Of a stretch of DNA of 64,000 nucleotides, positions 1 through 64,000 are shown one piece after another. Position 1 is the first letter of the stretch. The number at the start of each line of letters is the position of its first letter. The DNA is taken from the sequence record MN871447.1. The stretch is one strand, 5' to 3'. The translations under genes were made by a program, and so were the position numbers. The notes under the pieces were generated by a model. That model ran no database searches. It had not been told where the DNA came from and saw only the letters and a list, made by a program, of their open reading frames with translations.

Positions 1-31
1 AAAAAAAAGAAAGGGGCGAACCCCTCTCTTT

Positions 32-397
32 TCAGCTGATCGGAACGATCTCGAGAAACCGCTTACTGACAGTAATACGGCTCCGTTTTCGTTTCGCCAA
101 CGCACGTTCCAGCACCGCCCGCAGTTTGATTGCTTGTAGCCGGGTTAAGTCCCAGACAATCTCTTTGCGCGTGACACATTTCCAGAACCCCCAGTAAGTG
201 CCCGTGGAGATACGGATGATATTGTTCTCAGAAGCGATGAGACGTTCTCTCAGCGTCGGTAAGTCCAATGTCAGTAAATGACCAGGGGTTTTGATAGAGT
301 CGGTTAGCTTGTCATTCAGCGCGTTATAGAGCGCTTTCATTTCACGGGGCTCGATAACCATATCTCGATACCCGTAAACTTGAATCTCAACGGCCAT
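32..397 (-). CDS. Hypothetical protein, tandem paralog of 387..752
   Basis: 121-aa ORF; shares W-x-LTRxQA-xx-L...E-xx-LAKR with its neighbour. Confidence 0.75.
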   Translation of the reverse strand: MAVEIQVYGYRDMVIEPREMKALYNALNDKLTDSIKTPGHLLTLDLPTLRERLIASENNIIRISTGTYWGFWKCVTRKEIVWDLTRLQAIKLRAVLERALAKRKRSRITVSKRFLEIVPIS

Positions 398-752
398 TTT
401 TATTTACCGCCATCAGCTGAATTTGAGAAAAACGCACTTGGTTAAAAGACATCACCAGTCGATCAGATTGACGTTTCGCTAAGAAAGCTTCGCAACGTAA
501 CATCAAACGAAACGCCTGACTGCGAGTTAGCTTCCAGTAGTGACGATTGCCTAACCAGATCTGAAGAAGACCGTCGTCAATATCGATGACACGGACCAGA
601 ATATCTTCGCCCTGATTTTCTTCAAGGTCAGCGGCGATAGTCGCCCGGAGCCTTTTGGCGTAGTGACGACTAAGAACCATCTTAGGGACAATAGTATTTT
701 CTTTTTCTTTCGCTGAGTCCCATTGTTTGGCAACGTTCTGAGTAAAGTTCAT
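387..752 (-). CDS. Hypothetical protein, tandem paralog of 32..397
   Basis: RBS AAGGA plus AACTAAAC box upstream; motif WKLTRSQAFRLMLRCEAFLAKR. Confidence 0.8.
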   Translation of the reverse strand: MNFTQNVAKQWDSAKEKENTIVPKMVLSRHYAKRLRATIAADLEENQGEDILVRVIDIDDGLLQIWLGNRHYWKLTRSQAFRLMLRCEAFLAKRQSDRLVMSFNQVRFSQIQLMAVNKNGR

Positions 753-820
753 TTTGAATTCCTTATTGGTTTAGTTAGCATAGTCCTTCGGTCAAACGAC
801 CGAAGGAAGTGTAAATAGGA

Positions 821-1210
821 TTAAGCGGCTTCAGCCATTTTGATACGAATTTCTGAAGGGAAATCGAAAGCAACTTCTTTCCCTGGGCGCAATGCTTCCT
901 GACGAGAAGCAACTTCGATGCGAACGTTTTTACGAATCTGAATACCAAAGCCCAGATCGGTTTTGTAACATTCGATGTCACGGTATTTATCGTTGGTGTT
1001 TTCAATGGCGTTCAGTAACAGCCATTTGATATCACCTTTACGGTCGAAGGCAATGTCTTGCAGCTGCGCATAAAGCGGGTAGTATTCGGTTTCGAAAAGA
1101 ATCTGTGCCGGAGTATCGACGAATTCAGTTTCGTGGTAAAGCGCTCTCAGTAAACCGGCGATGCGAGCAGCGGTGATAGCGAGGGTTTGTTTATCAGTGA
1201 AAGTGATCAT
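821..1210 (-). CDS. Hypothetical protein
   Basis: 129-aa ORF in a co-directional array, GGAG RBS. Confidence 0.75.
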   Translation of the reverse strand: MITFTDKQTLAITAARIAGLLRALYHETEFVDTPAQILFETEYYPLYAQLQDIAFDRKGDIKWLLLNAIENTNDKYRDIECYKTDLGFGIQIRKNVRIEVASRQEALRPGKEVAFDFPSEIRIKMAEAA

Positions 1211-1251
1211 TTTTGGATACTCCGGTAGAATTGTTGAGGTAAAAGAATGTC

Positions 1252-1572
1252 TTAGGAAATGTTTTTAACTAACCGTTTGAAGACGCCCGCATCGATAGTG
1301 AAGCAAACGATACTCGCGGGTTCGACGTAATGATTGGTCAGCGTGAAGATGTAGTCGTCGTAGGTTTGCAGTATCTTCAATGCCGCCTCGTAGACGCTAT
1401 GGTCTGCTTTACGAACTAATACAACGGTGTTGTACGAATCCCCGGGCAGGAGAAGGCGATCACCCAGCGCGTTGGCGTCATCGTGGGAAAAGATCAGCTC
1501 GATACTGCGGACGTCGTTTGATTCGATATCGTTCTCGAGAAAGACCACGGAGTTCATTTTTGAAAAGCGCAT
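1252..1572 (-). CDS. Hypothetical protein
   Basis: 106-aa ORF in array. Confidence 0.7.
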   Translation of the reverse strand: MRFSKMNSVVFLENDIESNDVRSIELIFSHDDANALGDRLLLPGDSYNTVVLVRKADHSVYEAALKILQTYDDYIFTLTNHYVEPASIVCFTIDAGVFKRLVKNIS

Positions 1573-1581
1573 GTTTAACCT

Positions 1582-2259
1582 CTATTGGTTGAAAACGGAA
1601 ATGAAGCGACTTACAACGCGAGTACGACCTTTACCCGGACCACGTTTAATTGGGCTCGACAGCGTGAGACGATATGCTTTTATTACATCGCCATCAAAAT
1701 CTACAAAGCCAGGGGCGCTAGGTCCTTTATTTGCATAAAGACCAATGACCGGACTACCAGAAATACCATAACCATTACTTGGCTCCGTAGAAAACATAGA
1801 GTGGTTGGTGGTTTGCTCCGAAAGTCGGAGTAATGCTGCGACATCTTTATCGTTGATTGTGTCAGCGTCTTCAAAAACAACGACTTTAGAATTATCGGGT
1901 GTGCCGTAGATATCTACCTGAGGAGTATCTTCGAGACGAACTACCTCAAACGGTTCTTCTGAAAGCGTAATAATTTCTTTCAATCCATCAATGATCGAAG
2001 ACGCCGCAATAAGGGTTAACTCTTCCCCAGATGGTGTTGAATCACGAATAGAACCTCGCGTTGTTGATACAGAAATTAGCATCCTTCTCACTGCGCTATT
2101 CATTATAAACACTTCGGTTAACGGTAGGTTGTAGAACACCTCTGCGCGCTGAATCAACTGGTAAGCAATTTCAATCCGGGAAATTTTCGTGTCCTTTACA
2201 GTGTCAAACCATGCCAGAATATCTTTAGCCGTTTCTACGGTTGTTTTTAAGTCAGTCAT
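1582..2259 (-). CDS. Hypothetical early protein
   Basis: 225-aa ORF, GAGG RBS, first gene after the promoter motif at 2318-2338. Confidence 0.8.
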   Translation of the reverse strand: MTDLKTTVETAKDILAWFDTVKDTKISRIEIAYQLIQRAEVFYNLPLTEVFIMNSAVRRMLISVSTTRGSIRDSTPSGEELTLIAASSIIDGLKEIITLSEEPFEVVRLEDTPQVDIYGTPDNSKVVVFEDADTINDKDVAALLRLSEQTTNHSMFSTEPSNGYGISGSPVIGLYANKGPSAPGFVDFDGDVIKAYRLTLSSPIKRGPGKGRTRVVSRFISVFNQ

Positions 2260-2317
2260 TTTCTTTTCCTCTAAGCTTAGTTATTCAGAAAGGTCTTTCC
2301 TTTCCTTCTTCACCTTG

Positions 2318-2338
2318 GCTATATATACATCAAAAAAA
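2318..2338 (-). promoter_or_regulatory. Putative early (virion RNAP) promoter
   Basis: Minus strand TTTTTTTGATGTATATATAGC; resembles the phiKZ early motif TATATTAC and recurs at other operon heads. Confidence 0.65.
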
Positions 2339-2399
2339 CTGCATTTCATTCTCTTAGAAAGTTTTTATGTTACCCATTCTAATTTTGAAGGACACTATT

Positions 2400-3653
2400 G
2401 TGGAAATCAAAAACCTTTTTGACGATCGTTTTAAGAACGTCGTTTACGATAGTCGCTTTGCCAGGGATGTCGCTGTTTTCACGAAGACCTTCGAAAACAA
2501 AGGCGAACATGCAAACTTCTTTGGTAGCGGTCTACTCGGTACCGTTAGGATTCGTTGGACAAACACTGAAACCAACGGGTTCTTTGATGACATTTTAAAA
2601 ATCGACCCCGATGACCTGAAAGCTGACATCGACGAACTGGATTGCATCGATCCAAGTCATATCGTGACTACGGACGCCTTTAACTTGATGATCGTCTACT
2701 GCGTCCATCGTGCGATGACCAGTGGTAAACTCTCAGCGGTACAACGAAAAGAAACCGCGATTAACCTGTTAAGAATTCTCCACTTTAAATTCATCTGCGG
2801 GATCATCACCCGTTACTTCCCGCATGGAACAGACGTACAGATCGCACTGCGAACGTATGAGGCCATGACTAACCGCTTCGACCTCAAGATCTACAAGACT
2901 TGGGGTAAACTCATTACGGCACGCGCCCAGTCAATTATTGAGCCTCACGGCATCCACGCGAAAACGATCCAGACCTTCACAGACGACGACGCTGTCAAGT
3001 ACATGCTCTCGGATATCCAGACCCGTATTCGAACCGTGATCAAAACGTTAACGGCGCTCTATTACCAGGTCAGAGAAAACGATGGTCGAGTTATCTCGGT
3101 CTCCAGTATGGTTGAGGTCGAGGGTAACCTCGAGCTGCGAGACGTTAAACGTGCCTTCCCGAAATACCGGCGTTACCTCTTTGAACAAATGACTGACCCG
3201 GCTAGTTTTATACGTTTGGAGTTAGTGGATATTCTGACAAAGAATGCCCCTTCGCAGAAAAAAGCGTTAATTGCCACGTTGCAATATACCAGCTTGCATG
3301 TCATTAACCCGGAAACGTTATTTAACACCAACCGTGGGAAAGAAGTTAAGCAGAGTAAAGAAACGCGTCAATTGGTTGAGTTTACGGAAAGAACGCTCGA
3401 ATATACTTTCGACTTTATTCACGGTAAGGGAATCAACCCACGCAACCTCGTCGAGTTAATCGGCAGCATCAAAGCGGTATTGAACGCCTCCCGTAACAAA
3501 GAACCGGAGGTCATGTACCTCAGAACCGAAGGCGATAAGATTGTGCGTGCAGCCACCGGTAAACGCGAACCTACGCCAGTCTCTGCGGAACGAACATCGT
3601 TTATCCTGTATTTGATCCTGCGTACCCTGACAATGAACTACTACCAAAATTAA
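2400..3653 (+). CDS. Jumbo-phage hypothetical protein on the late strand
   Basis: Track ORF 2367..3653; GAAGGA RBS points to an in-frame GTG at 2400; TATG at 2366-2369 upstream. Confidence 0.75.
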   Translation: MEIKNLFDDRFKNVVYDSRFARDVAVFTKTFENKGEHANFFGSGLLGTVRIRWTNTETNGFFDDILKIDPDDLKADIDELDCIDPSHIVTTDAFNLMIVYCVHRAMTSGKLSAVQRKETAINLLRILHFKFICGIITRYFPHGTDVQIALRTYEAMTNRFDLKIYKTWGKLITARAQSIIEPHGIHAKTIQTFTDDDAVKYMLSDIQTRIRTVIKTLTALYYQVRENDGRVISVSSMVEVEGNLELRDVKRAFPKYRRYLFEQMTDPASFIRLELVDILTKNAPSQKKALIATLQYTSLHVINPETLFNTNRGKEVKQSKETRQLVEFTERTLEYTFDFIHGKGINPRNLVELIGSIKAVLNASRNKEPEVMYLRTEGDKIVRAATGKREPTPVSAERTSFILYLILRTLTMNYYQN

Positions 3654-3660
3654 ACCAAAA

Positions 3661-3687
3661 AAAAGAGAGGGGTAACCCTCTCTTTTT
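3661..3687. terminator. Bidirectional intrinsic terminator
   Basis: AAAGAGAGGG-GTAA-CCCTCTCTTT with A and T tracts, between convergent genes. Confidence 0.85.
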
Positions 3688-3696
3688 ATATTTTCG

Positions 3697-4743
3697 TTAT
3701 AACCCGATTTGTTTCGCCAGTCGGCAATAACCACGATAGAACGCGTCGATCAGAAGATTCTCGAGAAGCGGAATGGAGGCGATACTCTGTCCAAAGACGT
3801 TGTAGTTCCAGGTGACGTGTTTGCGTACCGCACAGGTGTTCTCGGGTCGTGGGCCTTTCACCATATAGGCAATATCACCTACGCTGGAAGTTAATACCCA
3901 ACGCCCCTGATCTTCCCGGTATTCGACGTCCGTGATAAAGCGATCGGTTTTAAACTCTTCTTCGCTCAACGGTGAACCGATGATATCTTCCACTGCTTTT
4001 CGCATGTAAGAATCAATCAGCGGGATTTTCTCGACGTTTCCGTCGATATGGTAACCAAACCCCTTACCGAGTATTGACCCTACGTAGAAGCCTTCACAGG
4101 TGTCTTTATCGTTGGATCGATTAATGAGCTTTAGAACAAGGTCAGTTGTGCTGTCAAAGAACAGGGCAACGTTCGGGAGAAACTGGTATTCACCGCGGCG
4201 TTGACAAACCACTTTGTGCGCCCAGCTTAATTCGAAGTGTTCCCGCATGTACAGGATAAAATCTTCGCCCAGTTGTTTCTGCCAGGTACGGCCGTAAAAG
4301 TCACCGGTCCACGTACTCTTGTCGTCGGCCATGGTTCCGACTGCGATCGGGCGACCATTCATCAACAACGTCCGCTGCATGACATGAATTTTAAAACGAC
4401 AGTTGAGCATAAACCGTGCTCGCGCTTTCTGACCAATAAACCCTTGGAAAGCGTGTTGGATCGCCAGGAAACTAAACGGGCTTTTCGTTTCCTGAGTGAA
4501 ATGATACCGCGTAGTATCGCCGCCTTCGGTAACGAAGACAAGGTGTTTCATTTCTAAGGTAGGGTTAGTGCTAAACCGTAAAACAATATTGTCGTCCTTG
4601 TCCGTAAAGATAAATCCGTTTTCGTTACGATAACCAAAAAGACGATCCTTTTTACTGATCTCCAAAACTCCTTCGTAGTGAAAATCAGTCCCTGTTTTCT
4701 TATCGTAAACGGTACTGTAAACAAACGTTTCTATCGTTGCCAT
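3697..4743 (-). CDS. Hypothetical protein
   Basis: 348-aa ORF, AAGGAG RBS. Confidence 0.85.
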   Translation of the reverse strand: MATIETFVYSTVYDKKTGTDFHYEGVLEISKKDRLFGYRNENGFIFTDKDDNIVLRFSTNPTLEMKHLVFVTEGGDTTRYHFTQETKSPFSFLAIQHAFQGFIGQKARARFMLNCRFKIHVMQRTLLMNGRPIAVGTMADDKSTWTGDFYGRTWQKQLGEDFILYMREHFELSWAHKVVCQRRGEYQFLPNVALFFDSTTDLVLKLINRSNDKDTCEGFYVGSILGKGFGYHIDGNVEKIPLIDSYMRKAVEDIIGSPLSEEEFKTDRFITDVEYREDQGRWVLTSSVGDIAYMVKGPRPENTCAVRKHVTWNYNVFGQSIASIPLLENLLIDAFYRGYCRLAKQIGL

Positions 4744-4772
4744 GTCGTTCTCCTTTTAGTGTGGATAATAAA

Positions 4773-4802
4773 AAGAATGTCAGCAATAACGCCGACATTC
4801 TG
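4773..4802 (-). terminator. Terminator-like hairpin
   Basis: AGAATGTCGGC-GTTATT-GCTGACATTCT followed by TTTT on the minus strand. Confidence 0.65.
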
Positions 4803-4845
4803 TTGCGTATTTCAATAGAGTGATATATTCGTCTATTGTTTTCGA

Positions 4846-7020
4846 TTACCTATAGAAATTCGTCCCCATGTATTTTTGGAAGTCAGCGTGACGATTAGCG
4901 TTCATCTCCTCGATCTTACCTGCGACGTTAATCGGTTCCGCACCCGCCTCTTGTAAACACTCGTTAAGGTAATTGAGACGTCGTTCAAGCTTCATACTGA
5001 TAATTGGATTATCGGCATTTTCGATGGCTGACAATGTCTTTTCAATTTCACGGTGGAGGAAATCAATCTCTTCCTGCTGCTCGTCAATTTCCTGCGCATT
5101 CCCTGCCAACGCATCTACTGCCCCCGTCAATACCCTTCTGGAATCTAACCCGTAATAGTCTAAGTTCGACCCGTACAATAACAGATAGACGGTCAGAAGG
5201 TAGGCGATAACGGTATCGTCATGTCCACCCGGTGGATGGTCAATTCTTCCGTTCTTCTCGACCAACCCGGTCAATTCCGCAATGAGAATTTTATCATGAA
5301 GTCGTGTAGCCCCTTTCTGCATGGCGATCTTCAAAACGGTTTCGTAAAGCTGACGTCGGGTGGTGGTTCCCGTGCAGAAACCAAACTTCGTTTTACGACG
5401 AATATAGAATGCGTCATCACGACGGTTCATGTCACCCTGCAGCTCAAGGAACGCCGCGGTGTCCACTGACTTATTATCGACAATTAAGTTAAAGATTCGT
5501 TTGAACGGATCAATTCCCTTGCTGTGCAATATCAGACAGAGGTAATCAATAAACGTTTGTCCGGTGGATTTACGTTCTGGGATGAAGACAGCCTTAGGAT
5601 AAGAAATTAACAGATCACCTAAGAACTCAGCGTATTTAGGAATCAGTGCTTCGTTGATTACTGAAATCCCGATAACGTCCGCAGTATAAGGATCAAGGAA
5701 CACCAACGACAGCGCATCTCGTCCACCGCCTTCTGAGGTATCGGCCCCAATGACAAAGGTCATCGTCTTACGATTTGCATCCAGATATTCTTTGGAGACA
5801 TACCAGTGGACAATGTAACCGTTCCTGAAGATTTCGGAATAATCGGAATAACGCTGTGAGGCAATGGCTTTCGCTAACAGCTCTTTATCAATCGGGTTGT
5901 TCGTCCCTGCTGCGGTCCAGATGTTAAAGAAGTCACGGTCTGCTTCTGGGCCACGTGCCATAGCACGACGCATGTTCTCGTAATGCTGTTCGTCAGAGAC
6001 CCCAACCTGGTTGTGACTCCACGTTCCGTTGATTAAGAGTTTCGCATCAGAGGATTTCAGATTGCGCTGAACGATCTCACGAAGTTCTTCTTGACTCCCT
6101 GCGTCGTAAAAGTGCTCAGACCACCGAGCAGCTTCGTTCCACATTTTGAAAACAAAGCGACCATCACGAGACGTTTGGTCACCCGCGGTAGTGGTCATGA
6201 TACTGCCCCAGGGCATGTTTCTCGCTTTCGCTTTTTGAATCGCGGCGTTCATACCGGGCATTGCTGCTTTAAACGCAATTTCGATATAGTTGATGAAGGG
6301 GGTTTCATCCCAGCCTACCGTAGGCGAGGTGTTACCACGGCCGACCTTATTCGCACCACCTGGGTCAGAACGGGATACTGCTACCGCAAACAAGTTACCA
6401 CGGGTGTTATAGGTCACCTTCTCGTTAGCAATCGTGTCTGAACGGTCTGTTACTGTCAGATAAGGCGGCAAGTATTCACGGATACGACGTATCATCGTGG
6501 TTGTTTCAGAACGTAATTCGTCTGATTTGGTCACGAGTGAGATACGGGCCTTTGTATATCGCATATACAGCAGCCAGGAGTAAAGACAATAAGAGATAAG
6601 TGACTTACCAGTCTGACGGGGTTGTATCAACAGGTAATCGATATGGTTCATGTACGACCAGATCAAAGACATGTTCGCGCGGTTTGCCCTTAAAAGATCA
6701 CCTTCTTCACCGACAACCGGCGGAACGCGAAGACACTCTCTGAGATAATACCAGATGTTATATTCCGCTTCGATCTTAATTGCGATCATCTGTTCTTCAG
6801 TCAGATCGGGACTGAAAGGATCGACACCGACAAGGTCCGGGTTTAAAAGTGCAATCGGCCAGTGGTGGTTTTTAATTCCCATGTTTTGTAAGACACCGAC
6901 AAAACGTAGGAATTCTTTGTTTGGTGTATCCCAATCCGGGATAGCAGAGGGATGATAATCCCAATCGCTAAGGTGGAGAATAGGACGCGAGTCATTCTCT
7001 AGAATAATGGAGGAGGTCAT
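4846..7020 (-). CDS. terL: Terminase large subunit (phiKZ-type)
   Basis: Walker A QPRQTGKS, Walker B VGWDE, nuclease motifs IGADTSEG and GHDD; likely start is ATG 7020 after GAGGG (track start 7038). Confidence 0.93.
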   Translation of the reverse strand: MTSSIILENDSRPILHLSDWDYHPSAIPDWDTPNKEFLRFVGVLQNMGIKNHHWPIALLNPDLVGVDPFSPDLTEEQMIAIKIEAEYNIWYYLRECLRVPPVVGEEGDLLRANRANMSLIWSYMNHIDYLLIQPRQTGKSLISYCLYSWLLYMRYTKARISLVTKSDELRSETTTMIRRIREYLPPYLTVTDRSDTIANEKVTYNTRGNLFAVAVSRSDPGGANKVGRGNTSPTVGWDETPFINYIEIAFKAAMPGMNAAIQKAKARNMPWGSIMTTTAGDQTSRDGRFVFKMWNEAARWSEHFYDAGSQEELREIVQRNLKSSDAKLLINGTWSHNQVGVSDEQHYENMRRAMARGPEADRDFFNIWTAAGTNNPIDKELLAKAIASQRYSDYSEIFRNGYIVHWYVSKEYLDANRKTMTFVIGADTSEGGGRDALSLVFLDPYTADVIGISVINEALIPKYAEFLGDLLISYPKAVFIPERKSTGQTFIDYLCLILHSKGIDPFKRIFNLIVDNKSVDTAAFLELQGDMNRRDDAFYIRRKTKFGFCTGTTTRRQLYETVLKIAMQKGATRLHDKILIAELTGLVEKNGRIDHPPGGHDDTVIAYLLTVYLLLYGSNLDYYGLDSRRVLTGAVDALAGNAQEIDEQQEEIDFLHREIEKTLSAIENADNPIISMKLERRLNYLNECLQEAGAEPINVAGKIEEMNANRHADFQKYMGTNFYR

Positions 7021-7067
7021 AGAGTTTCCCTCTGACAACGAAAAGACAATATCATAGGGAATATAGC

Positions 7068-7097
7068 GGTACAGGAGGCCATTAAGCCTCCTGTACC
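7068..7097. terminator. Intrinsic terminator
   Basis: GGTACAGGAGGC-CATTAA-GCCTCCTGTACC. Confidence 0.8.
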
Positions 7098-7111
7098 AAG
7101 GGTTTGTACTT

Positions 7112-8821
7112 TTAACTCAGTGTTTGACGTATGATCAAACCGGAAGACGCAAGTTGTAAATCCACCCCGTTCACTGAACGTACCCAATGAACAAGCGCCA
7201 ATTCACCTACGTGCCCACCGGTTGCAATGGTAAACGTCGTGTTCCAGGCAGAGATCGGTTGTCTGACTCGAATGTTATCCACCTGAAGAATGAAGTGCGT
7301 CGGCATCGGCGCTTCCGTTTCTGTCTCAGTGTCAAACAACGGGTGAAGACGGTAGTATAACCGATCCAACCATTCGTTCTGTGTCTGGGCTCCCATGGTA
7401 AGGTCAGTCGACCAAACCTGAGACGAAATGTATTTCAGACGACATTCTAACGATCCGCCGTAGTCTTCGTCACCCAGTTCGTAGTTGACGTACCACGGAC
7501 TATCAACGCCCGATTCACCGTTGGCCATCAGGGTGATGTCGTTGCTCTGTACATGTCGATAGGAGCCAAACGAAGCAGAGACTTTGGAAATATCAAGCGC
7601 AAAGATCATGTGCTGTTTGGTGTTGTAAAGCGTAGGGTCCCAAACCGCCGAACCCGGCGACGCTTCGATGATATCGGTCACTTCGTACATCGCCAAACGA
7701 TCGAGAGAATACATAAAGTGACGGAGCTTAAACCCGTTACCGTTCCGCTGCCATTCCGGGAACATGAAGAGTTTAACCGCATAGGCATTCGGTAAAGTTA
7801 CAGTTTCGATCGTATAGGGAACCGTGATCGTTCCAGAAGCTGTCGTTGTCCCTTTAAAGCTCTCTGTCGTGTCGAGCTGATAGAAAAGCGTCAGTGGGCT
7901 GTTTTGACCCGATTGCGTCGGGATAAACTCCGCTAAACCAGACAGGTAGATCTTACTGCCGTCCACCGGTTTAATGACCGAGCTGCCATCAGTATACGTT
8001 ACCTTCGCGCTGACATCGATGGAGGTCATCAGAAGATTGACCGGAACATTCAGGCGGTTAGGGTCGGTTGCCGACAGGTAACTGCTGACCAAGGCGACCG
8101 AGTCAATAGAACGTTTCGCTGAATTCGATTGACGAATAATACCAGAGTCAACAACGGTCATTGTGAAACGGGACGTCGGTAACCCCGCAGCGTCGTAGAA
8201 CACCACCAGGACTGTCTCACCGTTGGTGATTTTACGCGTAGCGTTGGCAGTCACGGGAATACGGTAATTACCGGTTCCATCCCCTTCGATTGTCATCAGA
8301 GGGATTTTATCGCTTTCGAGTTCACCGGACTGATTGTAATACGCTGAAAGCACTTCGAGGTTACCAGTACTGGACATGTTAGAGAAAACTCGCACGTAAG
8401 TCGCAGTAGGTTGATAGGCTCTCATTAAACTGTCGAACGCCATCTCCGGTGGTGAAACGGTATTGTCGACATAAACGAAATAGCCAGGTTGTGGGTAACG
8501 GCTACCGACTCCCAGCAGAATATCGATGGAGTTATCAATCGTAGTAGGAACGTTGTACGCAATCCACTTAGAAAGTAACGTTGAGGTATCGACTTCGGTA
8601 ACGATATAGAGACCTGAAGTTTTGTCGAAGATACGGTTACCAACATTCGGCACAAACCGGCCTTTGTTACCGCTACCAATCCCTGCTGGTCCGACATAGA
8701 TCTCGGACATGTCCCATTCTTTCCATAATCCATTCGGGTTCCAAATGGGGACGTCAGACGGCGTACTGTCCGTTAACGCTAATGCGTAACGCACCCCACT
8801 ACTCGTGGTCGATGTGGTCAT
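7112..8821 (-). CDS. Virion structural protein, probable baseplate component
   Basis: 569 aa, beta-rich; sits between terminase and sheath as in phiKZ-like phages. Confidence 0.7.
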   Translation of the reverse strand: MTTSTTSSGVRYALALTDSTPSDVPIWNPNGLWKEWDMSEIYVGPAGIGSGNKGRFVPNVGNRIFDKTSGLYIVTEVDTSTLLSKWIAYNVPTTIDNSIDILLGVGSRYPQPGYFVYVDNTVSPPEMAFDSLMRAYQPTATYVRVFSNMSSTGNLEVLSAYYNQSGELESDKIPLMTIEGDGTGNYRIPVTANATRKITNGETVLVVFYDAAGLPTSRFTMTVVDSGIIRQSNSAKRSIDSVALVSSYLSATDPNRLNVPVNLLMTSIDVSAKVTYTDGSSVIKPVDGSKIYLSGLAEFIPTQSGQNSPLTLFYQLDTTESFKGTTTASGTITVPYTIETVTLPNAYAVKLFMFPEWQRNGNGFKLRHFMYSLDRLAMYEVTDIIEASPGSAVWDPTLYNTKQHMIFALDISKVSASFGSYRHVQSNDITLMANGESGVDSPWYVNYELGDEDYGGSLECRLKYISSQVWSTDLTMGAQTQNEWLDRLYYRLHPLFDTETETEAPMPTHFILQVDNIRVRQPISAWNTTFTIATGGHVGELALVHWVRSVNGVDLQLASSGLIIRQTLS

Positions 8822-8822
8822 T

Positions 8823-11381
8823 TCAGGATTCCTTTATAAAGAAATAGTTATTAAGCGACAGACGATTATTCAGGTAATACTGATTGACGTTCTGAAGGAA
8901 CTTCCAGCGCTTTGTAGTTACCGCGACGGCGGAGCTAAACGGGTGTGCGTCAATGAAAATGTAGTTTGTATTCCAGACGCTTCGGCACGGGTCAATATCG
9001 AGGTACTCGCTGTAGTTCTTCATGACACGGTCAAGCGAGACTTTGTCATTAACGTTCAACGGCTCAGTGATGGTTCCGTTATCGAGATCGAAGATCAGTC
9101 GTGTGATCACTACCGAGAACATCCGATAACGTTCGCTGATTGGGTTAGGGCCTGTTAAGACCTTCTCCGGGTACTTCAACGTCATGTAGTCACTGACACG
9201 TTTATCGCTCTCTGCACCCATCTGAATCAACTCAGCGTTCGCATTCGTCGATATCCCGTACAGCGGAACGAAAACCGTCTCTTCGCAGTAAGGTAAGCCG
9301 TTAGGGAGTAACGGGATTTGTTTTTCGTCAGCGTCTTCAATAAACGGCACTGTTGAAGGGTCAACCACTTTTCCGTCAATAATCGTACGTATAACCTTGT
9401 CGTCACGAATATCAAACGTACCGTTCACACTGACATAACCGTGATCTACGAATCCGATATTCAGCGGTCTTTTGTACTTCGCGCTTGGTGTTTCCCAACC
9501 TAAACAGGCAAAGGTAAAGTTTTGACTGTTACCTAACGTTTCATCGTAGTAACGATTGGTGATGACCGTTCCTTTATTTCCGTCCAGGATATAGTCGAGC
9601 CCTTCAATCAACGGATGGCCATTCATCCACACGCGCAGTTGTTGTGGCCGAATAGGAAGAATCGTCCCGAGCGTCTTACCGTAGGTCAGTGTAAAGCGGA
9701 AGATCCCGTCCGAACTCCCTACAACCTGATCGTATACAAGCGCCTCAGAGCTACTGAGGATCAGGCCCATGTTTCTGGCCTTGACGTGAATCCACGTGAC
9801 GACATTATTTAAGACCGTGTAATCCGTCCCTTCTACGGCAGGTACCCAGACGTCGGAGACAACTCCTTTGTTGATCGCCGCTTTAAAGAAGTAGTATTGG
9901 TACTTATCGTCCAGCGTGTAGTTGTTGTTACTGGGCGACCAGGTAATGGCTTTCTTACCCCACCCCATGAACCCCTCAACCAGCGCTGCCCGTTCATTCT
10001 TCACGAAGTAGCGTTCCGAGTAACCGTGCTGATTCCAGCCCAACAACACCCCGTCTTCGTCGTACTCAAAGAGCGTAGAACAGAGCGAGAGTCCAAAGGG
10101 TAGATCGACAAAACCACCGTTCGAGGAAGGCGTCACCTTCGTTGGGTTTAACGCAAAGAGTTTTGCTAATGCGTTGTAACCGTAAGCGTTGATGACGTCC
10201 GTCGCTGTAAACGAACCCCAGAAGTTTCGCATGATCGCCGTATAAAGAGAGTTTTCCAGGTTCTCTACACGCCACTCAGCCAACGTGGAATCGAGTCCAA
10301 TCATTGCTCTGAGAATGTCAGTGTCGCTTAAACGGTAAAGTGTTTCAATCCGATTCACCTCGTCAATGAGAGGGCGTTTAAAACCGGACTCACGAAGATG
10401 AAGACGAATATAAAGGTTGTCGTACGTTGTCCAGCCATCATTCAGATAAGCCGAAACATAACCCGTCGGAATACTGTAATCGGCGTGAGTTACGTTACGC
10501 AGACTGTTCTCTTTATTGCGGTGATAATAGCGACCTGAAACCGAATCATTCGCGCCGACTTTGTACATGAACAAATCGATATCGTCGACGTAATAGATTT
10601 CGTTATCGTGCGTATTTTTACTCGGGTGCAGCAGGTACTTCTTCAGGTTGTCTAACGTCGACGTATAGTCGTACAGCGACGAGACTTTGAAGTCCACTAC
10701 GTGACTCACCGCGGCATCGTAAACCGCCTCAACCAGGTCACCAATGGAAATATCAGTCGATTTGATTTCCGGCTTCCACACGCCATTATGGTAAATATTG
10801 GTTACACCGGTTAAGGTTTGCAGTGGCCGCAACCCATTAATAAACGCAGCGATATCGGTTTGCTTAGTAATCTCTCTGCCGATATAGCCCACTTTCTGAC
10901 CGATGTTATTACTTCGCTCTGAACGGAAAAAGGCGTTGTTGTAAATTCTGAGATACGCTTTCTTTTCACTTAACTCGCCAAAGATAGCGTGCTCTTTAAT
11001 CGCAATGATCAAATTGTCGTCGTAGGTACGAAGAACGTAACTGCTAAAGAGCGGGAGTTTAACGCCCGTTTCCAGATAGAGGTCAATGATCAGCGCAGTC
11101 GCTTCGCTGTAAGGTCCCAGCGCCATCCATTTTCCGCGAACGTCAGGGAGACCTGTACGCCAACGACTGTTTGCCCCGATCTGATAAAGATGATAGACGT
11201 CGCCTTCGGTAGGTAATGGGGTATCAACCCAGAGAATGGTACTGGAAACTTTCGCACCACTGTCTCGACTGATTCGCGTCAGATCGAGAATGACCTGACG
11301 ATCCTGGATAGGTGCACACCACAAATTCGTGCGTGCATGATCGAGAAGGAAACTTTCGGTTACGGAATTCATTACACGCAC
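8823..11381 (-). CDS. Virion structural protein, probable baseplate/tail component
   Basis: 852 aa; N-terminal ARTNLWCAPIQDRQ; syntenic with the phiKZ-like morphogenesis block. Confidence 0.7.
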   Translation of the reverse strand: MRVMNSVTESFLLDHARTNLWCAPIQDRQVILDLTRISRDSGAKVSSTILWVDTPLPTEGDVYHLYQIGANSRWRTGLPDVRGKWMALGPYSEATALIIDLYLETGVKLPLFSSYVLRTYDDNLIIAIKEHAIFGELSEKKAYLRIYNNAFFRSERSNNIGQKVGYIGREITKQTDIAAFINGLRPLQTLTGVTNIYHNGVWKPEIKSTDISIGDLVEAVYDAAVSHVVDFKVSSLYDYTSTLDNLKKYLLHPSKNTHDNEIYYVDDIDLFMYKVGANDSVSGRYYHRNKENSLRNVTHADYSIPTGYVSAYLNDGWTTYDNLYIRLHLRESGFKRPLIDEVNRIETLYRLSDTDILRAMIGLDSTLAEWRVENLENSLYTAIMRNFWGSFTATDVINAYGYNALAKLFALNPTKVTPSSNGGFVDLPFGLSLCSTLFEYDEDGVLLGWNQHGYSERYFVKNERAALVEGFMGWGKKAITWSPSNNNYTLDDKYQYYFFKAAINKGVVSDVWVPAVEGTDYTVLNNVVTWIHVKARNMGLILSSSEALVYDQVVGSSDGIFRFTLTYGKTLGTILPIRPQQLRVWMNGHPLIEGLDYILDGNKGTVITNRYYDETLGNSQNFTFACLGWETPSAKYKRPLNIGFVDHGYVSVNGTFDIRDDKVIRTIIDGKVVDPSTVPFIEDADEKQIPLLPNGLPYCEETVFVPLYGISTNANAELIQMGAESDKRVSDYMTLKYPEKVLTGPNPISERYRMFSVVITRLIFDLDNGTITEPLNVNDKVSLDRVMKNYSEYLDIDPCRSVWNTNYIFIDAHPFSSAVAVTTKRWKFLQNVNQYYLNNRLSLNNYFFIKES

Positions 11382-11389
11382 CTTCTACT

Positions 11390-12328
11390 TTAATAAGTTT
11401 TCTCGTGATGATTCGCCGTCAATGCGATCAGGTCGTTAACACGAGCAACGAAATCGTCGGTTTTCAGATTACGACCTTCACGGTCAATCAACTGCGTTAA
11501 CCATGCTTTACGGTATTGTTTTTCACCGGCACACGCTGAATAAATCATGGCAATAAACATCGGTGGGTATTCGAGCGCCACGGCCAATTGCTCACGGACT
11601 TCTGAACTACCAAACCAGCTGGTTGATGTCAACGTCCAGAGAATGCGTTTGTCAATTCGTTTCAGTGATAAGCTCTCACCGAATTCAGCTAACGCTTTGC
11701 AATAGTCATCGAGGTTCGCCATGTAACCAACTGGACGCAACCACAGATCCAGTTTCTGATAAGGGATATTCAGGATGCGACTGATCTTCACGCAGAAGAC
11801 CTCGTGACGACGATCGTTAAAGTCTTTCGCATCGCAGTGTAAGCAGTAGTAATAATAAGCAGTGATTGCTTTGAGTTTTTCTGCAACCAGCTCATTCAGG
11901 TTCAGTTTGTTTTTGAGCAGCCCAGTTAACCATTTAGCAAAGATTGCCAACGGGACATCAACGTTGAAATAGAACGCATCGATATTCCCTTCCGACCAAG
12001 CCATCTCCAGAACAGCACGGCGGAAAATGATCCCGACAGAACCTTCATTAACAAAGTCTGTGGTACCGTCTGCATTTAATTTTAACGTCCCGCGGTAAGG
12101 GCGAAGATCAATATATGTATACGGTATACTTTGAACTTCTTGAGAAAGGGGATGACGAAAGACAGGAATGGCTTCCAATTCTGGGGTTTTCTCCAGTACC
12201 GCGAACAGCCCTTTAAAGTGGTTAATTGGGGTTAATGCACCTTCTGCGTTCGCCACCAACATCTTCCCGGGTAGACTCGCAGGAAAAATAGAACTGCCGG
12301 CTGAGGTGTCAAAACTGTGTTTAAACAT
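11390..12328 (-). CDS. Putative virion structural protein
   Basis: 312 aa, divergent from the sheath gene as in the phiKZ-like block. Confidence 0.6.
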   Translation of the reverse strand: MFKHSFDTSAGSSIFPASLPGKMLVANAEGALTPINHFKGLFAVLEKTPELEAIPVFRHPLSQEVQSIPYTYIDLRPYRGTLKLNADGTTDFVNEGSVGIIFRRAVLEMAWSEGNIDAFYFNVDVPLAIFAKWLTGLLKNKLNLNELVAEKLKAITAYYYYCLHCDAKDFNDRRHEVFCVKISRILNIPYQKLDLWLRPVGYMANLDDYCKALAEFGESLSLKRIDKRILWTLTSTSWFGSSEVREQLAVALEYPPMFIAMIYSACAGEKQYRKAWLTQLIDREGRNLKTDDFVARVNDLIALTANHHEKTY

Positions 12329-12491
12329 TGCTTAATTCTCCGATAATGACCGTGACCTATAGAATGTTAATATGACGACGTTTCCGTATTACCGGTAAAC
12401 TATGGTTTAAAAACCACCCAAGCTTGGATTTAGCGTCATCAAGTAGCTACATAATTTATGCGGTACCCACTCTTTTTAAGAGGCAAAAGAC

Positions 12492-14561
12492 ATGTCAGAA
12501 CAAATTACGGGATCAACACCCAGAATTTATTACCGCGGTACGAAGGATATTTCGTTCACCCGTTCTACGGGTTCAACGACGACCCTGGCTCTTCATCGAC
12601 CGCTCATCATGTTCTTCGGCCAGAAAGGTCCAACTGTCCCTACCTGGATCGATCCGGTAAAATTCGAAGACATTTACGGTAGCGAAACTACCAACCTTTC
12701 CGGCGTTTATGCGACCCACAGTACTCCTTTTATTAAGGAAGCGATTGCAGCGGGTAACCAGTTCCTGGCCTTGCGTCTGGAACCGGCAGATATCCCTGAC
12801 GTCGCCACGCTGGGTCTCTCCGTCGATTGGGTAAAAACCAAAATCGACGACTATGAGCGTAACGACGACGGAACTTATAAAACCGATACCAACGGTGACA
12901 AAATTCCGCTGGCCACGCAAGTAGACGGGATCAAATTCCGCTTTGTTCTCTCTAAAATTGAGACGGACGAGTCGGGCGTTTCCCAGTACAAAAAACGTAC
13001 CGCTTCTGCGGGGACAATCGGTACCGCTGAGAACCCGTCAACGATCACGCCACTGGCCGATTTCCGTTGCCGTTATAAATCGTCTCTCGGTGCGAATACA
13101 GCGATCCGTATTTGGGCACCGACTGTCAATTCGACTCAGGCCGCTGATGCCGATCTGCAAGAACGTATCAAATCGTTCCTGTACCGCTTCCAGCTCCTGA
13201 CCCGTACCGATAAAAACAGTTCACCAACTATTTTTGAGACGATCTATAATGAAGCGTCTCTGTCGGTCGGTTTCGGTGAGAACTTAGTCGATCCGCAGAC
13301 CGAAGTGGTTTACGATTTCGCGGAACGTATCGAAAGTCGTTACAACGACGAAGATCCATCGACTTACCTGATGTCGCCGATCGATGCGCCGTACCTGTAT
13401 CAGTCCAACATTGATACCGTCCTGAAAGCAGTACAGTCGGTGGAATCCACCTTCGGTACGGTTTCTGACGATGAAGCGGATCTCTACACAATTAACCTGT
13501 TCGGTGCGCAGACGGTAGAGGGTGTACCGTATCACGCTGTTCAGATTATGGGCGTACTGGATGGTGGCGTCACGCTGACAGAAACCTCCACCAACTACCT
13601 GCAAGGCGGTGGTGACGGTACGCTGGGTAACGCCAGTTTCAACGCTGCCGCTAACCTGGTGCTGTCCAACATGTCCAGCGGCGCATCTTTCAATATCGGT
13701 AACTACGCGCGTTATCCGTTCAATGCGTTCTGGGATTCCGGTTTCGACCTGAAGACCAAACAACTGATTCCGCAATTGATCGGTCTGCGTGCAGACACCT
13801 GGATCGCCCTGTCGACTCAGGACATCAGCCTCGACTTCAACAGCAATGAAGAAGAAGAATCGATCGCGCTGTCCCTGATGTCTCGCGTAAACGCTTTCCC
13901 GGACTCCTCTGATTTCGGTACCCCGGCGTTCCGCGGTATGATCGTAGGTGGTGCAGGTTATTACACGGAAACTACGCGTAAGCTGGCGGTCCCGCTGACC
14001 CTCGACCGTTTCCGTGCTTACTGCCAGTATGCCGGCGCTTCTGACGGTGTACTCAAACCGGAATACGCGGTGGATGAAGGTGAGAACCGGAAAGTCCAGG
14101 TGGTTAAAAATATTAACAACCTCGATAAATCCTGGCGCGTTCGTCGTGCGCAGTGGAACAACAACCTGGTTTACGTAGAAGACTACGATACCGGTTCGCA
14201 GTTCTACCCGGGCCAGCAGTCGTTCTACAGCGAACAAGGTTCCGTACTGAAGGCGGCTATCGTGGGTCTGTGCGTGGCTAACCTGAACCGTTTCGCTTTC
14301 GAAGCGTGGCGTGACCTGAGCGGTACTCAGAAACTCACCGACGATCAGTTGATTGAGCGCTCTGACGAAATCGTGAGCACCCGCGGTGCCGGTGCCTTCG
14401 ATAACCGCCTGATCTTCACGCCGCATTCTGAGATTACCCAGGCCGATAAAGAACGTGGTTATTCTTGGTCTATGCGCATTGACTTCGGTGCTAACGCGTT
14501 CCGTACCGTAATGGATATGTCTTCTGTCGCATACACCAGAGAGGAATTAGCAAATGGCTAA
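12492..14561 (+). CDS. Tail sheath protein
   Basis: 689 aa; FFGQKGP and YPFNAFWDSGF motifs, C-terminal RGYSWSMRIDF; strong codon bias; precedes the tube gene. Confidence 0.9.
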   Translation: MSEQITGSTPRIYYRGTKDISFTRSTGSTTTLALHRPLIMFFGQKGPTVPTWIDPVKFEDIYGSETTNLSGVYATHSTPFIKEAIAAGNQFLALRLEPADIPDVATLGLSVDWVKTKIDDYERNDDGTYKTDTNGDKIPLATQVDGIKFRFVLSKIETDESGVSQYKKRTASAGTIGTAENPSTITPLADFRCRYKSSLGANTAIRIWAPTVNSTQAADADLQERIKSFLYRFQLLTRTDKNSSPTIFETIYNEASLSVGFGENLVDPQTEVVYDFAERIESRYNDEDPSTYLMSPIDAPYLYQSNIDTVLKAVQSVESTFGTVSDDEADLYTINLFGAQTVEGVPYHAVQIMGVLDGGVTLTETSTNYLQGGGDGTLGNASFNAAANLVLSNMSSGASFNIGNYARYPFNAFWDSGFDLKTKQLIPQLIGLRADTWIALSTQDISLDFNSNEEEESIALSLMSRVNAFPDSSDFGTPAFRGMIVGGAGYYTETTRKLAVPLTLDRFRAYCQYAGASDGVLKPEYAVDEGENRKVQVVKNINNLDKSWRVRRAQWNNNLVYVEDYDTGSQFYPGQQSFYSEQGSVLKAAIVGLCVANLNRFAFEAWRDLSGTQKLTDDQLIERSDEIVSTRGAGAFDNRLIFTPHSEITQADKERGYSWSMRIDFGANAFRTVMDMSSVAYTREELANG

Positions 14562-15429
14562 GAAAGATCCGAACACAGTCATGAGTGCTAATAGTTCGTA
14601 CGCTAACGGGGCCAATGGTCCCGTGACGAACTTGGAAATCCCAGCACCCTATGGCTATACCCCTGACTTCCGTTATTACCACGCTGCGGCCGATTATACT
14701 CGTCGCCCGACCATCGCGTTTCTGATGGAGTTGCCTAACTGCTTCAAAGACACCGATGACCCGGAAAAATGGGGCGGTTCACTGAAAGCGCTAATCGAGA
14801 TGCACGCTCGTACGATCGACGGTATCGATTACACGCTGGAAGTAGAACACGTTGAAACCCCGTTCGGTGGCGGCGGCGAAATGATGCAAACGCTGTCCAA
14901 GGTTCGTCGCGCTCGTTCTGTCCCGGTCTTTACCTGGGTAGAAAAAGTAGGGATGCCGGTTTCCCGTTACTGGAACAACTACATCCTGTACTTCATGGGC
15001 GAACCTAACTCCAACGTCGCAGGGATTATTGGTAAAGGTGGTATTACCCCGGCTGCAACTTACCCGGATTACAACACCTTCTCTATCCTGTTTGTGGAAC
15101 CGGATCCGACCGAACGTTACGCGTTGCGTTCTACGCTGATCACTAACATGCAACCGACCGGCCAAGGCCCAGAAATGCGCATGTCAAAAGATCAGACCTC
15201 TTCACCGGAACAGCTCCAGGTATCCTTGACGATGACCGGTCTGCAGATGGTAGGTCGCGGCGTTGATAAACTCGGTCAGATGATGTTGGACCGCGCGTCC
15301 CAGACGGGTATCGATCTTAACGCCCAACCTGCCTTCTTGAGCGATCGTGAAGCAGACGTGGCGGCAAGAGACGACGGGTATATCGAACAATTAGTTTCGA
15401 GCCTGTCTAAACCTGGCGTGGCGATCTAA
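14554..15429 (+). CDS. Tail tube protein
   Basis: 291 aa directly after the sheath; HARTIDG and WVEKVGMPV motifs typical of phiKZ-like tubes. Confidence 0.85.
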   Translation: MAKKDPNTVMSANSSYANGANGPVTNLEIPAPYGYTPDFRYYHAAADYTRRPTIAFLMELPNCFKDTDDPEKWGGSLKALIEMHARTIDGIDYTLEVEHVETPFGGGGEMMQTLSKVRRARSVPVFTWVEKVGMPVSRYWNNYILYFMGEPNSNVAGIIGKGGITPAATYPDYNTFSILFVEPDPTERYALRSTLITNMQPTGQGPEMRMSKDQTSSPEQLQVSLTMTGLQMVGRGVDKLGQMMLDRASQTGIDLNAQPAFLSDREADVAARDDGYIEQLVSSLSKPGVAI

Positions 15430-15455
15430 GTTATCAACACCTTAGTAAATAGATT

Positions 15456-15490
15456 CCTCAAGGAACCTTCGGGTTCCTTGAGGTTTATTC
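15456..15490 (+). terminator. Intrinsic terminator after the tube gene
   Basis: CCTCAAGGAACC-TTCG-GGTTCCTTGAGG then TTTATT. Confidence 0.9.
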
Positions 15491-15556
15491 TCTTAAGTTT
15501 TTTATTTTACCAACCTGCAATAATCATCCTATGAAAGAATAGTTGAGAGGTGAATT

Positions 15557-16201
15557 ATGTTTGATAAAAACGCAGCATTAAAATTACAGCAGTCGTTAAA
15601 GAACGCGGGTTTCGATCCGAAAGGCGTTGATGGTTTATGGGGTAAGAACTCGCAAGCGGCACTTGATGCTTCTTTCGAGAAGTATGACATCGCGTGGAGT
15701 GCAATCCCCTCACTGGAGTTCGTCAACAAGACGAAAGACATCGTGGCAAAATTAGGCGGTGATCCGAGTCATTTGATGTCGTGCATGGCGTTTGAAACCG
15801 GCCGTACCTTTAGCCCCACAATTAAAAACGGTGCAGGCGCGCCTTACTGGGGAATCATTCAGGGCGGTGCCGCATTCTGCAAAGACGTCGGGATCACACT
15901 TGATCAGTGGAAGTCCATGACCAACGTACAACAGCTAGACTACGTGTATAAATGGTATATCCCTTATAAAGGGAAACTGAACGATCTGCCGTCTTGGTAT
16001 TTAAGAATTCTCTGGCCCGTTGCCGTGACCAAACCGGATTCTTACGTCATGTGGGACAGTAAAACGCGTCCGACGACTTATCTCCAGAACAAGGGTCTCG
16101 ACGTGAACAAAGATGGGTTGATTACGCGTGGGGAAGTGGCTAAAGTTATTTACAACATGTATGCGGAAGGTTGTTTAATCGAAAAACGCCGACCGCTTTA
16201 A
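15557..16201 (+). CDS. Modular endolysin: peptidoglycan-binding domain plus lysozyme/SLT-like domain
   Basis: LQQSLKNAGF...VDGLWGKNS (PG-binding), MAFETG with catalytic Glu, YLQNKGLDVNKDG. Confidence 0.85.
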   Translation: MFDKNAALKLQQSLKNAGFDPKGVDGLWGKNSQAALDASFEKYDIAWSAIPSLEFVNKTKDIVAKLGGDPSHLMSCMAFETGRTFSPTIKNGAGAPYWGIIQGGAAFCKDVGITLDQWKSMTNVQQLDYVYKWYIPYKGKLNDLPSWYLRILWPVAVTKPDSYVMWDSKTRPTTYLQNKGLDVNKDGLITRGEVAKVIYNMYAEGCLIEKRRPL

Positions 16202-16211
16202 GCGAGGCGAT

Positions 16212-16337
16212 ATGGGTGTGAGTACTCTTACCGGTGTTGACGTTATAATTATTTGCACCGGTATTCTTGTCACCATGGCTACAACAGCGTTTGTTATTTC
16301 TATCCTGTTTGATGACAAAAATAAAAAAGATGAATAA
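16212..16337 (+). CDS. 41-aa single-TM peptide after the endolysin (not in track)
   Basis: GAGG RBS; MGVSTLTGVDVIIICTGILVTMATTAFVISILFDDKNKKDE; ends just before a terminator. Confidence 0.6.
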   Translation: MGVSTLTGVDVIIICTGILVTMATTAFVISILFDDKNKKDE

Positions 16338-16339
16338 TT

Positions 16340-16371
16340 AAAAGAGAGAGTCCAAATGGACTCTCTCTTTG
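16340..16371. terminator. Bidirectional terminator
   Basis: AAAGAGAGAGTCC-AAAT-GGACTCTCTCTTT. Confidence 0.85.
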
Positions 16372-16375
16372 TGTT

Positions 16376-16975
16376 TTACCCTAAATGCTTCACCGCGAGA
16401 TCGAAGACTTTTTGCTTCACGTCATCGAAGGTGAACAGACGTTCGTAAGCGGTTTCTTTCTGGTTCCACAACTTGTCCATCAAAAAGACGTTACTGACTT
16501 CGTTGCGATCAGTACCATTCCAGTGCGGGTTATCGTCAAAGAGGTAATACTGATACCCCTTAAGGTTCTGGTCTAACCACGTCTTTTTACACGGCACAAT
16601 GGCAGGGTCAAGGAAAACTCCTTCCATCTCAATGCCCAGACGATCAAACTGTTTCTGCGTAAACTCTGCTGCGCGAGAATGATACCCGCGGTGCGTGGCG
16701 AACATCGTTTGAATGCGAGACCCAAAGACCGTTTGCATTTCGTTAATGAGCGAAGGGAGTTGCTCAAAGCCCGAAACCCATTCTGCTTCTTCCATGAAAT
16801 GGCCGTCTTCTAAAACCGCCTTGAGGTAAGGCGCTTCAAACGGATCGGTTCTCGAGAGACGGTTCTTCCAAACCAGACCACAGTTGAAGGTCCGATTGAT
16901 CCAATTAGTCATCGCCACTTCAGTTTCGAATTTAGTGTCATCTAAATCGAAAACGAACATCAATTTTTCCATCAT
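16376..16975 (-). CDS. HAD-superfamily hydrolase, 5'(3')-nucleotidase-like
   Basis: Motif I FDLDDT, motif IV LFDDNP. Confidence 0.7.
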   Translation of the reverse strand: MMEKLMFVFDLDDTKFETEVAMTNWINRTFNCGLVWKNRLSRTDPFEAPYLKAVLEDGHFMEEAEWVSGFEQLPSLINEMQTVFGSRIQTMFATHRGYHSRAAEFTQKQFDRLGIEMEGVFLDPAIVPCKKTWLDQNLKGYQYYLFDDNPHWNGTDRNEVSNVFLMDKLWNQKETAYERLFTFDDVKQKVFDLAVKHLG

Positions 16976-17472
16976 TTACCTTTACGTTGAATATAGAGTT
17001 CCAGCGACTCTTTGAGATTCTCAAGGAAGCTTTGGTTTTGACTGGTCAACTTAAAAGTTCCGCCGCTCCCGGAAATGACCAGAGTTTGCCAGAATAAAGA
17101 AATGGCGTTAAACTTCCTCAGATCGATGTGGAGCGTATGAGGTCCCCAATATACCATTATCTCAAGGTCTTGAATAAAACGCGTTCTAGGGTGTTCTGAG
17201 GAGTTCTCAAAGACCCCTTCGTGAAGAAGATAGTCCGACCACTGCGAGATGATATATTTAAAGACGGTTTCCGCCTCTACAAGGTCAAGTGTTTGGATGT
17301 TAGTGATGTTGTTATCCTGGTCGATAACCGAGACAAAAGTTTTCGGATAGAGCGTACCTAAACTCTGCGCTTTATCAACGTTTTTGATTCGGTTAAGGTC
17401 AACGTAGTAAACACCCTTGGTCGTCGAGATAAACAGTTTATCCGACTGTATCCGTTGTAAAAGAGTTTCCAT
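16972..17472 (-). CDS. Hypothetical protein
   Basis: 166-aa ORF overlapping the next gene by 4 nt. Confidence 0.75.
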   Translation of the reverse strand: METLLQRIQSDKLFISTTKGVYYVDLNRIKNVDKAQSLGTLYPKTFVSVIDQDNNITNIQTLDLVEAETVFKYIISQWSDYLLHEGVFENSSEHPRTRFIQDLEIMVYWGPHTLHIDLRKFNAISLFWQTLVISGSGGTFKLTSQNQSFLENLKESLELYIQRKGK

Positions 17473-17477
17473 CAGTT

Positions 17478-18440
17478 TTACCCTTTGTTATTTGTACCCA
17501 GTTCACTGTATTGATCGAGTAAAAAGTTAAGATACGCCTCATGGGGATCAGTGCGGAAAATCATCTCATGAAGCACGGTAAAAGGTACAGGATGGTCAAA
17601 GACCCCGCCAGCAGCCTCAGCGTGCCCTCCACCGTTAAATCGCACCGCGGCTTGTTGTGCCAAACCTGTCCCTTTGCGTGACCGGAACGACAAACCGAGA
17701 CCGTTCCGGTTTAACGTTACGTTCACGACCAGATTAACTTTGTCGTCTTGGGCCATGATTGTACTGGCCGCTTCAGAAGCGTAATAATACGGAGCAGAAA
17801 TATACGCCACTGAGAAAGGACTTTCTGCCGCCTCTTCAATAATGACTGCTTTATTCAGGTGAAACGCAATATTTTTATCCCGACCTTTTACTAACAGTTC
17901 GGCCTGCGGGCGGAGAATTTCTTCAACTTGTTCTTTGCTGTATTTAAACAACTCAATGAAAGGTGGGAAAATTTCATCCTTATCCCCCTTCTTCAAATAC
18001 TGAACAAAGAGTTCGTGGTAATTCCGTTCGCTCTCTTCTGCAATCCAGAGGTCGCGGTTATTGATTAAACGAATCACTTCTGGCATAGGGGTAGAATTAA
18101 CATATTTCCATGCTAAACCCGCCCCTGAAAGTTCTGTGTCGAAATAAACAACCGTCGCCCCGAAGAATTTTTGGATCTTATCACATTCTTCTTTTTTGTC
18201 TGCATGATGATCGAGGATCACGATAGACCGTATACGTGTCGCGTTCTTCTCAACCCATTCAAACGGTGGGGTGAAATCGACAAAAACAATATGCACCGGC
18301 TCCTCATTTTCTAAGTCCGGCATAGCACGGTAGTTTACCGGGATGAAAGTCTGCAGCCTTGTATATTGATACATGATTGCCGCTGCCGCGAAACCGTCCA
18401 TGCAAAGGTCGTGGTAATAAACGATTATTTCATTATTCAT
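17478..18440 (-). CDS. DHH/DHHA1 phosphoesterase
   Basis: YHDLCMDG, FVDF, ILDHH, NNRDLW, SFRS...GGGHAEAAG. Confidence 0.9.
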   Translation of the reverse strand: MNNEIIVYYHDLCMDGFAAAAIMYQYTRLQTFIPVNYRAMPDLENEEPVHIVFVDFTPPFEWVEKNATRIRSIVILDHHADKKEECDKIQKFFGATVVYFDTELSGAGLAWKYVNSTPMPEVIRLINNRDLWIAEESERNYHELFVQYLKKGDKDEIFPPFIELFKYSKEQVEEILRPQAELLVKGRDKNIAFHLNKAVIIEEAAESPFSVAYISAPYYYASEAASTIMAQDDKVNLVVNVTLNRNGLGLSFRSRKGTGLAQQAAVRFNGGGHAEAAGGVFDHPVPFTVLHEMIFRTDPHEAYLNFLLDQYSELGTNNKG

Positions 18441-18487
18441 AAATTCTCCAAAAAAATAAAAGAGGGGAATTTTCCCCTCTGTGATAG

Positions 18488-18739
18488 TTAGGCCAGGATT
18501 TTTAAAATCTGACGACCGTAGAACGTTTGGGTTAAGACGTTCAATTTAAACTCGGCCTTTTCAGGATAAACAATGAATTGTTCGCAGATATTTTTCGTCT
18601 CGTCAAAACGAAGACGTTTAAAAATCCGTTCCGCGACCCGTTTCATGATTTTTGCTTTTCCGTTGTGTTCGCGAAAGGCTATGGCTAATGTAACGAGCAG
18701 ATCGATCATCTCGTGATCAATTAAACGTCTATCGCTCAT
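18488..18739 (-). CDS. Hypothetical protein
   Basis: 83-aa helical ORF overlapping the upstream gene. Confidence 0.7.
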   Translation of the reverse strand: MSDRRLIDHEMIDLLVTLAIAFREHNGKAKIMKRVAERIFKRLRFDETKNICEQFIVYPEKAEFKLNVLTQTFYGRQILKILA

Positions 18740-19083
18740 CCCGCGACATCCAGATTAGTGTAAAGTACAGAACAAGTGTCATCTCCGTCAAAAACAACAC
18801 CGCTTTCATTCAACCAACGAACAGTTTCCTTTTTCTGCGTGAAAGAGACCGTACTGTAAACTTTATACCCTGGCGTCTGCGCCTCGCCTTCCATGGCAGA
18901 AAGCGAAGAAGGCTTAGCACGCATAAAGGTGACATGAACGGTTTTAGGGTTAACGCCAGGGAACAACGTCACCGCGTTTTTAACCTCAGTGTTGACGCGA
19001 TCGATACAAGCGCTATTCGGCGCAGCTTGGGCGGTCGTAGCAGTGAACAGTAGAGCGATGGCCATCAAAGTAATCTTTTTCAT
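18736..19083 (-). CDS. Exported hypothetical protein
   Basis: Signal peptide MKKITLMAIALLFTATTAQA; two Cys; GGAG RBS. Confidence 0.8.
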   Translation of the reverse strand: MKKITLMAIALLFTATTAQAAPNSACIDRVNTEVKNAVTLFPGVNPKTVHVTFMRAKPSSLSAMEGEAQTPGYKVYSTVSFTQKKETVRWLNESGVVFDGDDTCSVLYTNLDVAG

Positions 19084-19183
19084 TTTCTTCTCCTTCTAAA
19101 ACGCGGTTCTTTTGTTCGTTGTCTAAGTGAATCCCGATTTCGCTCATAGCGGCAAAGAAATCGTCGTCGGTGAAATTTTTCAT
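19013..19183 (-). CDS. Possible 56-aa acidic protein
   Basis: ATGA overlap with the upstream stop at 19180-19183, but overlaps the next gene by about 70 nt. Confidence 0.4.
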   Translation of the reverse strand: MKNFTDDDFFAAMSEIGIHLDNEQKNRVLEGEENEKDYFDGHRSTVHCYDRPSCAE

Positions 19184-19581
19184 TCTGTTACGATAAAACC
19201 AAAATTGTTTAACGGTCGGAAAGACCCGTGATCGATAAAACGAGAATAGTTGGAAAGCGTTTCGTACCATCTCAAAATTGAGGGTGTGAGATTGTAGTAC
19301 TCAATTCCCTCAATGATAGTTAACCAACTGGTCTCAGTTTGAATATCCAGTAAATATCCCTCATAATCGCAATTTAAAATATCGTAGAGCGTTTCTACGA
19401 ACAATTCGGTATCTACATCAGAAAGGTGAAGATCACTTCTGGAGAGTGTTTGTAGCGCTTTAAAGATAGGGCCCAGCGTTTCAAAAACTTCCATCCCATG
19501 ATAACTCGCGAGTATCCGGATGAATGGCGGATACTCAACGAAAAATCGGCTACGCGACCCCCGGATAATATCGTAAGTCAT
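19180..19581 (-). CDS. Hypothetical protein
   Basis: 133-aa ORF in array. Confidence 0.7.
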   Translation of the reverse strand: MTYDIIRGSRSRFFVEYPPFIRILASYHGMEVFETLGPIFKALQTLSRSDLHLSDVDTELFVETLYDILNCDYEGYLLDIQTETSWLTIIEGIEYYNLTPSILRWYETLSNYSRFIDHGSFRPLNNFGFIVTE

Positions 19582-19783
19582 CAGGGCGACGCTCCTTGAG
19601 TTCGCGGACTAAAACTTTCAATGGCGCCGGCGAGAGTGTCACTTTCATCAGCCAGTTATAACAGTCAATTTCTTTGACTTTAGTCGCCATTAACCGGGCG
19701 GCTGTTTTGATAGCCGTTTGAGTTTTGTGCTCGCTGTACGCCAGTTGTAACGTGAGAAGAATGTGATCCCATTCAGTTTCCAT
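19550..19783 (-). CDS. Hypothetical protein
   Basis: 77-aa ORF, GGAG RBS. Confidence 0.65.
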   Translation of the reverse strand: METEWDHILLTLQLAYSEHKTQTAIKTAARLMATKVKEIDCYNWLMKVTLSPAPLKVLVRELKERRPDDLRYYPGVA

Positions 19784-19785
19784 GA

Positions 19786-20208
19786 TTAGCTCCGTGTGAA
19801 AATGTCTACCCCAAAGAATCCTGGGGCGTCTTTGTAACTGTCACCCAACTTCCAATAGTCATTGAAGGCGCGGCGTTTAAGGGTTATCACCCCTTCGTAT
19901 TCGATCAAGGTTTTATCCGTAATGGCGATATCAGCTTTGATCCCTTTATCGGTCAGTCTGAAATTACCGATGAAGTGAGAAGGCGTCACGATCTTTCTAA
20001 AACGTGCGAAGAATTCGTTAGTATTTTCCCAAGCGAGTTTAGTTAATTGAGGATTAAGTTCACCCTCAAGAACTTGTCTGGTTTTAAACGCCCTTGATAA
20101 CCGTTCGATATCGGCAGCGCGCAGGTAGTTCGGTAAGGGGAGATAAATATTAACTAGTTTACTAACATTAGCCGGTTTAAACACGTTGAATACCCTTTCA
20201 TGAAACAA
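19786..20208 (-). CDS. Hypothetical protein, possible degenerate prohead-protease-like fold
   Basis: GEL..P..., SHFIGNF, LKRRAF, GVDIF pattern. Confidence 0.5.
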   Translation of the reverse strand: MFHERVFNVFKPANVSKLVNIYLPLPNYLRAADIERLSRAFKTRQVLEGELNPQLTKLAWENTNEFFARFRKIVTPSHFIGNFRLTDKGIKADIAITDKTLIEYEGVITLKRRAFNDYWKLGDSYKDAPGFFGVDIFTRS

Positions 20209-20213
20209 AACAA

Positions 20214-20234
20214 ATAAGGGCGAAAACGCCCTTA
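20214..20234 (-). terminator. Intrinsic terminator
   Basis: AAGGGCG-TTTT-CGCCCTT followed by ATTTGTTTTGTTT on the minus strand. Confidence 0.75.
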
Positions 20235-20237
20235 GAA

Positions 20238-20405
20238 TTAAATTTTACATGCCCCGCCTTCGCAGTCATCGCTGGCTTCGATTTCGGGTTGTTCTTCGAT
20301 AAACGCTTCGGCTTTCGCTAACGCCGATTCCGCTTCTTCTTCGCTCAGAGTGAATGAATCAAAATCCAGACTTTCGTCTTTCTTTTCAGGGGTGGTTTGT
20401 GACAT
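20238..20405 (-). CDS. 55-aa acidic peptide ending in an NrdA-like redox tail (not in track)
   Basis: AAGGA RBS; MSQTTPEKKDESLDFDSFTLSEEEAESALAKAEAFIEEQPEIEASDDCEGGACKI; terminators on both sides. Confidence 0.85.
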   Translation of the reverse strand: MSQTTPEKKDESLDFDSFTLSEEEAESALAKAEAFIEEQPEIEASDDCEGGACKI

Positions 20406-20484
20406 GGTAACGCTATCCTTTCTTTATTCTAGGCGGCTTGCCTCAAAGAAAGACAGAATAAACTTAAAAAAGAAAAAGATCTAG

Positions 20485-20512
20485 GGGTGGAGAGGGTTTA
20501 CCCTCTCCACCC
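20485..20512 (-). terminator. Intrinsic terminator
   Basis: GGGTGGAGAGGG-TTTA-CCCTCTCCACCC with a T-tract on the minus strand. Confidence 0.85.
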
Positions 20513-20518
20513 ACTTGT

Positions 20519-20989
20519 TTAGTCGAGATAGAAGCAATTACCGCCTTTATTTTCGGCGACGATTTTCTTGAGCCCGTTGGTTGAGAAAACAACGAAGGTC
20601 TCCGGATGATCTTGTACGTAAACCTTAACGGTTTTTGCTTTGGTTTTCTTAACGCCTTCGAAGAACAAGCGCCAGTTACTTGCCCCAACGGTAGAAGCAG
20701 GAGAGATCATCTGGTACTTCTGACCGGCCATTTCGATAACCAGCGCGTAGCGATCATCATCGCTGGAAAGCGAGTTGCCGTTAGTACCGTTCAGAAACAG
20801 CGCTTGAACCGGCCATTGGTCGCCAGTATCGCGGCAAGAGAATGCGAGCGAAAAACCGTCGCTGTTTTCGGTGTAGAATTCCAGAGTACCCTGCTGATAA
20901 GATTCGGTCCAATTATTGACGATGGCCATGGCATTGAAGGACGCGATAGAGGACAGGGCGATGAGTGAAGCAGCAATGAATTTTTTCAT
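20519..20989 (-). CDS. Exported hypothetical protein
   Basis: Signal peptide MKKFIAASLIALSSIASFNAMA; two Cys. Confidence 0.8.
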   Translation of the reverse strand: MKKFIAASLIALSSIASFNAMAIVNNWTESYQQGTLEFYTENSDGFSLAFSCRDTGDQWPVQALFLNGTNGNSLSSDDDRYALVIEMAGQKYQMISPASTVGASNWRLFFEGVKKTKAKTVKVYVQDHPETFVVFSTNGLKKIVAENKGGNCFYLD

Positions 20990-21053
20990 GGGATAGACCT
21001 TATTAAGTTAATGTAAATAGATAGTTGAACGACAAGGAAACTGCGTCAGTGGA

Positions 21054-21362
21054 CTAGTACCAGTAATTACGGGAATGAAACGATTCTCTTGCTACCGCTT
21101 CTCTTGTTTTCTGATAAACGAGACCTTCGAAGACAGCGCGCATGATCCAGAAAGCGACATGACTGATCAGGTAGCCGATTTTACTTAAGAAACAAGTCCA
21201 ATCACGGAGTTTTCTTATCGAGCGACCTTTCCAGGAATTATCGTAAAGGACTTCTGGTGTTGCGCACTTTGCAGTTAACTTTTTGTTAGCGATGTAGGTT
21301 AAGAAAGTGATCATCGCCAGGACAGCAAAAGTAACAACAGAAATGAACAGATAGAATTCCAT
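21054..21362 (-). CDS. Membrane protein
   Basis: N-terminal TM helix plus a second hydrophobic segment; GAGG RBS. Confidence 0.75.
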   Translation of the reverse strand: MEFYLFISVVTFAVLAMITFLTYIANKKLTAKCATPEVLYDNSWKGRSIRKLRDWTCFLSKIGYLISHVAFWIMRAVFEGLVYQKTREAVARESFHSRNYWY

Positions 21363-21382
21363 GGAGTAGTCCTCGGTTTGTC

Positions 21383-21688
21383 TTAAAGTGGTTGGTAGTC
21401 AGCATCATCAAATTTGTCGTGCCACGTGCGGCGGTTCTTGCCGGACACGCGATGGCGGTTACGATGACGTTTGTGTTTTTCTTTTTGTCTTTCCGTTGGT
21501 TCACCGTAGAAAAGAACATCGTTAACAGCAGGTTCTTCGTTAACAATTTCTTCAGTACCACAAACTGCTTCGGTCGTTACCTCTTCGGTAACGACGTCAG
21601 CGGCTGTATTTTGAGTACGCGAAGTAAAGAGGTAACCAATTACAAAAGAGACAATGAAAATAACAATGAAAAGTAGCGCCGTAAACAT
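21383..21688 (-). CDS. Membrane-anchored protein with acidic then basic tail
   Basis: N-terminal TM; EEVTTE..EEIVNEE then KEKHKRHRNRHR. Confidence 0.75.
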   Translation of the reverse strand: MFTALLFIVIFIVSFVIGYLFTSRTQNTAADVVTEEVTTEAVCGTEEIVNEEPAVNDVLFYGEPTERQKEKHKRHRNRHRVSGKNRRTWHDKFDDADYQPL

Positions 21689-21717
21689 AGATACACCTTT
21701 TGGTTAAGAAGATAGCC

Positions 21718-22317
21718 TCACGAGAGGACATGTCCCATCTCGTCGAGTCCTGTTTCTTTATACGTATTAAATTTTTCAGTACGGTCTTTAGTGCAATATT
21801 TTCCTTCTCTCCTTAAATTATTACGTTCGTTACGTTTAGCCATAAGGAGTTCGCGGAAGGCCAAGAGACTAAAGTTAGAAACAATAATACTGAGATTAAC
21901 TAGTAGAATGCTCGCGGAGATAATTATTCCCACAGGGTGTCTGTTAGTAATACAAGTCAAAAGACCAATTATACTTGTACCAGTAGTTATTGATAAAATA
22001 AAACCGTATTTTTTCAAAATGCGAGTGACGAACGATTTAGTGAGTATTGTACGAAAGAATTTAATGTCCGAACTGGTCATCTTACTCCGATGTTTTAACA
22101 GACATTTAGACCATACTCGTAACTTGTAAGTGATGAATTCCGCCCATTCTTCGTTGGAGCAGTCTTGATTTATTTTATCAAAAAAATCAATGACTTCTCT
22201 TACTTGACCGACCACGTTTAAAACTTTACTAAGTTGAGCAATGCCAGATTCCCACATTTTACGCTCTTCGCTTTTATTTTTATTATTTTTCGAACCATTT
22301 TCTTTTTTAGAAGTCAT
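21718..22317 (-). CDS. AT-rich two-TM membrane protein
   Basis: 199 aa, two hydrophobic segments, AAGGA RBS. Confidence 0.7.
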   Translation of the reverse strand: MTSKKENGSKNNKNKSEERKMWESGIAQLSKVLNVVGQVREVIDFFDKINQDCSNEEWAEFITYKLRVWSKCLLKHRSKMTSSDIKFFRTILTKSFVTRILKKYGFILSITTGTSIIGLLTCITNRHPVGIIISASILLVNLSIIVSNFSLLAFRELLMAKRNERNNLRREGKYCTKDRTEKFNTYKETGLDEMGHVLS

Positions 22318-22335
22318 TTTTATTTCCTTTATAAA

Positions 22336-22623
22336 TTAATTATTTTTTTTTGATGTATTCAAACTACCATAAAACATCAAACCGATGATTCCGGTAAGGA
22401 TAGTTAAAGTTAACAGTTCGATGTTGAAAATAACTGCCCCAATAATAGAGAGGATGAAAATGGCTGAAATGACAGCATAAAGTACTTTAGTATCTTTATT
22501 ACTCTTACCTTTTTCTTCTTCGGTTTTTGCATTCTTGATGGCCAATTTGTTCATTCCAATGGCCGTCCAAAGAACAAAACTTATAACGAAGGTTAATGCA
22601 ATAATGATGATGGAAGTTAACAT
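22336..22623 (-). CDS. Three-TM membrane protein
   Basis: 95 aa, strongly hydrophobic, AAGGA RBS. Confidence 0.75.
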   Translation of the reverse strand: MLTSIIIIALTFVISFVLWTAIGMNKLAIKNAKTEEEKGKSNKDTKVLYAVISAIFILSIIGAVIFNIELLTLTILTGIIGLMFYGSLNTSKKNN

Positions 22624-22957
22624 ATTTTTTTCCTTTACTTTAAGAGTAGACTTAGACGTGAGAGAGTTGTTTGCGTTATAAGAGTCGCATACGACGATGT
22701 CCAGAACCAGACGGCGAAGCCTGTCATTTGTTCTGCAACTACCGAACCAGTAAGAGGGTTTACTGCTATTGTACCTGAACTCTGATCTTTCCTCGATTTC
22801 GGAAGAGTCAGTAGGTACAACGCCACAGCCTCGATTACAGGTGTCGGGTGGGTAACGAGAAATATCGTCTTATAACGGTTTGAGAGTGTGAGAATTTAAT
22901 TTAGCTTATCGTAAGGCGTTTCCTTCTTATCTCGTGTGCCAAGGGTGAGGTGACGAC
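22624..22957 (-). ncRNA. Candidate structured non-coding RNA
   Basis: 10-bp closing inverted repeat (22674-22683 / 22868-22877) enclosing several hairpins, in a 330-nt gap with no RBS-supported ORF. Confidence 0.45.
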
Positions 22958-23245
22958 TTAAGCGGTTACCGCTGCGTCAGAGACGTCGGTCTCGCCTGCG
23001 TCAGTCGCAGTCTCGCCGTCAGTGGCAGGAGAAATGACGGTTTTGAGGTTGTTGTAGCTATCGTGAATATAGCTGAAGATAACCAAGACCGCAAAAGCGT
23101 AGGCTGCCACTTCCATGGCAGTAGCCATGCAGAACGCGGCGAAGATTGCCAGCGCGGCAACGATCAGGGTGTCGGTGATGAAAGCAAAGATTGCTTTGGT
23201 TTTCTCAGTGAAAGAGAAAGAGAAGAACGCTTTGATTTTTTCCAT
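22958..23245 (-). CDS. Two-TM membrane protein with acidic tail
   Basis: 95 aa; AAAGG RBS; ATDGET/ATDAGET repeat. Confidence 0.8.
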   Translation of the reverse strand: MEKIKAFFSFSFTEKTKAIFAFITDTLIVAALAIFAAFCMATAMEVAAYAFAVLVIFSYIHDSYNNLKTVISPATDGETATDAGETDVSDAAVTA

Positions 23246-23325
23246 GATAATTTACCTTTTGAATTGAATAATTTAACTACGGGTGAGAGTGCACTACTCA
23301 CGCTGTTGAGAGGCAGCGCTTACTA

Positions 23326-23445
23326 CTATTTGACCGCTTTTAAGTAACCCCCTACGGCGACGGCGAAAACGCAGGCCGGGAGTAAAGCCAGGTCAAGAAT
23401 AAGTACCGAGGAAATAATCCCCAGTACCACGAAAGACGTTTTCAT
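23326..23445 (-). CDS. 39-aa hydrophobic peptide (not in track)
   Basis: MKTSFVVLGIISSVLILDLALLPACVFAVAVGGYLKAVK; GGAGG RBS; TAATG overlap with the upstream stop. Confidence 0.7.
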   Translation of the reverse strand: MKTSFVVLGIISSVLILDLALLPACVFAVAVGGYLKAVK

Positions 23446-23615
23446 TACAACGCCTCCGGTGAATGAGTTGCGTTGAAATTGGCTTTGTTAAACTGCTCTT
23501 CTGAAAGCGCTCCAATAACTCCCGCGGCGAACGCTACCAGAACTGCTGGGATGATAGTCAGTTCAAAGAAGGTGCAGATCAGCAGAGTGAGAATTAACGT
23601 GATGAAGTAAGACAT
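23445..23615 (-). CDS. 56-aa hydrophobic peptide (not in track)
   Basis: MSYFITLILTLLICTFFELTIIPAVLVAFAAGVIGALSEEQFNKANFNATHSPEAL; GAGGGAG RBS. Confidence 0.75.
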   Translation of the reverse strand: MSYFITLILTLLICTFFELTIIPAVLVAFAAGVIGALSEEQFNKANFNATHSPEAL

Positions 23616-23630
23616 GATGATTTCTCCCTC

Positions 23631-23789
23631 TTAGGATAAATAGGTAACGGAGACTAACAGAGCGAACGGCGAAACAATATACCAGACGAGCACAGAGACG
23701 AACCCGTAAAGGATGGCCATCGGTAACGATACGCCGAAACAAAGCAATGCAATGAGAGTGACAATTAATAAAAGTATACTTTCTTTCAT
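23631..23789 (-). CDS. 52-aa hydrophobic peptide (not in track)
   Basis: MKESILLLIVTLIALLCFGVSLPMAILYGFVSVLVWYIVSPFALLVSVTYLS; GAGG RBS; first gene after a promoter. Confidence 0.75.
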   Translation of the reverse strand: MKESILLLIVTLIALLCFGVSLPMAILYGFVSVLVWYIVSPFALLVSVTYLS

Positions 23790-23853
23790 TTTACTTTACC
23801 TCTTATTGGTTTAGTTATTTGGAAAAGACTTTTTCCTTTCCTATTTCACCTTA

Positions 23854-23874
23854 GCAATATATACATCAAAAAAA
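23854..23874 (-). promoter_or_regulatory. Putative early promoter
   Basis: Minus strand TTTTTTTGATGTATATATTGC; nearly identical to 2318-2338. Confidence 0.7.
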
Positions 23875-23930
23875 CTGCATTTCGATTTATTGAAGTTTTT
23901 ATGAAACATCTACCTTGGGGATTGAATACG

Positions 23931-24470
23931 ATGAAGAAAATTACGCTTTGGGGACATCCTGTTCCGTTATTGGGCTTCTTGCATTGGCTGAGTTTTTTAT
24001 TGATCTACTTCGCAGCGTTGATCATTTGCATCATTGTCACACCGTTTCTACCGGCCTTTGCGACGAAGGACGGTAAACTACCGAAATGGCTGAAATGGTT
24101 CGACACACCGGACAATAGTTTAGACGGGGATTCCGGTTGGAAAGAGAAACACTCCCTCTGGGTAAAGGTACTCCCTGAATGGGCGCAAACTTACGTCGCC
24201 CGTATCTTTTGGTTATACCGCAATCCATTGTACGGTTTTTCTATTAGCGTGTTAGGTGCACCAAAAGACAAATTCCGTCAACCTGTTTTAGAGGGTAAAG
24301 GGTTTGATGTTAAAGGCACCTATAAGTCCCATTACTGGATGGTCTACTTCATGCGTGACGACCACGTGAAGAAACGCCGGTTTAAGGTTTACATTGGATG
24401 GAAACTGAAAGCAGAAGGATTTGAGAAATACCAGTTTGCATTTCTGATCAACCCGTTCCAAACGCCGTAA
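23931..24470 (+). CDS. Phage membrane protein on the late strand
   Basis: Track 23901..24470, likely ATG 23931; N-terminal TM; WFDTPDNSLDGD and WLYRNPLYGF motifs seen in other phage proteins. Confidence 0.75.
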   Translation: MKKITLWGHPVPLLGFLHWLSFLLIYFAALIICIIVTPFLPAFATKDGKLPKWLKWFDTPDNSLDGDSGWKEKHSLWVKVLPEWAQTYVARIFWLYRNPLYGFSISVLGAPKDKFRQPVLEGKGFDVKGTYKSHYWMVYFMRDDHVKKRRFKVYIGWKLKAEGFEKYQFAFLINPFQTP

Positions 24471-24483
24471 AAGAAACAAAAAA

Positions 24484-24510
24484 AAGAGAGGGCAAACGCC
24501 CTCTCTTTTT
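24484..24510. terminator. Bidirectional terminator
   Basis: AAAGAGAGGGC-AAAC-GCCCTCTCTTT. Confidence 0.85.
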
Positions 24511-24929
24511 TATACGCGTTTTAGCGATTCAATTTCGATTATCGCTTCAATCTCGAAAAACATTCGGACAAAGAAAGTAGCGATAGACAGAATACCTAAT
24601 AAGTACTCATGGTGAACACAGAGCAGAATGAATAGCGCCACAGCCACGATTAAACGCAGCATAACGTTCATCCCGCCAGTGAAAGTCAGATGCTTCTCTA
24701 TTTTTTGGCGAAGTTTACTTTTGTTCTCTGGCGTCAGCGATATTCTTGAGAGGTCAGGGAAGGAGAAGAACTGGAAACCCAGCCAGAGTAAGCGTATTGT
24801 GATCAACGTGATCACCCAGTAAATTACTGCATCCTCTAATAACGGGATTTTCGCAATAATAAGAATAGCCAGGGCGAAGCAGGAGAACAAAGAGAGTATT
24901 TTGGAAAGTAGGGTCAGCGAGTAAAACAT
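24510..24929 (-). CDS. Four-TM membrane protein
   Basis: 139 aa with four hydrophobic segments. Confidence 0.75.
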   Translation of the reverse strand: MFYSLTLLSKILSLFSCFALAILIIAKIPLLEDAVIYWVITLITIRLLWLGFQFFSFPDLSRISLTPENKSKLRQKIEKHLTFTGGMNVMLRLIVAVALFILLCVHHEYLLGILSIATFFVRMFFEIEAIIEIESLKRV

Positions 24930-24996
24930 TTTATATCTTCCTTAACGTTAACGTTTTAGAACGTCTCCGGTTCAGAGAATCGGAGACAGGGGTAGA

Positions 24997-25491
24997 TTAG
25001 TTTTCGCAGGTCAGGACAACTTTGCCCTGGATGTGAGTAGTGCCCAGCGGCATCTCTTGTGCGTCGAGATTGATTTTCGGCGCGATAGCCAGCGTTTTGC
25101 TGTTACCCTGGATCTGCTGATTTTGAGCAGCGGCGGACCACGCGTATTCCTGGTTGTTGATGAATACGGAAGTTTGCGAACGATCGCTGATGGTCATGAG
25201 GTTATCGGCGAAGGCGAAGCGCCCGGTGTTTTGGGTCAGTTTGGCTTCGGTCAGTTTCCAGCTCTGGCGAGCGGTGTTACTTTTCAGTACGAAGTTAACC
25301 GCCTTTTGATTATCGGTACCTTGCTCGCCTTTCAGAAGGATCCCGCCGGTCTGCTGACCATTGGCAAAATCGATCCCACATGACATTTGAGTTTGGGTGT
25401 ATTCTGCATCCCACACCATTTCCTGCGCAGCGAACGCAGTAGAAGACAGAGACAGTACCAGAGCAGCCACAGCGAATTTTACGTTTTTCAT
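24997..25491 (-). CDS. Exported beta-rich protein, fimbrial-subunit-like
   Basis: Signal peptide ending AFA/A; Cys near each end; C-terminal alternating strand IQGKVVLTC; strong codon bias. Confidence 0.6.
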   Translation of the reverse strand: MKNVKFAVAALVLSLSSTAFAAQEMVWDAEYTQTQMSCGIDFANGQQTGGILLKGEQGTDNQKAVNFVLKSNTARQSWKLTEAKLTQNTGRFAFADNLMTISDRSQTSVFINNQEYAWSAAAQNQQIQGNSKTLAIAPKINLDAQEMPLGTTHIQGKVVLTCEN

Positions 25492-25535
25492 TTGTTTTCC
25501 AAAAGTGAGATTGAGTTAAGGTTTTTTACTACAAC

Positions 25536-25940
25536 TTACGGATCGACACGCATCGCACGTTGAGAATCCATTTGCTGATTCTGTTCCATGCGTTCCATTT
25601 CCATCTCTAAACGACGGATCTGTAATTCTTTTTGGCGACGACTAAGATCAGCTAACCGCTCGCAGCTTTCGGCCATCTTATCGTCACCGCCTAAGGGGAT
25701 ACTTATACTAACATACCCGCCTTTATCGTTATCTGCATAACGATACTGACTACCATTATTTCCGTACGCCCCGACGTTAATCGTTGCTTGCGGGCGGCTG
25801 ACCTCACAGCTGATATCACCGTTCTGTACGCGGCCACGGTTTTCAGCTGTGTTGTTCATGATGTAAGGCGCATCGGCAAAAGCCATTGTTGAACAAGCCA
25901 GTGTAACTGCAAAGAGTAAGACTTTATTCAACATGGACAT
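25536..25940 (-). CDS. Exported protein with SISIPLG motif and C-terminal coiled coil
   Basis: Signal peptide ending AFA/D; two mature Cys; RRQKELQIRRLEMEMERMEQ. Confidence 0.7.
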   Translation of the reverse strand: MSMLNKVLLFAVTLACSTMAFADAPYIMNNTAENRGRVQNGDISCEVSRPQATINVGAYGNNGSQYRYADNDKGGYVSISIPLGGDDKMAESCERLADLSRRQKELQIRRLEMEMERMEQNQQMDSQRAMRVDP

Positions 25941-26295
25941 TGAAGCACACCTCGGGTTGGAACTGCACGTTGGGTATTACCTGCATTGCGCAGATAGGGA
26001 CGTATTTCTGTCCATTATCGTGCTGCTGGATAAATTTGTTATTGATGGTCATCGGAAAGGTCGCTCTTTCACCACCGAAAACATATTTTTTGTAGGGGAT
26101 CCCTTTCTTATCCGCAATGACCTTATTCCCAACCCGAAAAACAAAATCACCGGATTCTTTCGTATCGATGTACATCTCAATTTGAGAATAGCCGTCCATG
26201 CCGATAGAGTTAGTTTGGTTAACTGGACCGAAGTAGTGGGCAGAGGCATTCGCCGCAAAGAAGGCAATCCCTATTAAAGCAAAGCGTGGTTTCAT
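25924..26295 (-). CDS. Exported beta-rich protein
   Basis: Signal peptide ending ASA/H; C-terminal ICA...VC pair. Confidence 0.7.
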   Translation of the reverse strand: MKPRFALIGIAFFAANASAHYFGPVNQTNSIGMDGYSQIEMYIDTKESGDFVFRVGNKVIADKKGIPYKKYVFGGERATFPMTINNKFIQQHDNGQKYVPICAMQVIPNVQFQPEVCFNVHVE

Positions 26296-26306
26296 TTTAG
26301 TTTCTC

Positions 26307-26717
26307 TTATTTACGGCGACGTTGATGGTTGTTGTTGAATTTGTTGGCGAGGGTATTAAATGATTCCTTTGAGATTTTATTTTCTTTCAAGGAGCTGATC
26401 TCGACGACATTGCGTTTATCGTTGCAAGGCCATAAAGACTCAATCAATTCTGCGGTGTCGTCTTTTTCAAGACCACGATAAATCTCTTCTAGTATATAGT
26501 AGTCGCAGAAGGCCGCCGCATCTAAAATGAGATTTGACATTTTAGCCCCTTTGAAAGGATACAGCTGACTAGCAACTAATTCGCCGTCTAAAATGTAAAG
26601 CGCCACCGAAATTTTTGGTGTGGTATAAATAGCTTTGACTTTAATCTCTTTAACAGTATAAGAATTTTTATTAATAGCTTTTTGTACGTTTTCGATAGTT
26701 TTCGCAGTCAGTAACAT
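26307..26717 (-). CDS. Hypothetical early protein
   Basis: Track 26307..26726; ATG 26717 after GGAG and an AACTAAAC box. Confidence 0.7.
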   Translation of the reverse strand: MLLTAKTIENVQKAINKNSYTVKEIKVKAIYTTPKISVALYILDGELVASQLYPFKGAKMSNLILDAAAFCDYYILEEIYRGLEKDDTAELIESLWPCNDKRNVVEISSLKENKISKESFNTLANKFNNNHQRRRK

Positions 26718-26784
26718 TAATAGCACTCCAATAGGTTTAGTTATTTTATTTACGGAAAGGTTTTATCTTTCCTAAATCACTGTA

Positions 26785-26806
26785 GCTATATAGATGTTAA
26801 AAAAAT
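26785..26806 (-). promoter_or_regulatory. Putative early promoter
   Basis: Minus strand TTTTTTTAACATCTATATAGC-TACA-GTGA. Confidence 0.6.
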
Positions 26807-26834
26807 TGGAGATGGGTTCATCTCCAATTGTCTG

Positions 26835-27197
26835 TTATTTCGAATAGCTGTTACGAACGGTAGTCAGGTATTGCCCACCATTAGGAAAGTTCCCTTTCCC
26901 GTCGACGTAATCAAATGTGATTTCATGACTAGGAATAGTCGAAAGAAATCCGCGCTGGTTCGCCACGATCAGTTGTTTGATGACGTTTTGAATTCGTTTC
27001 GTCAACACCGTCAATCGAGCATTACCAGGACAAACGTTAGTGTAAATTTCGTTATAACGTTTCCCAATCAGTGACAACCTGGCAGGTGCTCGGAAAAGCA
27101 CGCGCACCCCTTCTTTTTCGTAAATTTCTTTCTCGAGCTCCCACAGACCAAAAGTCTCCATGGTATCCGGTTGTACAGGAACATCTTGCTTAGTCAT
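26835..27197 (-). CDS. Hypothetical protein
   Basis: EIYEKEGVRVLFRAP...VDGKG...TVRNSY; GAGG RBS. Confidence 0.75.
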   Translation of the reverse strand: MTKQDVPVQPDTMETFGLWELEKEIYEKEGVRVLFRAPARLSLIGKRYNEIYTNVCPGNARLTVLTKRIQNVIKQLIVANQRGFLSTIPSHEITFDYVDGKGNFPNGGQYLTTVRNSYSK

Positions 27198-27243
27198 TTT
27201 CTTTCCTCTGAAAAGTAGGCGGGGATTAGCCCCGCCTACTGTG

Positions 27244-27507
27244 TTAGTCTTTTTCTGACAGACCTAATGCAATGTCTGCCTTTTCTCGCGCTACAATTTC
27301 GCTATGGGTAAGCCCGTGCCCTTTACGTTGATGACCGCACATCCAGCAACTACAGTTACAAGGTGTGGTCGCTACACGACCGATAATGCCTTTATCGGTT
27401 TGGGGTTTCATCCCATTAAAATAGACATTGGCGTTCCAATAGTGAGAAACTTTCTTTTTCTTCATAGCACGTTTGAAACGGCGAAAAGCGCGGTCACGAA
27501 TAGCCAT
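27244..27507 (-). CDS. Basic protein with CxCxxC cluster
   Basis: RDRAFRRFKR...TTPCNCSCWMCGHQRK; likely ATG 27507 after GAGGA. Confidence 0.7.
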   Translation of the reverse strand: MAIRDRAFRRFKRAMKKKKVSHYWNANVYFNGMKPQTDKGIIGRVATTPCNCSCWMCGHQRKGHGLTHSEIVAREKADIALGLSEKD

Positions 27508-27591
27508 CGTTTTAAATCCTCTGAGTTCACCCGTAGAGAACATCTCTACGGGCAGAATATGATCTCAGAGTGGCGGTAGTACCGCAGAGCG

Positions 27592-28029
27592 TTAGGCCGC
27601 ATAGGCTTTTTCAACTCCCAATAAAATTTCACCGAGTTTCTCGCCGGAGATATCACCTAACCCGCCAATAAAGGATTGAAGGGTATTGACACCTAATTTG
27701 AGATTGCGAGAAGGCCCAGCCCAGTAGTTAATGGAAAGTGAAATATAAAAACACTCTGGACTGAAGCAAATACCAGTACTTTTTACACCAGGTGTGACAT
27801 GGAACAGAGGAACATACGGCGCTTTATTTTTCTCTGCTCCATTGTCAATGCTACTGTCCGCTGGAAACAGGTCATGAAAATGAATAACAACGGAACGGTC
27901 TTTGGCCTTGACAAACAGCCCGAAATTGATTCGTAGTTTATCATCGCCACTGACCTGAATAAATTCCCCGAAGTCAGCCTTGTTACGTTTGGTCCAAATC
28001 CCTTTACGCCCTTTAAATGTAGTGATCAT
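27592..28029 (-). CDS. Hypothetical protein
   Basis: 145-aa ORF, GAGG RBS. Confidence 0.75.
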   Translation of the reverse strand: MITTFKGRKGIWTKRNKADFGEFIQVSGDDKLRINFGLFVKAKDRSVVIHFHDLFPADSSIDNGAEKNKAPYVPLFHVTPGVKSTGICFSPECFYISLSINYWAGPSRNLKLGVNTLQSFIGGLGDISGEKLGEILLGVEKAYAA

Positions 28030-28032
28030 CTT

Positions 28033-28365
28033 TTATTCCTCCGGCCATTGAATGAGAATGGCGTTACCTGTCCGCCGAGAGTATAACTCAGCTTCTTTGG
28101 ACTTAATACAACGTTGAACATACCCAACAGAATAATCACCGTAGTGCGCGATCTCTTCGTCGCGTATCCCGCGTAAATGTGCTTCGTAAATTCCCGTCTG
28201 ACGGAGATCCATTTGGATAAGTTCACGAAGATGGTATTCTTCCTCACGAAGCGCGTTTAGTGCTTTCTCTACCGAACTTTGAGCGATGATATTTGCTTTA
28301 AGTTCAAAAAGGCGCTGTCTTTGATGAGTAGAAATTGCCTCAGAATCATTTAAAAAGCAGTCCAC
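28033..28365 (-). CDS. Hypothetical protein
   Basis: 110-aa ORF in array. Confidence 0.65.
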   Translation of the reverse strand: MDCFLNDSEAISTHQRQRLFELKANIIAQSSVEKALNALREEEYHLRELIQMDLRQTGIYEAHLRGIRDEEIAHYGDYSVGYVQRCIKSKEAELYSRRTGNAILIQWPEE

Positions 28366-28576
28366 GACAGACCTCCGCTTCTTCAGTGTTCGCTGTCAAA
28401 TGAAAACCGTTAAGGGTGGTCAGATCACAACCCACCACTAACCCTAATCTGGTTATATCGAAAAGGGTATCGAAAATAGGTTCATCGAGATCCGTTACCT
28501 CAACCCCTTCGACCTGCTCTAACTCCGTTTTAATTTTGGCGTTAGCGTACCGCAATAGATTGCCTTCGTACATCAT
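28346..28576 (-). CDS. Hypothetical protein
   Basis: 76-aa ORF, GGAGG RBS, abuts the upstream stop. Confidence 0.65.
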   Translation of the reverse strand: MMYEGNLLRYANAKIKTELEQVEGVEVTDLDEPIFDTLFDITRLGLVVGCDLTTLNGFHLTANTEEAEVCRGLLFK

Positions 28577-28987
28577 TTACCTCCAGCAAACATCGAACGT
28601 GATGATATCAAAACGGTAACTACCGTCTTGATTTCGCTTACGAAGAATTCGCGGGACAAATTCGAAAGGAAGTGTTTCCTTCATCAGCGCCCCCGCTACT
28701 TTCTCGGAACGAATAGGGCTGTAGTTTGTGATACTCGTAATGAGATTCCCTTCACTGTCCCACTTGTAGTTCTTCGTCACAAAGTGACATTGGTCGCGGT
28801 TAACCGTCACATAACGTTGGAAGTCCTCTTTGGACATCGGACCTTTCGGCCTCTCCAATACCCCTAATTCCAAAAACGAGTGTTTACGTTCAAAGAATTT
28901 CCTGACCGCATCCGGGGAGTACTTATCGACATCGTCCTTTTTCAGAATGATTATTTCCCGAATGAATCTGCTTAAATCATTGTTCAT
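28577..28987 (-). CDS. Hypothetical protein, possible degenerate prohead-protease-like fold
   Basis: LGVLERP...HFVTK...FVPR...DIITFDV pattern. Confidence 0.5.
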   Translation of the reverse strand: MNNDLSRFIREIIILKKDDVDKYSPDAVRKFFERKHSFLELGVLERPKGPMSKEDFQRYVTVNRDQCHFVTKNYKWDSEGNLITSITNYSPIRSEKVAGALMKETLPFEFVPRILRKRNQDGSYRFDIITFDVCWR

Positions 28988-29483
28988 TATCGGCCCCTTT
29001 CAGATACCCCGTTAAACGATCAACGTGCGGTTGTACCCACTCTATCGAATCGAACTCGTCGATGTGTTCGGCCACGTAACGGATTTTCTCCGGGATAGGC
29101 TGTTTAAAGTGCTCGAGGAAGAGTTTAGCGAAACTGCACCCCAGGGCATCGATCTCCAGATACCCGTCGATGAGCTCTTCAACGGTTACTTCATTCGCCC
29201 GATCTGCGCTATATTGAGAAAGGAGTTTCTCCAACTCAATACCGTGGGGATTAGCCGTGTCGATAATAACGTCGGAGAGGCTTACAAAAGCATGGTTCCC
29301 GCAATCGTAAAAGATCACCTCATGTCCCCACTGCTTCGCTACCAAACCAATACATACTGCCGCCGTCCCGCAATCCCCGGAGTTAATCCGTTTAATCGCA
29401 TCTTCTTTCGATTCACGGGAAAAATAGACCCGGTAAAAATCAACAAACTTATCAACAAGATTCAGGATTGATTCGGTAGGCAT
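28977..29483 (-). CDS. Putative transglutaminase/papain-like Cys-His-Asp protein
   Basis: GDCGTAA, NHAFV, IIDT in the expected order; likely ATG 29483 after AAGGAG. Confidence 0.5.
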   Translation of the reverse strand: MPTESILNLVDKFVDFYRVYFSRESKEDAIKRINSGDCGTAAVCIGLVAKQWGHEVIFYDCGNHAFVSLSDVIIDTANPHGIELEKLLSQYSADRANEVTVEELIDGYLEIDALGCSFAKLFLEHFKQPIPEKIRYVAEHIDEFDSIEWVQPHVDRLTGYLKGADNEQ

Positions 29484-30156
29484 TTTCAAACTCCTTGCGG
29501 TTGTTATCATCTAAGAAAAATTCCATGGCATCACGGTACCGGTGCCAGCATTGCGTATCACGGAAATGATAGATTTTATCAAGCTCAGTAATACGGTCAG
29601 TGACAAGTTTGTGAAGATGTGCGTAGTAACGTCCTTTCGGAAGAAACTGCGTAAAGATATCTTTTTCCGTGAGCCAAATTTTAAGGAAGGTGACTTCTAT
29701 CCCTTCAACGTCTTTTAGGTTGTCGAGGATATCTGCCAATTTCACCGCCCACGCGTCAGGGTTAGCGGAGTTAAGGAGTTTAGTCGCCTCTAACATCGTT
29801 CGGTCTTTCCGGTTCGCTTGTATGGCTTTAGTTGTGTAGCGATCCGTAACCCAATCAACGAGTTTCAGTGTCTCATCAACCAGTTGGGTGTAATTACCGT
29901 CTATGCTATCAAACGTAAACAGCATAAAACGGAGATCCTCTAAAGAGATCTCGGTATCCTCAACCACGTCATGTAACAGACCTGCGCAGACTACGGTGAT
30001 AGGGTAGTCATTTTCCTTGAGCGTTTCACTGACGGAAAACGGATGGATGTAATAAGGTTTGTTAGACCCTTTTCTTTTTTGCCCGGTGGCAGAATGCGTT
30101 GACATCGCCACCAAATTACAAACAGAATATAATTTTCTTTCCGCTTCAGTTTTCAA
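29452..30156 (-). CDS. HD-domain RelA/SpoT-type hydrolase (Mesh1/SAH-like)
   Basis: H..GQKRK...PYYIHP, AGLLHDVVEDT, VKLADILDN. Confidence 0.85.
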   Translation of the reverse strand: MKTEAERKLYSVCNLVAMSTHSATGQKRKGSNKPYYIHPFSVSETLKENDYPITVVCAGLLHDVVEDTEISLEDLRFMLFTFDSIDGNYTQLVDETLKLVDWVTDRYTTKAIQANRKDRTMLEATKLLNSANPDAWAVKLADILDNLKDVEGIEVTFLKIWLTEKDIFTQFLPKGRYYAHLHKLVTDRITELDKIYHFRDTQCWHRYRDAMEFFLDDNNRKEFENAYRINPESC

Positions 30157-30188
30157 TCCTAAGGCCCTCTAGGTAAGCTTTCAATAAA

Positions 30189-30212
30189 GTGATATAGTCT
30201 TCAAATAAATTC
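30189..30212 (-). promoter_or_regulatory. Putative early promoter, second subtype
   Basis: Minus strand AATTTATTTGAAGACTATATCACTTTATTG; matches the 38939 site. Confidence 0.6.
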
Positions 30213-30231
30213 CACAGCACGTAAAATAGAA

Positions 30232-30261
30232 AGAGAGGAGGGCAGCTGCCCTCCTCTCTCT
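30232..30261 (-). terminator. Intrinsic terminator
   Basis: AGAGAGGAGGGC-AGCT-GCCCTCCTCTCT. Confidence 0.8.
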
Positions 30262-30265
30262 GTGC

Positions 30266-30889
30266 TTAATAAATCCGAATTTCGTACTGACCTTGCTGAA
30301 CGAAGGTCATACCCAACCCCATATTTGAAGGCCAGTTAATCAGGATTTTCCCGACCATAGCTTCCTTCTCAACGATGGCTGAAGACATCTCAATTGCTTC
30401 GCTCGCTAACCCTTTCTTTACCACGTACTCACCGAAGATATTAGGGTAGGTCAAGTTCGTCGCAATGATACGATGATAGCCTGTGGTACCGATTAAACGA
30501 CTCGGAATAGTGATCGACTCGTTTGCCATAGCAGTGTAGCGGAACACTACCCCGGTCGCGGAACTGGTGATCGGAATTTCAATCGCCTTACCGGATTCAG
30601 TAAGTAACTGAGCTAACGTGTTACCGTCGAATTTGAAGATGTTCGCCGAGGAGCGAGTGAAGTCCGACCAGATTAGTGCATAATCGCCAGCTTTGAGATC
30701 GGCTAACGCTTTAGCGCTGTCGTCGTAAACTGTCGGGTTAGCCATAATCATTCGTAGGATAGCGACGGAGACAGCTTGGGTACTTTCTGCTCCGTCCACT
30801 AACGAAGTAGAGAAAGGAATAATATCTTTCTCAGCGATGGTATTGACTCGATTGAGTTCTGAGATCTTAACGGAAATATCGTCTGCCAT
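30266..30889 (-). CDS. Probable virion fibre/adaptor protein
   Basis: N-terminal KISELN motif shared with the tailspike at 39028; TATG 29 nt upstream. Confidence 0.5.
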   Translation of the reverse strand: MADDISVKISELNRVNTIAEKDIIPFSTSLVDGAESTQAVSVAILRMIMANPTVYDDSAKALADLKAGDYALIWSDFTRSSANIFKFDGNTLAQLLTESGKAIEIPITSSATGVVFRYTAMANESITIPSRLIGTTGYHRIIATNLTYPNIFGEYVVKKGLASEAIEMSSAIVEKEAMVGKILINWPSNMGLGMTFVQQGQYEIRIY

Positions 30890-30938
30890 GTTGACACCTT
30901 TTAAACGCGATTGTTAACATAGCAAACCATCCGGAGAA

Positions 30939-32168
30939 TTACGCTGGATCAGCGTTAGCGGATGTAAACGTTTGATCGATGACGGCGACTTTCTCCTTAG
31001 GGTGTTTGATCTTAAACCGCCTACGCATCTGATAAAGGTAATTCTCATCATCACCGACGTATTTTACCTCATAGCCTACCCGATCAAAATAGGTGATCTC
31101 GTCAGGTTTATCCGACTCCTTGACTAACGACACCACTACTTTATCATTAAAACGCTTAGAGGTAACTTCGACCCAAGATTGGAATTTTTGCGACGGGAAC
31201 ATAGGTTTTGTGAAATTAATCACGAAACGCGCCCCTCTAAACCAAACGAGTTCATCTCCAGCCAATTTCGCGTCCAGTGGAATCATTGCGATCAGTCGGG
31301 TCAAAGGTGCCACTAGTGTACGGGGGAGAGTTTCACCACGGAACATTCCACCGATAGGGACATTTTCGTTACCGTTTTCGTAATCGTCTGTCCAATAAAC
31401 GTTATCTAAACTCATGAGCGCTCTTTTACGGGTCTTGTGATCAAAGGTACCCATCAGCTTAATAAACCGAGTAAAAAGCGCACTGAGTGCTTCCTGTTGG
31501 CCTTTATGAATAAAGAATGATTCAAGATTGATATAGTCACCGTTAATAAACCCCGCGGCTTGTGTAACAGCACGGGTGTCGGAAATTGCGGCGGCGTGTT
31601 CAGGGGATATTTCTAACGCACCATCACGATCGGCATAAAAGTGTTTCTCGATATCATCGGGCTGGACCCACGGGAAGGTCACTTCTACCGACGAATAAAA
31701 ATTGTGGTAACCAATAAAGTCACTGCTGTAGGAAGAAGGAGTGTAGAAAATTCTACCGTCTAAAAAACGCGCAATTCCGTCATCGTCCATGAAGACGGCG
31801 CTACAACGTTTGTTCTGTTTGGAGCCATAGCTGTGTTCGGCCCATTCGTCCTCTTCACCTGTCAGTGGTGTTAATGGACGATAGCTCACCAGGGTAATGA
31901 ATTGCCCCAGTAGCTGATCACGTTTAGCGCCATCAAGAGTGGGGTTCTCAAACAACAAGCGACTGAAACCGGAAAGTAATGAACTGTTATCGTCGATAGG
32001 AGTCAGCGATTTTCGCCAGGCTTTGAGGGAACCGATTAAAATCCCGGCACTGCCACCGGAGTGCCCTTGATCATGCCAGATATCAAACGCTGCACGTAAA
32101 ATGGAACGACTTTCTTCATCGAGCTTAGCGAATTCAAATTCCGCTTCGAAGTGGGACTGTAAATTCAT
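30939..32168 (-). CDS. Phage hypothetical protein
   Basis: QGHSGGSA and PLTPLTGEEDEW...QNKRC motifs that recur in phage proteins. Confidence 0.75.
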   Translation of the reverse strand: MNLQSHFEAEFEFAKLDEESRSILRAAFDIWHDQGHSGGSAGILIGSLKAWRKSLTPIDDNSSLLSGFSRLLFENPTLDGAKRDQLLGQFITLVSYRPLTPLTGEEDEWAEHSYGSKQNKRCSAVFMDDDGIARFLDGRIFYTPSSYSSDFIGYHNFYSSVEVTFPWVQPDDIEKHFYADRDGALEISPEHAAAISDTRAVTQAAGFINGDYINLESFFIHKGQQEALSALFTRFIKLMGTFDHKTRKRALMSLDNVYWTDDYENGNENVPIGGMFRGETLPRTLVAPLTRLIAMIPLDAKLAGDELVWFRGARFVINFTKPMFPSQKFQSWVEVTSKRFNDKVVVSLVKESDKPDEITYFDRVGYEVKYVGDDENYLYQMRRRFKIKHPKEKVAVIDQTFTSANADPA

Positions 32169-32351
32169 CTTTATTTCCTTAGCTTATTTTCGATTAGTTG
32201 ATTGTATAAAGCGTATTCTCTGTGCGTTTTAATAACGACTTTCTTCTTATTATCAGACTAAAGGCGAAGTGCGTAAAAAGATCTCTGAGTAAAGTATATC
32301 TTATGTTACGAACGCCCGTATTATCACCCTTTGCAAAGGTTATGACCCAAA

Positions 32352-33647
32352 ATGAAACATACTCGTAAAGTACTCGAAGCCCTTGCTTCTACCCCCTCTT
32401 TGGAAGCCCAGGCGTTTATCGATCTCCCGGAAGGCGACGCCAGTGAGTTAGGTTTACTGGCCCTCGAAGCCTATGAGCTGACCAGTGAGGTGGTCGATCA
32501 ACTCGATGAATCTGCGATTCTCGATGACAAATCCGAACGCGGTGAACTCCTGAAAGATTTTATCAGTAGTGAAGTCGTAGGCGAAGATCGTATCGCCACT
32601 CCGGCTGAAATTGCGCTTATCGAACAAGCGACCGACGCCGTAGTTGACGGCACCGGTGAAACCGTAGAAACTGTCATCCCTTCACTGGAAGCATTTGAAA
32701 TCAAAGGCGCGTCTGAACCTGCTCTCGAAGCGCTCGGAGAAACCATCAGCAATTTCATGAAAGGCGCAGTTCAGTTAGTCAAGAACGCCGGCGAGTCTTT
32801 CAAGAAATATGTGAAAGGACTGTTCTCTCGTTTGGAAGCTCTGAAGAATCTGGTGTCTTCCGTCGAGAAGAAAGCGGCTGATGCAGAGTTTAAAGACAGT
32901 GTTCCGGTCAGTGAATCTTCCTCGGTTTACGTTGCGTGGGAAAATAACAGTTTCGCAACGACGTTTGACAAAGCCGTATCCGGTTTTGAGACTATCGCCA
33001 AGAAAACTGCCGAACTCTCCGGCCCGTATTCCCAGAAAGTCCTGACCAAGCATGATGAATTCGTTAACCTGGTACAGAAGACTTTTGATACCTCGTTAGG
33101 TCGCGGCGATGCCAAAGCAAACAGCCGTAATGATCTCGCGAAAAAGTTCATCGCTAATGCTGAGGCGTTAGACGCACTGTTCCAGAGTACCTTTACCGAT
33201 GGTAAAGCGTTCGGCGGGATTTATATTTCTAACGGCGAAAGACTGGAAAAGAGCGAAGACTTCCGCGCTGTCTCGAAAAGCATTGGCGAGTCCGTACCGG
33301 ATATCTACTTAGCCGGGAACACCGACGGTCGCGCCTTTGAAATGACCGGCGTAAACAAAGAATCTGTGCGCCGTCTTTGCCAGATGGTCAAAGGGACGAT
33401 GGGAAGTCTCTCCCGTACCAAAGTGACCGGCACCATGTTTAACGTTGATTTCTTTACTACGCACACCGACTTTGGTTTGGCAAGTTCTATCGTATTCGGG
33501 ATCAGTAGCACCCAGTATCAAACCGCGATTAATCGCGTTAACCGGGCGTACATCAAAGCTTACACGAAACCGTTGATGCAATTCATCAACCACTTCTTCC
33601 GTGTGGCCGAAGCCCAGCTGAATGTGGCCAAAAAAGCAATGAAATAA
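32352..33647 (+). CDS. Head (internal/ejection) protein with a protease-processed acidic propeptide
   Basis: Acidic N-terminal ~125 aa with repeated SLEA/ALEA, matching phiKZ-type S/A-x-E prohead protease sites; late strand. Confidence 0.75.
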   Translation: MKHTRKVLEALASTPSLEAQAFIDLPEGDASELGLLALEAYELTSEVVDQLDESAILDDKSERGELLKDFISSEVVGEDRIATPAEIALIEQATDAVVDGTGETVETVIPSLEAFEIKGASEPALEALGETISNFMKGAVQLVKNAGESFKKYVKGLFSRLEALKNLVSSVEKKAADAEFKDSVPVSESSSVYVAWENNSFATTFDKAVSGFETIAKKTAELSGPYSQKVLTKHDEFVNLVQKTFDTSLGRGDAKANSRNDLAKKFIANAEALDALFQSTFTDGKAFGGIYISNGERLEKSEDFRAVSKSIGESVPDIYLAGNTDGRAFEMTGVNKESVRRLCQMVKGTMGSLSRTKVTGTMFNVDFFTTHTDFGLASSIVFGISSTQYQTAINRVNRAYIKAYTKPLMQFINHFFRVAEAQLNVAKKAMK

Positions 33648-33650
33648 AAG

Positions 33651-33682
33651 TACTCCTCTCTCCGCTAAGGCGGAGAGAGGAG
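33651..33682. terminator. Terminator between convergent genes
   Basis: CTCCTCTCTCCGC-TAAG-GCGGAGAGAGGAG. Confidence 0.85.
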
Positions 33683-33706
33683 CTATGAGTAGTTTTATCA
33701 GGTAAG

Positions 33707-34072
33707 CTATTTAACCACTTTCCCGTTGAGGAGATCCACGACAAAGGCGCGCTTCTTCGTGTCTTCGATACCCGGAAGTACAACAGCTTGAATAGCTGCC
33801 GGTACCGAACGATAGAGTTCTACGTCAATGTCTTTGGCGCCTTTCTCGATGCGACTATCGGAATACCCAATGATCGTGGATTCGATCTCTTTGACGATAA
33901 CTTCCAAAGGGACCGTTAATGTTTTCCAACGATCTTTCGCACCGTCGTAGATACGTTGTAACGTATTCGCTTCGCTACTGTTCAGGTAGAGCAGATCGGT
34001 GAAATAGGTCAGGACCTGTTTATTCTGAACAAGGCGATTAAACAACTCGTTGTCGAAATCTTTGAGGTACAT
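33707..34072 (-). CDS. Hypothetical protein
   Basis: 121-aa ORF, AGGA RBS. Confidence 0.75.
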   Translation of the reverse strand: MYLKDFDNELFNRLVQNKQVLTYFTDLLYLNSSEANTLQRIYDGAKDRWKTLTVPLEVIVKEIESTIIGYSDSRIEKGAKDIDVELYRSVPAAIQAVVLPGIEDTKKRAFVVDLLNGKVVK

Positions 34073-34077
34073 AATCT

Positions 34078-34464
34078 CTATCCTTTATGTTTACCATATA
34101 CCCGACCGTATTTGTCGGTATGCGTCACAAAATACTGCGTGTTCAGTTGAAGGAACGATTCCAGTTGCATTAGCATCCGATCAAAATCATTACTGATAGA
34201 AGCAATAGTGATGTTTCTCATCACCCCCTGAGAGTAACGACTAGGTTCATCAATCAACGTGTTGACTTCGCAACGGAGCATGAAGAAGTTCGAACCGTCG
34301 GGTTCTGCATTCCCGTCGAGAATATACTCTTTCACGCCGTAAGAGGAACGCATAATAGCCTGCCAACCCCTCAACGCTTCTTTAGAACTGATCGGAGTAA
34401 CATCAATCTCATTGATGCGAACAACGCTCTGTGCGATCAGGTTCAATCTTTTGGTCGTATCCAC
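34078..34464 (-). CDS. Hypothetical protein
   Basis: 128-aa ORF in array. Confidence 0.7.
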   Translation of the reverse strand: MDTTKRLNLIAQSVVRINEIDVTPISSKEALRGWQAIMRSSYGVKEYILDGNAEPDGSNFFMLRCEVNTLIDEPSRYSQGVMRNITIASISNDFDRMLMQLESFLQLNTQYFVTHTDKYGRVYGKHKG

Positions 34465-34478
34465 TGAAATCCCTTCTG

Positions 34479-35132
34479 TTAGTCTTGTGACTCGTTAGAT
34501 TCGAACTGAGTGCGTTTAATCGCTAACCAGGCTTCGGCGTGCTCAGGAAACTCCAGCAGTGTCGAACTGGCGATTTTATCCTCTATTGCCCCACGACCAT
34601 CCCACGGCTCGGCGTAGTAGTATTGCGGATGGACATTGGTCAGCGGGTTAATCGGGAACTCATCCGCGCGCACCAGCCGGGCCGTACTGTAACCTTGCCA
34701 GTATTTGAACTGAGGTTTAGGAAAGTGATGAATAGCGTCATTGAAATAAATCGGGCCATCAATTTCATATCTGATCAACCGGTGGCAACCACGGTGTACG
34801 TAATGGTCGTAATAATTCGACCACTTCCAATCAGCCAAGGTATTGGTTAATGGTCGCGGAGATTGGTTGATCGAGAGTAACTCAATCGCCCTGACAACCT
34901 TAGGCGACAGTTCGAGAAGGTTCGCTTTTTCTTGCGCCTGCCTGATAAAATTCATCAACAACAATTGCGCATTGTTCGCAGAGTAGAAGTCGTTTTGTTT
35001 TAAGAAAGAGGAGAAACGACTGAGTACTATCGCCGGTAATTTACTGTTGAGAAAAGGCGTGACTTCGTGAATAAATTGCTTTTCTTTTTCGGTGAGATCT
35101 GCACCGTCTAAATGGATTTTGTTTTTATTCAT
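34479..35132 (-). CDS. Hypothetical protein
   Basis: Track start 35255 overlaps the upstream gene; ATG 35132 after GGGG is more likely. Confidence 0.7.
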   Translation of the reverse strand: MNKNKIHLDGADLTEKEKQFIHEVTPFLNSKLPAIVLSRFSSFLKQNDFYSANNAQLLLMNFIRQAQEKANLLELSPKVVRAIELLSINQSPRPLTNTLADWKWSNYYDHYVHRGCHRLIRYEIDGPIYFNDAIHHFPKPQFKYWQGYSTARLVRADEFPINPLTNVHPQYYYAEPWDGRGAIEDKIASSTLLEFPEHAEAWLAIKRTQFESNESQD

Positions 35133-35158
35133 TTTAACCCCCGTAGATTTGTTTTTAA

Positions 35159-35722
35159 TTAAACGCCATTGAAAAGGCCGCGGGTAAAGTCCCGTTCGGC
35201 GTCCACCGTCGTGAGACCCGATGTACAAAGAACACCCTGTACGAAACCCAGCCAACGGTGTTTCTTGGAGAGACTCTGTTCCAGGTCATCGCGTAGGGTC
35301 TCTAGCATCGACAGTAAATGCGACGCAGAGAAATAACCCTCTCCTAACTTGTCGGCGTTACTCTCAATCATTTTACGATACCGGTCTAGTATCGCGGGAT
35401 AGAATGTTTTTGGAACCAAACCAATATCGCCCAAAAGGTTATGAAGATAACAATCCCCATTAATGACAGTGTCCTTCTTAACAACCCTCCGCTCGTCTAA
35501 AAGAAGTTCTTCAATCTCTTCTTCTGGATGGGCCGTCACCACGATGTCGATAGGAGTAGGAATACCGTTGCTACTTGTCCCGTCAATGAGCGTTAAGAAC
35601 ATGAACCCTGCTAACGAAAGGGCTTCTTCCTTCGTTCCCGTATTGCGGTTACAGTATCGAAGTATTTGTTTAATGTCAGAGAGGAACATCTCTCTGAGTG
35701 TTTCAGCGGTATGTTCTGACAC
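35159..35722 (-). CDS. Phage hypothetical protein
   Basis: C-terminal KKHRWLGFVQG...ERDFTR motif common in phage proteins. Confidence 0.75.
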   Translation of the reverse strand: MSEHTAETLREMFLSDIKQILRYCNRNTGTKEEALSLAGFMFLTLIDGTSSNGIPTPIDIVVTAHPEEEIEELLLDERRVVKKDTVINGDCYLHNLLGDIGLVPKTFYPAILDRYRKMIESNADKLGEGYFSASHLLSMLETLRDDLEQSLSKKHRWLGFVQGVLCTSGLTTVDAERDFTRGLFNGV

Positions 35723-35723
35723 G

Positions 35724-36005
35724 TTATAACCTCACGAATAAGAGTGACCAGCTCATCATGGTCAGAGCGATGATCAGGTACAGGTAGCACCAGTTGAAAA
35801 CGTACCTAGATGGGGATTTACGTTGACCTTCTCGTTTCAGGAGAAAAGAGAAAATCAATGACAATATCAGACCCCCAAGTAAAAAGCACCCCGCCACTGA
35901 AGGCGGGAGGCGTATACCAGTAAAAATTTTGAACAGGAAACCAACCAGGATCAGAATGAACAAGAATACGAAGGAAACATTAGTACTGGGTGAAAATCGC
36001 TTCAT
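35724..36005 (-). CDS. Three-TM membrane protein
   Basis: 93 aa, hydrophobic. Confidence 0.7.
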   Translation of the reverse strand: MKRFSPSTNVSFVFLFILILVGFLFKIFTGIRLPPSVAGCFLLGGLILSLIFSFLLKREGQRKSPSRYVFNWCYLYLIIALTMMSWSLLFVRL

Positions 36006-36007
36006 GA

Positions 36008-36598
36008 TTATTCAACGTCCGGATTACGAGGTTGTTGTAATGCCCAATGTTTAGAACAGACAGAAACATACTGGTCATTGCCACCCACGAGTACCTGAGG
36101 GCCGACCACTATAACATTACCTTCACCATCCAAACGCAGAACAAATCTGGCTTTTACCCCGCACCAACAAATTGTCGGTATCTCTTCGAGTTTATCGGCT
36201 ATGGCTAAAAGAATCGCACTGGCCGGGAAAGTGTTCCGTTGAAAATCTGTCCGCAGCCCGTAACACAGAACGGTGACGTCGTAAAGGTCAACGAGCGATC
36301 GAAGTTCGTAAACGTGGAATGGTTCGAGGAATTGGGCTTCGTCGACCAAAATGACTTTAGGGTAATTACGATCCTTGTAAATGTCGTTTAGGAAAGAATC
36401 GTTTTTTCCTAGCATGACACAATTACCTTCTAACCCAATACGAGAAACAACTTTACCCACTTTATCTCGAGTATCAATCGTCGGTTTGTAGACATGAACC
36501 GACATCCCCCTTTCTCGGTAGTTGTACGCAGTTTGCAGTAGATTTGAAGATTTACTGGAATTCATACTGCCAAATCGGAACACTAGTGCTGACATCAA
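36008..36598 (-). CDS. tdk: Thymidine kinase
   Basis: GSMNSSKS P-loop, YKPTIDTR, ILVDEAQFL, YGLRTDF, Zn-binding CWCG...CSKH. Confidence 0.95.
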   Translation of the reverse strand: MMSALVFRFGSMNSSKSSNLLQTAYNYRERGMSVHVYKPTIDTRDKVGKVVSRIGLEGNCVMLGKNDSFLNDIYKDRNYPKVILVDEAQFLEPFHVYELRSLVDLYDVTVLCYGLRTDFQRNTFPASAILLAIADKLEEIPTICWCGVKARFVLRLDGEGNVIVVGPQVLVGGNDQYVSVCSKHWALQQPRNPDVE

Positions 36599-36874
36599 TT
36601 ACACCCCTGCTGCTACTAAAGTTAATATCACAACCAACCCAGAGATCACGGCGGTGAAATAATACCATCGCCGCTGATTTTCTTTTTTGTTGTTTTTACC
36701 TACGGCATCAACACGCCATACGCAGAAAATCAATGAAAGAAGACCCACCCCCACTATCGTAAAAACCGCCCATAGACTGGGGTTGAGTTGGTGTATTTTT
36801 TCGGATAACACCGCGATAGTGAGGATAACGAAAAACATCACAAACGAGAAATACGTACTGGGTGCCCAAGTCAT
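36599..36874 (-). CDS. Three-TM membrane protein
   Basis: 91 aa, hydrophobic. Confidence 0.7.
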   Translation of the reverse strand: MTWAPSTYFSFVMFFVILTIAVLSEKIHQLNPSLWAVFTIVGVGLLSLIFCVWRVDAVGKNNKKENQRRWYYFTAVISGLVVILTLVAAGV

Positions 36875-36888
36875 CTTTTTTCCTTACT

Positions 36889-37497
36889 TTAACCGTAATA
36901 ATCTACGCATTCAATGACCCATGCGTGAAACGCAATGGCCGCGCTCTCTGTTTGAAAGGTAATTTCTTTATCGTCGATAAAAACGGTCGTATCATTTCGT
37001 GCGACGAGATTGACAGCTTTCCAGCGCACGTAAACAACCGCGCCGCCGGCGGCACCGGTCTCATGATAACTGAAACTGAATTTGTTTTCGTCGGCATTAT
37101 CTTCAACCTCAGAGAAGAATTCAATGTCTTTTTCTGAGAATGGTTCCGCGTCTTCACCAATAAAATAACTGGAAGGAGACGGCATAGGCTTACTATCATC
37201 AACGATCCCGTATGACTTCAACCAAAGGTCGCTAATGATATCTTTTGCCAGCGCTGCGCAACGGTCAGTGGGGAATTGTAAAAAAGCTTCTTTCTCACCT
37301 AAAGCAAGAGCGACCGCCTGAGACCAAGGTAAACTTATCCCGGTCAATTCGGTGAAAGAGACAATTTCCAAATTATTTTTTGATCTGAGTGCGATGCCGC
37401 TGCGACCAAGATCGTTAAAAAGTTCAAGAAGCGAATTAACTTCAATAGCAGTTAATTCCGCATCGTCAGGGAGGTATTTATTGAGGGTGGCGTTCAT
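36889..37497 (-). CDS. Hypothetical protein
   Basis: 202-aa ORF, AGGAG RBS. Confidence 0.75.
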   Translation of the reverse strand: MNATLNKYLPDDAELTAIEVNSLLELFNDLGRSGIALRSKNNLEIVSFTELTGISLPWSQAVALALGEKEAFLQFPTDRCAALAKDIISDLWLKSYGIVDDSKPMPSPSSYFIGEDAEPFSEKDIEFFSEVEDNADENKFSFSYHETGAAGGAVVYVRWKAVNLVARNDTTVFIDDKEITFQTESAAIAFHAWVIECVDYYG

Positions 37498-37509
37498 ATC
37501 ACTAAACTC

Positions 37510-37875
37510 CTATTTTGCATTTCGTTTAAACAAGAATATGATAAGTCCAGGGTCCAACTCTGAAGATCCCTGGTATTCATACTCCGGATCAATCTCTTTC
37601 AGTAACTCGCCGATACGTTGACGCAGAAGATTAATTTGGGTTGCCAAGACAAATCGATAATTGACTTCGCTGCCACCCCAAATAAAACGATTATTACTTT
37701 TAATCTGCACGATCAACCTACCGTTGTCGAGGTCTACTGCCACAGTATTATTTAATGAAGCAGAATCGACATCCGACCCATTCTGTTTGCGGTCAAACAG
37801 TTTACGTAAAATATCAAAAATGCGGTCGGATGTTTTTTGATATTCAATTGAACGTAATAAGGGCGAAGTCGTCAT
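37510..37875 (-). CDS. Hypothetical protein, tandem paralog of 37872..38246
   Basis: Shared pattern V..D..L.I.I...W...LL...PE..Y...P..I.F..R.N. Confidence 0.7.
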   Translation of the reverse strand: MTTSPLLRSIEYQKTSDRIFDILRKLFDRKQNGSDVDSASLNNTVAVDLDNGRLIVQIKSNNRFIWGGSEVNYRFVLATQINLLRQRIGELLKEIDPEYEYQGSSELDPGLIIFLFKRNAK

Positions 37876-38246
37876 AGCGCAGCGCCCGCCGTGTTCTTAC
37901 GCACAGTGAAAGAAATCACGGAAGGTTCAACAACGCTTTCCGTTTTATAGCCGTTTTCCGGTAAGAAGGCGACCAATAAATCTTTCAACTTTTCGACGTC
38001 TGCTGCGAGGGTGGCTGGATCATCCGTCCAATACGTTCCGTCAGGGTGAGTGATGTTGATACGCAACGCATCTGCTGACACCTCGGCGGCGACTTCGTAA
38101 TGTCCTGCCCATCCGTACATTTGGGTATTTTCATTATTTTCAGCGTAAGCTTTGTAGACCGCGCTGGCATCGGAAAACTCTCGTTTAAATTCTTCGATTA
38201 AATGTTTGGCGATCATCGTGAACTCCCCATTGTTTTTTCTAACCAA
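37872..38246 (-). CDS. Hypothetical protein, tandem paralog of 37510..37875
   Basis: Same pattern; true start may be the internal Met in MIAKHL. Confidence 0.7.
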   Translation of the reverse strand: MVRKNNGEFTMIAKHLIEEFKREFSDASAVYKAYAENNENTQMYGWAGHYEVAAEVSADALRINITHPDGTYWTDDPATLAADVEKLKDLLVAFLPENGYKTESVVEPSVISFTVRKNTAGAAL

Positions 38247-38800
38247 TCAAAGACGATCTGGTGAGAAAGGTCGTAGATGTTGATGCAAGGGATATCACGA
38301 TCCCTTGCAATTTTAAAGGCAGACCGAGTACCGCCTTTCGGAAGCCCTTCAGAGTCCTCTGGCGCACACGCGATCAAAAATGCTGACGGCGATTCAACGT
38401 CTTCGCCAAGAATCTGAAAGACGTTGCGAATATGGAAACGCTTTTGGCCGTCAGTTAAACGATCCCAGACCGGGTGAACGGTCGAGATAATAGCCTCTGC
38501 TTTCGCAATGCTTTCCGGGCTGTAGTCGTAACGATCGTAGCGATCAGAGACAAAGACGTTGTCACGCTCGAAGGTTTTCCACGGAAGAAAGATCTGTGGG
38601 TCACGAATATAGTCCGCTGCTGAAAGCGAGTTCTCAAAACCAGATTGAAACGCTTGGTCGGCACCCGGTGCTTTCCCGGAGCGGATTGAGAACCCCTGTT
38701 CGCAAAGAAAGAATCCTAACTCTTTACAGAACGAAAAGTGCGCCTGTCCTAAGTCAGTGGATCCTATCGTTGTCACGTAAGCAAATTCGGTCTTTTCCAT
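38213..38800 (-). CDS. Single-domain SLOG (DprA/Smf-like) protein
   Basis: TTIGS, RSGKAPGADQAF, IFLPW, RNVFQILG, GGTR motifs. Confidence 0.75.
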   Translation of the reverse strand: MEKTEFAYVTTIGSTDLGQAHFSFCKELGFFLCEQGFSIRSGKAPGADQAFQSGFENSLSAADYIRDPQIFLPWKTFERDNVFVSDRYDRYDYSPESIAKAEAIISTVHPVWDRLTDGQKRFHIRNVFQILGEDVESPSAFLIACAPEDSEGLPKGGTRSAFKIARDRDIPCINIYDLSHQIVFDWLEKTMGSSR

Positions 38801-38812
38801 ACTCCCTCCAAA

Positions 38813-38893
38813 TTATTCATCGTCATCGTCATCGCTGTCGTCGTTGCTTTGACCCAGTAAAACCAAAACCAGTAAATCGAGTAAATCAGACAT
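38813..38893 (-). CDS. 26-aa amphipathic/poly-acidic peptide (not in track)
   Basis: AAGGTGA RBS; MSDLLDLLVLVLLGQSNDDSDDDDDE; first ORF after the promoter at 38939. Confidence 0.65.
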   Translation of the reverse strand: MSDLLDLLVLVLLGQSNDDSDDDDDE

Positions 38894-38938
38894 TGTTTAA
38901 TCACCTTATTTTTTGTTAATGATGTTAACTGCAATAGG

Positions 38939-38962
38939 GTGATATAGTTTTCAAACTAATTG
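38939..38962 (-). promoter_or_regulatory. Putative early promoter, second subtype
   Basis: Minus strand AATTAGTTTGAAAACTATATCACCCTATTG. Confidence 0.6.
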
Positions 38963-39027
38963 GAACGGTAGTGAAAAGAGAACAGTAATTTTCCTATGAC
39001 AATAACCCCATGAGAAAGGTAACGGTA

Positions 39028-41247
39028 ATGAGTGACTTCGGGAATAAGATCAGTGAATTAAACAGTTTGACTAGCGGGAATATGGCAGGAGAGTTACCGC
39101 TAAGTCTGACGTTATCTAGCGGTACTTTGGCGACGAATAAGATCACGTTGAGTCAGGTTCGGGATCTTTTTGATTTTGACCATGCCTTTGAGACAGTGGA
39201 GGAAGGGATTGCTGCAACGGTAGAAAACCAACTCTTCTACGTTTATGTCGACAGTAACAAATTATCAGTCAACGAATACGTCCGAACTAACATTGGCGCG
39301 AATGCGGTCATCGGTAAAAGCGGAACTAAGAAAATTATTTATATTCCCGCGTTATTAAAACACATTCAAATTCAAGTCGATAACTTTTCAGAGATCAGTT
39401 CTGTTCAACCCTCCTTTGAAGGACAGGTTATTTTTTTGAGGGGTTATTATTCAGGGAACAGCCGAGGGGGTGGTAACTTCAAAGCTATTCGTAACAGTAC
39501 GGTAGAAAACGACAATGGTGCGCATGTTAGATACGACGATCAATGGGTCTGGCAACGAGTACCGGATAAAGGTATTTTTTCAGTCTATGATTTTGGCGCT
39601 AAAGGAGACGGTGTTACTGACGATTACTTCGCCTTCCAAGGGGCCACGTACGGTACCTATCAATTCGGTGGCGGCATTATAAACGTACCATCTCCCGATG
39701 TAGCCTTTCGGATTACTTTCCCGGTTTTCTTTTTCCATAAGACGAAAATGATTGGACAAGGTATGGGAAGTAAGGTCATTTTTGAGAACCCTTTGTTATC
39801 GGCTAAAGGCCGCGGTGGGTTTGTAATGGGAAGTTCCCGCGAAGCTAACCGTGTAAAAGGAATGTCGGTATGGCGATCCGGAACAGTCGTCGGCGGAAAT
39901 GTTGCAGATAACACCTTCGTTAACCCTGGACAGAAACAGTATCTCCGCGATAATCAAAACTTGGCGCAGTGCACAAACTGCTCTATTTCCAATTTATATT
40001 TAGTTGCTGTTTATACAGGGAGTAACCTGAACGGTGGTTATGGGATAAACTTAAACAACGCAATGGATATAGAGATCAAAAACATTTATGGCGAAGGGTG
40101 GACAGAGATAGTTAACGTAGGCTCTGATACTATCCCTGAAACCCCGTCTTGCTACCGCGTTAACATCCATAACCTGTACTGTTTAAATCCTAACCAAGAT
40201 AAAACATTCTATAGTCTTGTTTTTGTTGCAAACTCTACTGATGTCACAGTAGATACGGCGATTCAGTATAAACCATTAAAAGACGGTACATTAAATGGTT
40301 CAGGGATAGCGACGAATCTCTGCGAGGATGTAACGTTTACGAATATTCAGATTAATAACCTCGGTCGCTCAGCGTCCTCTGAAGGGGTGTTAATTAATAA
40401 TACAAAAGGTTGTATTGTTCGTGGCCTCTATGTCAATAACGCGAAGAACGGACTGAGTACTTTCTATTCCGATGCCAGTTTCAACGATGCAAGTAAACCG
40501 AATATTTTCAGCGACATCGAGGTGAATAATTCGGATAACGGAATCAGTATTGCAGGTAAGTACGGGATATTCAGTGATTTGAAAGTGAACAACGTAATAT
40601 ACGACGTTTACTTTAGGACCTCAAATGCCCAATTTAATGTACTCAAATTTAAACCGCAAAAACCTTTCTATCGAGAAACACAAACCCCATTTGGTTTCTT
40701 CCAAAACAATACAATTCGCGGGTATAAAATCGGTTATTTGTATTTTACCCCTACGGCGTATCTTGTTACCCCGGCAGCCGATTTATTAAGATACGACGGA
40801 AGGTTTATCGCGACGGGCGTAAATGATGTTATCATGCGAATACCTATCCCGTCATACGTTAACGGAGTTGTAGATGTCCGCGCATTTTTAACTTTTAATA
40901 AGAATAGCCTTGCAGGAAATGCTAATGGACCAACTTCATTTAGCATGACTCTTCGTAGATTACCATCCTGGGATGGTAACATCGGTAATCCGATGCTCAT
41001 GGAATTGACGAACAATAAAATATCAGCTGTCGACAATACAATGAATCCGCAAGACACAACGTTAGTTTGCCAGCCTTCTTCTAACACAGCAAACTCTTCC
41101 GCTGAGGCTTACGCTAACGGTTACGTAACTATGCGTGGATCTTCAAACGGAATGGATAATGCACTAGAGTTATTGGTCATTATGGCAAATAATGTTAACA
41201 ATAACTACATTAAAGAAATTAGAATAGGTGTACTAGTAGATGAATAA
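39028..41247 (+). CDS. Tailspike / beta-helix polysaccharide depolymerase
   Basis: Track start 39010, likely ATG 39028; SVYDFGAKGDGVTDD (pectate-lyase-3-like) followed by Asn-rich beta-helix repeats. Confidence 0.85.
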   Translation: MSDFGNKISELNSLTSGNMAGELPLSLTLSSGTLATNKITLSQVRDLFDFDHAFETVEEGIAATVENQLFYVYVDSNKLSVNEYVRTNIGANAVIGKSGTKKIIYIPALLKHIQIQVDNFSEISSVQPSFEGQVIFLRGYYSGNSRGGGNFKAIRNSTVENDNGAHVRYDDQWVWQRVPDKGIFSVYDFGAKGDGVTDDYFAFQGATYGTYQFGGGIINVPSPDVAFRITFPVFFFHKTKMIGQGMGSKVIFENPLLSAKGRGGFVMGSSREANRVKGMSVWRSGTVVGGNVADNTFVNPGQKQYLRDNQNLAQCTNCSISNLYLVAVYTGSNLNGGYGINLNNAMDIEIKNIYGEGWTEIVNVGSDTIPETPSCYRVNIHNLYCLNPNQDKTFYSLVFVANSTDVTVDTAIQYKPLKDGTLNGSGIATNLCEDVTFTNIQINNLGRSASSEGVLINNTKGCIVRGLYVNNAKNGLSTFYSDASFNDASKPNIFSDIEVNNSDNGISIAGKYGIFSDLKVNNVIYDVYFRTSNAQFNVLKFKPQKPFYRETQTPFGFFQNNTIRGYKIGYLYFTPTAYLVTPAADLLRYDGRFIATGVNDVIMRIPIPSYVNGVVDVRAFLTFNKNSLAGNANGPTSFSMTLRRLPSWDGNIGNPMLMELTNNKISAVDNTMNPQDTTLVCQPSSNTANSSAEAYANGYVTMRGSSNGMDNALELLVIMANNVNNNYIKEIRIGVLVDE

Positions 41248-41255
41248 AAATAAAT

Positions 41256-41284
41256 AAAGGGTGGGCCAGATGGCCCACCCTTTA
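41256..41284. terminator. Bidirectional terminator
   Basis: AAAGGGTGGGCC-AGAT-GGCCCACCCTTT. Confidence 0.85.
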
Positions 41285-41542
41285 TTTTCTCTTTAATGCC
41301 ACCACTACCAAACCCAACACAGGATCCGCAGAATCAGTGCGCACTAACCCGTAACGAGGAAGTTCAATTACTAGTTGAGTGATACGATGTTTTTCTTGTT
41401 CACTTAACGCACTTAAATCTAAAGCGTGAAAATCCTCTACTACCTTAACATCGTCATCGGAGTAAGGGAAAGACCATTCGAGTTTGTTCTGTTCTTTATT
41501 CCCCGGCAAATAAAGGACATGCACCTTTTTGTATACGTTCAT
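41282..41542 (-). CDS. Hypothetical protein
   Basis: 86-aa ORF overlapping the upstream stop. Confidence 0.65.
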   Translation of the reverse strand: MNVYKKVHVLYLPGNKEQNKLEWSFPYSDDDVKVVEDFHALDLSALSEQEKHRITQLVIELPRYGLVRTDSADPVLGLVVVALKRK

Positions 41543-41943
41543 TCTCTTACTACCTTTTTAAACTCGGAAACAAATTCATGTTCAGGAATCGTCACTGCTT
41601 CACGTACTAACGAAACGTAAGCCCCTACCACAGACCATTGGACAGGGAAATTGTTAGTCATTACGCGATTAAACCCTTGGAAAAGGCGCTGGGTCTTGAT
41701 GCAAAAATAATAGGCATGAGGATCAATGTCTTTAACGTCCGCTAAACGTAAATTTCTTTCTGGTCTGTACGTTAATTGATACAGGTCGTCAGGTATTGCT
41801 TTTACTTTCTTTTCCACCAAAGAAAACAAATAATGCAACTTACAACCCCCGTCGAAATCTCCACTGCGTAAGTATAAGAAAATATCTCCAAGTGTATTAT
41901 CCTTGACAAATACCGCGGGGTCATTGCGTTTACTTTTAAACAT
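41539..41943 (-). CDS. Hypothetical protein
   Basis: 134-aa ORF, AAGGAG RBS. Confidence 0.7.
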   Translation of the reverse strand: MFKSKRNDPAVFVKDNTLGDIFLYLRSGDFDGGCKLHYLFSLVEKKVKAIPDDLYQLTYRPERNLRLADVKDIDPHAYYFCIKTQRLFQGFNRVMTNNFPVQWSVVGAYVSLVREAVTIPEHEFVSEFKKVVRE

Positions 41944-41997
41944 ACGCCATGCTCCTTTTAATAGAATGGAGAGTGGCTTTTACCACTCTCCATAGAT

Positions 41998-42819
41998 TCA
42001 TTCTGCGTAGATCGCTAAGGCGGTTTGGCAAATCGGGGAACGTACGCAGTCAGCATCGGTAAAGTTAATTACCGGGATATCTAACTGTTTACGCTCTATC
42101 CGTTCAAGGAGGTCTGCTAACCCCGACTTGACGCCTTTAGGAAGATCGCACTGCTTTAAGTCGCCGTTAATGATGACTGTGGAATTGTCACCAACACGGG
42201 TCAGGAAGAGACGCATCTGGTTGACAGTAACGTTCTGGGCTTCGTCAAGAATAATCACTGCATCGTCAAAGGTTCGTCCGCGCATAAAACTGAATGGTGC
42301 AACTTCGATCTTCTCGATCTCAGGACGAAGACAATACTGAAGGAAGCTTGGTCCCATCCGGCGACGGAGAATATCATAGACCGGACGGAAGTAGGGCAGG
42401 AACTTCTCGTATTGCGTTCCCGGAAGGAAACCCATCTCTTCCTCCGCTGTCAACATCGGCCGGGTCACAACGATTTTTTCAACGCTTTTCTCGCTGAGCT
42501 GATCGACCGCATAGACTGTGGCCAAAAGCGTTTTACCCGACCCTGCAGATCCTGTAGCGACGATCAAATCCCGACTCTGTAATGCATCCATATAGAGACC
42601 CTGATTGACGTTACGGGCTTCTATCGGGCTACGATCACGCTTTTCTTTCTCCATCCCAATATGAGTAACAGGGAAGCTGTTCCCTCTGTTATCAAACTGA
42701 AAAAGTTCCGCTGTTTCTTCATTCGATAGCGAGCGTTGCTGATTGAGTTTACGGCGAGACTCACGACGAACTTCGCGATCCAATTTAGCGTTACTCTTTT
42801 GACGTCCCATCGATACCAC
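41998..42819 (-). CDS. phoH: PhoH family ATPase, enterobacterial-like
   Basis: GSAGSGKT, VVTRP, GFLPG, FMRGRTF, ILDEAQN, GDLKQCD; N-terminal MGRQK as in E. coli PhoH. Confidence 0.95.
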   Translation of the reverse strand: MVSMGRQKSNAKLDREVRRESRRKLNQQRSLSNEETAELFQFDNRGNSFPVTHIGMEKEKRDRSPIEARNVNQGLYMDALQSRDLIVATGSAGSGKTLLATVYAVDQLSEKSVEKIVVTRPMLTAEEEMGFLPGTQYEKFLPYFRPVYDILRRRMGPSFLQYCLRPEIEKIEVAPFSFMRGRTFDDAVIILDEAQNVTVNQMRLFLTRVGDNSTVIINGDLKQCDLPKGVKSGLADLLERIERKQLDIPVINFTDADCVRSPICQTALAIYAE

Positions 42820-42915
42820 CTTAGCAGAGTTTAAAGAGGCTCACCGGATAGTGAGCTTTTTCTTGGTATGCAAAATAAACCACAGTTGTACGTTCATAAA
42901 AAGTCAACGGAATCT

Positions 42916-43257
42916 TTATTTTCGAATGAGGGGTTTAAATCCCCAACTGAACCCAGAGAAAATTCGTATCCAGAAGGGCGCTTTTGGTTTATAACGATAA
43001 AAGAGTTTGATCCCCGATAACCAGCCGTAATAGCGGACCGTTTTAAACCAATTGCTTTTTACCTCAGCGAAAATACCCTGTAGCCAGTAATCGATAGTTT
43101 CACGATAAGGTTCTAGTTCAGGGTCATTATCGATCAGTCGATTGAGGAAATCAGTATAAAGGATATTAGGGTCATAATGTTCCAGTTTGTATTGCTTGTT
43201 GAGGACGAGACGGTCCTTATCCTCGATCAAGATTTCAAGAACGTGTTGTTTCTCCAT
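42916..43257 (-). CDS. Hypothetical protein
   Basis: 113-aa ORF, GAGG RBS. Confidence 0.7.
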   Translation of the reverse strand: MEKQHVLEILIEDKDRLVLNKQYKLEHYDPNILYTDFLNRLIDNDPELEPYRETIDYWLQGIFAEVKSNWFKTVRYYGWLSGIKLFYRYKPKAPFWIRIFSGFSWGFKPLIRK

Positions 43258-43339
43258 CGTTTAAAACCCTCGAGGTGAAAAAAAAAGAAATTACATAGGG
43301 ATGGTCTGAAGGAGGCGTTTGCCTCCTTCAGTAGATGTT

Positions 43340-43687
43340 TTATCTTACCGTTTTAATTTGGGTATACGGGACTTCCATTGTAGAAACGTATTTACCCATA
43401 CGGTTGTAGAATAACCCTAATACCGCCACCTGCTCGTTGTCATGGTTTTCTAAGACCAACTGGTAGTCATCGCTGTTACAACTCCATTTATATTGACTAC
43501 CTTGCTGGCCCATATACTGGCAGCCTATATTAGTCCCGCCAAAAACACCGAAAGCCCTGTCGCCAGATACCGTTACACGATTATAACCGCTACGAAAAGT
43601 TTCAGTCACCGCCTGTGCAGAGAAGGTAGTGAAAACGGCTAAGAGAACTGCCGAACAAATGAGAAAAAACTTTTTCATGTTGAGCAC
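43340..43687 (-). CDS. Exported hypothetical protein
   Basis: Signal peptide ending AQA; two mature Cys; beta-rich. Confidence 0.75.
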   Translation of the reverse strand: MLNMKKFFLICSAVLLAVFTTFSAQAVTETFRSGYNRVTVSGDRAFGVFGGTNIGCQYMGQQGSQYKWSCNSDDYQLVLENHDNEQVAVLGLFYNRMGKYVSTMEVPYTQIKTVR

Positions 43688-43690
43688 CTT

Positions 43691-44047
43691 TTAAGAACTG
43701 GAGAGAGAACGGAATTGGTTTTTGTTTACCAGCTTTTCAATGACCACTTTTTCACGTTTACCGTCGTAAATACGTAAAAGGAATAAATTGGTTTTGTTAT
43801 AGCTTTTCAGTGCGAAGTAAAAACGATCCCCGCAAACGTAGGTGTCGGCGGAGTAAACAAAACCATCGTTATCGACCTGGTCATTGACGATTTCTGGATC
43901 GGTGCAGATGTACTTCTTGCCGTTCGCAAAGATGACCGCGCGGTTATCAGTGATCGTCCATTTAGAGTTTTGATCCTCGAACATAATCGCTGTTGCATTA
44001 GCGAAGAAAGGGAAAACCAACGTTAAAATAAGAATGATCTTTTTCAT
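43691..44047 (-). CDS. Exported hypothetical protein
   Basis: Signal peptide ending ANA; two Cys; beta-rich. Confidence 0.75.
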   Translation of the reverse strand: MKKIILILTLVFPFFANATAIMFEDQNSKWTITDNRAVIFANGKKYICTDPEIVNDQVDNDGFVYSADTYVCGDRFYFALKSYNKTNLFLLRIYDGKREKVVIEKLVNKNQFRSLSSS

Positions 44048-44061
44048 GTTTATAACACCAA

Positions 44062-44388
44062 TTAATGGAAAGAATTAGAGAGCCAGAAACGACATTCGTC
44101 TTGCTGCGTTGCTTCTAGTTTGGTTTTCATCTCAGTGAAACATTTGATGTCGTCACGATGTTTACTGGCGATTTCAGGATCAAGAACTTCTGCCAGTTCC
44201 GCCAGAAAAGTTAAACTCTGAATCGTACGATCAAGGAGTTCAATGGCGCGACTCGTTAACAGAGGACGTTCAATGAGGTCATGCTCGTCTTTAATCGAAA
44301 AGAGCGACTGGAAGACTGTTGAGAGTTCGTTGATTGTAGCGTCGTTATCAGCAAATGACATATTGATTCTCCTTTTATTAAAAAACAA
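44062..44388 (-). CDS. Hypothetical protein
   Basis: Helical ORF; likely start at MSFADND after AGGAG. Confidence 0.7.
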   Translation of the reverse strand: MFFNKRRINMSFADNDATINELSTVFQSLFSIKDEHDLIERPLLTSRAIELLDRTIQSLTFLAELAEVLDPEIASKHRDDIKCFTEMKTKLEATQQDECRFWLSNSFH

Positions 44389-44426
44389 AATAAGAGGAGA
44401 GGGTTACCTCCCCTCTCCCAGCGGTA

Positions 44427-44894
44427 TTATTTCTTTAAAATGTCACTACCGTTAAAGTAGAGTCTCAGTCCAGCGAGACCGAGTTTCTCTACGGCTTCAT
44501 CAACGCCCACCGCCAGTCTTTCAATGACGGTATGTTCCCTACCGCGTAAGAACATAGGCTCGAAGTCATCACTGAAGACACCGTCCAGATGAATCAACAT
44601 CCAAATCTCACCGGTCTCTTTCATACAGACTTCCGACTTACCCAGGTCATTGATGCGCTCAAGACCCAGATCACGTAATATCAGGATAGCTGAACCGCAT
44701 TCATCGCCGAGAATCCAATTATCTTCATCGAAATTTTCTAACTCTTCAAGCAGAACCCCGGCATGATGAAGGACGATATCGTTAACGGCATTGACCATTG
44801 CCGCCGCAGCGTCACGGAATTTCTGTTCGCGTTCTTCACGGCTGTATTTCAGATTAGCAAAAACGCTTAAAGCAGTAGATTTTAAAAATGACAT
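44427..44894 (-). CDS. Hypothetical protein
   Basis: Track start 45101 overlaps the upstream gene; ATG 44894 has a GAGG RBS and an AACTAAAC box. Confidence 0.75.
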   Translation of the reverse strand: MSFLKSTALSVFANLKYSREEREQKFRDAAAAMVNAVNDIVLHHAGVLLEELENFDEDNWILGDECGSAILILRDLGLERINDLGKSEVCMKETGEIWMLIHLDGVFSDDFEPMFLRGREHTVIERLAVGVDEAVEKLGLAGLRLYFNGSDILKK

Positions 44895-44961
44895 TTGACT
44901 TTCCTCTATAAGTTTAGTTGTATAAATGGCAGAGGAACTCCTCTGCCAGGTAAGTGCTTGA

Positions 44962-45594
44962 TTAGTTAAAGAACGGCGCCATGTTCGCACTGAATTTAAT
45001 ATCTTCAGCGTGTTTGAATTTGATCGTTGTAACAGTGATCGGTTCATAGTCGGCCATGTTAACAATCGACAATGTTTTATCGAGGTAGATAACGTTGTCA
45101 CGAATGATCATGTGATAATGCTCACGTTCCCCGCTTTGTGTTTTAGCTACTTCGTCAATGAAGATATCCGTTTCCGGATTATAACTGAAGTCGCTCGGCA
45201 TAACTTTCACAGGGTTCTGTTCGCGATAACGCTTAACATTAAGGATAACCTCTTCTACTCCGTAGACGATAGAAAGAATGTCCATGTCTTCTTCGAAGTC
45301 TGCGAGTTCATCAGGGGTAAGAATCGTGCTGTCGAGGTATTCGCGTTTGTACGGCCAGTTGGCCAGGAATTCTGGCTCGTCGCACATCGTGGAAAACGCC
45401 TCTCCGTTTTCGCGGTACAGCCAAAAACGATCACCTGTACTCATACGAGTTTCCACGATTAAATCTGCCGTTTCCGGGATAGAATTTTCAAAATCGAAGC
45501 GCGGCGTGAATGTGGCGAAATTCTCGGACAGGGTGTCTGGTGTTAAATCGAAGTTAGCGTCTTTAGCGAAAACAGTAATAGCGAAAGTAGTCAT
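44962..45594 (-). CDS. Acidic early protein
   Basis: 210 aa; first gene after the promoter at 45661; AAGG RBS plus AACTAAAC box. Confidence 0.8.
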   Translation of the reverse strand: MTTFAITVFAKDANFDLTPDTLSENFATFTPRFDFENSIPETADLIVETRMSTGDRFWLYRENGEAFSTMCDEPEFLANWPYKREYLDSTILTPDELADFEEDMDILSIVYGVEEVILNVKRYREQNPVKVMPSDFSYNPETDIFIDEVAKTQSGEREHYHMIIRDNVIYLDKTLSIVNMADYEPITVTTIKFKHAEDIKFSANMAPFFN

Positions 45595-45660
45595 GATATA
45601 TTCCTTATTTGTTTAGTTAAAAGTATGATAAAAGGGTTATTCTTTTCTTTTATCACTCGG

Positions 45661-45681
45661 GCAATATATACATGAAAAAAA
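45661..45681 (-). promoter_or_regulatory. Putative early promoter
   Basis: Minus strand TTTTTTTCATGTATATATTGC-CCGA-GTGA. Confidence 0.7.
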
Positions 45682-45734
45682 TTGGAGATTAATCTTATGA
45701 CTTTTTCACTGAACATAACCAGGTTGAATACTCT

Positions 45735-47192
45735 ATGGACGTAATCATTGATGGTAAACGTTATATACCAGAAGAACAAGCAGAGAAGAAAATTGGGATA
45801 GCGATCTCCACGCGTAACCGCCACGACGTCCTTAAACGAACGTTAGAACAACACGAAAAGTTTCTACCACCTAACGCCGCGGTTTACATTGTCGACGACG
45901 GGTCTGATACCCCAGTTAAAGGTCCTGAATGGGCTCAGGTACACCGTCACGAGAAAAGTGAAGGGATTGTTGCGGTAAAGAATACTTCGCTTCAGCTTTT
46001 GATTGATGCCGGCTGTGAGCATCTTTACCTCTGGGACGACGACGCCTTCCCTATTGCAGAGAATTGGTGGGTGCCGTATATGGAATCCCCTGAACCGCAT
46101 CTAGGTTATCAATTTAAAGACCTCGCCGGTAAACGGAAAATCAACGATACTATCGAAGTCTTCAATGATGGCAAACATTTCGCGCTTTCGGGTCAGCGTG
46201 GTGTAATGTTGTACTACCATAAATCCGCAATTGATAAAGTCGGTGGTTTTGATCCTATTTACCAACGCGGGATGTATGAACACGTTGACTTAGCATTAAG
46301 AATTCACAATGCTGGGTTAACAACATTTCCTTTTGGCGACGTCGTTGGTAGTAACAAACTTATCTACTCACTCGATGAACATGAAGAAGTGACGCGTTCA
46401 GTCCCGCCAGCTGATCGCCAACAACAGGTCGAACGTAACGTCAAGATTTATAGCGCCAGGCGGAGAGCGCGTTATAGTGGTTTCGCTCCGTACCGTAAAC
46501 CGCGTCGGGTGGTAATGACTTGTCTGCTCACTGGTTGTGTAGACCCGCAGCGTAATCAGCACATGCAGGCGACCCCCGCTTTATTACAAGCGTGGGCGAA
46601 CAGTATTAAGGGCGCAGAGAAAATTGTCTTTGCTGATCAACTCTCAGCGATGACGGGTGTGAATCTGATTAAGGTTCCCGAAGTCAGCAATCTTTCCCCT
46701 TACTTCTTACGCTGGCTGCACATCTACCAATACCTCCGCGATAACCCGGATATTGAACAGGTCTGGTGCACAGACGGAACTGACGTTATCATGTTGAGAG
46801 AACCATGGGAAAGTATGGAGCCCGGTAAACTGTACGTCGGTAACGAACACACCACTTACAGTAACCCGTGGTTTGATAAAGTCAATCACCAGAAATACCT
46901 GAAAAAGTTTATTCAGGAAAATAAAGATCAGCAGGTTGTCAACGCTGGGATTATTGGTGGTTCACGTGAAGACGTCATGAAAGTGGCACACGGGATGATC
47001 GCGCAAGTCTGGAAAATGAAATCAGAAATTTTCTGGCGAGAAGAAACCGGTCCTGAATCAGCGACAGATATGGTAATGTTCGGAATCGAAGTCTTCAAAT
47101 TTGGTGAGAACCTGGTACACGGCCCGATCGTCAACACCGTCTTCAAAGGAAACGGTCACGGCAATGACATCGCTTTCTGGCAGCACAAGTAG
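45735..47192 (+). CDS. Two-domain glycosyltransferase (GT2/GT-A)
   Basis: IAISTRNR, VDDGSD, LWDDD, EHVDL; second domain with WCTDGTDV DxD-like motif and NAGIIGG. Confidence 0.85.
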   Translation: MDVIIDGKRYIPEEQAEKKIGIAISTRNRHDVLKRTLEQHEKFLPPNAAVYIVDDGSDTPVKGPEWAQVHRHEKSEGIVAVKNTSLQLLIDAGCEHLYLWDDDAFPIAENWWVPYMESPEPHLGYQFKDLAGKRKINDTIEVFNDGKHFALSGQRGVMLYYHKSAIDKVGGFDPIYQRGMYEHVDLALRIHNAGLTTFPFGDVVGSNKLIYSLDEHEEVTRSVPPADRQQQVERNVKIYSARRRARYSGFAPYRKPRRVVMTCLLTGCVDPQRNQHMQATPALLQAWANSIKGAEKIVFADQLSAMTGVNLIKVPEVSNLSPYFLRWLHIYQYLRDNPDIEQVWCTDGTDVIMLREPWESMEPGKLYVGNEHTTYSNPWFDKVNHQKYLKKFIQENKDQQVVNAGIIGGSREDVMKVAHGMIAQVWKMKSEIFWREETGPESATDMVMFGIEVFKFGENLVHGPIVNTVFKGNGHGNDIAFWQHK

Positions 47193-47203
47193 AGGTAACT
47201 AAT

Positions 47204-47794
47204 ATGCGTATTGCGGTAGTAGGCCACGTATCAAGGAAGATGGCTATTGAGAAACTCACGAGCGTGCTCCCTTGCGAAGTGTTTCTTGACACAGTAGGGA
47301 CAGGGGCGTTGGCTAACCACATCAAGGCTTTGGAATGGGCAGTCCAACAGGATGAACGCGTTGTTATCATGGAAGACGATGCTATTCCGGTTGAGGGCTT
47401 TATTGAAAAAGCAGAAAAGTGGTTTACTGTTTACCCGGAACAATTCGTCAGTTTTTATCTAGGGACGAGCCGACCACCGCAGTACCAGGAAATAGTAACG
47501 CACTCAATTCTTAACGCTAAACGGTTAGGGCGCGAAGCGATCCGATTAAATCAATTGATTCACGGTGTCTGTTATTCGCCCGCCCCGGGTTCTATTGAAA
47601 AGATCCTAAAGGGAATAGATATGCGAAAACCGGCGGACTTCGCTATCGGGAGTGCGTGGGGTGACCCCGTCTATTACCCCATTAAATCGCTAGTAGAACA
47701 CCGTGACGGTCGTTCAGTGGAAAAGCATACTGACGGTAGGAAAAGTTCAGGGAAACGCGTAGCGCGCTTCTTGGACGGTAATTTGATGTACTAA
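47204..47794 (+). CDS. Glycosyltransferase-like protein (GT25-like)
   Basis: HIKAL...VVIMEDDAIP, HGVCY, PAD, LVEHRD. Confidence 0.65.
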   Translation: MRIAVVGHVSRKMAIEKLTSVLPCEVFLDTVGTGALANHIKALEWAVQQDERVVIMEDDAIPVEGFIEKAEKWFTVYPEQFVSFYLGTSRPPQYQEIVTHSILNAKRLGREAIRLNQLIHGVCYSPAPGSIEKILKGIDMRKPADFAIGSAWGDPVYYPIKSLVEHRDGRSVEKHTDGRKSSGKRVARFLDGNLMY

Positions 47795-47815
47795 AAAAGA
47801 AAGATACGACATAGA

Positions 47816-47850
47816 GTCTCTCCCTTCCTGCCAATGCAGGAAGGGAGAGG
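47816..47850. terminator. Terminator between convergent genes
   Basis: CTCTCCCTTCCTGC-CAAT-GCAGGAAGGGAGAG. Confidence 0.85.
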
Positions 47851-47851
47851 A

Positions 47852-48265
47852 TTATTCTACTAACGTGACGCCTTCAAAGCCATCCACCGTGTAACCGCGA
47901 CATTTAACGAAGGTGATATCAAAAGCGATTTTTCCTAAGTTAAAGAGCGCGTCACCTAAGTCGATCTGTTCAACTTCGATCACGCACGATGCTTCAAATG
48001 TGTAAACCGGCATTTTCTTTTCCGCGACAAAGACAATACGTTTCCCGGAAAGTTCCGCGTCCTTTTTCACTGACTTGATTTTCTCCATCAAGTCTTTCGC
48101 GTTTAAGTCGCCGTACTCGCTGTGAATGAAAAGGATGACCTCCTCTTTCAATTCAGGGGCGACCGCTTTCAAGAAAAGCTCCGCTGCATCCGACGTCTCA
48201 GCGATAATCGATAAGGTATGCTGAGATTTTAAGAACTGAATAAGTAGCTGTTTAACGGGGGTCAT
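47852..48265 (-). CDS. Hypothetical alpha/beta protein, paralog family
   Basis: Pattern similar to 49699, 50064 and 50861. Confidence 0.7.
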   Translation of the reverse strand: MTPVKQLLIQFLKSQHTLSIIAETSDAAELFLKAVAPELKEEVILFIHSEYGDLNAKDLMEKIKSVKKDAELSGKRIVFVAEKKMPVYTFEASCVIEVEQIDLGDALFNLGKIAFDITFVKCRGYTVDGFEGVTLVE

Positions 48266-48463
48266 CTAGAAATCCTTGATAAACGTAATTAAGCTTAGAT
48301 AATGCAACCAGCCGAAGACGACGACACAAACTAACGACTGTAAAACCGCCATCATTTTCTTTTTCAGACCGTCCCGTATTGCAATCCACAGAAAAGCGAA
48401 AATCAGGTTACCGCTCAATAAGACCAATAACCAAAGTAAGGTATTAAGGACGTATGCCATCAA
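48266..48463 (-). CDS. Two-TM membrane protein
   Basis: 65 aa, hydrophobic. Confidence 0.7.
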   Translation of the reverse strand: MMAYVLNTLLWLLVLLSGNLIFAFLWIAIRDGLKKKMMAVLQSLVCVVVFGWLHYLSLITFIKDF

Positions 48464-48582
48464 CAGCCCCGGTAATAGTTTCGAGTTTCCAGAATAACTC
48501 CTTCCCTTCTCGTTTATCAGGGGCAGGGAGTTTCCCTTTACTGACGCGAATACGAACAGCGGATTGGGAGATGCCTAACATT

Positions 48583-49050
48583 TTAGCGACGTCTTTTGTG
48601 TTTTTCAACGGGTTCGTTCCTTATTGAACTGTCTTTGGTAAAGGTGAAGTCAAACGCTTCGATTGATTCTATCTGGGCGATTCTACCGTAGTCAGAATTA
48701 ATGATAAGGGACTGACTACGCATAGCAAAACCAGAAAGGTCTGGAAAAAGATTTCTGAATCCGATCGCCTCGGGGGAAAGCGCAATGTCAGCATAAAGCC
48801 AGATGGCGCCACTGGAACAATTGTTAACGATCTCGTATCCTACCAGATACCCTGCACTTTGATTCCGCGAAAAGGACTTTTCCCAATCATCGGCTTGTGC
48901 GAACGTGACGTAACCAATACTGCCAAAGTTCAGGATCTTCTGCATTTGGGCTTCCAGTCGATCAAGTGTAATGTTGTACTGATCAGCATTACGAAAATCA
49001 CTGGGCGCATTGAAATTCATTAACTCTAAATTCCGTATCAACTCTGACAT
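48583..49050 (-). CDS. Hypothetical protein, possible degenerate prohead-protease-like fold
   Basis: FAMRS...IESIEAFDF C-terminal pattern like 28577. Confidence 0.45.
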   Translation of the reverse strand: MSELIRNLELMNFNAPSDFRNADQYNITLDRLEAQMQKILNFGSIGYVTFAQADDWEKSFSRNQSAGYLVGYEIVNNCSSGAIWLYADIALSPEAIGFRNLFPDLSGFAMRSQSLIINSDYGRIAQIESIEAFDFTFTKDSSIRNEPVEKHKRRR

Positions 49051-49068
49051 TGGCTTTACCCCACGATT

Positions 49069-49596
49069 TTATCCTCCGAAAGAATGGGAGGAAAAAGAAG
49101 AATGCGAACGAGATGTCGAACCAAATCCCGAACGGGTCACTGTTTTCACACCTGAGAAACCATTAGAGGTTCGTGTAGGCGCGAATTCTGTACCGCTACG
49201 AGAACGAAAGGTTTCGCTATTTCGTGATCGATAGAAAGGCTGTGCGTAGCTCCCTGTACCGCCATAGGAATAATAATGCGGGTATGGGTAGAAATGCGAC
49301 CCACCATGGGACGTGTATTCACAGCGATTGTTGTCGTTATCTTTCTCACATTCTTCTTTGGTACGATAGGGTTTTCCTGTCACCTTTGCGTTATCAACTG
49401 CTGACTTATACGCGTTGGTGCAATTAGCAGAATAGTCGTTGAGTGTCTTCTGACATTCTGAGATCGAACCGTATGGGCGATAAGTGTCGTCAGAGACATC
49501 GCACCCAGATAAGAAAGCGCTGGCGATAATCACCCCGCCCGCCAGAATAATTCTTTTACGGAATCTCGCCTTAGAGATATTTTTTGTTCTTTTCAT
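49069..49596 (-). CDS. ygiB: YgiB/DUF1190 family lipoprotein-like protein
   Basis: MKRTKNI...FRK, LSGCD, ECQ...C..AY, ECE...RC, VTRSGFG, Ser/Gly tail, as in E. coli YgiB. Confidence 0.8.
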   Translation of the reverse strand: MKRTKNISKARFRKRIILAGGVIIASAFLSGCDVSDDTYRPYGSISECQKTLNDYSANCTNAYKSAVDNAKVTGKPYRTKEECEKDNDNNRCEYTSHGGSHFYPYPHYYSYGGTGSYAQPFYRSRNSETFRSRSGTEFAPTRTSNGFSGVKTVTRSGFGSTSRSHSSFSSHSFGG

Positions 49597-49698
49597 TACG
49601 CCATCCTTTAAAAGTAAATAATCAAATAAATTCAGCAGTATAAAAAAATAGACAGGGCTACCCCTGTCTACAGTGTAATCGTTTGTTAACGTAGGCGA

Positions 49699-50067
49699 TC
49701 AGTCAGAACGTCGCGCGACCGTCCAGGCAAATCCCCCGCTACCTTTTTGTACTTTGATAACAATATCGGCAGCGAATTTTGTTTTGTTAGTGAGTGCCCT
49801 TACATCTAACGTCAACCATAATTGTCGATTAGCTGCGAGTACCGGTTGCGGTTGAGAAGGGTGTGACAACAGAGTCACGCTATCGAACGTTCCCGTTGAC
49901 GGTATCCCAGGTAAAGAATCAGAAAAAAGTTTCTTTACAGATCTTCCCGTGATCGGTCCAAATTGGTCTTCTGCGAAGGTGAGTAGATCATCCTCAAGTT
50001 CCCCGATGACCAGGACAATTTTATTTTCCTGCCACATCACCGCATTCAACGTATCTTGACAAGTCAT
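49699..50067 (-). CDS. Hypothetical alpha/beta protein, paralog family
   Basis: IVLVIG...LWLTL...FAADIVIKV. Confidence 0.7.
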   Translation of the reverse strand: MTCQDTLNAVMWQENKIVLVIGELEDDLLTFAEDQFGPITGRSVKKLFSDSLPGIPSTGTFDSVTLLSHPSQPQPVLAANRQLWLTLDVRALTNKTKFAADIVIKVQKGSGGFAWTVARRSD

Positions 50068-50513
50068 TCATTTTCTCCACTAAGTTTAGCTAAGCCGCTT
50101 TTTCTTTCAGAACGGTCAAAACCGAAAGTCGTTAAGTGCCCGTTGCTTAACTCGAAATGCGCGATGATGTCCGCTACAAATAATGTTTTGGCCGGGAAAG
50201 CGTAATCTTGATAGAATCCCTGCGCAAATGAACCTTCGGAGAGAAATAATACCGACCCTTTTCTCTTACCAATAGAAGGGAAAATCTGTGAAAGCTGTCT
50301 CGATGTACTAATGAAACGATCGTCCGGATTATAATAGATCGCCATGTCAAAACCGGCATGGCGTTCAATGAGCTGATTTTTACGATTATGGTCTATAGGA
50401 TCTAACCCCAATTCCTTTAATCCCATCAACAACGCTTTTTCATTATTACCTGTAACGAGAACGAATTTTTCATTAGCGTTACTTATTAAAATTTTCAATG
50501 TCTCGATATTCAT
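50064..50513 (-). CDS. Hypothetical alpha/beta protein, paralog family
   Basis: ATG 50513 after GAGGAG; FVLVTG...VLFLS...FVADIIAHF. Confidence 0.7.
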   Translation of the reverse strand: MNIETLKILISNANEKFVLVTGNNEKALLMGLKELGLDPIDHNRKNQLIERHAGFDMAIYYNPDDRFISTSRQLSQIFPSIGKRKGSVLFLSEGSFAQGFYQDYAFPAKTLFVADIIAHFELSNGHLTTFGFDRSERKSGLAKLSGENE

Positions 50514-50568
50514 GATGTTTCTCCTCTGTTTAAAATATAAGTAAGGGGTATTTATACCCCTTACCGTT

Positions 50569-50868
50569 TTATTTGCGATACGCTTTCGTGCCGTTGTCTG
50601 TCTTCTGAGTGTACTTGTTCTCAGAAGGGCAATACGGATCACGGGCAGCATAATCTCCCCCTAAGACAGGCGCAATACTTCTCCCTTCTACGTAGAAGTA
50701 CTCACAACCAGTCGCGTGATCGACGATAATCCGTAAATAACCATCATCCATAGACTTCTTCTCGAAGCGCCCCGCATAGTTATTATCGGGGTCATCCCAC
50801 ACCGTAATAGTGTCAGCTAACGCCCCGTGCGAGAACAACAGTATAAGAACAAGAAAAAGTTTATTCAC
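50569..50868 (-). CDS. Exported small protein (DUF6440-like)
   Basis: Signal peptide; IIVDHATGCEYFY...SIAPVL. Confidence 0.6.
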   Translation of the reverse strand: MNKLFLVLILLFSHGALADTITVWDDPDNNYAGRFEKKSMDDGYLRIIVDHATGCEYFYVEGRSIAPVLGGDYAARDPYCPSENKYTQKTDNGTKAYRK

Positions 50869-51316
50869 TTAACATTACCCCCGAGATACCAAATTTGTTT
50901 CGCCAGACAGAGAAGGAGATTCCTTTCTCAGTGCGTTTAGCTTCTAACAAAACAGATGAAAAGTATTTAATTTCGTCACCTGAACCCCCTACCGAAAGCC
51001 ACAATTTCTTGCCATTAGAAGAATTCGACGAGCGAATGGCTTTCATGACAGAATGAGCAGAATCGATATAACTTGAAATCGGGGACGTTAATTTTTGTTC
51101 GCCTAATCGGTTCTCCCAAAACGTTACGCTGTCAACTTCCCCGTAGCAGAACTTTGTCATGTTCCGTTGCAATAGCGCAATCTGGGCGACATTGGTGACT
51201 TTGTTACTAAAAAGCATGTCAACTGCAGAGAGGAGTAGATCCTCATCTTTAGCGATCACTAGCATTGATGCTTTTTCTTCTTTAAGAAAACTTCCAACAA
51301 TGGATTCTAAATTCAT
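50861..51316 (-). CDS. Hypothetical alpha/beta protein, paralog family
   Basis: MLVIAK...LWLSV...FSSVLLEAK. Confidence 0.7.
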   Translation of the reverse strand: MNLESIVGSFLKEEKASMLVIAKDEDLLLSAVDMLFSNKVTNVAQIALLQRNMTKFCYGEVDSVTFWENRLGEQKLTSPISSYIDSAHSVMKAIRSSNSSNGKKLWLSVGGSGDEIKYFSSVLLEAKRTEKGISFSVWRNKFGISGVMLSE

Positions 51317-51325
51317 TGGATCACC

Positions 51326-51523
51326 TTACTCAATAAATGCAACGAAGATACAGGCTAAGGCGAGCGTACCTGCAGTGAGCGCAGCGTAGACTCCTAACTC
51401 AGGAATGGTTCCACCCACCCCACAAGAGATTAAAGCCAAAAAGCCCATAACTACTATTGCTAATAATCGGAATTTTATTTCTGTTTGCACTTTAATTGGA
51501 CCCTTTTGATTTCCAATTACCAA
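51326..51523 (-). CDS. Two-TM membrane protein
   Basis: 65 aa, hydrophobic hairpin. Confidence 0.65.
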   Translation of the reverse strand: MVIGNQKGPIKVQTEIKFRLLAIVVMGFLALISCGVGGTIPELGVYAALTAGTLALACIFVAFIE

Positions 51524-51555
51524 TTCCTTGGATGGGTTCCATAGCGACCTTCTTG

Positions 51556-52458
51556 CTAGAGTTTACGGTAAACATACCAGTCGTCGTGAATGCCCTCAAA
51601 AGAGACATTTCCCTGACGAAGAAGTTTCGTTAGTTCTTCATCCTCTTCAAATTCCTCATCGACTAACTGGAAGAAATCGTCATCCGCCGTACAACCCCGA
51701 TATTCCCCTTGGCAGAAAAGAAGTTGTCCGGCGTGCATTCGTTTGGCGACATTCGCCAACATAGGCGAGCCAAGCGGTGCCCAAACTGAGATGATCGCAT
51801 CGTAAGGGCCGATCTCGATATCGTCTACGGATGCTTTCAAAAACCATTCTGGTAATTCATCAGTCCACCACTGAGAAGAATAGTTCCCTTCGCAATTATC
51901 TACCGCAATAATGCTGATATCATTATCAAAAAGTTTCTTTGATAACAAACCTTTACCAGCGCCCACTTCACAGACTTTCTTCCCTTTTAAAATATTAACT
52001 AATTGAACCTCCGTTTCTTTACTGAAAGGGACGAACCCATAGAGCTCAATAAATAAATCTCGTTGAGCCCTTCTAAATTCGTAGTTGTCTAAACAATATC
52101 CTTCAGGATAAACTTCAGTAATTTCCTTTTTAGAAGGGAACTCGCCGTCCGCATAAAGGTCTATCAACAATGGCACATCAAAGATATGCCAGAGTTTGGC
52201 CACCGCTATATCCAGAATTCCAGAGAACCATTCAGGGAAACCATCTTTGGATATTTTCTGATAAAACATTAAAGTCGTTAAATAAAAGTAGGACCGTAAC
52301 AGTACCCCTGTTTCCGAAGTCTTGAATAAAGTAAACCGGCGCTCGTTATAATAGACACTCACTCCGTTATACTCACCCAAAAGCATTCCATCCGTGACGT
52401 TAATCCCTTCTACCCCCGCAGGATGCCATTCATTGCCGTAAATAAAGTCTCGAAACAT
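51556..52458 (-). CDS. Protein with C-terminal class I SAM-dependent methyltransferase-like domain
   Basis: VCEVGAGKGLL (motif I), IIAVDN, YDAIISVW. Confidence 0.65.
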   Translation of the reverse strand: MFRDFIYGNEWHPAGVEGINVTDGMLLGEYNGVSVYYNERRFTLFKTSETGVLLRSYFYLTTLMFYQKISKDGFPEWFSGILDIAVAKLWHIFDVPLLIDLYADGEFPSKKEITEVYPEGYCLDNYEFRRAQRDLFIELYGFVPFSKETEVQLVNILKGKKVCEVGAGKGLLSKKLFDNDISIIAVDNCEGNYSSQWWTDELPEWFLKASVDDIEIGPYDAIISVWAPLGSPMLANVAKRMHAGQLLFCQGEYRGCTADDDFFQLVDEEFEEDEELTKLLRQGNVSFEGIHDDWYVYRKL

Positions 52459-53037
52459 TTAAACTCCTTTATTGTTCAACAGGGCTATTTCCATAACGTT
52501 GTTAATTCTATTCCTTTCCGCCAAAGCGACAGCTTGCTTCACGTCATTTAACGCCACCAGAGAAATAAGACCGTCTACATTGAAAAGAATGGCCTCCGCA
52601 TTTCTCGGGCCCGTAAATGATTCAAGAAGAGACGGATTTTTCTTCGGCCGCAGGGTCAGTAGCTTTTCTTCCGCTGCGCTTTTAACTTCGGGGGCGTAAG
52701 AATACCCCATTTCTTCCAACGCGCTAAAATACTCTTTCAATTCATTAATATTGAAAATTGGAAGGATCGTATTGTTAGAAGGGATAAAATGTAGGCGTTT
52801 GTAGAACGCCGTTGTTTTTTCGATCAAGGTAAAACGCGGAACTATTTTATCTTGACTCAACAGGATTTCAAAAAACTCTTCTTCTAAACGAGAATAGATT
52901 TTATCAGGTTCAGAAGCTTTAGCGTAAATAACGGTAGTCTTCCCATTGCGACAATTATCGGCGCAGGTTGCTACGTTATTAACAATGTAAATTTCGCCTT
53001 TATAATGCTTATATACCTGCCCGATAGATATGGTCAT
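52459..53037 (-). CDS. DUF1653-domain protein
   Basis: GQVYKHYKGEIYIV...VIY...YSR..EEF...PRF at the N-terminus. Confidence 0.7.
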   Translation of the reverse strand: MTISIGQVYKHYKGEIYIVNNVATCADNCRNGKTTVIYAKASEPDKIYSRLEEEFFEILLSQDKIVPRFTLIEKTTAFYKRLHFIPSNNTILPIFNINELKEYFSALEEMGYSYAPEVKSAAEEKLLTLRPKKNPSLLESFTGPRNAEAILFNVDGLISLVALNDVKQAVALAERNRINNVMEIALLNNKGV

Positions 53038-53399
53038 TTCCCCGCCTTAAATTCATTAATTTCGATTCCGTAAACTTCGCAACTGATTTCGTTGTATGCT
53101 ACGGCCGCATTGACAGTGAAGCTATTACTATTCCTGTCCATTGCCAATAATCCCAGTGGCAACACTTTAACGTGTTCTTTCACCCTGACACCACCCTGGT
53201 AATAGGCTCCTACCGGTTCGAGAGGACCCGTTACCTCTACCCATTTGTGGTAGGCAAGGTTTTCCACAGAACCCCCGTTAAGAAGTTTCTCTGAGAAATA
53301 TTCACCCATCACAGATTTGAGATGGCCACGGCAATCGACAGCGACCGCATTAAGAGAAACACCCGCCAGTAAAACTGCTAAAATCATCTTTTTCATGTT
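53034..53399 (-). CDS. Exported hypothetical protein
   Basis: Likely start MKKMILAVLLAGVSLNAVA (signal peptide); track start 53420. Confidence 0.7.
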   Translation of the reverse strand, partial: NMKKMILAVLLAGVSLNAVAVDCRGHLKSVMGEYFSEKLLNGGSVENLAYHKWVEVTGPLEPVGAYYQGGVRVKEHVKVLPLGLLAMDRNSNSFTVNAAVAYNEISCEVYGIEINEFKAGK

Positions 53400-53401
53400 T
53401 G

Positions 53402-54043
53402 TTACTCCCAAAACTCCCAATTAATTCCTTTACAAATTTCTTCGATGGTTTCTTTATAAGTTTCACCTAGTGGTCTACGAGAAGAATCGAAGGAAAAAGA
53501 TCCTTCTTCGTTAAAATGATATCGTCGGTCTTCGTCTGTATCAAAATAAAGAACAACTCCGTCTTTAACGAAACGACGTTCTTCAAGACCATCACGCGGG
53601 TAAAGAAATTCACGCCAGCTCGGTTCACGAACGTAACCTTTCCGGGCTGCTAAATGATCAAGTGAAATTTCAGTAACTCTCCATTGTATTTCTGGTCGAG
53701 GGTCACTGTACCCCAAATCGACGAAGAACTGAATGAAGTCGGATACGGCGATATTTGGAATTATACCTTTGAATATCGCCGATTGGAAGAGGATATTTCC
53801 ATCTTTGATTTCTACCGTCAGATCACTCGGTGTAAATATTTGAGTGTTATTTTCGACTTTTAAGTGCGCGAAAATACGAAACGCAAATGAACCTGTTACA
53901 TTCTCTTCGTTGATAGATAAGAATTCTAACAGTTTAGAAATGTACTTCCCTTTCGTTAAACGATTGAATTCGAATGCCAAAGAAAGATTTCCTTCGACCA
54001 ATTCAAAGCGCACCTCTTCCCACTTTAAATTAAACTTACCCAT
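53402..54043 (-). CDS. Hypothetical protein
   Basis: 213-aa ORF, GGAG RBS. Confidence 0.75.
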   Translation of the reverse strand: MGKFNLKWEEVRFELVEGNLSLAFEFNRLTKGKYISKLLEFLSINEENVTGSFAFRIFAHLKVENNTQIFTPSDLTVEIKDGNILFQSAIFKGIIPNIAVSDFIQFFVDLGYSDPRPEIQWRVTEISLDHLAARKGYVREPSWREFLYPRDGLEERRFVKDGVVLYFDTDEDRRYHFNEEGSFSFDSSRRPLGETYKETIEEICKGINWEFWE

Positions 54044-54070
54044 TTGATTTACTCCAATTCATCTAAAAAG

Positions 54071-54093
54071 AAAAGGGCGGAAACCGCCCTTTA
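54071..54093 (-). terminator. Intrinsic terminator
   Basis: AAAGGGCGG-AAA-CCGCCCTTT with a T-tract on the minus strand. Confidence 0.8.
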
Positions 54094-54096
54094 TCG

Positions 54097-55647
54097 TTAC
54101 TGACCAATAGCCTGGTTCAGTTTCTCAATCACCAGCCCCAACGCCGCCTGCGCGTCAATCTGCGCGTCAATGGCTTTCTGCGCTTCGGCGAAACGCACGA
54201 CGATTTCATCACGTAACGGTTTGATAGCAGCAATCAACGCCTCGTTACGCTCTTTCTGTTCCAGCTCAATCGCAACGCGTTCGAGTTCCAGAATCTGTTT
54301 ACGGACGTCAGTGGATGTTGTAGGTGCCATAGTTTGCTCTTTAAACTCGATCGGTGTGATAGGGTCTGGTACAGAGTTGGCCATTTCAGGGAGTGTTGCT
54401 AAGTTCACCTGTCTAGCCTCTAAATGCGCCAACCGGTTAGGGTATTTCGAAGCATTAGTTTCCACCGTAGATTCCCCTTCTTTCGGTCCTTTTTGTAACG
54501 CTTCCATCACCGCCACCGCCATTGCAGTTGGTGCTTCAGTTTTCGTCCGATGAACAATCCCTACCGCATCCCCTTCTTCATTGAGTTTAATCCAGTTAAC
54601 GTGACAGCCCGGTTTGTTAGGGTGATCATCGCTGTAGATGGAGACGATACCCTTTTCTACTAACGGGTTCAAAATGGCGAAACGTGTTTCTTTACTCAGT
54701 TCCGGCAAGTTAGGGAGATAGTTCCAGACCTGGTAGATCGGAAGTAAACTCTTAGACGCCTTCAGTAATTCTACGATCATGCCCCTGATCGCGTCTTTAT
54801 TTAAAGGGAATTCCGAAGAAGTAGGTACCGTCATGTCCGTATTTTGGTAGACAGACGAACGATGGTCGCTTCCGCTTGTCTGAGTATCATCCAACGCCAG
54901 TGTTGAAGCCGAGTGGTCGAAAGATAGCTCAGACGCAGGGAGAGGTTTGGAGAAGTCAGGGTGAACAAAACGCCCTACCGGATACTTATATTTCTCCGGC
55001 TGCCATTCTTTCTCTACTACGCCTTCGTAGGTTTTCAGGTAGGAAAGAACTTGTTGACGAGGCGCCCCTTTCAGGTAGCGATACTCTTTGACCGACTCAT
55101 CAATTTCAGTACGAGTAAAGCCTTTCGGGTCAGTGAGGAGAAAGGCTTTGATTTTATCGGCCGCGTTAATCAGTTTTACATCGACCAGGTGTTCGGCGCG
55201 GAGAGATTCAAAATCAACGACAGCTTTGGTTGTAACCGGTTTTTCTTGGGTGGTCATTTCTTTCTCCTCTTTGATAGGCGGGATAATGCGTTCCAGACGA
55301 CTGCGTTTCTTAGTGACAATGGTCTGTTTACCTGCGCCGGTGATATGAACCACCGAACCAGACGGACGTTCTTTCTCTGGCTGTGCGAGGACGTTAATCG
55401 GCGCCGTAAACATTTTGTGGCGAAGCAGCGGTGCACACTTGACGCCTTTTTGCGTTATCTCTGTTACGACGATTCTGTTTTTCTCAATGACGTACTTGAG
55501 TAAGATATCCAGTTCTTTCTTCTTCAGTGAGCGTAGAGAAGGAATTTTAGACTGGAGCAGGTCATAGGTCATTCCTTCAGGTAAACGCTCCAGAAAGCGA
55601 CTCAGTTCTTCATACGGCAGATATAAGTTTTCTTGTAAACGGATCAT
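54097..55647 (-). CDS. Multi-domain protein: putative winged-helix repeats plus C-terminal coiled coil
   Basis: 516 aa; three ~60-aa helical repeats separated by low-complexity linkers; AAGGAG RBS plus AACTAAAC box. Confidence 0.7.
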   Translation of the reverse strand: MIRLQENLYLPYEELSRFLERLPEGMTYDLLQSKIPSLRSLKKKELDILLKYVIEKNRIVVTEITQKGVKCAPLLRHKMFTAPINVLAQPEKERPSGSVVHITGAGKQTIVTKKRSRLERIIPPIKEEKEMTTQEKPVTTKAVVDFESLRAEHLVDVKLINAADKIKAFLLTDPKGFTRTEIDESVKEYRYLKGAPRQQVLSYLKTYEGVVEKEWQPEKYKYPVGRFVHPDFSKPLPASELSFDHSASTLALDDTQTSGSDHRSSVYQNTDMTVPTSSEFPLNKDAIRGMIVELLKASKSLLPIYQVWNYLPNLPELSKETRFAILNPLVEKGIVSIYSDDHPNKPGCHVNWIKLNEEGDAVGIVHRTKTEAPTAMAVAVMEALQKGPKEGESTVETNASKYPNRLAHLEARQVNLATLPEMANSVPDPITPIEFKEQTMAPTTSTDVRKQILELERVAIELEQKERNEALIAAIKPLRDEIVVRFAEAQKAIDAQIDAQAALGLVIEKLNQAIGQ

Positions 55648-55678
55648 TGTATTTCTCCTTCTTCTTTTACTGGTTTAG

Positions 55679-56050
55679 TTATTTGACTAACATTTGTAAT
55701 GAGGCAATAACCGCTTTCAGTTCCTCATTATTGAGAACAAGGTAGGTCGAGTCTTTTTCAAATAAGCCATCGCGGCTCGTTGCGAAAAGATCCATGGGAA
55801 TATCAGAGGAAATGTCACACGTTTTCATTTCCCCCTGGATGAAATCATTGAGTTCATCTCGTTCTTCTGAGGATCTGACTTCAATGTCAATTAAAGGTCT
55901 AAACACAAAGTCATCGCGTAGCGATTCGTATTTAACATTTAGAGCTAGATAACCCGGCTCTAGTTGCCCCTCCGTCCAATCCACCGGTCCAAATACAAAA
56001 AGTGTCCCGGAAGGCAATTTAAGAAATTCTTCTTTAGAATAAAGTTTCAT
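55679..56050 (-). CDS. Phage hypothetical early protein
   Basis: ATG 56050 after AGGAG; EEFLKLPSGTLF motif. Confidence 0.75.
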   Translation of the reverse strand: MKLYSKEEFLKLPSGTLFVFGPVDWTEGQLEPGYLALNVKYESLRDDFVFRPLIDIEVRSSEERDELNDFIQGEMKTCDISSDIPMDLFATSRDGLFEKDSTYLVLNNEELKAVIASLQMLVK

Positions 56051-56119
56051 TGTATTTCTCCTATAGTAGACTGATAAAAATGAAATCGAATTTAATACAT
56101 TCAACTATCTTGCATAACG

Positions 56120-56140
56120 GAGATATATACATGAAACAAA
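56120..56140 (-). promoter_or_regulatory. Putative early promoter
   Basis: Minus strand AATTTGTTTCATGTATATATCTC. Confidence 0.55.
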
Positions 56141-56148
56141 TTGCATAA

Positions 56149-56179
56149 TTCCCTACAGCACGCAGGTGCTGTAGGGAAA
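56149..56179 (-). terminator. Intrinsic terminator after the Nampt-like gene
   Basis: TTCCCTACAGCAC-GCAG-GTGCTGTAGGGAA. Confidence 0.8.
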
Positions 56180-56194
56180 GGTTATGTCTTTAAA

Positions 56195-57976
56195 TTACAA
56201 CCACTGCGTCGCACGTTGACGAATAGTACGAAGACTTTCCAGTACTTTCACGTCGCCGTTCAGGTACACAGTCCGCATCGCGTCAACCTCACTACCGCGA
56301 AGCGCTTCATACTCTTCACGGGTCAGGTTATCACGCAGTTCGAGTTTTCCGTTCTCGCCCTTCGCAACGATCAGGTAACCTTTTGCCGATTTCTTGGTGC
56401 CGTCATCGGTTTTCGGGTTTTTCGCGATAGAGTAATGTTTACCTTTAACCTTCCCAGCGGTCGCCTTCATGGCGATGCCCAGGGTGTCACGGGTAACATA
56501 CTGGAATTCGAAACTGCCCACACCAAAGACCACGTTGGAACTACAGAACCCATTCGCTTTCAAACGAGAAAGGATCTGAGTCATGCGAGTCAATGTGATT
56601 GCATCCCCGTAAATCAAACCGACGTGAGAATCCAGTTCTTTGTAACCCGCAGCATTGGTTGTTCCGCCGAAGATTTCAAAAAGGATTTGCACGGCTCCTT
56701 TTTTCTCTTCCAAAGAAATAGGTTTACCGCTTTCAGTCGAATAGAAAACGTTGTCGATACAATAGCACTCGTATCCGTTTTCAATAGAAAAACGACGAAG
56801 GAACTCTTCCGTCTTTTCTCGACCTATTTCGGAGTAGAGCGTTTTTCCACCAATTCGGGGGTCGGGATAAATGCCAGCAGAAAGGTGATTATCGCCATCC
56901 CAAGTATAGCCGCAGAGGATGTGATACGGATTACCGCTATCCGGGCGATAGACCAGTTTACCGTCACGCGCCATAATCGCATCTTTATTAGCGATGGCTT
57001 TGGTGGTGATGGTATCGAAGAAGTCGTTAGTATCGCTGACGAAGCTGAAAACGCCAGACGGATAAACTTCAGTGATCAGTCGACGTTGGAAAAGTTCTTC
57101 CGCTTTCGACAGCAGTTCCGCTTCAGTCGCATTCTTGTACCCCGGAGTAGCTTGTAACTGCTCGACATAGACTGCGATGTTCAGACAGGTTACACTGTGC
57201 TCTGTAGCTGGCACACTCCCGGCGATTTCTGAGATCGGCATATCGCCTTCTGGGTTATAGAAGCGATTCGCTGTCCAGACCGAAGGGAAGCTATCGCTCC
57301 CTTTGAAGTAGATCAACTGACCGACTGAACTGTTGGCATCATCGAACATCCCCGACATACCGCGCAGAGCGAAGTTATGAGATTGGTAGTCGATAAAGGC
57401 TTTTGCCGCACCCGTTTCGTTGGCGTACTGCTCTAACACTCGACGGAAGTGCAACGCTTTCGTTGCCAGCACACACGGCTTCCAGAGTTCGTTACTCCAG
57501 AGATCTTCGAAGTAACCCGTCAACCACCCGAAGCCATCCACTGTGTTTTCAATCGTCAGGAACGGAACACGAATAGGGACGAGTGAGCCTTCTGGTACCG
57601 CACGGATTTCCAGTGGGAGATAACCCAGCTTGTGAAGTGCTTTCAGGTGAGCGGATTTTACCACACCTTTACCCAGAACACCGTCCATATACTGGAGATA
57701 CTCCGCTTCCGATTCGTTGAACGGCGCTTTAAAGAAGTTATCGAAACTCCCTACCAACCAACGCAGAACAAGCCGCTGCATTCCCATGAACACCGAACCG
57801 TCGAAGTCCAGAGGCGTATTGAAGTACGTATGGCTACGTGCCGTCAGGTTTTCAAAGAAGCTGTCAGTGCCCAGAGGTTGTTGGTTGATGTGCCCAGTTT
57901 TGTAGGCATCGCACAGCAGGAAAACCAGCGGATCTTCAGTATAGAACTTTGGGTCTTTCAGTAAAGGGTTGGTCAT
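56195..57976 (-). CDS. Nicotinamide phosphoribosyltransferase-like enzyme (Namat of NARP1, or Nampt)
   Basis: DAYKTGH, HNFALRG, FKGSD, VPATEHS, VSDT.D, RPDSG, GLIYGDAIT, FGVGS, KSAKG. Confidence 0.9.
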   Translation of the reverse strand: MTNPLLKDPKFYTEDPLVFLLCDAYKTGHINQQPLGTDSFFENLTARSHTYFNTPLDFDGSVFMGMQRLVLRWLVGSFDNFFKAPFNESEAEYLQYMDGVLGKGVVKSAHLKALHKLGYLPLEIRAVPEGSLVPIRVPFLTIENTVDGFGWLTGYFEDLWSNELWKPCVLATKALHFRRVLEQYANETGAAKAFIDYQSHNFALRGMSGMFDDANSSVGQLIYFKGSDSFPSVWTANRFYNPEGDMPISEIAGSVPATEHSVTCLNIAVYVEQLQATPGYKNATEAELLSKAEELFQRRLITEVYPSGVFSFVSDTNDFFDTITTKAIANKDAIMARDGKLVYRPDSGNPYHILCGYTWDGDNHLSAGIYPDPRIGGKTLYSEIGREKTEEFLRRFSIENGYECYCIDNVFYSTESGKPISLEEKKGAVQILFEIFGGTTNAAGYKELDSHVGLIYGDAITLTRMTQILSRLKANGFCSSNVVFGVGSFEFQYVTRDTLGIAMKATAGKVKGKHYSIAKNPKTDDGTKKSAKGYLIVAKGENGKLELRDNLTREEYEALRGSEVDAMRTVYLNGDVKVLESLRTIRQRATQWL

Positions 57977-58836
57977 TTCACGCGTCCATCTTTAGCAGTT
58001 AAATAAGATTGGGTTGGTAACCCGTCGTCAGTGATATTTTCCCACCACACGTTGGTTGAGAAAATCTGATCAAAAGCGATAGAGAGTTCGCCTAGGCCCT
58101 TGGAAAAAATTCCATGGGTCACGAAGAGACTGAGCGATTTCGGGTTTTGGGTATTGAGTTTTTTCGCCAGCTCAGTGAAAGTCCACCCACCATCGCAGAT
58201 GTCGTCGACAACCAACAAATTACGACCTTCGATATTGTCATTGTCCAATAACGTAATGTCGAGGATGTTGCCGGTTTTAGTGTCGCGCTTTTTGTTTGCG
58301 TAAACGATAGGTGCGCCGCCGAGTAGTTTTGCCAACTCTTCAGTTTTCTTCGCCGCACCACCGTCCGGGGAAACTAACACGACGTTATTTTCCCGAATCC
58401 AATTAGCCAATAAATTGTAGACAATTTTTGACTGTTCCAGGACGACGAGATTTTTGATCAGTGCCGGAGTAACGTTAGAATGCGGATCGTGTATCAACAC
58501 ACGGTCTGCTTTCAGGCTGTTGAACAGTTCAGCAAAAACGCCGAGCGAAAACGATTCGCCTGCATTACAGACACGGTCCTGCCGCGCATACGGGAAATAA
58601 GGCACGACTAAATGGAGTTCTGTTTTCGCCGTGTATTTCCCAATACGACGAATAGCATCGACCAGTAACAGTAGACGCACTGCCTCGGTGGAAGATTTGA
58701 TACTTCCTTCTATTTTAACAACACCGATATCATGAGGCGGTAGGCCATGACGACTAATGGCGATATGTTCCTCGCCACCCGGGAAAGTTAAATTTTCATA
58801 AAGGACTGGTTGGTCATCAAACGTAACTTTAAACAT
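57973..58836 (-). CDS. Ribose-phosphate pyrophosphokinase-like enzyme (Adps of NARP1, or Prs)
   Basis: FPGGE, PYFPYARQDR, DPHS, VSPDGGA, VVDDICDGG, THGIFS; overlaps the Nampt-like gene by 4 nt. Confidence 0.9.
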   Translation of the reverse strand: MFKVTFDDQPVLYENLTFPGGEEHIAISRHGLPPHDIGVVKIEGSIKSSTEAVRLLLLVDAIRRIGKYTAKTELHLVVPYFPYARQDRVCNAGESFSLGVFAELFNSLKADRVLIHDPHSNVTPALIKNLVVLEQSKIVYNLLANWIRENNVVLVSPDGGAAKKTEELAKLLGGAPIVYANKKRDTKTGNILDITLLDNDNIEGRNLLVVDDICDGGWTFTELAKKLNTQNPKSLSLFVTHGIFSKGLGELSIAFDQIFSTNVWWENITDDGLPTQSYLTAKDGRVK

Positions 58837-58884
58837 TGTAACCCCTTTCAAAGTGTTAAAGCTTAATCTTCAAAATAAATATTA

Positions 58885-59424
58885 TCAGCGTGTTATTGGA
58901 TTCTGTATTTTCACGAACGTAGAGAAACGACATCCCTCGTCTTCCCCGAATTCATGCGACTCAAGGGTCCAACCACGGTGAACGGTAGTATAAGAGAACA
59001 ATTTACTGAGTTCTTGGATAAGATCAATGTCGAGCGGAACATTCCCTTTGGAGCGAATAGGGATTTCCGTCACGTAAAGCTTCTGTACCCGATCTAATAG
59101 TTGTTTGTAGATACTTACCCCTCCGCAGATAACAATCTCGTTGTAGCCTTTTCTAGAGGCGTCTACAGCGATATCTTCAAATGAGCTATACGCGAGGAGT
59201 TCGGGGGTGTTTTCAAACTGACTGGGATCAGAGGTCAAAACGTAATGGGCTCGTCCAGGTAAAGCCCGGCCAATACCTTTAGCCGTGGTCGATCCCATGA
59301 CGATGGCTTTGTTTTTGGTTTTCCTTACAAACCAAGAAAGGTCTTCTTTGGATTTCCAAGCAAGTTTATCATCTTGACCAATAATGAAATCAAGATCGTG
59401 TGCAACGATGAGAGAGAAAATCAT
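58885..59424 (-). CDS. Dihydrofolate reductase
   Basis: LIVAHD...IG...LAW...EDL..F, VMGSTT, RALPGR, ICGGVSIY, LYVTEI. Confidence 0.92.
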   Translation of the reverse strand: MIFSLIVAHDLDFIIGQDDKLAWKSKEDLSWFVRKTKNKAIVMGSTTAKGIGRALPGRAHYVLTSDPSQFENTPELLAYSSFEDIAVDASRKGYNEIVICGGVSIYKQLLDRVQKLYVTEIPIRSKGNVPLDIDLIQELSKLFSYTTVHRGWTLESHEFGEDEGCRFSTFVKIQNPITR

Positions 59425-59570
59425 AATGGGTTACCTGTTAGTGAGTTCAAACTAAAAAGTATATACGTGATAATATACTTCGTTGTTGATATTGTTTTCC
59501 AATTAGCACCACAACAGTGCGTTTCTTGTGACAAGAATCAACCTATTAGCCCGATCGGGCAGGAGATGAA

Positions 59571-61826
59571 ATGAGCACCAATTTTATATCTATGCCAAAT
59601 AGTCAATTCAAACTATCCGATGGAGCGAGGAACGCTAATTTCGGTAAATTGTACGTAGGTAAAGCCAATACCGACCCTACCGTTGCGGCTAATCAAATCC
59701 CGGTAACCGGTGTTGCTACCGACGGTACGAGTACTACGTTAACGCAACCAGTGAATCTGGACAGTCGGGGCTTTCCGGTGGACGCCTCGGGTAAAACCGT
59801 AACACTATCTGTAGACTCTCACTACAGTCTCGCTATATTCGATGCGTACGATAAGTTACAACAATCTGTCAGCGCAGTGGAAACAAAAGAAGTGAGCTCG
59901 TTCGCGGAGCTCAGATCACTCCCTGTACTTCGCGACGGACAGTCAGTAAAAGTTTTAGGTGTCGGCTATGGAGATTTCGTCGGTAAAAAGGGAACAGGCG
60001 TCGATGACGGTTTTACCATTGCTGCCGGGCCTGGTTATTACTGGCAACGCATTGATATTCCTTTTTACAGCGCTAAAAGTGGATCCAGTACGCTGCGGAG
60101 TATTCAAAATAAGCTTCGTGAGATTCCTTCAATATACGATTGGGATAGCGACAGTGCAAATGACGACTCGACGCGTTTTACGAAAGCACTCAATTCTAAC
60201 GCAGATAATATTTTCATTCCAAGTAATACGGAAATAGGGACACTGAAAATTGCGAATATTAACGTTACTCGCAATATTCACTTTTGGGGAACTGCCATTG
60301 CGGGTTACCGTCAAGTTGGCGCATCGCTCGTTATCCTCGACGGTGCCGACTATGGATTTAATTTCAGTGGGTCAGGTAATGGGACCACCGGAAACGGTAG
60401 CCGCTTGATTGGCGGAGGAATGACGGGGATTTCATTACTCGGTCAAACCACGGCGAATAAATCAGACTTTATACGAGTCAGTCATGCTTCCAGTTTAGAG
60501 TTCTCAAACGTATCCCTACGTCAGTCCGCTGGAGCGGGGTTTGTTCTACAGGACTTTATGGAAAGTAGAATTGTTAACTGCTACTTTAACAGTGTCGGCG
60601 GAGAAACTAAAAACGTCATTCATCTTGGCGATTACATGGACAGCGCACCTTGGAACGTTAATAACTTGCACATTGAAGGTTGCACTTTTGGCTCTTGCGG
60701 CGGATACTTAATTTATGCTTCAGAGAACGCCAATGCCGATCTCATTTGGATTAGTAGTAACAAATTCGAATGGGACAGTGATTCGCTTAACCCGAATACG
60801 ACAGATAAGTCAGTTATTTATTTAGGGAAGGTGGAGCGGGTTAATATTGATAATAATGGCTTTGTGTATTATTACCCGGCACACAGTCGTTACACGTCGA
60901 TACTTGAATTGAGCCAGAATGCTAACTACGGGGTACAGTTTAAAGGGAACAGTGCGTGGGGTTGCACGAATGCGAATTACTGGAAGGTTTCTGGCGGCTC
61001 ATTACTGGCTGCGAATAACCGCAGTAACGCCACAATGACAACTGTAGTAACAAGTCCGTATAGCCAAGATATCGAAGCACCTGCTATTCGTACGTCGACA
61101 GGTAATCGACCGACGTCGTACGCAGCAAAACCTTTCTATTCTGATTTTATTCCGGCACATAGACTTACCGGACCTAACGACAGTAACAACTTCGTGACTG
61201 ACCCAGATGCAACGGTTAATGGTACGTGTCAGCAAGCGACCGTAGGGCAGGAAATTCGTCGACTCTTGATCCCAAAAGACATGATGGTTTCCGGTAGGGT
61301 ATTAAAAGTCTCAGCGCGAGTGAAAAGTACGGATACGGTTACCGACGGGAATATTCAAATTGTCCTCGATGGAAATATCATCACTAACAATACCCACTCT
61401 TTAGTGACCAATTCCAATTTTTTAACGGTTCCTGCTAACAGTGGTTGGACTCAGGTAGATTGGTTTATCACGCCGACTTTATTGGGCTCCGGCGCTGGCT
61501 CAATAATATTTAAAAATGTCGGGACGAATACTTTTCTTTTTGACGGGGTTAGTATAAAGTACGCAGATTATTTCGATGTTACTGTACCGTGGACGCCAGG
61601 TACTATTGCGGCAAATACCATGGTTAACACAACGATTACGAGTAGTCGTTTCTCTGCGTTTGTAACCGGTGTCAGTGGCGTTCGGACTGACCAAAGTCTG
61701 GGTGGTGCATTTTCGTCTGCTTATTTTAATGCTGCGAATAATCAGCTAGTTATTCAGCTGCGTACATTTGAAAGTCAGGCTGCGACGTCGGCGACATCCT
61801 TCCGAGTAAGATTATTTTTGAAATAG
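59571..61826 (+). CDS. Tailspike with P22-type head-binding N-terminus and beta-helix body
   Basis: GKLYVGKANTDPTVAANQIPV...QPVNL...YSLAIFD resembles the P22 tailspike head-binding domain; DDSTRFTKAL starts the beta-helix. Confidence 0.85.
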   Translation: MSTNFISMPNSQFKLSDGARNANFGKLYVGKANTDPTVAANQIPVTGVATDGTSTTLTQPVNLDSRGFPVDASGKTVTLSVDSHYSLAIFDAYDKLQQSVSAVETKEVSSFAELRSLPVLRDGQSVKVLGVGYGDFVGKKGTGVDDGFTIAAGPGYYWQRIDIPFYSAKSGSSTLRSIQNKLREIPSIYDWDSDSANDDSTRFTKALNSNADNIFIPSNTEIGTLKIANINVTRNIHFWGTAIAGYRQVGASLVILDGADYGFNFSGSGNGTTGNGSRLIGGGMTGISLLGQTTANKSDFIRVSHASSLEFSNVSLRQSAGAGFVLQDFMESRIVNCYFNSVGGETKNVIHLGDYMDSAPWNVNNLHIEGCTFGSCGGYLIYASENANADLIWISSNKFEWDSDSLNPNTTDKSVIYLGKVERVNIDNNGFVYYYPAHSRYTSILELSQNANYGVQFKGNSAWGCTNANYWKVSGGSLLAANNRSNATMTTVVTSPYSQDIEAPAIRTSTGNRPTSYAAKPFYSDFIPAHRLTGPNDSNNFVTDPDATVNGTCQQATVGQEIRRLLIPKDMMVSGRVLKVSARVKSTDTVTDGNIQIVLDGNIITNNTHSLVTNSNFLTVPANSGWTQVDWFITPTLLGSGAGSIIFKNVGTNTFLFDGVSIKYADYFDVTVPWTPGTIAANTMVNTTITSSRFSAFVTGVSGVRTDQSLGGAFSSAYFNAANNQLVIQLRTFESQAATSATSFRVRLFLK

Positions 61827-61840
61827 ATTAAAATGAGATA

Positions 61841-61871
61841 AGGGAGAGGAGGGTTCATCCCTCCTCTCCCT
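61841..61871 (+). terminator. Intrinsic terminator
   Basis: AGGGAGAGGAGGG-TTCAT-CCCTCCTCTCCCT. Confidence 0.8.
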
Positions 61872-62076
61872 GTGTGTTTTATACTTCCGAATTACTACGT
61901 TCTGTAGCGTTAATCAACATGGGCTGTGTAGTGACAGGAACATCTTTCTGTTAATGATAAATGAATATCTTTTCCTCATTACGATATTGGACACAAACCA
62001 AAGAAAAAAGTTATAGACCATAGACCTAGGAGAACCCGAAGGTTCTCCTAGGCTACAATCGCGCCGTAAAGCGGAA

Positions 62077-62802
62077 TTATTTAAACGCCGGGTGCAGCTT
62101 GATCGTTTTCACTTCGGCGGCCAGCTCTTTATCAGCTTTGGCTTCAGCGAGGTCAACCGCTTGCTGGAGATTAACCCAGAATTCGACGGTGGTTTTGGTA
62201 GCCTTTGCCAGGCGGTGCGCGGTGCGGATCGTCAGTTTGGTTTTACCGTTGATCAGGCGAGACAGCGTTGCTGTCGCCAGGCCGATATGCGCAGCGAAAT
62301 CAGTCGGGGAAATTTCTTTCGGTTCCAGGTATTCTTTCAAAAGAATTTCGCCCGGCGTAGAAGGTTTGCGTGCTTTTGCCATTTTCGGTTTTTCCTTTGG
62401 TTTTTCAGGAGGTTGTGTACCATTACTGTTATTGCATAATACTACTTCTTGACGTGAAAGATTACCGAGGAACAGAATCGAGCCAACAGTGAAAATCGAC
62501 TGTTTTACGCCGTCTGGCGTATTACGGAAAAGGGAGACCTGATTTTTATTTTTCTGCAGAAGATCAATGAGCAAATTAACGTGATAATCTGCCGGATTAT
62601 TCAGATCGCGGAAGAGCAGTGCTTCAGCTTCTGTAAAACTGATCTTCTTCTCCTGTACCATCGCCATCTGAAGAGGGAATTTTAACTTATGAACCAAGAT
62701 CCGATACGGTAATGAAACTACCGTTTTCAAATTACCCTCTTTATCGAGAATGAATCGGTTGAGCTCTTCGTCTGTGATGTCATTGTTAACGTAGTGAATC
62801 AT
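62077..62802 (-). CDS. higA: Protein with C-terminal HigA-family HTH antitoxin domain; probable internal start at 62382
   Basis: PSTPGEILLKEYLEP...LSRLINGK...AHRLAKA...EFWVNLQQAVDL; AAGGA upstream of ATG 62382 gives a 101-aa HigA. Confidence 0.75.
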   Translation of the reverse strand: MIHYVNNDITDEELNRFILDKEGNLKTVVSLPYRILVHKLKFPLQMAMVQEKKISFTEAEALLFRDLNNPADYHVNLLIDLLQKNKNQVSLFRNTPDGVKQSIFTVGSILFLGNLSRQEVVLCNNSNGTQPPEKPKEKPKMAKARKPSTPGEILLKEYLEPKEISPTDFAAHIGLATATLSRLINGKTKLTIRTAHRLAKATKTTVEFWVNLQQAVDLAEAKADKELAAEVKTIKLHPAFK

Positions 62803-62822
62803 TTTATTCTCCCGTTTTATCT

Positions 62823-63245
62823 TTAACCGATAGTGATGAGGCGCTCTTCAAATCTGAGCGGGTTAGGAATGTTGATGTTATCCATTTCTGAGAGGTAGTA
62901 CGCAGCGACCTCTCGTTTAAGGAGGGTCACGCCGGTATTAGTACGCGCCAGTTCATCGGCTACTCGAATTACCGGGTCGTTCCAATAGTTACTTTTTACA
63001 ATAACTTTCAGCGTGGGGAATTTTCCATCGGCAATGAAATCCGTGTCGTATTCAAAATCCATATTGTCACTGCAACCGTGATCGGCTTCAATATGCAAAT
63101 TCAAAAGCCATGCCTTTAGTCGCTCTTCCGGATACGATTGCATAACCACGCAAAGGTCAATGTCCTTCCCTTCAGCATCGCTAAGAATGAAAATCATTTG
63201 TTGGACATTCATTTTTATTCCCCGTCTTATGGCATCGCAACCCAA
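62823..63245 (-). CDS. Hypothetical protein
   Basis: Likely start MNVQQM after GGGGA. Confidence 0.7.
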   Translation of the reverse strand: MGCDAIRRGIKMNVQQMIFILSDAEGKDIDLCVVMQSYPEERLKAWLLNLHIEADHGCSDNMDFEYDTDFIADGKFPTLKVIVKSNYWNDPVIRVADELARTNTGVTLLKREVAAYYLSEMDNINIPNPLRFEERLITIG

Positions 63246-63592
63246 TAAGGATCGTCGAGATTATCGGCACACCAGCGTGCAATTTTTAGAAATTCTTCAA
63301 AGCCAGAAAAACCAATGTTACTGCGTTGTGTTTCTGTCATTGGCCATCGGGTCAGTAATTGAAGTTTCTCCAGGAAAAAGTCATCTATTTTACCGTAGAG
63401 AATACCCTCTTTTTCTTGTCCACTGAAAACAATATTGAGATAATTGTTAGTGAAATTGACCACCGAATGATAATTGGAGTGGGTAACGAATAACGAGTTA
63501 TCCAGAGGACAAGTATTGGGAACCTGTGCGAAAGGTTTATTACCGTCCTCTCTGTCTTCTTTGAGTTCGCCGAATTGGAATAAGATCGCCAT
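63227..63592 (-). CDS. Hypothetical protein
   Basis: 121-aa ORF, AAGGA RBS. Confidence 0.7.
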   Translation of the reverse strand: MAILFQFGELKEDREDGNKPFAQVPNTCPLDNSLFVTHSNYHSVVNFTNNYLNIVFSGQEKEGILYGKIDDFFLEKLQLLTRWPMTETQRSNIGFSGFEEFLKIARWCADNLDDPYWVAMP

Positions 63593-63705
63593 TTATTTTA
63601 TCCTTTATAGCGTAGGTCCTGGGAGAGACTATCTCCCAGGACGATGAGGTCATTAAACGTTTTTATTTTTCTCTTGGGTTGTTATTGCTTCCTGTCCAAG
63701 AGAAA

Positions 63706-64000
63706 TTAAATTCTCTCTACCACGGCTTTTAACCAGGCTTTAACGATGTCCTGATTCAGCAAAGAAAGTTCATTGCTACCAAACCCCGGTTCAACGATGT
63801 GTAACCGATAATTCTGATCGAGGTTATCCAGCCCTACGGCAGGGGAAATCGTATAAACTCGGTTTGAATTAAAACCAAATGAAGGACCGTTTTCTGAGTT
63901 AAAACTAACACCCGCCTTTAACATTACCCTCGTTTTAATTCCGGCAAAAAGCGCGTAGAAGACGACAGAGATTTTTGGTTTCAGGACGACCCCACCTTCG
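63706..64000 (-). CDS. Hypothetical protein, possibly truncated by the window edge
   Basis: Frame stays open upstream of the track ATG at 63924 to the window end. Confidence 0.55.
   Translation of the reverse strand, partial: EGGVVLKPKISVVFYALFAGIKTRVMLKAGVSFNSENGPSFGFNSNRVYTISPAVGLDNLDQNYRLHIVEPGFGSNELSLLNQDIVKAWLKAVVERI

Follow-up and report, generated by a model that had tools for sequence, protein, structure and literature searches.

The DNA studied belongs to Serratia phage KpLz_1_41 (MN871447.1), whose 305-kb genome specifies multisubunit RNA polymerases of its own; the window comprises the first 64 kb. This jumbo phage of Klebsiella is phiKZ-like and probably nucleus-forming. The minus strand holds 288 of the 326 called genes, and all 26 early-promoter-like motifs (TATAT[CT]AC..TG) lie on it. 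Late promoters of the TATG type, in which a hairpin is followed by TATG at 21-35 nt from the ATG, occur throughout the genome. The subject of this study is the 8-mer AACTAAAC, hereafter the box, which together with its variants sits in early transcription units just upstream of the Shine-Dalgarno (SD) sequence of about eight genes of unknown function, each copy preceding an ORFan gene. An earlier note on this DNA had described it as a feature of minus-strand genes; since about 88% of all genes are on that strand, this restriction only reflects gene orientation.

All pre-start sites in the window are on the minus strand. The exact copy at 769-776 lies 16 nt from the ATG of an ORFan gene (387-752) in an early operon, with no dedicated promoter. 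Those at 23809-23816 and 26735-26742 are each 19 nt from the start codon, of a 52-aa ORF (23631-23789) and of gene 26307-26717, respectively. At 44912-44919 the box stands 17 nt from gene 44427-44894, the second cistron of an early unit, at 45611-45618 it stands 16 nt from gene 44962-45594, and at 55673-55680, where no hairpin is present, 25 nt from gene 54097-55647. The variant AACTAAGC at 2275-2282 is 15 nt from the ATG of gene 1582-2259, and phage LPKP23 has AACTAAAC at this place. The weak variant AACTAATC at 32192-32199, 23 nt from the ATG of a Tad3-domain gene (30939-32168), is a doubtful family member because it carries one substitution in LPKP23. The six exact copies and both variants are at the positions given in the earlier note; the six exact copies stand 16, 19, 19, 17, 16, and 25 nt from the ATG, with an SD-like word in between. 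Its scan by eye missed two further exact copies in coding sequence, at 4470-4477 (plus strand, antisense in gene 3697-4743) and at 20037-20044 (minus strand, in gene 19786-20184); no start codon follows either of them, and we place both outside the family. Its description of the listed exact copies as intergenic holds except, strictly, for 55673-55680, where the first bases of the box overlap the TAA stop codon (55679-55681) of the upstream ORF 55679-56050 in a junction of 31 nt. AAGGA, GAGG, or GGAG is found between box and ATG at every exact pre-start site in the window (n = 6). The SD core begins 6-7 nt past the box at five of the eight window sites and 4-7 nt past it at six, and the usual gap between the box and the extended SD (TAAGGA or GAGGA) is 3 nt.

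Of the 11 boxes or variants, five follow an early-promoter-like motif at a distance of 43-62 nt and the remaining ones sit at internal junctions of the same early units, in agreement with the mixed promoter context noticed before. Three or four box copies belong to a repeated cassette of about 70 nt, which contains, in order, an early-promoter variant, a stem-loop, the box, and the SD. Before the 2275 box, the cassette (2287-2338, minus strand) has a T-run with a TATATAGC..GTGA early-promoter variant (2310-2338) and a GGAAAG/CTTTCT stem-loop (2287-2306). The corresponding minus-strand elements are an early-promoter variant at 23846-23874 and a stem-loop at 23821-23841 before the 23809 box (cassette 23821-23874), a variant at 26777-26805 and a GGAAAG/CTTTCC stem-loop at 26754-26772 before the 26735 box (26754-26805), and a variant at 45653-45681 and a weak A/U stem-loop at 45627-45654 before the 45611 box (45627-45681). 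Stem-loops of 9 bp, likewise on the minus strand, precede two other copies. The one at 785-806 is GC-rich (-14.9 kcal/mol), lacks a U tract, and ends 8 nt upstream of the 769 box, the spacer carrying TATG 2 nt upstream of the box; the one at 44927-44948 (-16.2 kcal/mol), 7 nt upstream of the 44912 box, has in relatives a G-C in place of an A-U pair, a compensatory change. A stem-loop thus adjoins the box at six of the eight window sites, and the box is predicted to be unpaired with a mean probability of 0.8-0.9 at six of the 11 sites, versus 0.5-0.55 for the surrounding RNA.

Such repeats could mean that the box is itself functionless and recurs because of one duplicated regulatory cassette, the A-rich and G-poor composition upstream of ribosome-binding sites, and a few chance matches. 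The three or four copies in a single cassette are consistent with this explanation, as is the 92% identity over 52 nt between the promoter parts of the cassettes before the boxes ending at 2282 and 23816 (2287-2338 and 23821-23874). However, the exact copies at 769, 44912, 55673, and genome position 247574 have only the box in common with the other sites. Because the genes downstream of the boxes encode mutually unrelated proteins and the upstream DNA outside the cassette shares only the box, at least 5-6 of the contexts are independent. Paralogy of the box-preceded genes was rejected as an explanation, there being no related downstream proteins.

The exact 8-mer occurs eight times in the window, where 3.5 copies are expected, and none of 100 shuffles reached eight. 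Genome-wide there are 12 copies, seven of which are located before an SD, in sense orientation and 16-25 nt from an ATG; no pre-SD copy is antisense. The positional bias thus extends over the whole genome, with seven of 12 copies in the zone 10-30 nt before start codons, which makes up about 1.3% of positions. Both the orientation and the position argue against a box without function. AACTAAAC is also the top 8-mer of this zone among words other than SD, promoter, and T-run words, yet some 8-mer with at least seven hits arises in 14% of trials when upstream windows are resampled with a third-order Markov model, as a functionless word would predict. Because of this figure, and because three or four copies come from one duplicated cassette, the 8-mer by itself reaches only moderate significance. 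The signal of the wider core is clearer. In the zone from -33 to -13, AACTA is found before 21 genes (4.0 expected), ACTAA before 23 (4.1 expected), and TAACT before 25 (5.7 expected), the greatest fold enrichments of any non-SD pentamers, and the prominence of AACTA and ACTAA again speaks against mere composition. Among the forms of a broader pre-SD word, (T)AACTAA, the box is the longest and recurs most often. Upstream stop codons, which would supply the TAA in TAACTAA, were rejected as the cause of the word, with only two of 22 sites overlapping a called stop and the box spanning only two frames. By eye, small upstream ORFs ending in the box proved inconsistent from site to site, and neither an Hfq (A-R-N)n nor a CsrA motif fitted the pattern. 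Letter matches in the literature came only from papers on coronavirus transcription-regulating sequences, on potexviruses, and on a rice transposable element, and are coincidental for a DNA phage.

Comparison with relatives bears on the same question. Across four related genomes (about 93-99% identical over aligned stretches) the box varies at two of 88 columns and its flanks at 3-5%; since the flanks vary so little, the test has no power, and conservation adds no weight to a function of the box. In Moabite and Totoro, which represent the nearest other genus, and in KpGz_1, another Klebsiella jumbo phage, AACTAAAC is not used as a pre-SD box like that of KpLz_1_41: its copies are coding or, in KpGz_1, no more frequent than in a backwards-read control, and Totoro slightly exceeds the control with two copies before an SD, probably over the stop codon of the upstream gene. 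Judged from these genomes, use of the box is genus-specific, and the description of it as phage-specific was right. Moabite has an analogue, AATTAA, at the same place before the SD of 21 genes, also in early UTRs after a stem-loop, and this word ranks top among the permutations of its own composition. A box that is conserved no better than its flanks and absent from Moabite would suit the functionless explanation; considering orientation, position, and the cassette-free copies together, we regard that explanation as unlikely.

The four window cassettes resemble the PeSL cassettes of T4-type phages, repeats of an early promoter and a stem-loop that flank ORFans (PMC2839356, PMC4122927), in that they combine the same two elements before ORFans in a variable early region. 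They differ in promoter, which is a sigma-70 promoter in PeSL and that of the phage virion RNA polymerase in KpLz_1_41, and in their order of promoter, stem-loop, box, and SD, and the box is also found without the cassette. No PeSL-type breakpoint coincides with a box among the HSP breaks against three relatives (1741, 21602, 27738, 39349, 51279, 54793, 59400, and similar). In one wastewater metagenome contig the box before gene 44962-45594 is kept despite a different upstream sequence, and the divergence at 45606, the sole such case, hints at a cassette swap. No sequencing run is registered as RNA, and the wastewater contigs come from runs labelled 'RNA-Seq' but probably derived from DNA, with no transcript ends visible. 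A search for loci related to a 210-aa protein returned a single near-identical genome.

The earlier note had offered three roles for the box: a translational enhancer, an RNA-binding or processing site, and the core of a middle promoter. The anatomy of the box leans toward the first two; the third draws on a loose resemblance and on layout. As a promoter, the box would be the core of an internal, middle-class element for the phage non-virion RNA polymerase; transcription terminated or attenuated at a stem-loop would resume from it, shortly before the ribosome site. The succession of stem-loop, 4-11 nt, and box mirrors the stem-loop, few nucleotides, and TATG of the late promoters of KpLz_1_41, and the 15-25 nt from box to ATG resemble the 21-35 nt of TATG. 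In phiKZ, terminators in 5' UTRs stop most early transcripts (PMC10914365), and genes with both an early and a middle promoter are known, e.g., PHIKZ054 (PMC8244752). However, TATG already explains the late promoters of KpLz_1_41; the phiKZ late arrangement, with TATG at the start site, is not matched, as TATG is found near the 769 box and at no other site. Like the box, the phiKZ and AR9 promoters, which serve related polymerases of jumbo phages, are short, rich in A, and built around AAC or ACT. The phiKZ middle promoter consists of an A-rich run and TACT, centred some 22 nt before the start site, and gives 5' UTRs of about 31-40 nt (PMC8244752). The aaaTAACT of the box is loosely similar, but stands 24-34 nt from the ATG; with a motif centred at -22, the start site would therefore fall on or a few nucleotides from the ATG and the strong SDs would be bypassed. 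There is a comparable likeness to the AR9 late consensus AACA-N6-T-A/G(+1) (PMC7598289), whereas the box reads AACT-N7-TA, with a different spacing and fourth base and with the TA beginning the extended SD TAAGGA, and AR9 recognition requires uracil-containing DNA in the template strand. In two short early 5' UTRs, at genome positions 180514 and 304977, where the promoter motif precedes the ATG by about 41-44 nt, AACTAAAG or TAACTAG is fused to the SD, leaving no space for a second promoter. With only about 8-11 sites in 305 kb, one of them overlapping a stop codon in the 31-nt junction, we consider an internal promoter improbable.

What has been observed of the box is where and in which orientation it occurs, that it is enriched, that it belongs to early units and in part to cassettes, and that it is predicted to be accessible. 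Its anatomy leans toward roles at the RNA level beside the ribosome site because it keeps a tight spacing to the SD, is located in early 5' UTRs or internal junctions, is strictly sense, and is predicted to be unpaired. It probably serves as a modest leader signal, specific to this phage, and aids or controls translation. Our preferred reading, to which we assign a probability of roughly 0.4, is that of a translation enhancer or standby element adjacent to the ribosome-binding site. (T)AACTAA would then be a leader word, single-stranded and 5' of the extended SD in a subset of early ORFan mRNAs, and its most likely action would be in cis, on the initiation of translation. Being A-rich, G-free, and unstructured, often with a stable stem-loop on its 5' side, it could serve as a landing or enhancer segment that helps the host 30S subunit to load on these ribosome sites, probably via protein S1, four copies having spread within the duplicated cassette of about 70 nt. 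The nearest other genus lacks the box, which is therefore not a universal of host ribosomes. Pairing with 16S rRNA was rejected: E. coli 16S rRNA (rrsH) contains no 8/8 complement, the best match being 7/8 at nt 954-961.

General S1 or standby enhancers need no exact 8-mer, an observation that counts against an enhancer, and the seven identical copies suggest a sequence-specific reader. The box might accordingly be read as an operator or cleavage site of a phage RNA-binding protein or endoribonuclease, which would impose timed repression, stabilisation, or processing on a small regulon of early ORFan mRNAs beside the ribosome site, much as RegA and RegB of T4 do. This would fit an exact 8-mer in seven unrelated gene contexts, its single-stranded state beside a stem-loop at six of the eight window sites, and its confinement to early units and one genus. 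On the other hand, the box grades into weaker forms, TAACTAG and AACTAAAG joined to the SD among them, which suits a context effect better than a strict operator. No protein emerged as a candidate reader of the box, and a search of the 305-kb genome for RegA (PF01818) and RegB (PF10715) at E <= 1 gave no match. Chimalliviruses possess the RNA-binding protein ChmC, which binds near the start codons of phage mRNAs, but it showed no sequence motif and its binding peak is downstream of the start codon (PMC11077065). Taken together, an operator or cleavage site seems rather doubtful. It is quite unlikely that the box is a tag for a phage protein reader that defines a post-transcriptional regulon of early ORFans for host takeover or anti-defence; if it is, the tag could time the translation of early mRNAs or hand early transcripts made by the virion RNA polymerase to host ribosomes. 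To our knowledge, no defined cis motif has been reported for such an RNA-binding factor in chimalliviruses.

How gene expression is signalled in phiKZ-like jumbo phages is poorly understood apart from the early promoter and the late TATG of four bases, and reviews hold that middle and late signals are not predictable from sequence. An orientation-specific short word on a handful of early ORFan messages offers a concrete handle for tests and flags early ORFans that may be co-regulated. A translation enhancer would be useful in Klebsiella phage engineering; the box could otherwise represent the binding site of a phage regulator or a missing promoter class. If there is only a context effect at the ribosome site, the finding is an ordinary one.

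The T4 RegA/RegB systems share with the box a signal adjacent to the ribosome site and limited to early messages. RegB, however, cuts GGAG itself and RegA sites overlap the AUG, and no homologue of either protein was found in the genome. For the preferred reading as an enhancer or standby element, its role is likened to that of the T7 gene-10 leader word TTAACTTTA in the equivalent position. The epsilon sequence UUAACUUUA is not matched by the box, (U)AACUAAAC, which has only UAACU in common with it; in the 3' half, the box has AAAC and T7 epsilon TTA. Complementarity to 16S nt 458-466 has been proposed for T7 epsilon, and the box has no counterpart to it, its best match of 7/8 lying elsewhere in E. 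coli 16S rRNA. Three sites in KpLz_1_41 read TTAACTAA, which may be compared with TTAACTTTA. The T7-derived enhancer has a UAACU core and adjoins the SD on its 5' side (PMC10011478), and both it and the box are short, A/U-rich, G-free words placed directly 5' of the SD around the same UAACU core.

The sequence under study proved identical to bases 1-64000 of MN871447.1, Serratia phage KpLz_1_41, whose genome comprises 305,006 bp and whose isolation host is Klebsiella pneumoniae. Its close relatives, among them Klebsiella phage KpLz-2_45 of the genus Siatvirus, share 96–99% identity over a 10-kb test stretch and 93–99% across those parts of the whole window that align. The genome encodes fragments of the beta and beta' subunits of a multisubunit RNA polymerase (RNAP). 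Serratia phage Moabite is the nearest phage outside the group (56% amino-acid identity in an RNAP beta subunit), and phiKZ-like phages come next at ~28%. A stretch of about 1 kb (21602-22614) is absent from all three relatives compared (KpLz-2_45, LPKP23, and an IMG/VR genome) and forms a variable island within the early ORFan region.

We confirmed the six exact copies of the 8-nt box described in the earlier note (769, 23809, 26735, 44912, 45611, and 55673, minus strand) as well as the two variants (2275 and the weaker 32192); all lie 15–25 nt before an ATG with a Shine-Dalgarno (SD) sequence in between. The placement before start codons therefore stands, but the specificity for minus-strand genes does not: because 288 of the 326 genes in our own rough calls are on the minus strand, "minus-strand genes" simply means "genes". 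Two additional exact copies, at 4470 (plus strand) and 20037 (minus strand), are located within coding sequence. The whole genome contains 12 exact copies. Seven of them precede an SD and ATG, always in the sense orientation: six in the window and one at genome position 247,574. When SD words, the early-promoter word TATATCAC, and T-runs are excluded, the box is the top-ranked 8-mer of the pre-start zone. However, some 8-mer reaches at least seven hits in 14% of third-order Markov resampling trials and some copies are not independent, so that the exact 8-mer count is only moderately significant. The enrichment of the shorter core is clearer. Between -33 and -13, AACTA precedes 21 genes (4.0 expected), ACTAA 23 (4.1 expected), and TAACT 25 (5.7 expected), the highest fold enrichments of all non-SD pentamers, and only 2 of 22 core-word sites overlap the preceding gene's stop codon.

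The box is usually followed by three bases and then an extended SD (TAAGGA, TAGAGGA, or TAAGAGG). The distance from the box to the start of the SD core is 6–7 nt for five of the window's eight sites and 4, 14, and 15 nt for the other three. Six of these eight sites have a stem-loop without a U tract that ends 4–11 nt 5' of the box. In the stem-loop at 44927-44948, two relatives show a compensatory A-U to G-C change, and a third shows it alongside a mispair. Folding of the leaders predicted the box to be largely unpaired, with a mean unpaired probability of 0.8–0.9 at 6 of 11 sites, compared to about 0.5 for the surrounding leader RNA.

Listing the intergenic regions revealed an early-promoter-like family, TATAT(C/T)AC-N3-A-N-TG, often with a T-rich stretch on its 5' side, which presumably represents virion-RNAP promoters. 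It resembles the phiKZ early motif, and its counterpart in Moabite is TATATTAC. The genome has 26 minus-strand copies and no plus-strand copy; those in the window are at 2311-2325, 4813-4827, 23847-23861, 26778-26792, 30182-30196, 38932-38946, and 45654-45668. Many copies are directly followed by a 5' stem-loop. A subclass of four promoters has the form T7-N4-6-TATAT(A/T)GC..GTGA, and in all four a stem-loop, the box, and an SD follow; the arms GGAAAG/CTTTCC are common to three of the four stem-loops. The boxes at 2275, 23809, 26735, and 45611 thus belong to a duplicated cassette of ~70 nt. Such duplication, together with base composition, could in principle account for a box that has no function at all, an explanation that we consider unlikely. 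The exact copies at 769, 44912, 55673, and genome 247574 are found at internal cistron junctions of early units and have nothing in common with the rest except the box; at 55673 the junction spans 31 nt and the box shares bases with the upstream stop codon. As the earlier note had observed, some copies therefore follow an early promoter and others do not. Two more early leaders, measuring 41–44 nt from promoter motif to ATG, carry AACTAAAG or TAACTAG in direct fusion with the SD.

Late-promoter candidates are phiKZ-like, consisting of a stem-loop (often without a U tract) and, after a few nucleotides, TATG 21–35 nt before the ATG. Examples lie ~35 nt before the start of the terminase gene at 7020 (minus strand) and upstream of genes 2400, 23931, and 45735 (plus strand). 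Since the late promoters of this genome look TATG-type, we rejected the box as the late promoter. TTTTATG is overrepresented in upstream regions, which hold 8 of its 25 copies in the genome. An internal promoter for the phage non-virion RNAP would fit the order of stem-loop and box and the loose likeness to AR9 and phiKZ-middle motifs, but with phiKZ geometry transcription would start at the ATG itself, and the spacing differs from that of AR9, making this role doubtful.

The exact boxes are unchanged in all three relatives, and the variant at 2275 reads AACTAAAC in LPKP23. That only 2 of 88 box columns vary proves nothing, because the flanks themselves vary at only 3–5% of columns. Moabite contains 15 copies of the box word, none of them as a pre-SD box. 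Totoro contains 16, two of which precede an SD and probably overlie the upstream gene's stop codon, and in KpGz_1 the copies fall below the control count. The leading pre-SD word of Moabite is AATTAA(CC), present before 21 genes; AATTAA is the top permutation of its composition and also occurs in early leaders 3' of a stem-loop. Since Moabite and KpLz_1_41 have the TATATTAC early word and the TCCTATG late word in common while their pre-SD words are distinct, the leader word differs between genera and the promoters are alike. We regard the box as a genuine leader word, specific to the genus and modest in scope. Among the sequencing runs searched, none was RNA-seq of an infection, and the reads yielded metagenome contigs only. 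One such contig, from wastewater, matches the gene at 44962-45594 and departs from the phage sequence exactly at position 45606, on the upstream side of the ribosome site, yet it keeps the box as AACTAAAC in a different upstream context. Its sequence 5' of AACTAAAC resembles the stem-loop arm at 23821-23841. The contig may reflect a swap between paralogous cassettes, although as a single contig it is only suggestive.

The proteins encoded downstream of the boxes are unrelated to each other. Only two could be assigned to a PHROG or Pfam family: the protein encoded after the weak variant 32192 has a Tad3 (Thoeris inhibitor) domain, and the one after the variant at genome 94,751 gave a weak match to a PHROG whose function is unknown. 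Early host-takeover ORFans typically show such a profile. The N-terminus of the 409-aa protein at 30939-32168 (minus strand) matches Pfam Tad3, the Type I Thoeris inhibitor (E = 1.7e-24), which makes this early-region gene a candidate for an anti-defence function. The same region includes two auxiliary metabolism genes: a nicotinamide phosphoribosyltransferase homologue at 56195-57976 (minus strand; PHROG 448, E = 1e-162) and 29452-30156 (minus strand), annotated in relatives as GTP pyrophosphokinase or metal-dependent phosphohydrolase.

That the box is closely coupled to the SD and present in very short early leaders and at internal junctions suggests that it would act on RNA, beside the ribosome site; its strict sense orientation, predicted accessibility, and graded weaker variants also point in this direction. 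Because the 8-mer recurs so exactly, the box might instead be recognized by a sequence-specific reader, as the operator or the cleavage site of a phage factor. This is improbable, as our search of the genome found no RegA or RegB homologue and ChmC, the known mRNA-binding protein of chimalliviruses, has no sequence motif (PMC11077065). The likeness of the cassette to the promoter-early stem-loop (PeSL) repeats of T4-type phages (PMC4122927) is limited to architecture; none of the breakpoints between the four related genomes falls at a box, leaving a PeSL-like role in shuffling unsupported beyond that architecture. Pairing of the box with 16S rRNA was not supported by comparison with E. coli rrsH as a stand-in for the Klebsiella 16S. 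The nearest analogue known is the T7 gene-10 enhancer TTAACTTTA; UAACU occurs in both, and both are placed immediately 5' of the SD. Given this likeness and the indications of action on RNA, we favor a cis-acting translation enhancer or standby segment, with a probability of roughly 40%. The box is thus most likely a signal of an ordinary kind, acting as ribosome-site context or as an enhancer, whose sequence form is new.

Follow-up and report, generated by a model that had tools for sequence, protein, structure and literature searches.

A four-copy early promoter-leader cassette with a candidate 5'-stabilizing hairpin in a nucleus-forming Klebsiella jumbo phage

Introduction

Four gene clusters in the window analysed here, which spans bases 1-64000 of the 305-kb genome of Serratia phage KpLz_1_41 (host K. 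pneumoniae), open with the same promoter-leader cassette, which raises the question of what the leader, and especially its hairpin, does for the transcripts. KpLz_1_41 is a nucleus-forming Klebsiella jumbo phage and a relative of phiKp24, in which tubulin and shell proteins are encoded (PMC8386662). Among its gene products are a nuclear shell protein and split RNA polymerase (RNAP) subunits, with homologues of both RNAP beta and beta' (PF00562 match, E 3e-11). A search against Rfam 15 at the gathering score gave 0 matches across the whole window. The answer that we favour, with slightly less than even confidence, is that these are early promoters furnished with a 5'-stabilizing leader hairpin, combined in one four-copy cassette.

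A promoter-leader cassette in four copies

As the sequence-only reading had described, all four sites, each on the minus strand, present the same order of elements, namely, a T7 tract, TATATWGC, 4 nt, GTGA, a hairpin, the box TAACTAA(A/G)C and an RBS; the pattern TATATWGC-N(3-6)-GTGA has 4 matches, all on the minus strand, versus 0.03 expected from shuffles. At site 1, the promoter (2310..2338) consists of the T7 tract at 2338-2332, the core TATATAGC at 2325-2318 and GTGA at 2313-2310, and is followed by the hairpin (2287..2305; GGAAAGG/CCUUUCU, 7 bp including one G-U, -7.1 kcal/mol), the box TAACTAAGC (2275..2283), the RBS and the ATG at 2259 of a 225-aa ORF (1582-2259). Site 2 has its promoter at 23846..23874 (T7 tract 23874-23868, core TATATTGC 23861-23854, GTGA 23849-23846), its hairpin at 23821..23841 (GGAAAGGA/UCUUUUCC, 8 bp including one G-U, -8.7 kcal/mol) and the box TAACTAAAC at 23809..23817, ahead of the RBS and the ATG at 23789 of a 52-aa membrane-like ORF. 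The promoter of site 3 overlaps an intrinsic terminator (26829-26804, within a span of 26777..26829), the T tail of which is also the promoter T tract (26805-26799); downstream lie the core TATATAGC (26792-26785), GTGA (26780-26777), a hairpin at 26748..26777, in which GGAAAG/CUUUCC is lengthened by AUUUA/UAAAU (-8.2 kcal/mol), the box TAACTAAAC (26735..26743), the RBS and the ATG at 26717. Finally, site 4 combines a promoter at 45653..45681 (T7 tract 45681-45675, core TATATTGC 45668-45661, GTGA 45656-45653) with a hairpin at 45627..45654 (GAUAAAAG/CUUUUAUC, 8 bp, 12-nt loop), the box TAACTAAAC at 45611..45619, the RBS and the ATG at 45594 of a 210-aa ORF.

A covariance model of the leader recovers these four copies and no others from the 305-kb genome (E 2.4 for the next match), and in BLAST searches the cassette is confined to the phage's own clade, where it occupies three places per genome. 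Fifteen distinct leaders can be aligned as variants of one family, in which the loops vary and the stems are kept. The four copies are syntenic across lineages, and the leader is retained even though the downstream proteins are only 58-65% identical. By this alignment, the four sites are copies of one homologous promoter-leader cassette, a subclass of the ~25 early promoters of the genome. Inspection by eye of distant contigs carrying the same promoter revealed no common hairpin or box.

The cassette promoters belong to an early promoter family

The four promoters and their GTGA had been presented as a set; all four hold up, but the set was incomplete, given that the genome contains nine TATATNNC-N4-GTGA sites and ~25 sites of the form TATATNRC, 6 nt, G, with the core at -14 to -7 relative to the conserved G. 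Genome-wide, the pattern TATAT[ACT][AGT]C-N3-D-D-T-G yields 27 minus-strand matches and 1 plus-strand match, of which ~25 are left as the family once intragenic look-alikes are set aside; in FBKp24 and Centimanus, the same pattern gives 29/0 and 26/0 (minus/plus) matches, respectively, and the positions are syntenic. All family members have the conserved G, within GTG, TTG or ATG, 7 nt past the core. At -27 to -21, the four cassette sites carry the T7 tract, and the other members a TTT-N-A-A-type sequence. Further minus-strand members in the window include TATATCAC-N6-G sites at 4774..4827 (putative +1 at 4813, no box), 30182..30196 (short leader, no significant hairpin) and 38932..38946 (no significant hairpin), and a weaker one, TATATCTC-N6-G, at 56113..56127. 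Elsewhere in the genome, the member at 288796 drives the nuclear shell protein gene, directly 3' of it (match E 1e-44), together with an RNAP beta-like gene, and the member at 275331 drives two RNAP beta-like genes; PHROG RNAP beta families match directly 3' of both promoters (E 1e-144 to 1e-192).

The assignment of the sites to phiKZ-type early promoters, read by the virion RNAP, is borne out by the position of the core, the T-rich part, the split RNAPs and the RNAP genes downstream. In phiKZ, the T-rich part of the early motif lies upstream of -19 (PMC8244752), and a core ~10 nt upstream of the start has been stated for all such phages (PMC7598289). The class is marked by strong conservation of an AT-rich stretch of ~10 nt centred near -10, preceded by T-rich sequence around -20 to -30. 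The early promoters of phiKZ (TATATTAC), 201phi2-1, OBP, N1M2 and AR9 (AAATATATATTAT-(6N)-G+1) resemble the KpLz_1_41 family in the T-rich upstream part, in the AT-rich core ~10 nt before the start, in the conserved G, often as GTG(A), 7 nt past the core, in the strict strand bias, in the location ahead of early operons, including RNAP genes, and in the number of copies (~25-30 per genome). Unlike in the phiKZ/AR9-type promoters, the core is mostly TATATCAC in the KpLz_1_41 family, and TATATWGC with an unusually long T7 tract at the four sites. The conserved leader cassette is an addition, unreported for any of these five phages. Host sigma-70 promoters, defined by -35 and -10 hexamers at a spacing of 16-18 nt and enrichment over chance, were considered and rejected: 19 sites were found versus 16.0 +/- 4.9 in shuffles, and site 2 scores only 9/12.

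The suggestion that GTGA is a leader element of its own did not survive this comparison. The early-promoter consensus of related jumbo phages ends in ...TATATTAY-N4-GTG(WA) (PMC7058600); GTGA fits this consensus, published for phiKZ, 201phi2-1, OBP and N1M2, and the TATATTAC sites of phiKZ itself are followed by N4-NTG, so that GTGA is part of the promoter. We accordingly assign all three elements upstream of the hairpin to the promoter, namely, the T tract, the core (TATATWGC, about -14 to -7) and GTGA. The AR9 early promoters have the form consensus-(6N)-G+1 (PMC5312081), and, by the spacing in AR9, phiKZ and phiR1-37, transcription would start at the second G of GTGA, that is, at the minus-strand positions 2311, 23847, 26778 and 45654 for sites 1 to 4, respectively.

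Structure of the leader hairpins

Each promoter is followed by a 5'-proximal RNA stem-loop and then by the conserved box and the RBS, in agreement with the initial description. Compared with dinucleotide shuffles, the hairpins of sites 2, 3 and 4 are significant (z -2.93, -3.71 and -4.28, with 1, 1 and 0 of 200 shuffles as good), and that of site 1 is not (z -0.60, 58/200). When full leaders are folded, each hairpin, including that of site 1, stays an independent module. The sense strand folds better than the antisense strand, by 1.4 kcal/mol on average and by up to 5 kcal/mol, due to G-U pairs in several stems; at site 2, for instance, the antisense fold reaches only -4.5 kcal/mol. Overall, the cassette hairpins are supported as RNA structures.

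By contrast, the proposed covariation of the stems is not observed among the four sites. Their stem sequences had been taken to differ, yet once aligned, sites 1-3 carry the same stem, GGAAAGG/CCUUUCY, which had been read in different registers; only the hairpin of site 4 uses another register. The alignment of the four copies contains 0 two-sided changes, pairing is 87.6% as observed versus 88.8% after partner shuffling, and when the partners are slid by one column, 73-77% of the pairing persists. In the absence of two-sided compensatory changes, sequence conservation alone explains the pairing.

The alignment of early leaders across related phages, suggested as a check, nevertheless exposed compensatory changes in early leaders other than the four. 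Among orthologous leaders, the hairpin is kept through a G-C to A-U change at 288796 and through a U-A to C-G change at 275331; the leader at 4827 differs from FBKp24 by one compensatory change, A-U to G-C; the leader at 144315 keeps its hairpin with a largely replaced stem; and at 64621 the stem is invariant and the loop variable. The 4827 promoter is followed on the minus strand, directly after the terminase gene, by a 12-bp hairpin with a U tract (4801-4774; z -5.36). Within the clade, stable 5' structure is enriched among early leaders, at 7/25 (p 1.7e-4), the count of significant leaders in this phage, and at 11/26 (p 1.9e-8), whereas the phiKZ early leaders show no such enrichment (3/21, mean z -0.1). 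With these fractions, the hairpin does not qualify as a general mark of virion-RNAP transcripts. The hairpins occur in long leaders (at least 52 nt), ahead of an ordinary leader of 25-30 nt.

The conserved box

The box is the most conserved element of the leader: all 15 variants share AACTAA and the final C, whereas the flanking bases and the spacing to the RBS vary. According to the predicted folds, it is unpaired at sites 3 and 4 and partly paired at sites 1 and 2. Of the 12 minus-strand copies of AACTAA(A/G)C, ~8 have a start codon 10-45 nt downstream, although the motif is not over-represented overall (~6 expected per strand); the spacing between box and start codon varies from about 12 to 40 nt. 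The box also recurs before internal operon genes, without a promoter. One such minus-strand copy, TAACTAAAC at 777-769 (within 769..807), precedes an RBS and ATG and has a GC-rich intergenic hairpin (~807-784) 6 nt upstream; another, CAACTAAAC at 44920-44912 (within 44912..44947), likewise precedes an RBS and ATG, 7 nt downstream of the hairpin GGCAGAGGA/CCUCUGCC. A third, TAACTAAAC at 55673..55681 (minus strand), has neither promoter nor hairpin, and the upstream ORF terminates at the TAA within it. These promoterless copies are not conserved in FBKp24 or Centimanus. The box is a separate, sequence-specific element ahead of the RBS, possibly, as a guess, a translation enhancer or the operator of an RNA-binding protein.

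Alternative explanations

The position and conservation of the box invite the view that the leader is an element of translational control, in which the purine-rich hairpin, along with the unpaired TAACTAAAC, would serve ribosomes as a standby or enhancer platform or would be bound by a RegA-like repressor, so that translation of the early messages is later switched off. The clustering of box copies ahead of start codons, their recurrence before internal operon genes and the unpaired state of the box at sites 3 and 4 are in line with this possibility, which we nonetheless regard as unlikely: the hairpin lies 25-35 nt upstream of an RBS that is not sequestered, the distance between box and start codon is loose, and the promoterless box copies are not conserved in FBKp24 or Centimanus. 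Alternatively, the inverted repeat might act as DNA, namely, as an operator (GGAAAGG-N5-CCTTTCC at +7 to +25) through which a dimeric phage regulator would turn off just these four immediate-early promoters or raise their activity. Conservation of both arms without covariation is what a protein site predicts, a repeat just past the start would suit a roadblock repressor, and the four copies are all linked to one promoter subclass. This is distinctly unlikely, however, considering that many copies pair only through G-U, a mismatch in DNA, in keeping with the sense-strand advantage of up to 5 kcal/mol, that both site 4 and the FBKp24 copy of site 3 still form a hairpin although its register and sequence are different, and that other early leaders preserve theirs by compensatory changes.

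The lack of covariation, the pairing that persists after a one-column slide and the unremarkable fold of site 1 would also be expected if the leader had no function of its own; the cassettes would then be alike because they arose by duplication or gene conversion, and the arms would pair only because a purine tract precedes a pyrimidine tract. Furthermore, the cassette is a point at which metagenome contigs break off or change to another leader type, suggesting recombination there. We consider this quite improbable in view of the leader being kept at syntenic places despite the divergence of the downstream proteins, the loops varying while the stems are preserved, and 3 of the 4 hairpins outperforming dinucleotide shuffles. 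Least credible among these readings, and in our view very improbable, is that the hairpins are attenuators, at which transcription would end prematurely and give rise to short RNAs from the 5'UTR. There is a precedent in the 17 candidate RNAs that arise from phiKZ 5'UTRs by premature termination (PMC10914365), and the 4827 leader, with its 12-bp hairpin and U tract, shows that a family member can carry such a structure. The 5'UTR RNAs of phiKZ and 201phi2-1 likewise involve structured elements directly downstream of promoters, but they end at a terminator hairpin with a TTAT or U tail (PMC10914365, PMC11512511), which the four cassette hairpins lack. An intrinsic terminator, with a GC-rich stem and a U tract, was rejected for these sites: the stems are weak and AU-rich (-6 to -9 kcal/mol), their tails are without T runs, the absence of a U tract after the hairpins of sites 1-3 places them outside the terminator pattern, and the leader hairpins of sites 2 and 3 were not flagged in a terminator scan of 20000-30000.

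Proposed role of the leader hairpin

Stem-loops that stabilize the 5' end are known in bacterial and phage mRNAs (ompA-type), and the cassette resembles them: its small stem-loop lies at the 5' end or close to it, the rest of the leader, which carries the RBS, is unstructured, and the hairpin is an add-on before a leader of normal length. In such stabilizers, the stem begins ~0-4 nt from the 5' end. From the putative +1, the stem starts at +2 in site 3, at +1 in site 4 and at +7 in sites 1 and 2; the latter two thus differ in having 6 unpaired nt at the 5' end, which exceeds the tolerance of the classic stabilizers, and the stems are short and AU-rich. Lambda nut sites and rrn antitermination leaders, which consist of boxA plus boxB, similarly place a hairpin beside a short conserved single-stranded box close to the promoter. 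The cassette, however, has no boxA-like CGCUCUUUA, its hairpin precedes the box, and its polymerase is a phage enzyme in a compartment thought to exclude host factors.

Stabilization of the 5' end appears to be the most likely function of the hairpin. The virion-packaged multisubunit RNAP would read ~25 early promoters, the four cassette sites among them; at the beginning of each cassette transcript, a purine-rich stretch would pair with a downstream CCUUUC-type stretch, and the resulting stem-loop (6-11 bp, -6 to -9 kcal/mol, 0-6 nt from the 5' end) may guard the earliest phage mRNAs against 5'-end-dependent degradation by RppH and RNase E, at a time before any phage protective proteins are made. 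With much lower probability, the hairpin and the AACUAAAC box might together form a recognition tag on four immediate-early operons of nucleus-forming Klebsiella jumbo phages, in which case a phage or virion protein would read the tag, leading to selective release of these transcripts from the early infection vesicle or to their preferential loading with ribosomes.

Early promoters of a nucleus-forming jumbo phage

Serratia phage KpLz_1_41 (MN871447.1; 305,006 bp), for which the sequence beyond the window (1-64000) was taken from the public record, was isolated on Klebsiella pneumoniae. Its nearest relatives belong to the Siatvirus group (KpLz-2_45 and others), and the Klebsiella phages vB_KpM_FBKp24 (phiKp24) and Centimanus are more distant. 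The KpLz_1_41 genome carries genes for RNAP beta- and beta'-like proteins and for a nuclear shell protein (phrog_4795); taken together with the report of tubulin and shell proteins in phiKp24 (PMC8386662), this indicates that KpLz_1_41 is, judging from its gene content, a nucleus-forming, phiKZ-like jumbo phage. Transcription of its early genes is expected to depend on an RNA polymerase packaged in the virion (PMC7598289).

Scanning the whole genome with the pattern TATATNNC-N4-GTGA yielded nine sites, and the wider form TATATNRC-N3-A-(G/T/A)-T-G about 25. A wider regular expression matched 27 times on the minus strand and once on the plus strand, a few of these matches being intragenic look-alikes; the same pattern showed strand splits of 29/0 in FBKp24 and 26/0 in Centimanus. 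The order of the early-type promoters is syntenic across the three phages, although the records are circularly permuted. The family member at genome position 288796 precedes the shell-protein gene and an RNAP subunit gene, and that at 275331 precedes two RNAP beta-like genes, the products of which must be made early. The four minus-strand cassettes at 2275-2338, 23809-23874, 26735-26806 and 45611-45681 (sites 1-4) are, by their promoter motif, a subclass of this larger family.

The sequence-only reading had treated GTGA as an element apart from the promoter, but the motif is already contained in published early promoters. Those predicted for N1M2, OBP and 201phi2-1 read ...KATATTATYWAAGTGWA, ...ATATTATYWWADTG and ...TATATTACDWHDGTG, respectively (PMC7058600), and in phiKZ itself N4-NTG comes after those TATATTAC sites that have the AT-rich upstream part. 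In AR9, the early promoters conform to AAATATATATTAT-(6N)-G+1, and in phiKZ and phiR1-37 the conserved start lies 6 nt 3' of the consensus (PMC5312081). The conserved G of the KpLz_1_41 family is likewise the seventh base past the core, and on the basis of this spacing we infer that the second G of GTGA is +1; all start sites used here are predictions of this kind. The sequencing runs located for this phage were all metagenomic; those labelled as RNA consisted of contigs and yielded no RNA ends. A leader peptide that would start at the GTG within GTGA and end at the TAA of the downstream box was considered and rejected: the two are in frame at site 1 alone, the GTG-initiated frame stops after two codons at sites 2 and 3 and continues through the box at site 4, and the GTG would lie 5' of the predicted start.

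Several early promoters are fused to terminators, with an intrinsic terminator hairpin directly 5' of the promoter and its T tail forming the T-rich upstream part of the latter (window 26804-26829, minus strand; genome positions 81623, 180514 and 249084). Another early-type promoter lies right behind the terminase gene (window 4774-4827, minus strand). Its leader contains a strong 12-bp hairpin followed by a U tract (-17 kcal/mol, z -5.4), which is also found in FBKp24 with one compensatory change; the arrangement suggests an attenuator or else a terminator located downstream of the promoter.

A four-copy promoter-leader cassette

The sequences at sites 1-4 agree with their initial description: at each site the promoter is followed by a short hairpin, the box TAACTAA(A/G)C, an RBS and a start codon. 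The pattern TATATWGC-N(3-6)-GTGA has four matches, all on the minus strand, compared with 0.03 expected. Three of the sites are located at divergent gene junctions, and site 3 is downstream of an intrinsic terminator, the T tail of which doubles as the promoter T tract. Fifteen distinct leaders, comprising sites 1-4 and the copies in relatives, align as a single homologous cassette with the consensus GAAnAAGGAAAGGAAAGACCTTTCTnAATAACTAAAC. Both the membership of the four sites in the early-promoter family and the homology of the cassettes are near certain. A host sigma-70 promoter was rejected, its frequency not being above chance. A covariance model search recovered no copies of the leader module besides sites 1-4, BLAST searches with the cassette gave no matches outside the phiKp24/Siatvirus clade, and no known RNA families were detected in the window.

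At site 1 (window 1582-2338), sub-lineages differ hardly at all in promoter and leader but share just 58-65% identity in the first downstream protein, so that the control region is far better conserved than the gene that it precedes. In metagenome contigs from two runs, the flank or the leader changes exactly at the site 2 cassette (window 23831-23903), and in one contig the site 2 promoter is fused to a site 1-type leader. These switches could reflect either natural recombination between the repeated cassettes or contigs that were broken at repeats during assembly. Consistent with such switching, the first gene behind the FBKp24 cassette copy at 139761 differs from that of its Centimanus counterpart.

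The AACTAA core and the final C of the box are the same in each of the 15 leader variants, which differ in the flanks and in the spacing between box and RBS. Whole-leader folds leave the box single-stranded at sites 3 and 4 and pair part of it at sites 1 and 2. AACTAA(A/G)C is not over-represented genome-wide (about 6 copies expected per strand), and about 8 of the 12 minus-strand copies are situated 10-45 nt 5' of a start codon. Three such pre-start-codon boxes in the window, at 777, 44920 and 55681 (minus strand), have no promoter; the first two each lie 3' of a GC-rich intergenic hairpin, and the TAA of the third is the stop codon of the upstream ORF. A further copy, at genome position 94759, is preceded by another early promoter but by no hairpin. 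Occurring as it does without the promoter or without the hairpin, the box is best regarded as a separate pre-RBS element.

The possibility that the box is a promoter for the non-virion RNAP was rejected, as it is confined to early-strand leaders and is unlike the late-type motif YTATG. The latter, which resembles the phiKZ late motif T-3ATG+1 (PMC7598289), occurs upstream of the plus-strand structural genes at 12492, 15557, 32352, 39010 and 45735, 20-70 nt from their start codons. At 2367 and 23901, YTATG overlaps the annotated ATG, and these gene starts may be mis-called. Complementarity of the box to a phage tRNA was also discarded: plus-strand AACTAAAC at genome position 246168 resembled a tRNA arm, but no tRNA was predicted at this position by ARAGORN.

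Hairpins in early leaders

The stems of the four copies had been thought to differ in sequence with pairing retained. In the alignment of the 15 leaders, however, sites 1-3 share one and the same GGAAAGG/CCUUUCY stem, which had looked different because a repetitive purine tract was read in more than one register. Pairing in the helix amounts to 87.6% and there are no two-sided changes; with shuffled partners the pairing is 88.8%, and after a one-column slide 73-77%, so that covariation among the four copies is unsupported. Site 4 pairs in another register, GAUAAAAG/CUUUUAUC from the predicted +1, as does the FBKp24 copy of site 3, GAA(C)AAGG/CCUUUUC, also from +1; these look like independent routes to keeping a hairpin.

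Compensatory changes are instead found between orthologous leaders of other early promoters, each compared across two or three lineages. The stem of the shell-protein leader (288796) is GAAGGUA/UACCUUC versus GAAGAUA/UAUCUUC in the ortholog, an outer A-U pair at 4827 corresponds to G-C, a U-A pair at 275331 to C-G, and AAGGUAGA/UCUACCUU at 144315 to AGGGAAAG/CUUUCCCU. At 64621, the stem is unchanged among orthologs and the loops are GUU, CUA and UUA. Hairpins in the early leaders at genome position 206143 and at FBKp24 304713 have CUUGAGAAAG in common in their loops, which may represent a repeated loop motif; the FBKp24 leader has two tandem hairpin copies, GGAUC...GAUCC and GACC...GGUC.

Tested against dinucleotide shuffles, the hairpins reach significance at sites 2, 3 and 4 (z -2.9, -3.7 and -4.3; matched by no more than 1 of 200 shuffles) but not at site 1 (z -0.6). 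Across the family, 7 of 25 KpLz_1_41 leaders (binomial p 1.7e-4) and 11 of 26 in FBKp24 (1.9e-8) fold better than 95% of shuffles. All hairpin-bearing leaders are at least 52 nt long, the hairpin being placed ahead of a leader of normal length, and none of the KpLz_1_41 early leaders of 43 nt or less contains one. A hairpin as a general property of virion-RNAP transcripts was considered and rejected: phiKZ early leaders display no enrichment of 5' structure (3 of 21 significant, mean z -0.1), and distant jumbo contigs sharing the promoter have, by eye, neither a common hairpin nor a common box. The 5' hairpins are thus a trait of the phiKp24/Siatvirus clade rather than a universal mark of such transcripts. 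A few phiKZ early leaders do start with a hairpin at +1 (45568, 172370 and 266882).

Possible functions of the leader hairpin

We tentatively favour, at somewhat less than even odds, the reading in which the hairpin would act as a 5' stabilizer of the earliest phage messages, because of its position at the 5' end, the RNA-strand bias, the add-on architecture and the conservation among orthologs. In whole-leader folds of sites 1-4, the hairpin persists as an independent 5' module; the 6 unpaired nucleotides that precede the stem at sites 1 and 2, counted from the predicted +1, weigh against stabilization. The inverted repeat could alternatively be a DNA operator bound by a dimeric regulator. 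However, many leader variants pair through G-U alone, and sense folds exceed antisense ones in stability by 1.4 kcal/mol on average (for example, -8.7 versus -4.5 and -5.4 versus -0.1), which argues against a pure DNA palindrome. Competing with 5' stabilization are also a translation-control platform that would include the box, an attenuator, and a leader without function.

Implications for early gene expression in jumbo phages

The expression of the very first genes of nucleus-forming jumbo phages is under active study. The early promoters of these phages are known, but the leader elements of virion-polymerase transcripts have received hardly any attention. For the phiKp24/Siatvirus group, there is now a full early-promoter map of about 25 sites with a predicted start nucleotide. 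The surprise is moderate, since neither the promoter nor its GTGA motif is new and the leader's function is a proposal. About 30-40% of early leaders in this clade open with conserved hairpins, unlike those of phiKZ, and the four-copy cassette with its 8-nt box is now defined and directly testable. Compact and portable, the cassette may suit phage engineering as an expression part.

What the first reader, a model, noticed from the sequence alone, without database searches (positions are those of the whole stretch)
20238..20405. Stand-alone 55-aa peptide carrying the NrdA C-terminal redox tail (DDCEGGACKI)
Seen: a 55-codon ORF below the track cutoff, with an AAGGA RBS and terminator hairpins on both sides (20485-20512, 20214-20234), so apparently its own transcription unit. 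It is strongly acidic and ends in DDCEGGACKI-stop. Established: E. coli class Ia RNR alpha (NrdA) ends in DDGCESGACKI. Its two Cys form the mobile tail that takes electrons from thioredoxin/glutaredoxin and re-reduces the active site. No RNR catalytic domain lies upstream here. Inference: a free swinging-tail module. It could shuttle electrons in trans to boost host or phage RNR, act as a Trx/Grx decoy or adaptor, or inhibit host RNR. I know of no description of such a free tail peptide.
Basis: partly seen in the sequence, partly recalled or inferred. Interest (0 to 1): 0.9.

Follow-up and report, generated by a model that had tools for sequence, protein, structure and literature searches.

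The report
Free mimic of both RNR tails
A 55-residue acidic phage protein ends in an exact copy of the electron-carrying tail of the bacterial enzyme that makes DNA building blocks, and it also carries a copy-like version of the partner subunit's docking tail. It belongs to a large unnamed family found in phages that lack that enzyme, so it is probably a new way of taking hold of the host's DNA-precursor supply.

Summary
Window 20238-20405 (-) encodes a 55-aa protein (pI 4.05) with an AAGGA ribosome-binding site and an intrinsic terminator on each side. dN/dS against relatives is 0.07-0.08.

Its last 8 residues equal the extreme C-terminus of class Ia NrdA in many Gammaproteobacteria. E. coli R1 differs at one residue. 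There is no nrdA remnant nearby, and the whole 305-kb phage (Serratia/Klebsiella phage KpLz_1_41, chimallin-encoding, phiKZ-like) has no RNR gene.

Three things are new:
- **Large family.** The peptide belongs to a large unannotated family of 35-90-aa proteins: 352 clusters at 90% identity, 84 at 50%. Members occur in many phages and in Neisseria, Eikenella, Moraxella and Thalassolituus chromosomes.
- **Portable module.** The same module also ends several unrelated larger phage proteins.
- **Second motif.** Residues 13-20 (LDFDSFTL) resemble the NrdB C-terminal tail that docks on NrdA. A matrix built only from the peptides picks NrdB C-termini as its top hits.

Three peptide-bearing jumbo-phage lineages lack RNR. 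The best reading is a two-tail mimic that binds host NrdA and enters or perturbs its re-reduction cycle. Whether it boosts or blocks RNR is unresolved. No publication was found.

The parts
20238..20405 (-). 55-codon gene (stop included) for the acidic tail-mimic peptide
   Evidence: Identical in 10 KpLz-group phages; 85% and 72% identical in FBKp24 and Centimanus. dN/dS 0.07-0.08.
20241..20273 (-). Residues 45-55 (SDDCEGGACKI): copy of the class Ia NrdA C-terminal redox tail, Cys48 and Cys53, Cys-x4-Cys-x2-stop
   Evidence: 0 non-synonymous against 8-9 synonymous changes in the last 15 codons. 175 of 184 retrieved family proteins keep this end, and 119 have exactly these 8 residues.
20346..20369 (-). 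Residues 13-20 (LDFDSFTL): acidic-hydrophobic motif resembling the NrdB C-terminal tail that docks on NrdA
   Evidence: NrdB tails of 87 loci. E. coli R2 tail and the co-crystallised 20-mer. Matrix test p=0.007 for this peptide against composition shuffles. Reverse scan puts NrdB C-termini on top.
20292..20342 (-). Residues 22-38: predicted single helix linking the two motifs; the rest is predicted flexible
   Evidence: AlphaFold2 with a 35-sequence alignment: helix 22-38, block pLDDT about 84, mean pLDDT 66.
20416..20420 (-). AAGGA ribosome-binding site, 10 nt before the ATG
   Evidence: AAAGGA is kept in all four relatives.
20470..20512 (-). Intrinsic terminator of the upstream gene (12-bp stem at 20485-20512, then a U-run), which isolates the peptide gene
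20202..20234 (-). Intrinsic terminator directly after the stop codon (8-bp stem at 20215-20234, then a U-run)

Best explanation
The gene makes a small, mostly disordered, very acidic protein built from look-alikes of the two flexible tails of class Ia ribonucleotide reductase. Near the N-terminus is a motif like the NrdB C-terminus, which in the enzyme anchors beta in a cleft on alpha. At the extreme C-terminus is the NrdA redox tail, which in the enzyme carries electrons from thioredoxin or glutaredoxin to the oxidised active site. A helix of about 17 residues and a flexible stretch join the two.

Both elements have the same natural partner, the catalytic subunit NrdA, and the phage has no RNR of its own. 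I therefore infer that the peptide binds the host's NrdA at two points.

The mechanism I commit to has three steps:
1. The NrdB-like motif docks in the beta-tail cleft of the alpha protomer that is not engaged in radical transfer.
2. The Cys48/Cys53 pair then acts as a second, trans-supplied swinging tail on that protomer's active site.
3. The peptide is recycled by host thioredoxin or glutaredoxin.

In this way an RNR-less phage taps or raises host dNTP output.

Shown: the gene, its selection, both sequence likenesses, the size of the family, and the absence of phage RNR. Inferred: binding to NrdA, the two-point geometry, electron transfer, and above all the sign of the effect. A blocking effect is almost as likely (see rivals). 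The confidence given is for 'acts on host NrdA through two-tail mimicry'. For the stimulatory direction specifically I would say about 0.35.
For: - **Tail identity.** The tail matches the NrdA C-terminus in sequence and position. The free R1 C-terminal 25-mer is a known glutaredoxin substrate complex in the PDB (1qfn_B).
- **NrdB-like motif, forward test.** A matrix from 42 distinct NrdB C-terminal 8-mers was scored on 52 non-redundant peptides. The mean best score was 0.40, against -3.19 +/- 0.47 in composition shuffles, and 0 of 2000 shuffles reached it. 12 of 52 peptides had p<0.05, and the window's lineage gave 0.007, 0.0035 and 0.0025.
- **NrdB-like motif, reverse test.** A matrix built only from the peptides was scanned over 404,496 residues of bacterial ORFs. 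Its top 3 hits, and 11 of its top 25, are extreme C-termini of NrdB. NrdA, equally abundant in that set, gave none.
- **Near-identical cases.** P0014 has LDFDDFEL against Shewanella NrdB DDFDDFEL.
- **Precedent for docking.** The R2 20-mer co-crystallised on R1 ends in this motif (1r1r_D).
- **No RNR in three peptide-bearing jumbo-phage lineages** (69; 77, 103-108).
- **Tail variants track NrdA.** The variants seen in the peptides are the variants seen in NrdA itself.
- **Mechanistic background.** The roles of both tails, the one-sided beta-tail occupancy in E. coli RNR, and the separation of catalysis and re-reduction between the two halves are described in PMC11903788 and PMC4078304.
- **Flexibility.** Both motifs are predicted flexible.
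Against: - No binding or activity datum exists.
- The NrdB-like motif is internal, not C-terminal as in NrdB.
- In many subfamilies the motif's hydrophobic positions are shifted, and 40 of 52 representatives are not individually significant.
- The Neisseria-type motif also resembles a generic acidic amphipathic peptide, Pex19.
- phmmer with the N-region alone finds nothing in the PDB.
- NrdA already has its own tail in cis, so the gain from a second tail is unclear.
- Occupying the beta cleft could instead inhibit the enzyme.
- The phiR1-37 homologue g117 is almost silent in RNA-seq: mean TGR 3.9, 1.5 and 1.2, against hundreds to tens of thousands for transcribed neighbours.
- Some family members carry only the tail on a different N-terminal part (N4 gp49-like domain and others), so NrdB-like docking cannot be universal.
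- Gene neighbourhoods give no direct RNR link.
Confidence: 0.55

Rival explanations
1. Competitive inhibitor or governor of host class Ia RNR. The NrdB-like motif displaces NrdB from its cleft on NrdA, as synthetic beta C-terminal peptides do. The NrdA-like tail adds a second contact or competes for the reductant. dNTP synthesis is throttled, working like the yeast Sml1 or Spd1 type of small disordered RNR regulator.
For: The two-motif evidence is the same as for the main explanation. [quoted passage not shown] Chromosomal copies in Neisseria, Eikenella and Moraxella would suit an endogenous regulator. Nuclease and phosphoesterase genes lie nearby in several phages, which hints at salvage from host nucleic acids.
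Against: Three peptide-bearing phage lineages have no RNR and so depend on the host enzyme for de novo dNTPs. Blocking it looks self-defeating for genomes of 260-305 kb. A pure blocker would not obviously need both cysteines and the exact C-terminal position, which are nearly invariant.
Confidence: 0.25
2. A thioredoxin/glutaredoxin-directed element. The free tail is a decoy substrate, sink or adaptor for host Trx or Grx, and NrdA itself is not contacted.
For: The isolated R1 tail peptide forms a defined complex with glutaredoxin (1qfn_B). Tail-only fusions to unrelated domains (N4 gp49-like PF13876 and others) would fit a portable 'reduce me through Trx/Grx' tag. Flavin reductase genes lie next to the bacterial copies in Moraxella and Thalassolituus.
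Against: It does not explain the NrdB-like motif. No benefit to an RNR-dependent phage is evident. No phage Trx or Grx candidate was found.
Confidence: 0.1
3. A recruitment tag. The module tethers itself, and in the fused versions a cargo domain, to host RNR so that phage nucleotide enzymes sit next to the dNDP source. The stand-alone form is then a minimal or regulatory version.
For: The whole module, from N-motif to tail, sits at the extreme C-terminus of proteins of 131-296 aa with at least three unrelated N-terminal domains. Neighbours include dCMP deaminase, thymidylate synthase, HD/MYG1 and DHH phosphoesterases.
Against: None of the cargo domains has a known fold or family. Most family members have no cargo at all.
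Confidence: 0.1
4. Not RNR-related. It is a relic of a decayed nrdB-nrdA operon, a RiPP precursor, or a small metal- or persulfide-binding acidic protein (suggested by the Neisseria position between iscS and iscU).
For: It has small size, a variable N-terminal part and a conserved C-terminal core with two Cys. The Neisseria and Eikenella copies lie just upstream of iscU. In one phage contig nrdB lies directly before nrdA, so a deletion could in principle join the two tails.
Against: Strong purifying selection, its own ribosome-binding site and its own terminators argue against a relic. No modification-enzyme genes recur next to it, and the contexts differ. An 8- to 11-residue identity at the exact C-terminus with NrdA, plus variants that track NrdA variants, is not expected for an unrelated function.
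Confidence: 0.05

Closest known systems
C-terminal redox tail of class Ia RNR alpha (NrdA; E. coli R1 Cys754/Cys759)
   Same: The last 8 residues are identical to NrdA of Pectobacterium, Yersinia, Proteus, Shewanella and others, and differ at one residue from E. coli R1. It has the same Cys-x4-Cys-x2-stop position and an acidic run in front.
   Different: It has no ATP-cone, no all-alpha domain and no barrel. It is a separate 55-aa gene in a phage without RNR.
C-terminal alpha-binding tail of class Ia RNR beta (NrdB; the R2 20-mer seen on R1 in PDB 1r1r and related entries)
   Same: It has an acidic-hydrophobic 8-mer with Phe and Leu in the same register: window LDFDSFTL, NrdB examples DDLSDFTL and DDFDDFEL.
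   Different: The motif is internal and near the N-terminus, so it has no free carboxylate. There is no ferritin-like domain. The register is shifted in many family members.
Sml1, Spd1, Hug1 and Dif1: small disordered RNR regulators of yeasts (own knowledge)
   Same: They are small, disordered proteins thought to act on the large subunit and to interfere with the work of its C-terminal tail.
   Different: No sequence likeness was tested or expected. They are eukaryotic and are not built from copies of the enzyme's own tails.
PHROG families phrog_10239 and phrog_14561 (unknown function)
   Same: These 47- and 51-residue profiles match the module or its tail, so phage databases already cluster such proteins.
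Engineered alpha-beta tail fusion of E. coli RNR (PDB 8vhu) and the natural Grx-NrdB fusion of Facklamia ignava (PMC6187632)
   Same: They show that RNR tails and reductants work when re-wired as modules.
   Different: Those constructs keep a catalytic or radical subunit. Here only the two tails are left.

Membership tests
Class Ia RNR large subunit (NrdA) | ATP-cone, Ribonuc_red_lgN and Ribonuc_red_lgC barrel with catalytic cysteines | tested here: not met
   Pfam finds none of these in the 55-aa protein. tblastn with NrdA matches only residues 46-55.
Class Ia RNR large subunit (NrdA) | C-terminal Cys pair at the extreme end (Cys-x4-Cys-x2-stop) preceded by acidic residues | tested here: met
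Class Ia RNR small subunit (NrdB) | Ferritin-like di-iron domain | tested here: not met
   No Pfam hit. tblastn with NrdB finds nothing in the phage.
Class Ia RNR small subunit (NrdB) | Acidic-hydrophobic alpha-docking motif at the extreme C-terminus | tested here: inconclusive
   A motif-like 8-mer is present, but it is internal, and binding was not testable.
Stand-alone RNR-tail micro-protein family (unnamed; phrog_10239 and phrog_14561) | 35-90 aa, acidic, N-proximal acidic-hydrophobic motif, ends in the NrdA-type tail | tested here: met
   Profile searches: 352 clusters at 90% identity and 84 at 50% identity. Alignments A1 and A3.
Thioredoxin / glutaredoxin | Trx fold with a CxxC active site | tested here: not met
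   No Pfam or NCBIfam hit. The Cys spacing is x4. The prediction shows one helix only.
RiPP precursor peptide | Recurrent neighbouring maturation enzyme genes | tested here: not met
   Neighbourhoods differ and show no such enzymes.
Sml1-type RNR inhibitor | Binds the large subunit and lowers its activity | not testable with these tools
   No multimer prediction or assay is available here.

The most novel reading that the evidence does not exclude
Phages that lack ribonucleotide reductase, and some bacteria, encode micro-proteins assembled from mimics of both RNR subunit tails. These act directly on the NrdA enzyme. This would be the first protein-level RNR effectors known in bacteria or phages, and a previously unseen route by which jumbo phages commandeer host dNTP synthesis.
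Probability: 0.45. Interest if true: 0.9.

Novelty: categorically new. Interest (0 to 1): 0.85.

Why it matters
RNR is the only de novo source of DNA precursors and a drug target. In bacteria it is known to be controlled by transcription and by nucleotide allostery, not by small protein effectors. A family of free peptides that copy the enzyme's two mobile tails would be a natural probe of two things. One is how the alpha tail reaches the active site, which is still poorly seen structurally. The other is how beta docks on alpha.

It would also help explain how large phages without RNR obtain precursors. It would give a function to hundreds of 'hypothetical' micro-proteins, including a conserved one in Neisseria and Moraxella. 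Finally, the module's fusion to other domains offers handles for finding further RNR-associated phage proteins.

Tried and rejected
- **Database searches that found nothing.** Whole-peptide searches in Pfam, NCBIfam and the PDB gave nothing meaningful. PHROGs gave only weak hits to unnamed families.
- **Split phage NrdA: rejected.** No nrdA or nrdB appears by tblastn with four queries. No RNR family appears among the 58 ORFs of at least 450 aa across the whole genome.
- **Decayed nrdA upstream: rejected.** The upstream gene is a conserved 156-aa ORF followed by a terminator.
- **Phage thioredoxin or glutaredoxin.** Only three ORFs contain a CxxC-type motif, and all three look spurious.
- **Sigma-70 promoter before the gene.** None was predicted, and the -10-like hexamer is not conserved.
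- **Fusion partners.** No family was found for any of them. The L130 fusion domain is not the upstream neighbour of the Miami peptide.
- **N-region against the PDB.** Nothing was found, or only a Pex19 peptide.
- **Literature.** Four searches gave no paper on free RNR tails. One further search was wasted by a poor choice of terms.
- **Not done.** The RNR content of phage Miami was not examined. The NrdA and NrdB tails of Klebsiella itself were not read, and E. coli was used as proxy. The Neisseria NrdB tail was not read.

I stopped, used none of them, and replaced the bacterial ones with tool output.
- My notes contain degenerate motif patterns that summarise the tails. They served only as search patterns.

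Full report
**1. What the window is**

Bases 19000-22000 match Serratia phage KpLz_1_41 (MN871447.1; host Klebsiella pneumoniae; 305,006 bp) at 100% and at the same coordinates. Nine related records match at 97.5-99%. Pfam on the 58 ORFs of at least 450 aa across the whole genome finds phiKZ major capsid protein, chimallin, phiKZ internal head proteins, a divergent family-B DNA polymerase, a divergent DnaB, thymidylate synthase and NAPRTase. So this is a phiKZ-like jumbo phage that encodes chimallin, the phage-nucleus shell protein. The window has 45% G+C.

**2. The observation**

- The ORF at 20238..20405 (-) is as described.
- AAGGA lies 10 nt before the ATG.
- On the gene's own strand, a 12-bp hairpin with a U-run precedes the gene and an 8-bp hairpin with a U-run follows the stop.
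- Both hairpins keep their place in FBKp24, Centimanus and a metagenomic relative, while the stem sequences differ.
- The peptide has 17 acidic and 4 basic residues, pI 4.05.
- dN/dS against FBKp24 and Centimanus is 0.07-0.08, with synonymous sites near saturation. The last 15 codons carry 8-9 synonymous and no non-synonymous changes against the most distant relative.

The ORF is therefore a real, translated gene, and its tail is its most constrained part.

**3. Is the tail the NrdA tail?**

The whole peptide finds nothing useful in Pfam, NCBIfam or the PDB. I therefore back-translated its own last 8 codons plus stop into a degenerate pattern and scanned one genome per bacterial species.

- Most are the very end of 750-800-aa ORFs in Proteus, Yersinia, Pectobacterium, Serratia, Vibrio, Shewanella, Pseudoalteromonas and others.
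- Two that I scanned have ATP-cone, Ribonuc_red_lgN and Ribonuc_red_lgC.
- A PDB search with the C-terminal 120 residues of the Pectobacterium protein shows that E. coli R1 (761 aa) ends in the same 8 residues with Ser for the first Gly. It also retrieves 1qfn_B, the free 25-residue R1 tail in complex with glutaredoxin, and 7mdi_A, the Neisseria gonorrhoeae enzyme.
- A 24-residue tail query hits only RNR alpha C-termini in the PDB.

The established role of this Cys pair is to reduce the active-site disulfide and to be reduced in turn by thioredoxin or glutaredoxin (PMC4078304; PMC11903788).

**4. No RNR in the phage**

- tblastn with three NrdA proteins and one NrdB protein against the whole genome gives nothing except the 10-residue tail itself.
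- No RNR family is among the Pfam hits of the large ORFs.
- Erwinia phage pEa_SNUABM_7 carries a 45-aa homologue. It has no RNR among its 346 annotated genes and none by tblastn.
- The published gene table of phiR1-37 (homologue g117) lists no reductase among the phage genes.

The peptide is therefore not the detached tail of a phage enzyme.

**5. A large hidden family**

- tblastn finds the same C-terminal 14 residues at the end of small annotated 'hypothetical' genes in Klebsiella phage Miami, 20 Erwinia jumbo phages and phiR1-37.
- The pattern scan of viral contigs gives 47 loci. Five are true nrdA ends, and the rest are non-NrdA ORFs, most of them acidic and 40-62 aa, on contigs of 4-320 kb.
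- The E. coli-type tail variant gives 29 more loci, 9 of them stand-alone peptides.
- A profile of 18 diverse members finds 352 clusters at 90% identity. All are unnamed and have no Pfam domain.
- A profile of 35 members read against 1.84 billion representatives finds 84 clusters at 50% identity.
- Of the 184 proteins retrieved, 175 end Cys-x4-Cys-x2-stop and 119 have exactly the window's last 8 residues. The other tail variants include those also seen in NrdA.

Bacteria have the family too. Neisseria species (annotated for example as NMBH4476_0838), Eikenella, Moraxella and Thalassolituus carry a 42-71-aa gene of this kind.
- In Neisseria and Eikenella it lies just upstream of iscU.
- In Moraxella it lies after an old-yellow-enzyme-type flavin reductase.
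- In Thalassolituus it lies after a CysJ-like diflavin reductase.

N. gonorrhoeae NrdA keeps its own tail, so the bacterial peptides are additions, not replacements.

**6. A portable module**

- The tail alone ends N4 gp49/Sf6 gp66-domain proteins (PF13876) on contigs of about 70 kb. It also ends a few other small proteins.
- The whole module, from the N-proximal motif to the tail, ends proteins of 131-296 aa with at least three unrelated N-terminal domains. None of these domains has a known family.

**7. The second motif**

Most stand-alone peptides share an acidic-hydrophobic motif near the N-terminus. I read the C-termini of the nrdB genes that follow nrdA in 87 of the bacterial loci. They end in strings such as DDLSDFEL, DDLSDFQL, DDLSDFTL, DDFDDFEL and DDFGDFDL. 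E. coli R2 ends DDLSNFQL, and this is the end of the 20-mer co-crystallised on R1 (1r1r_D and others). The window's peptide has LDFDSFTL at residues 13-20. A marine member has LDFDDFEL.

Two tests were run.
- **Forward test.** A matrix from the 42 distinct NrdB 8-mers, scored against the composition of the peptides themselves, gave a mean best score of 0.40 on 52 non-redundant peptides. Residue shuffles gave -3.19 +/- 0.47, and none of 2000 reached the observed value. 12 of 52 peptides were individually below p=0.05, including all three of the window's lineage.
- **Reverse test.** A matrix built only from 35 peptides was scanned over 404,496 residues of ORF segments from the 120 bacterial loci. 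Its three best hits, and 11 of its 25 best, were extreme C-termini of NrdB. NrdA, just as abundant in that set, gave none.

Caveats:
- The motif is internal, not terminal.
- Its hydrophobic register is shifted in many subfamilies.
- The Neisseria type also resembles a generic acidic amphipathic peptide.
- phmmer with the N-region alone finds nothing.
- NrdB sequences in the scanned set are related to each other, so the 11 hits are not independent.

**8. Shape**

AlphaFold2 with the 35-sequence alignment predicts one helix (residues 22-38, block pLDDT about 84). It predicts no fixed structure for either motif (mean pLDDT 66). This fits a linear-motif protein.

**9. How it most likely works**

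Both motifs copy elements whose natural partner is NrdA. The beta tail docks in a cleft on alpha, and the alpha tail visits the alpha active site. The phage has no RNR, so the target should be host NrdA, bound at two points.

I lean towards a trans-supplied second redox tail docked on the protomer that is in the re-reduction half of the cycle, for two reasons:
- RNR-less phages of 260-305 kb need the host enzyme.
- In E. coli RNR the beta tail is seen on only one side, while re-reduction is assigned to the other.

The near-equal rival is a competitive blocker of beta docking, like synthetic beta-tail peptides and, functionally, like yeast Sml1. Which of these is right cannot be settled with the tools at hand. 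Other readings, ranked lower, are a Trx/Grx decoy, a recruitment tag, a relic, a RiPP precursor and a metal binder.

The one expression datum is negative. phiR1-37 g117 has mean TGR 3.9, 1.5 and 1.2 at early, middle and late times, against hundreds to tens of thousands for transcribed neighbours.

**10. Surroundings**

- The upstream gene (20519-20989, -) encodes a 156-aa protein with a signal-peptide-like start. Its homologue carries a YfjT hit.
- Downstream are small unknown genes, two DUF7740 paralogues and a weak DHH/DHHA1 phosphoesterase (17478-18440).
- In other phages the neighbours include dCMP deaminase, an HD or MYG1 phosphohydrolase, endonuclease I and thymidylate synthase. This is a loose nucleotide-metabolism flavour, not proof.

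**11. Novelty**

Four literature searches, including the tail strings themselves, found no description. PHROGs clusters such proteins without a function. The finding is real.

**12. Slips**

The bacterial tails quoted here come from tool output. My notes hold degenerate search patterns for the tails.

Noticed in passing
window 1-64000; L124-L128: The window is the first 64 kb of phage KpLz_1_41 (MN871447.1, an unannotated 'UNVERIFIED' record). The genome encodes chimallin, phiKZ-type capsid and internal head proteins, a divergent DNA polymerase B and DnaB, thymidylate synthase and NAPRTase, but no RNR.
   Followed up: partly
L040:5063-5191 (N. meningitidis) and L006, L009, L050, L075, L084, L089, L114: A conserved 42-53-aa acidic ORF with the NrdA tail lies between iscS and iscU in Neisseria and Eikenella, behind an inverted pair of uptake-sequence-like repeats. 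It is annotated only as hypothetical.
   Followed up: partly
L155, L160, L162, L164, L168, L171, L172, L175: Proteins of 123-140 aa with the N4 gp49/Sf6 gp66 domain (PF13876) on viral contigs of about 70 kb end in the NrdA-type tail. The domain has no known function.
   Followed up: partly
L093:586-1716 and L085:100-1656: In Moraxella caprae and Thalassolituus maritimus the peptide gene directly follows a flavin reductase gene (OYE-type in the first, CysJ-like diflavin in the second). This hints at a dedicated reductant.
   Followed up: no
L157 and L169: Two phage nrdA genes match NrdA in two separate pieces with an insert between them, as expected for an intein or a homing-endonuclease insertion.
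   Followed up: no
L016 (Psychrosphaera algicola): The tail-encoding stretch here is only 23 codons from the previous stop, unlike the full-length nrdA of its relatives. This may be a broken gene or an assembly error.
   Followed up: no
window 18488-18739 and 19550-19783 (-): Two small paralogous genes with DUF7740 flank the region. The same domain recurs near the peptide gene in relatives (L178, L184).
   Followed up: no
window 21054-23789 (-): A run of small ORFs encodes very hydrophobic, membrane-like proteins of about 40-200 aa upstream of the region. Their function is unknown.
   Followed up: no
L019 ('Terrabacter sp.' 778-bp contig): It carries a Neisseria-type peptide gene, so it is probably a contaminant contig in that assembly.
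   Followed up: no
L003:2989-3144 (phiR1-37 g117): The homologue is annotated with a predicted host-type sigma promoter and is almost untranscribed in published RNA-seq, unlike its neighbours.
   Followed up: yes
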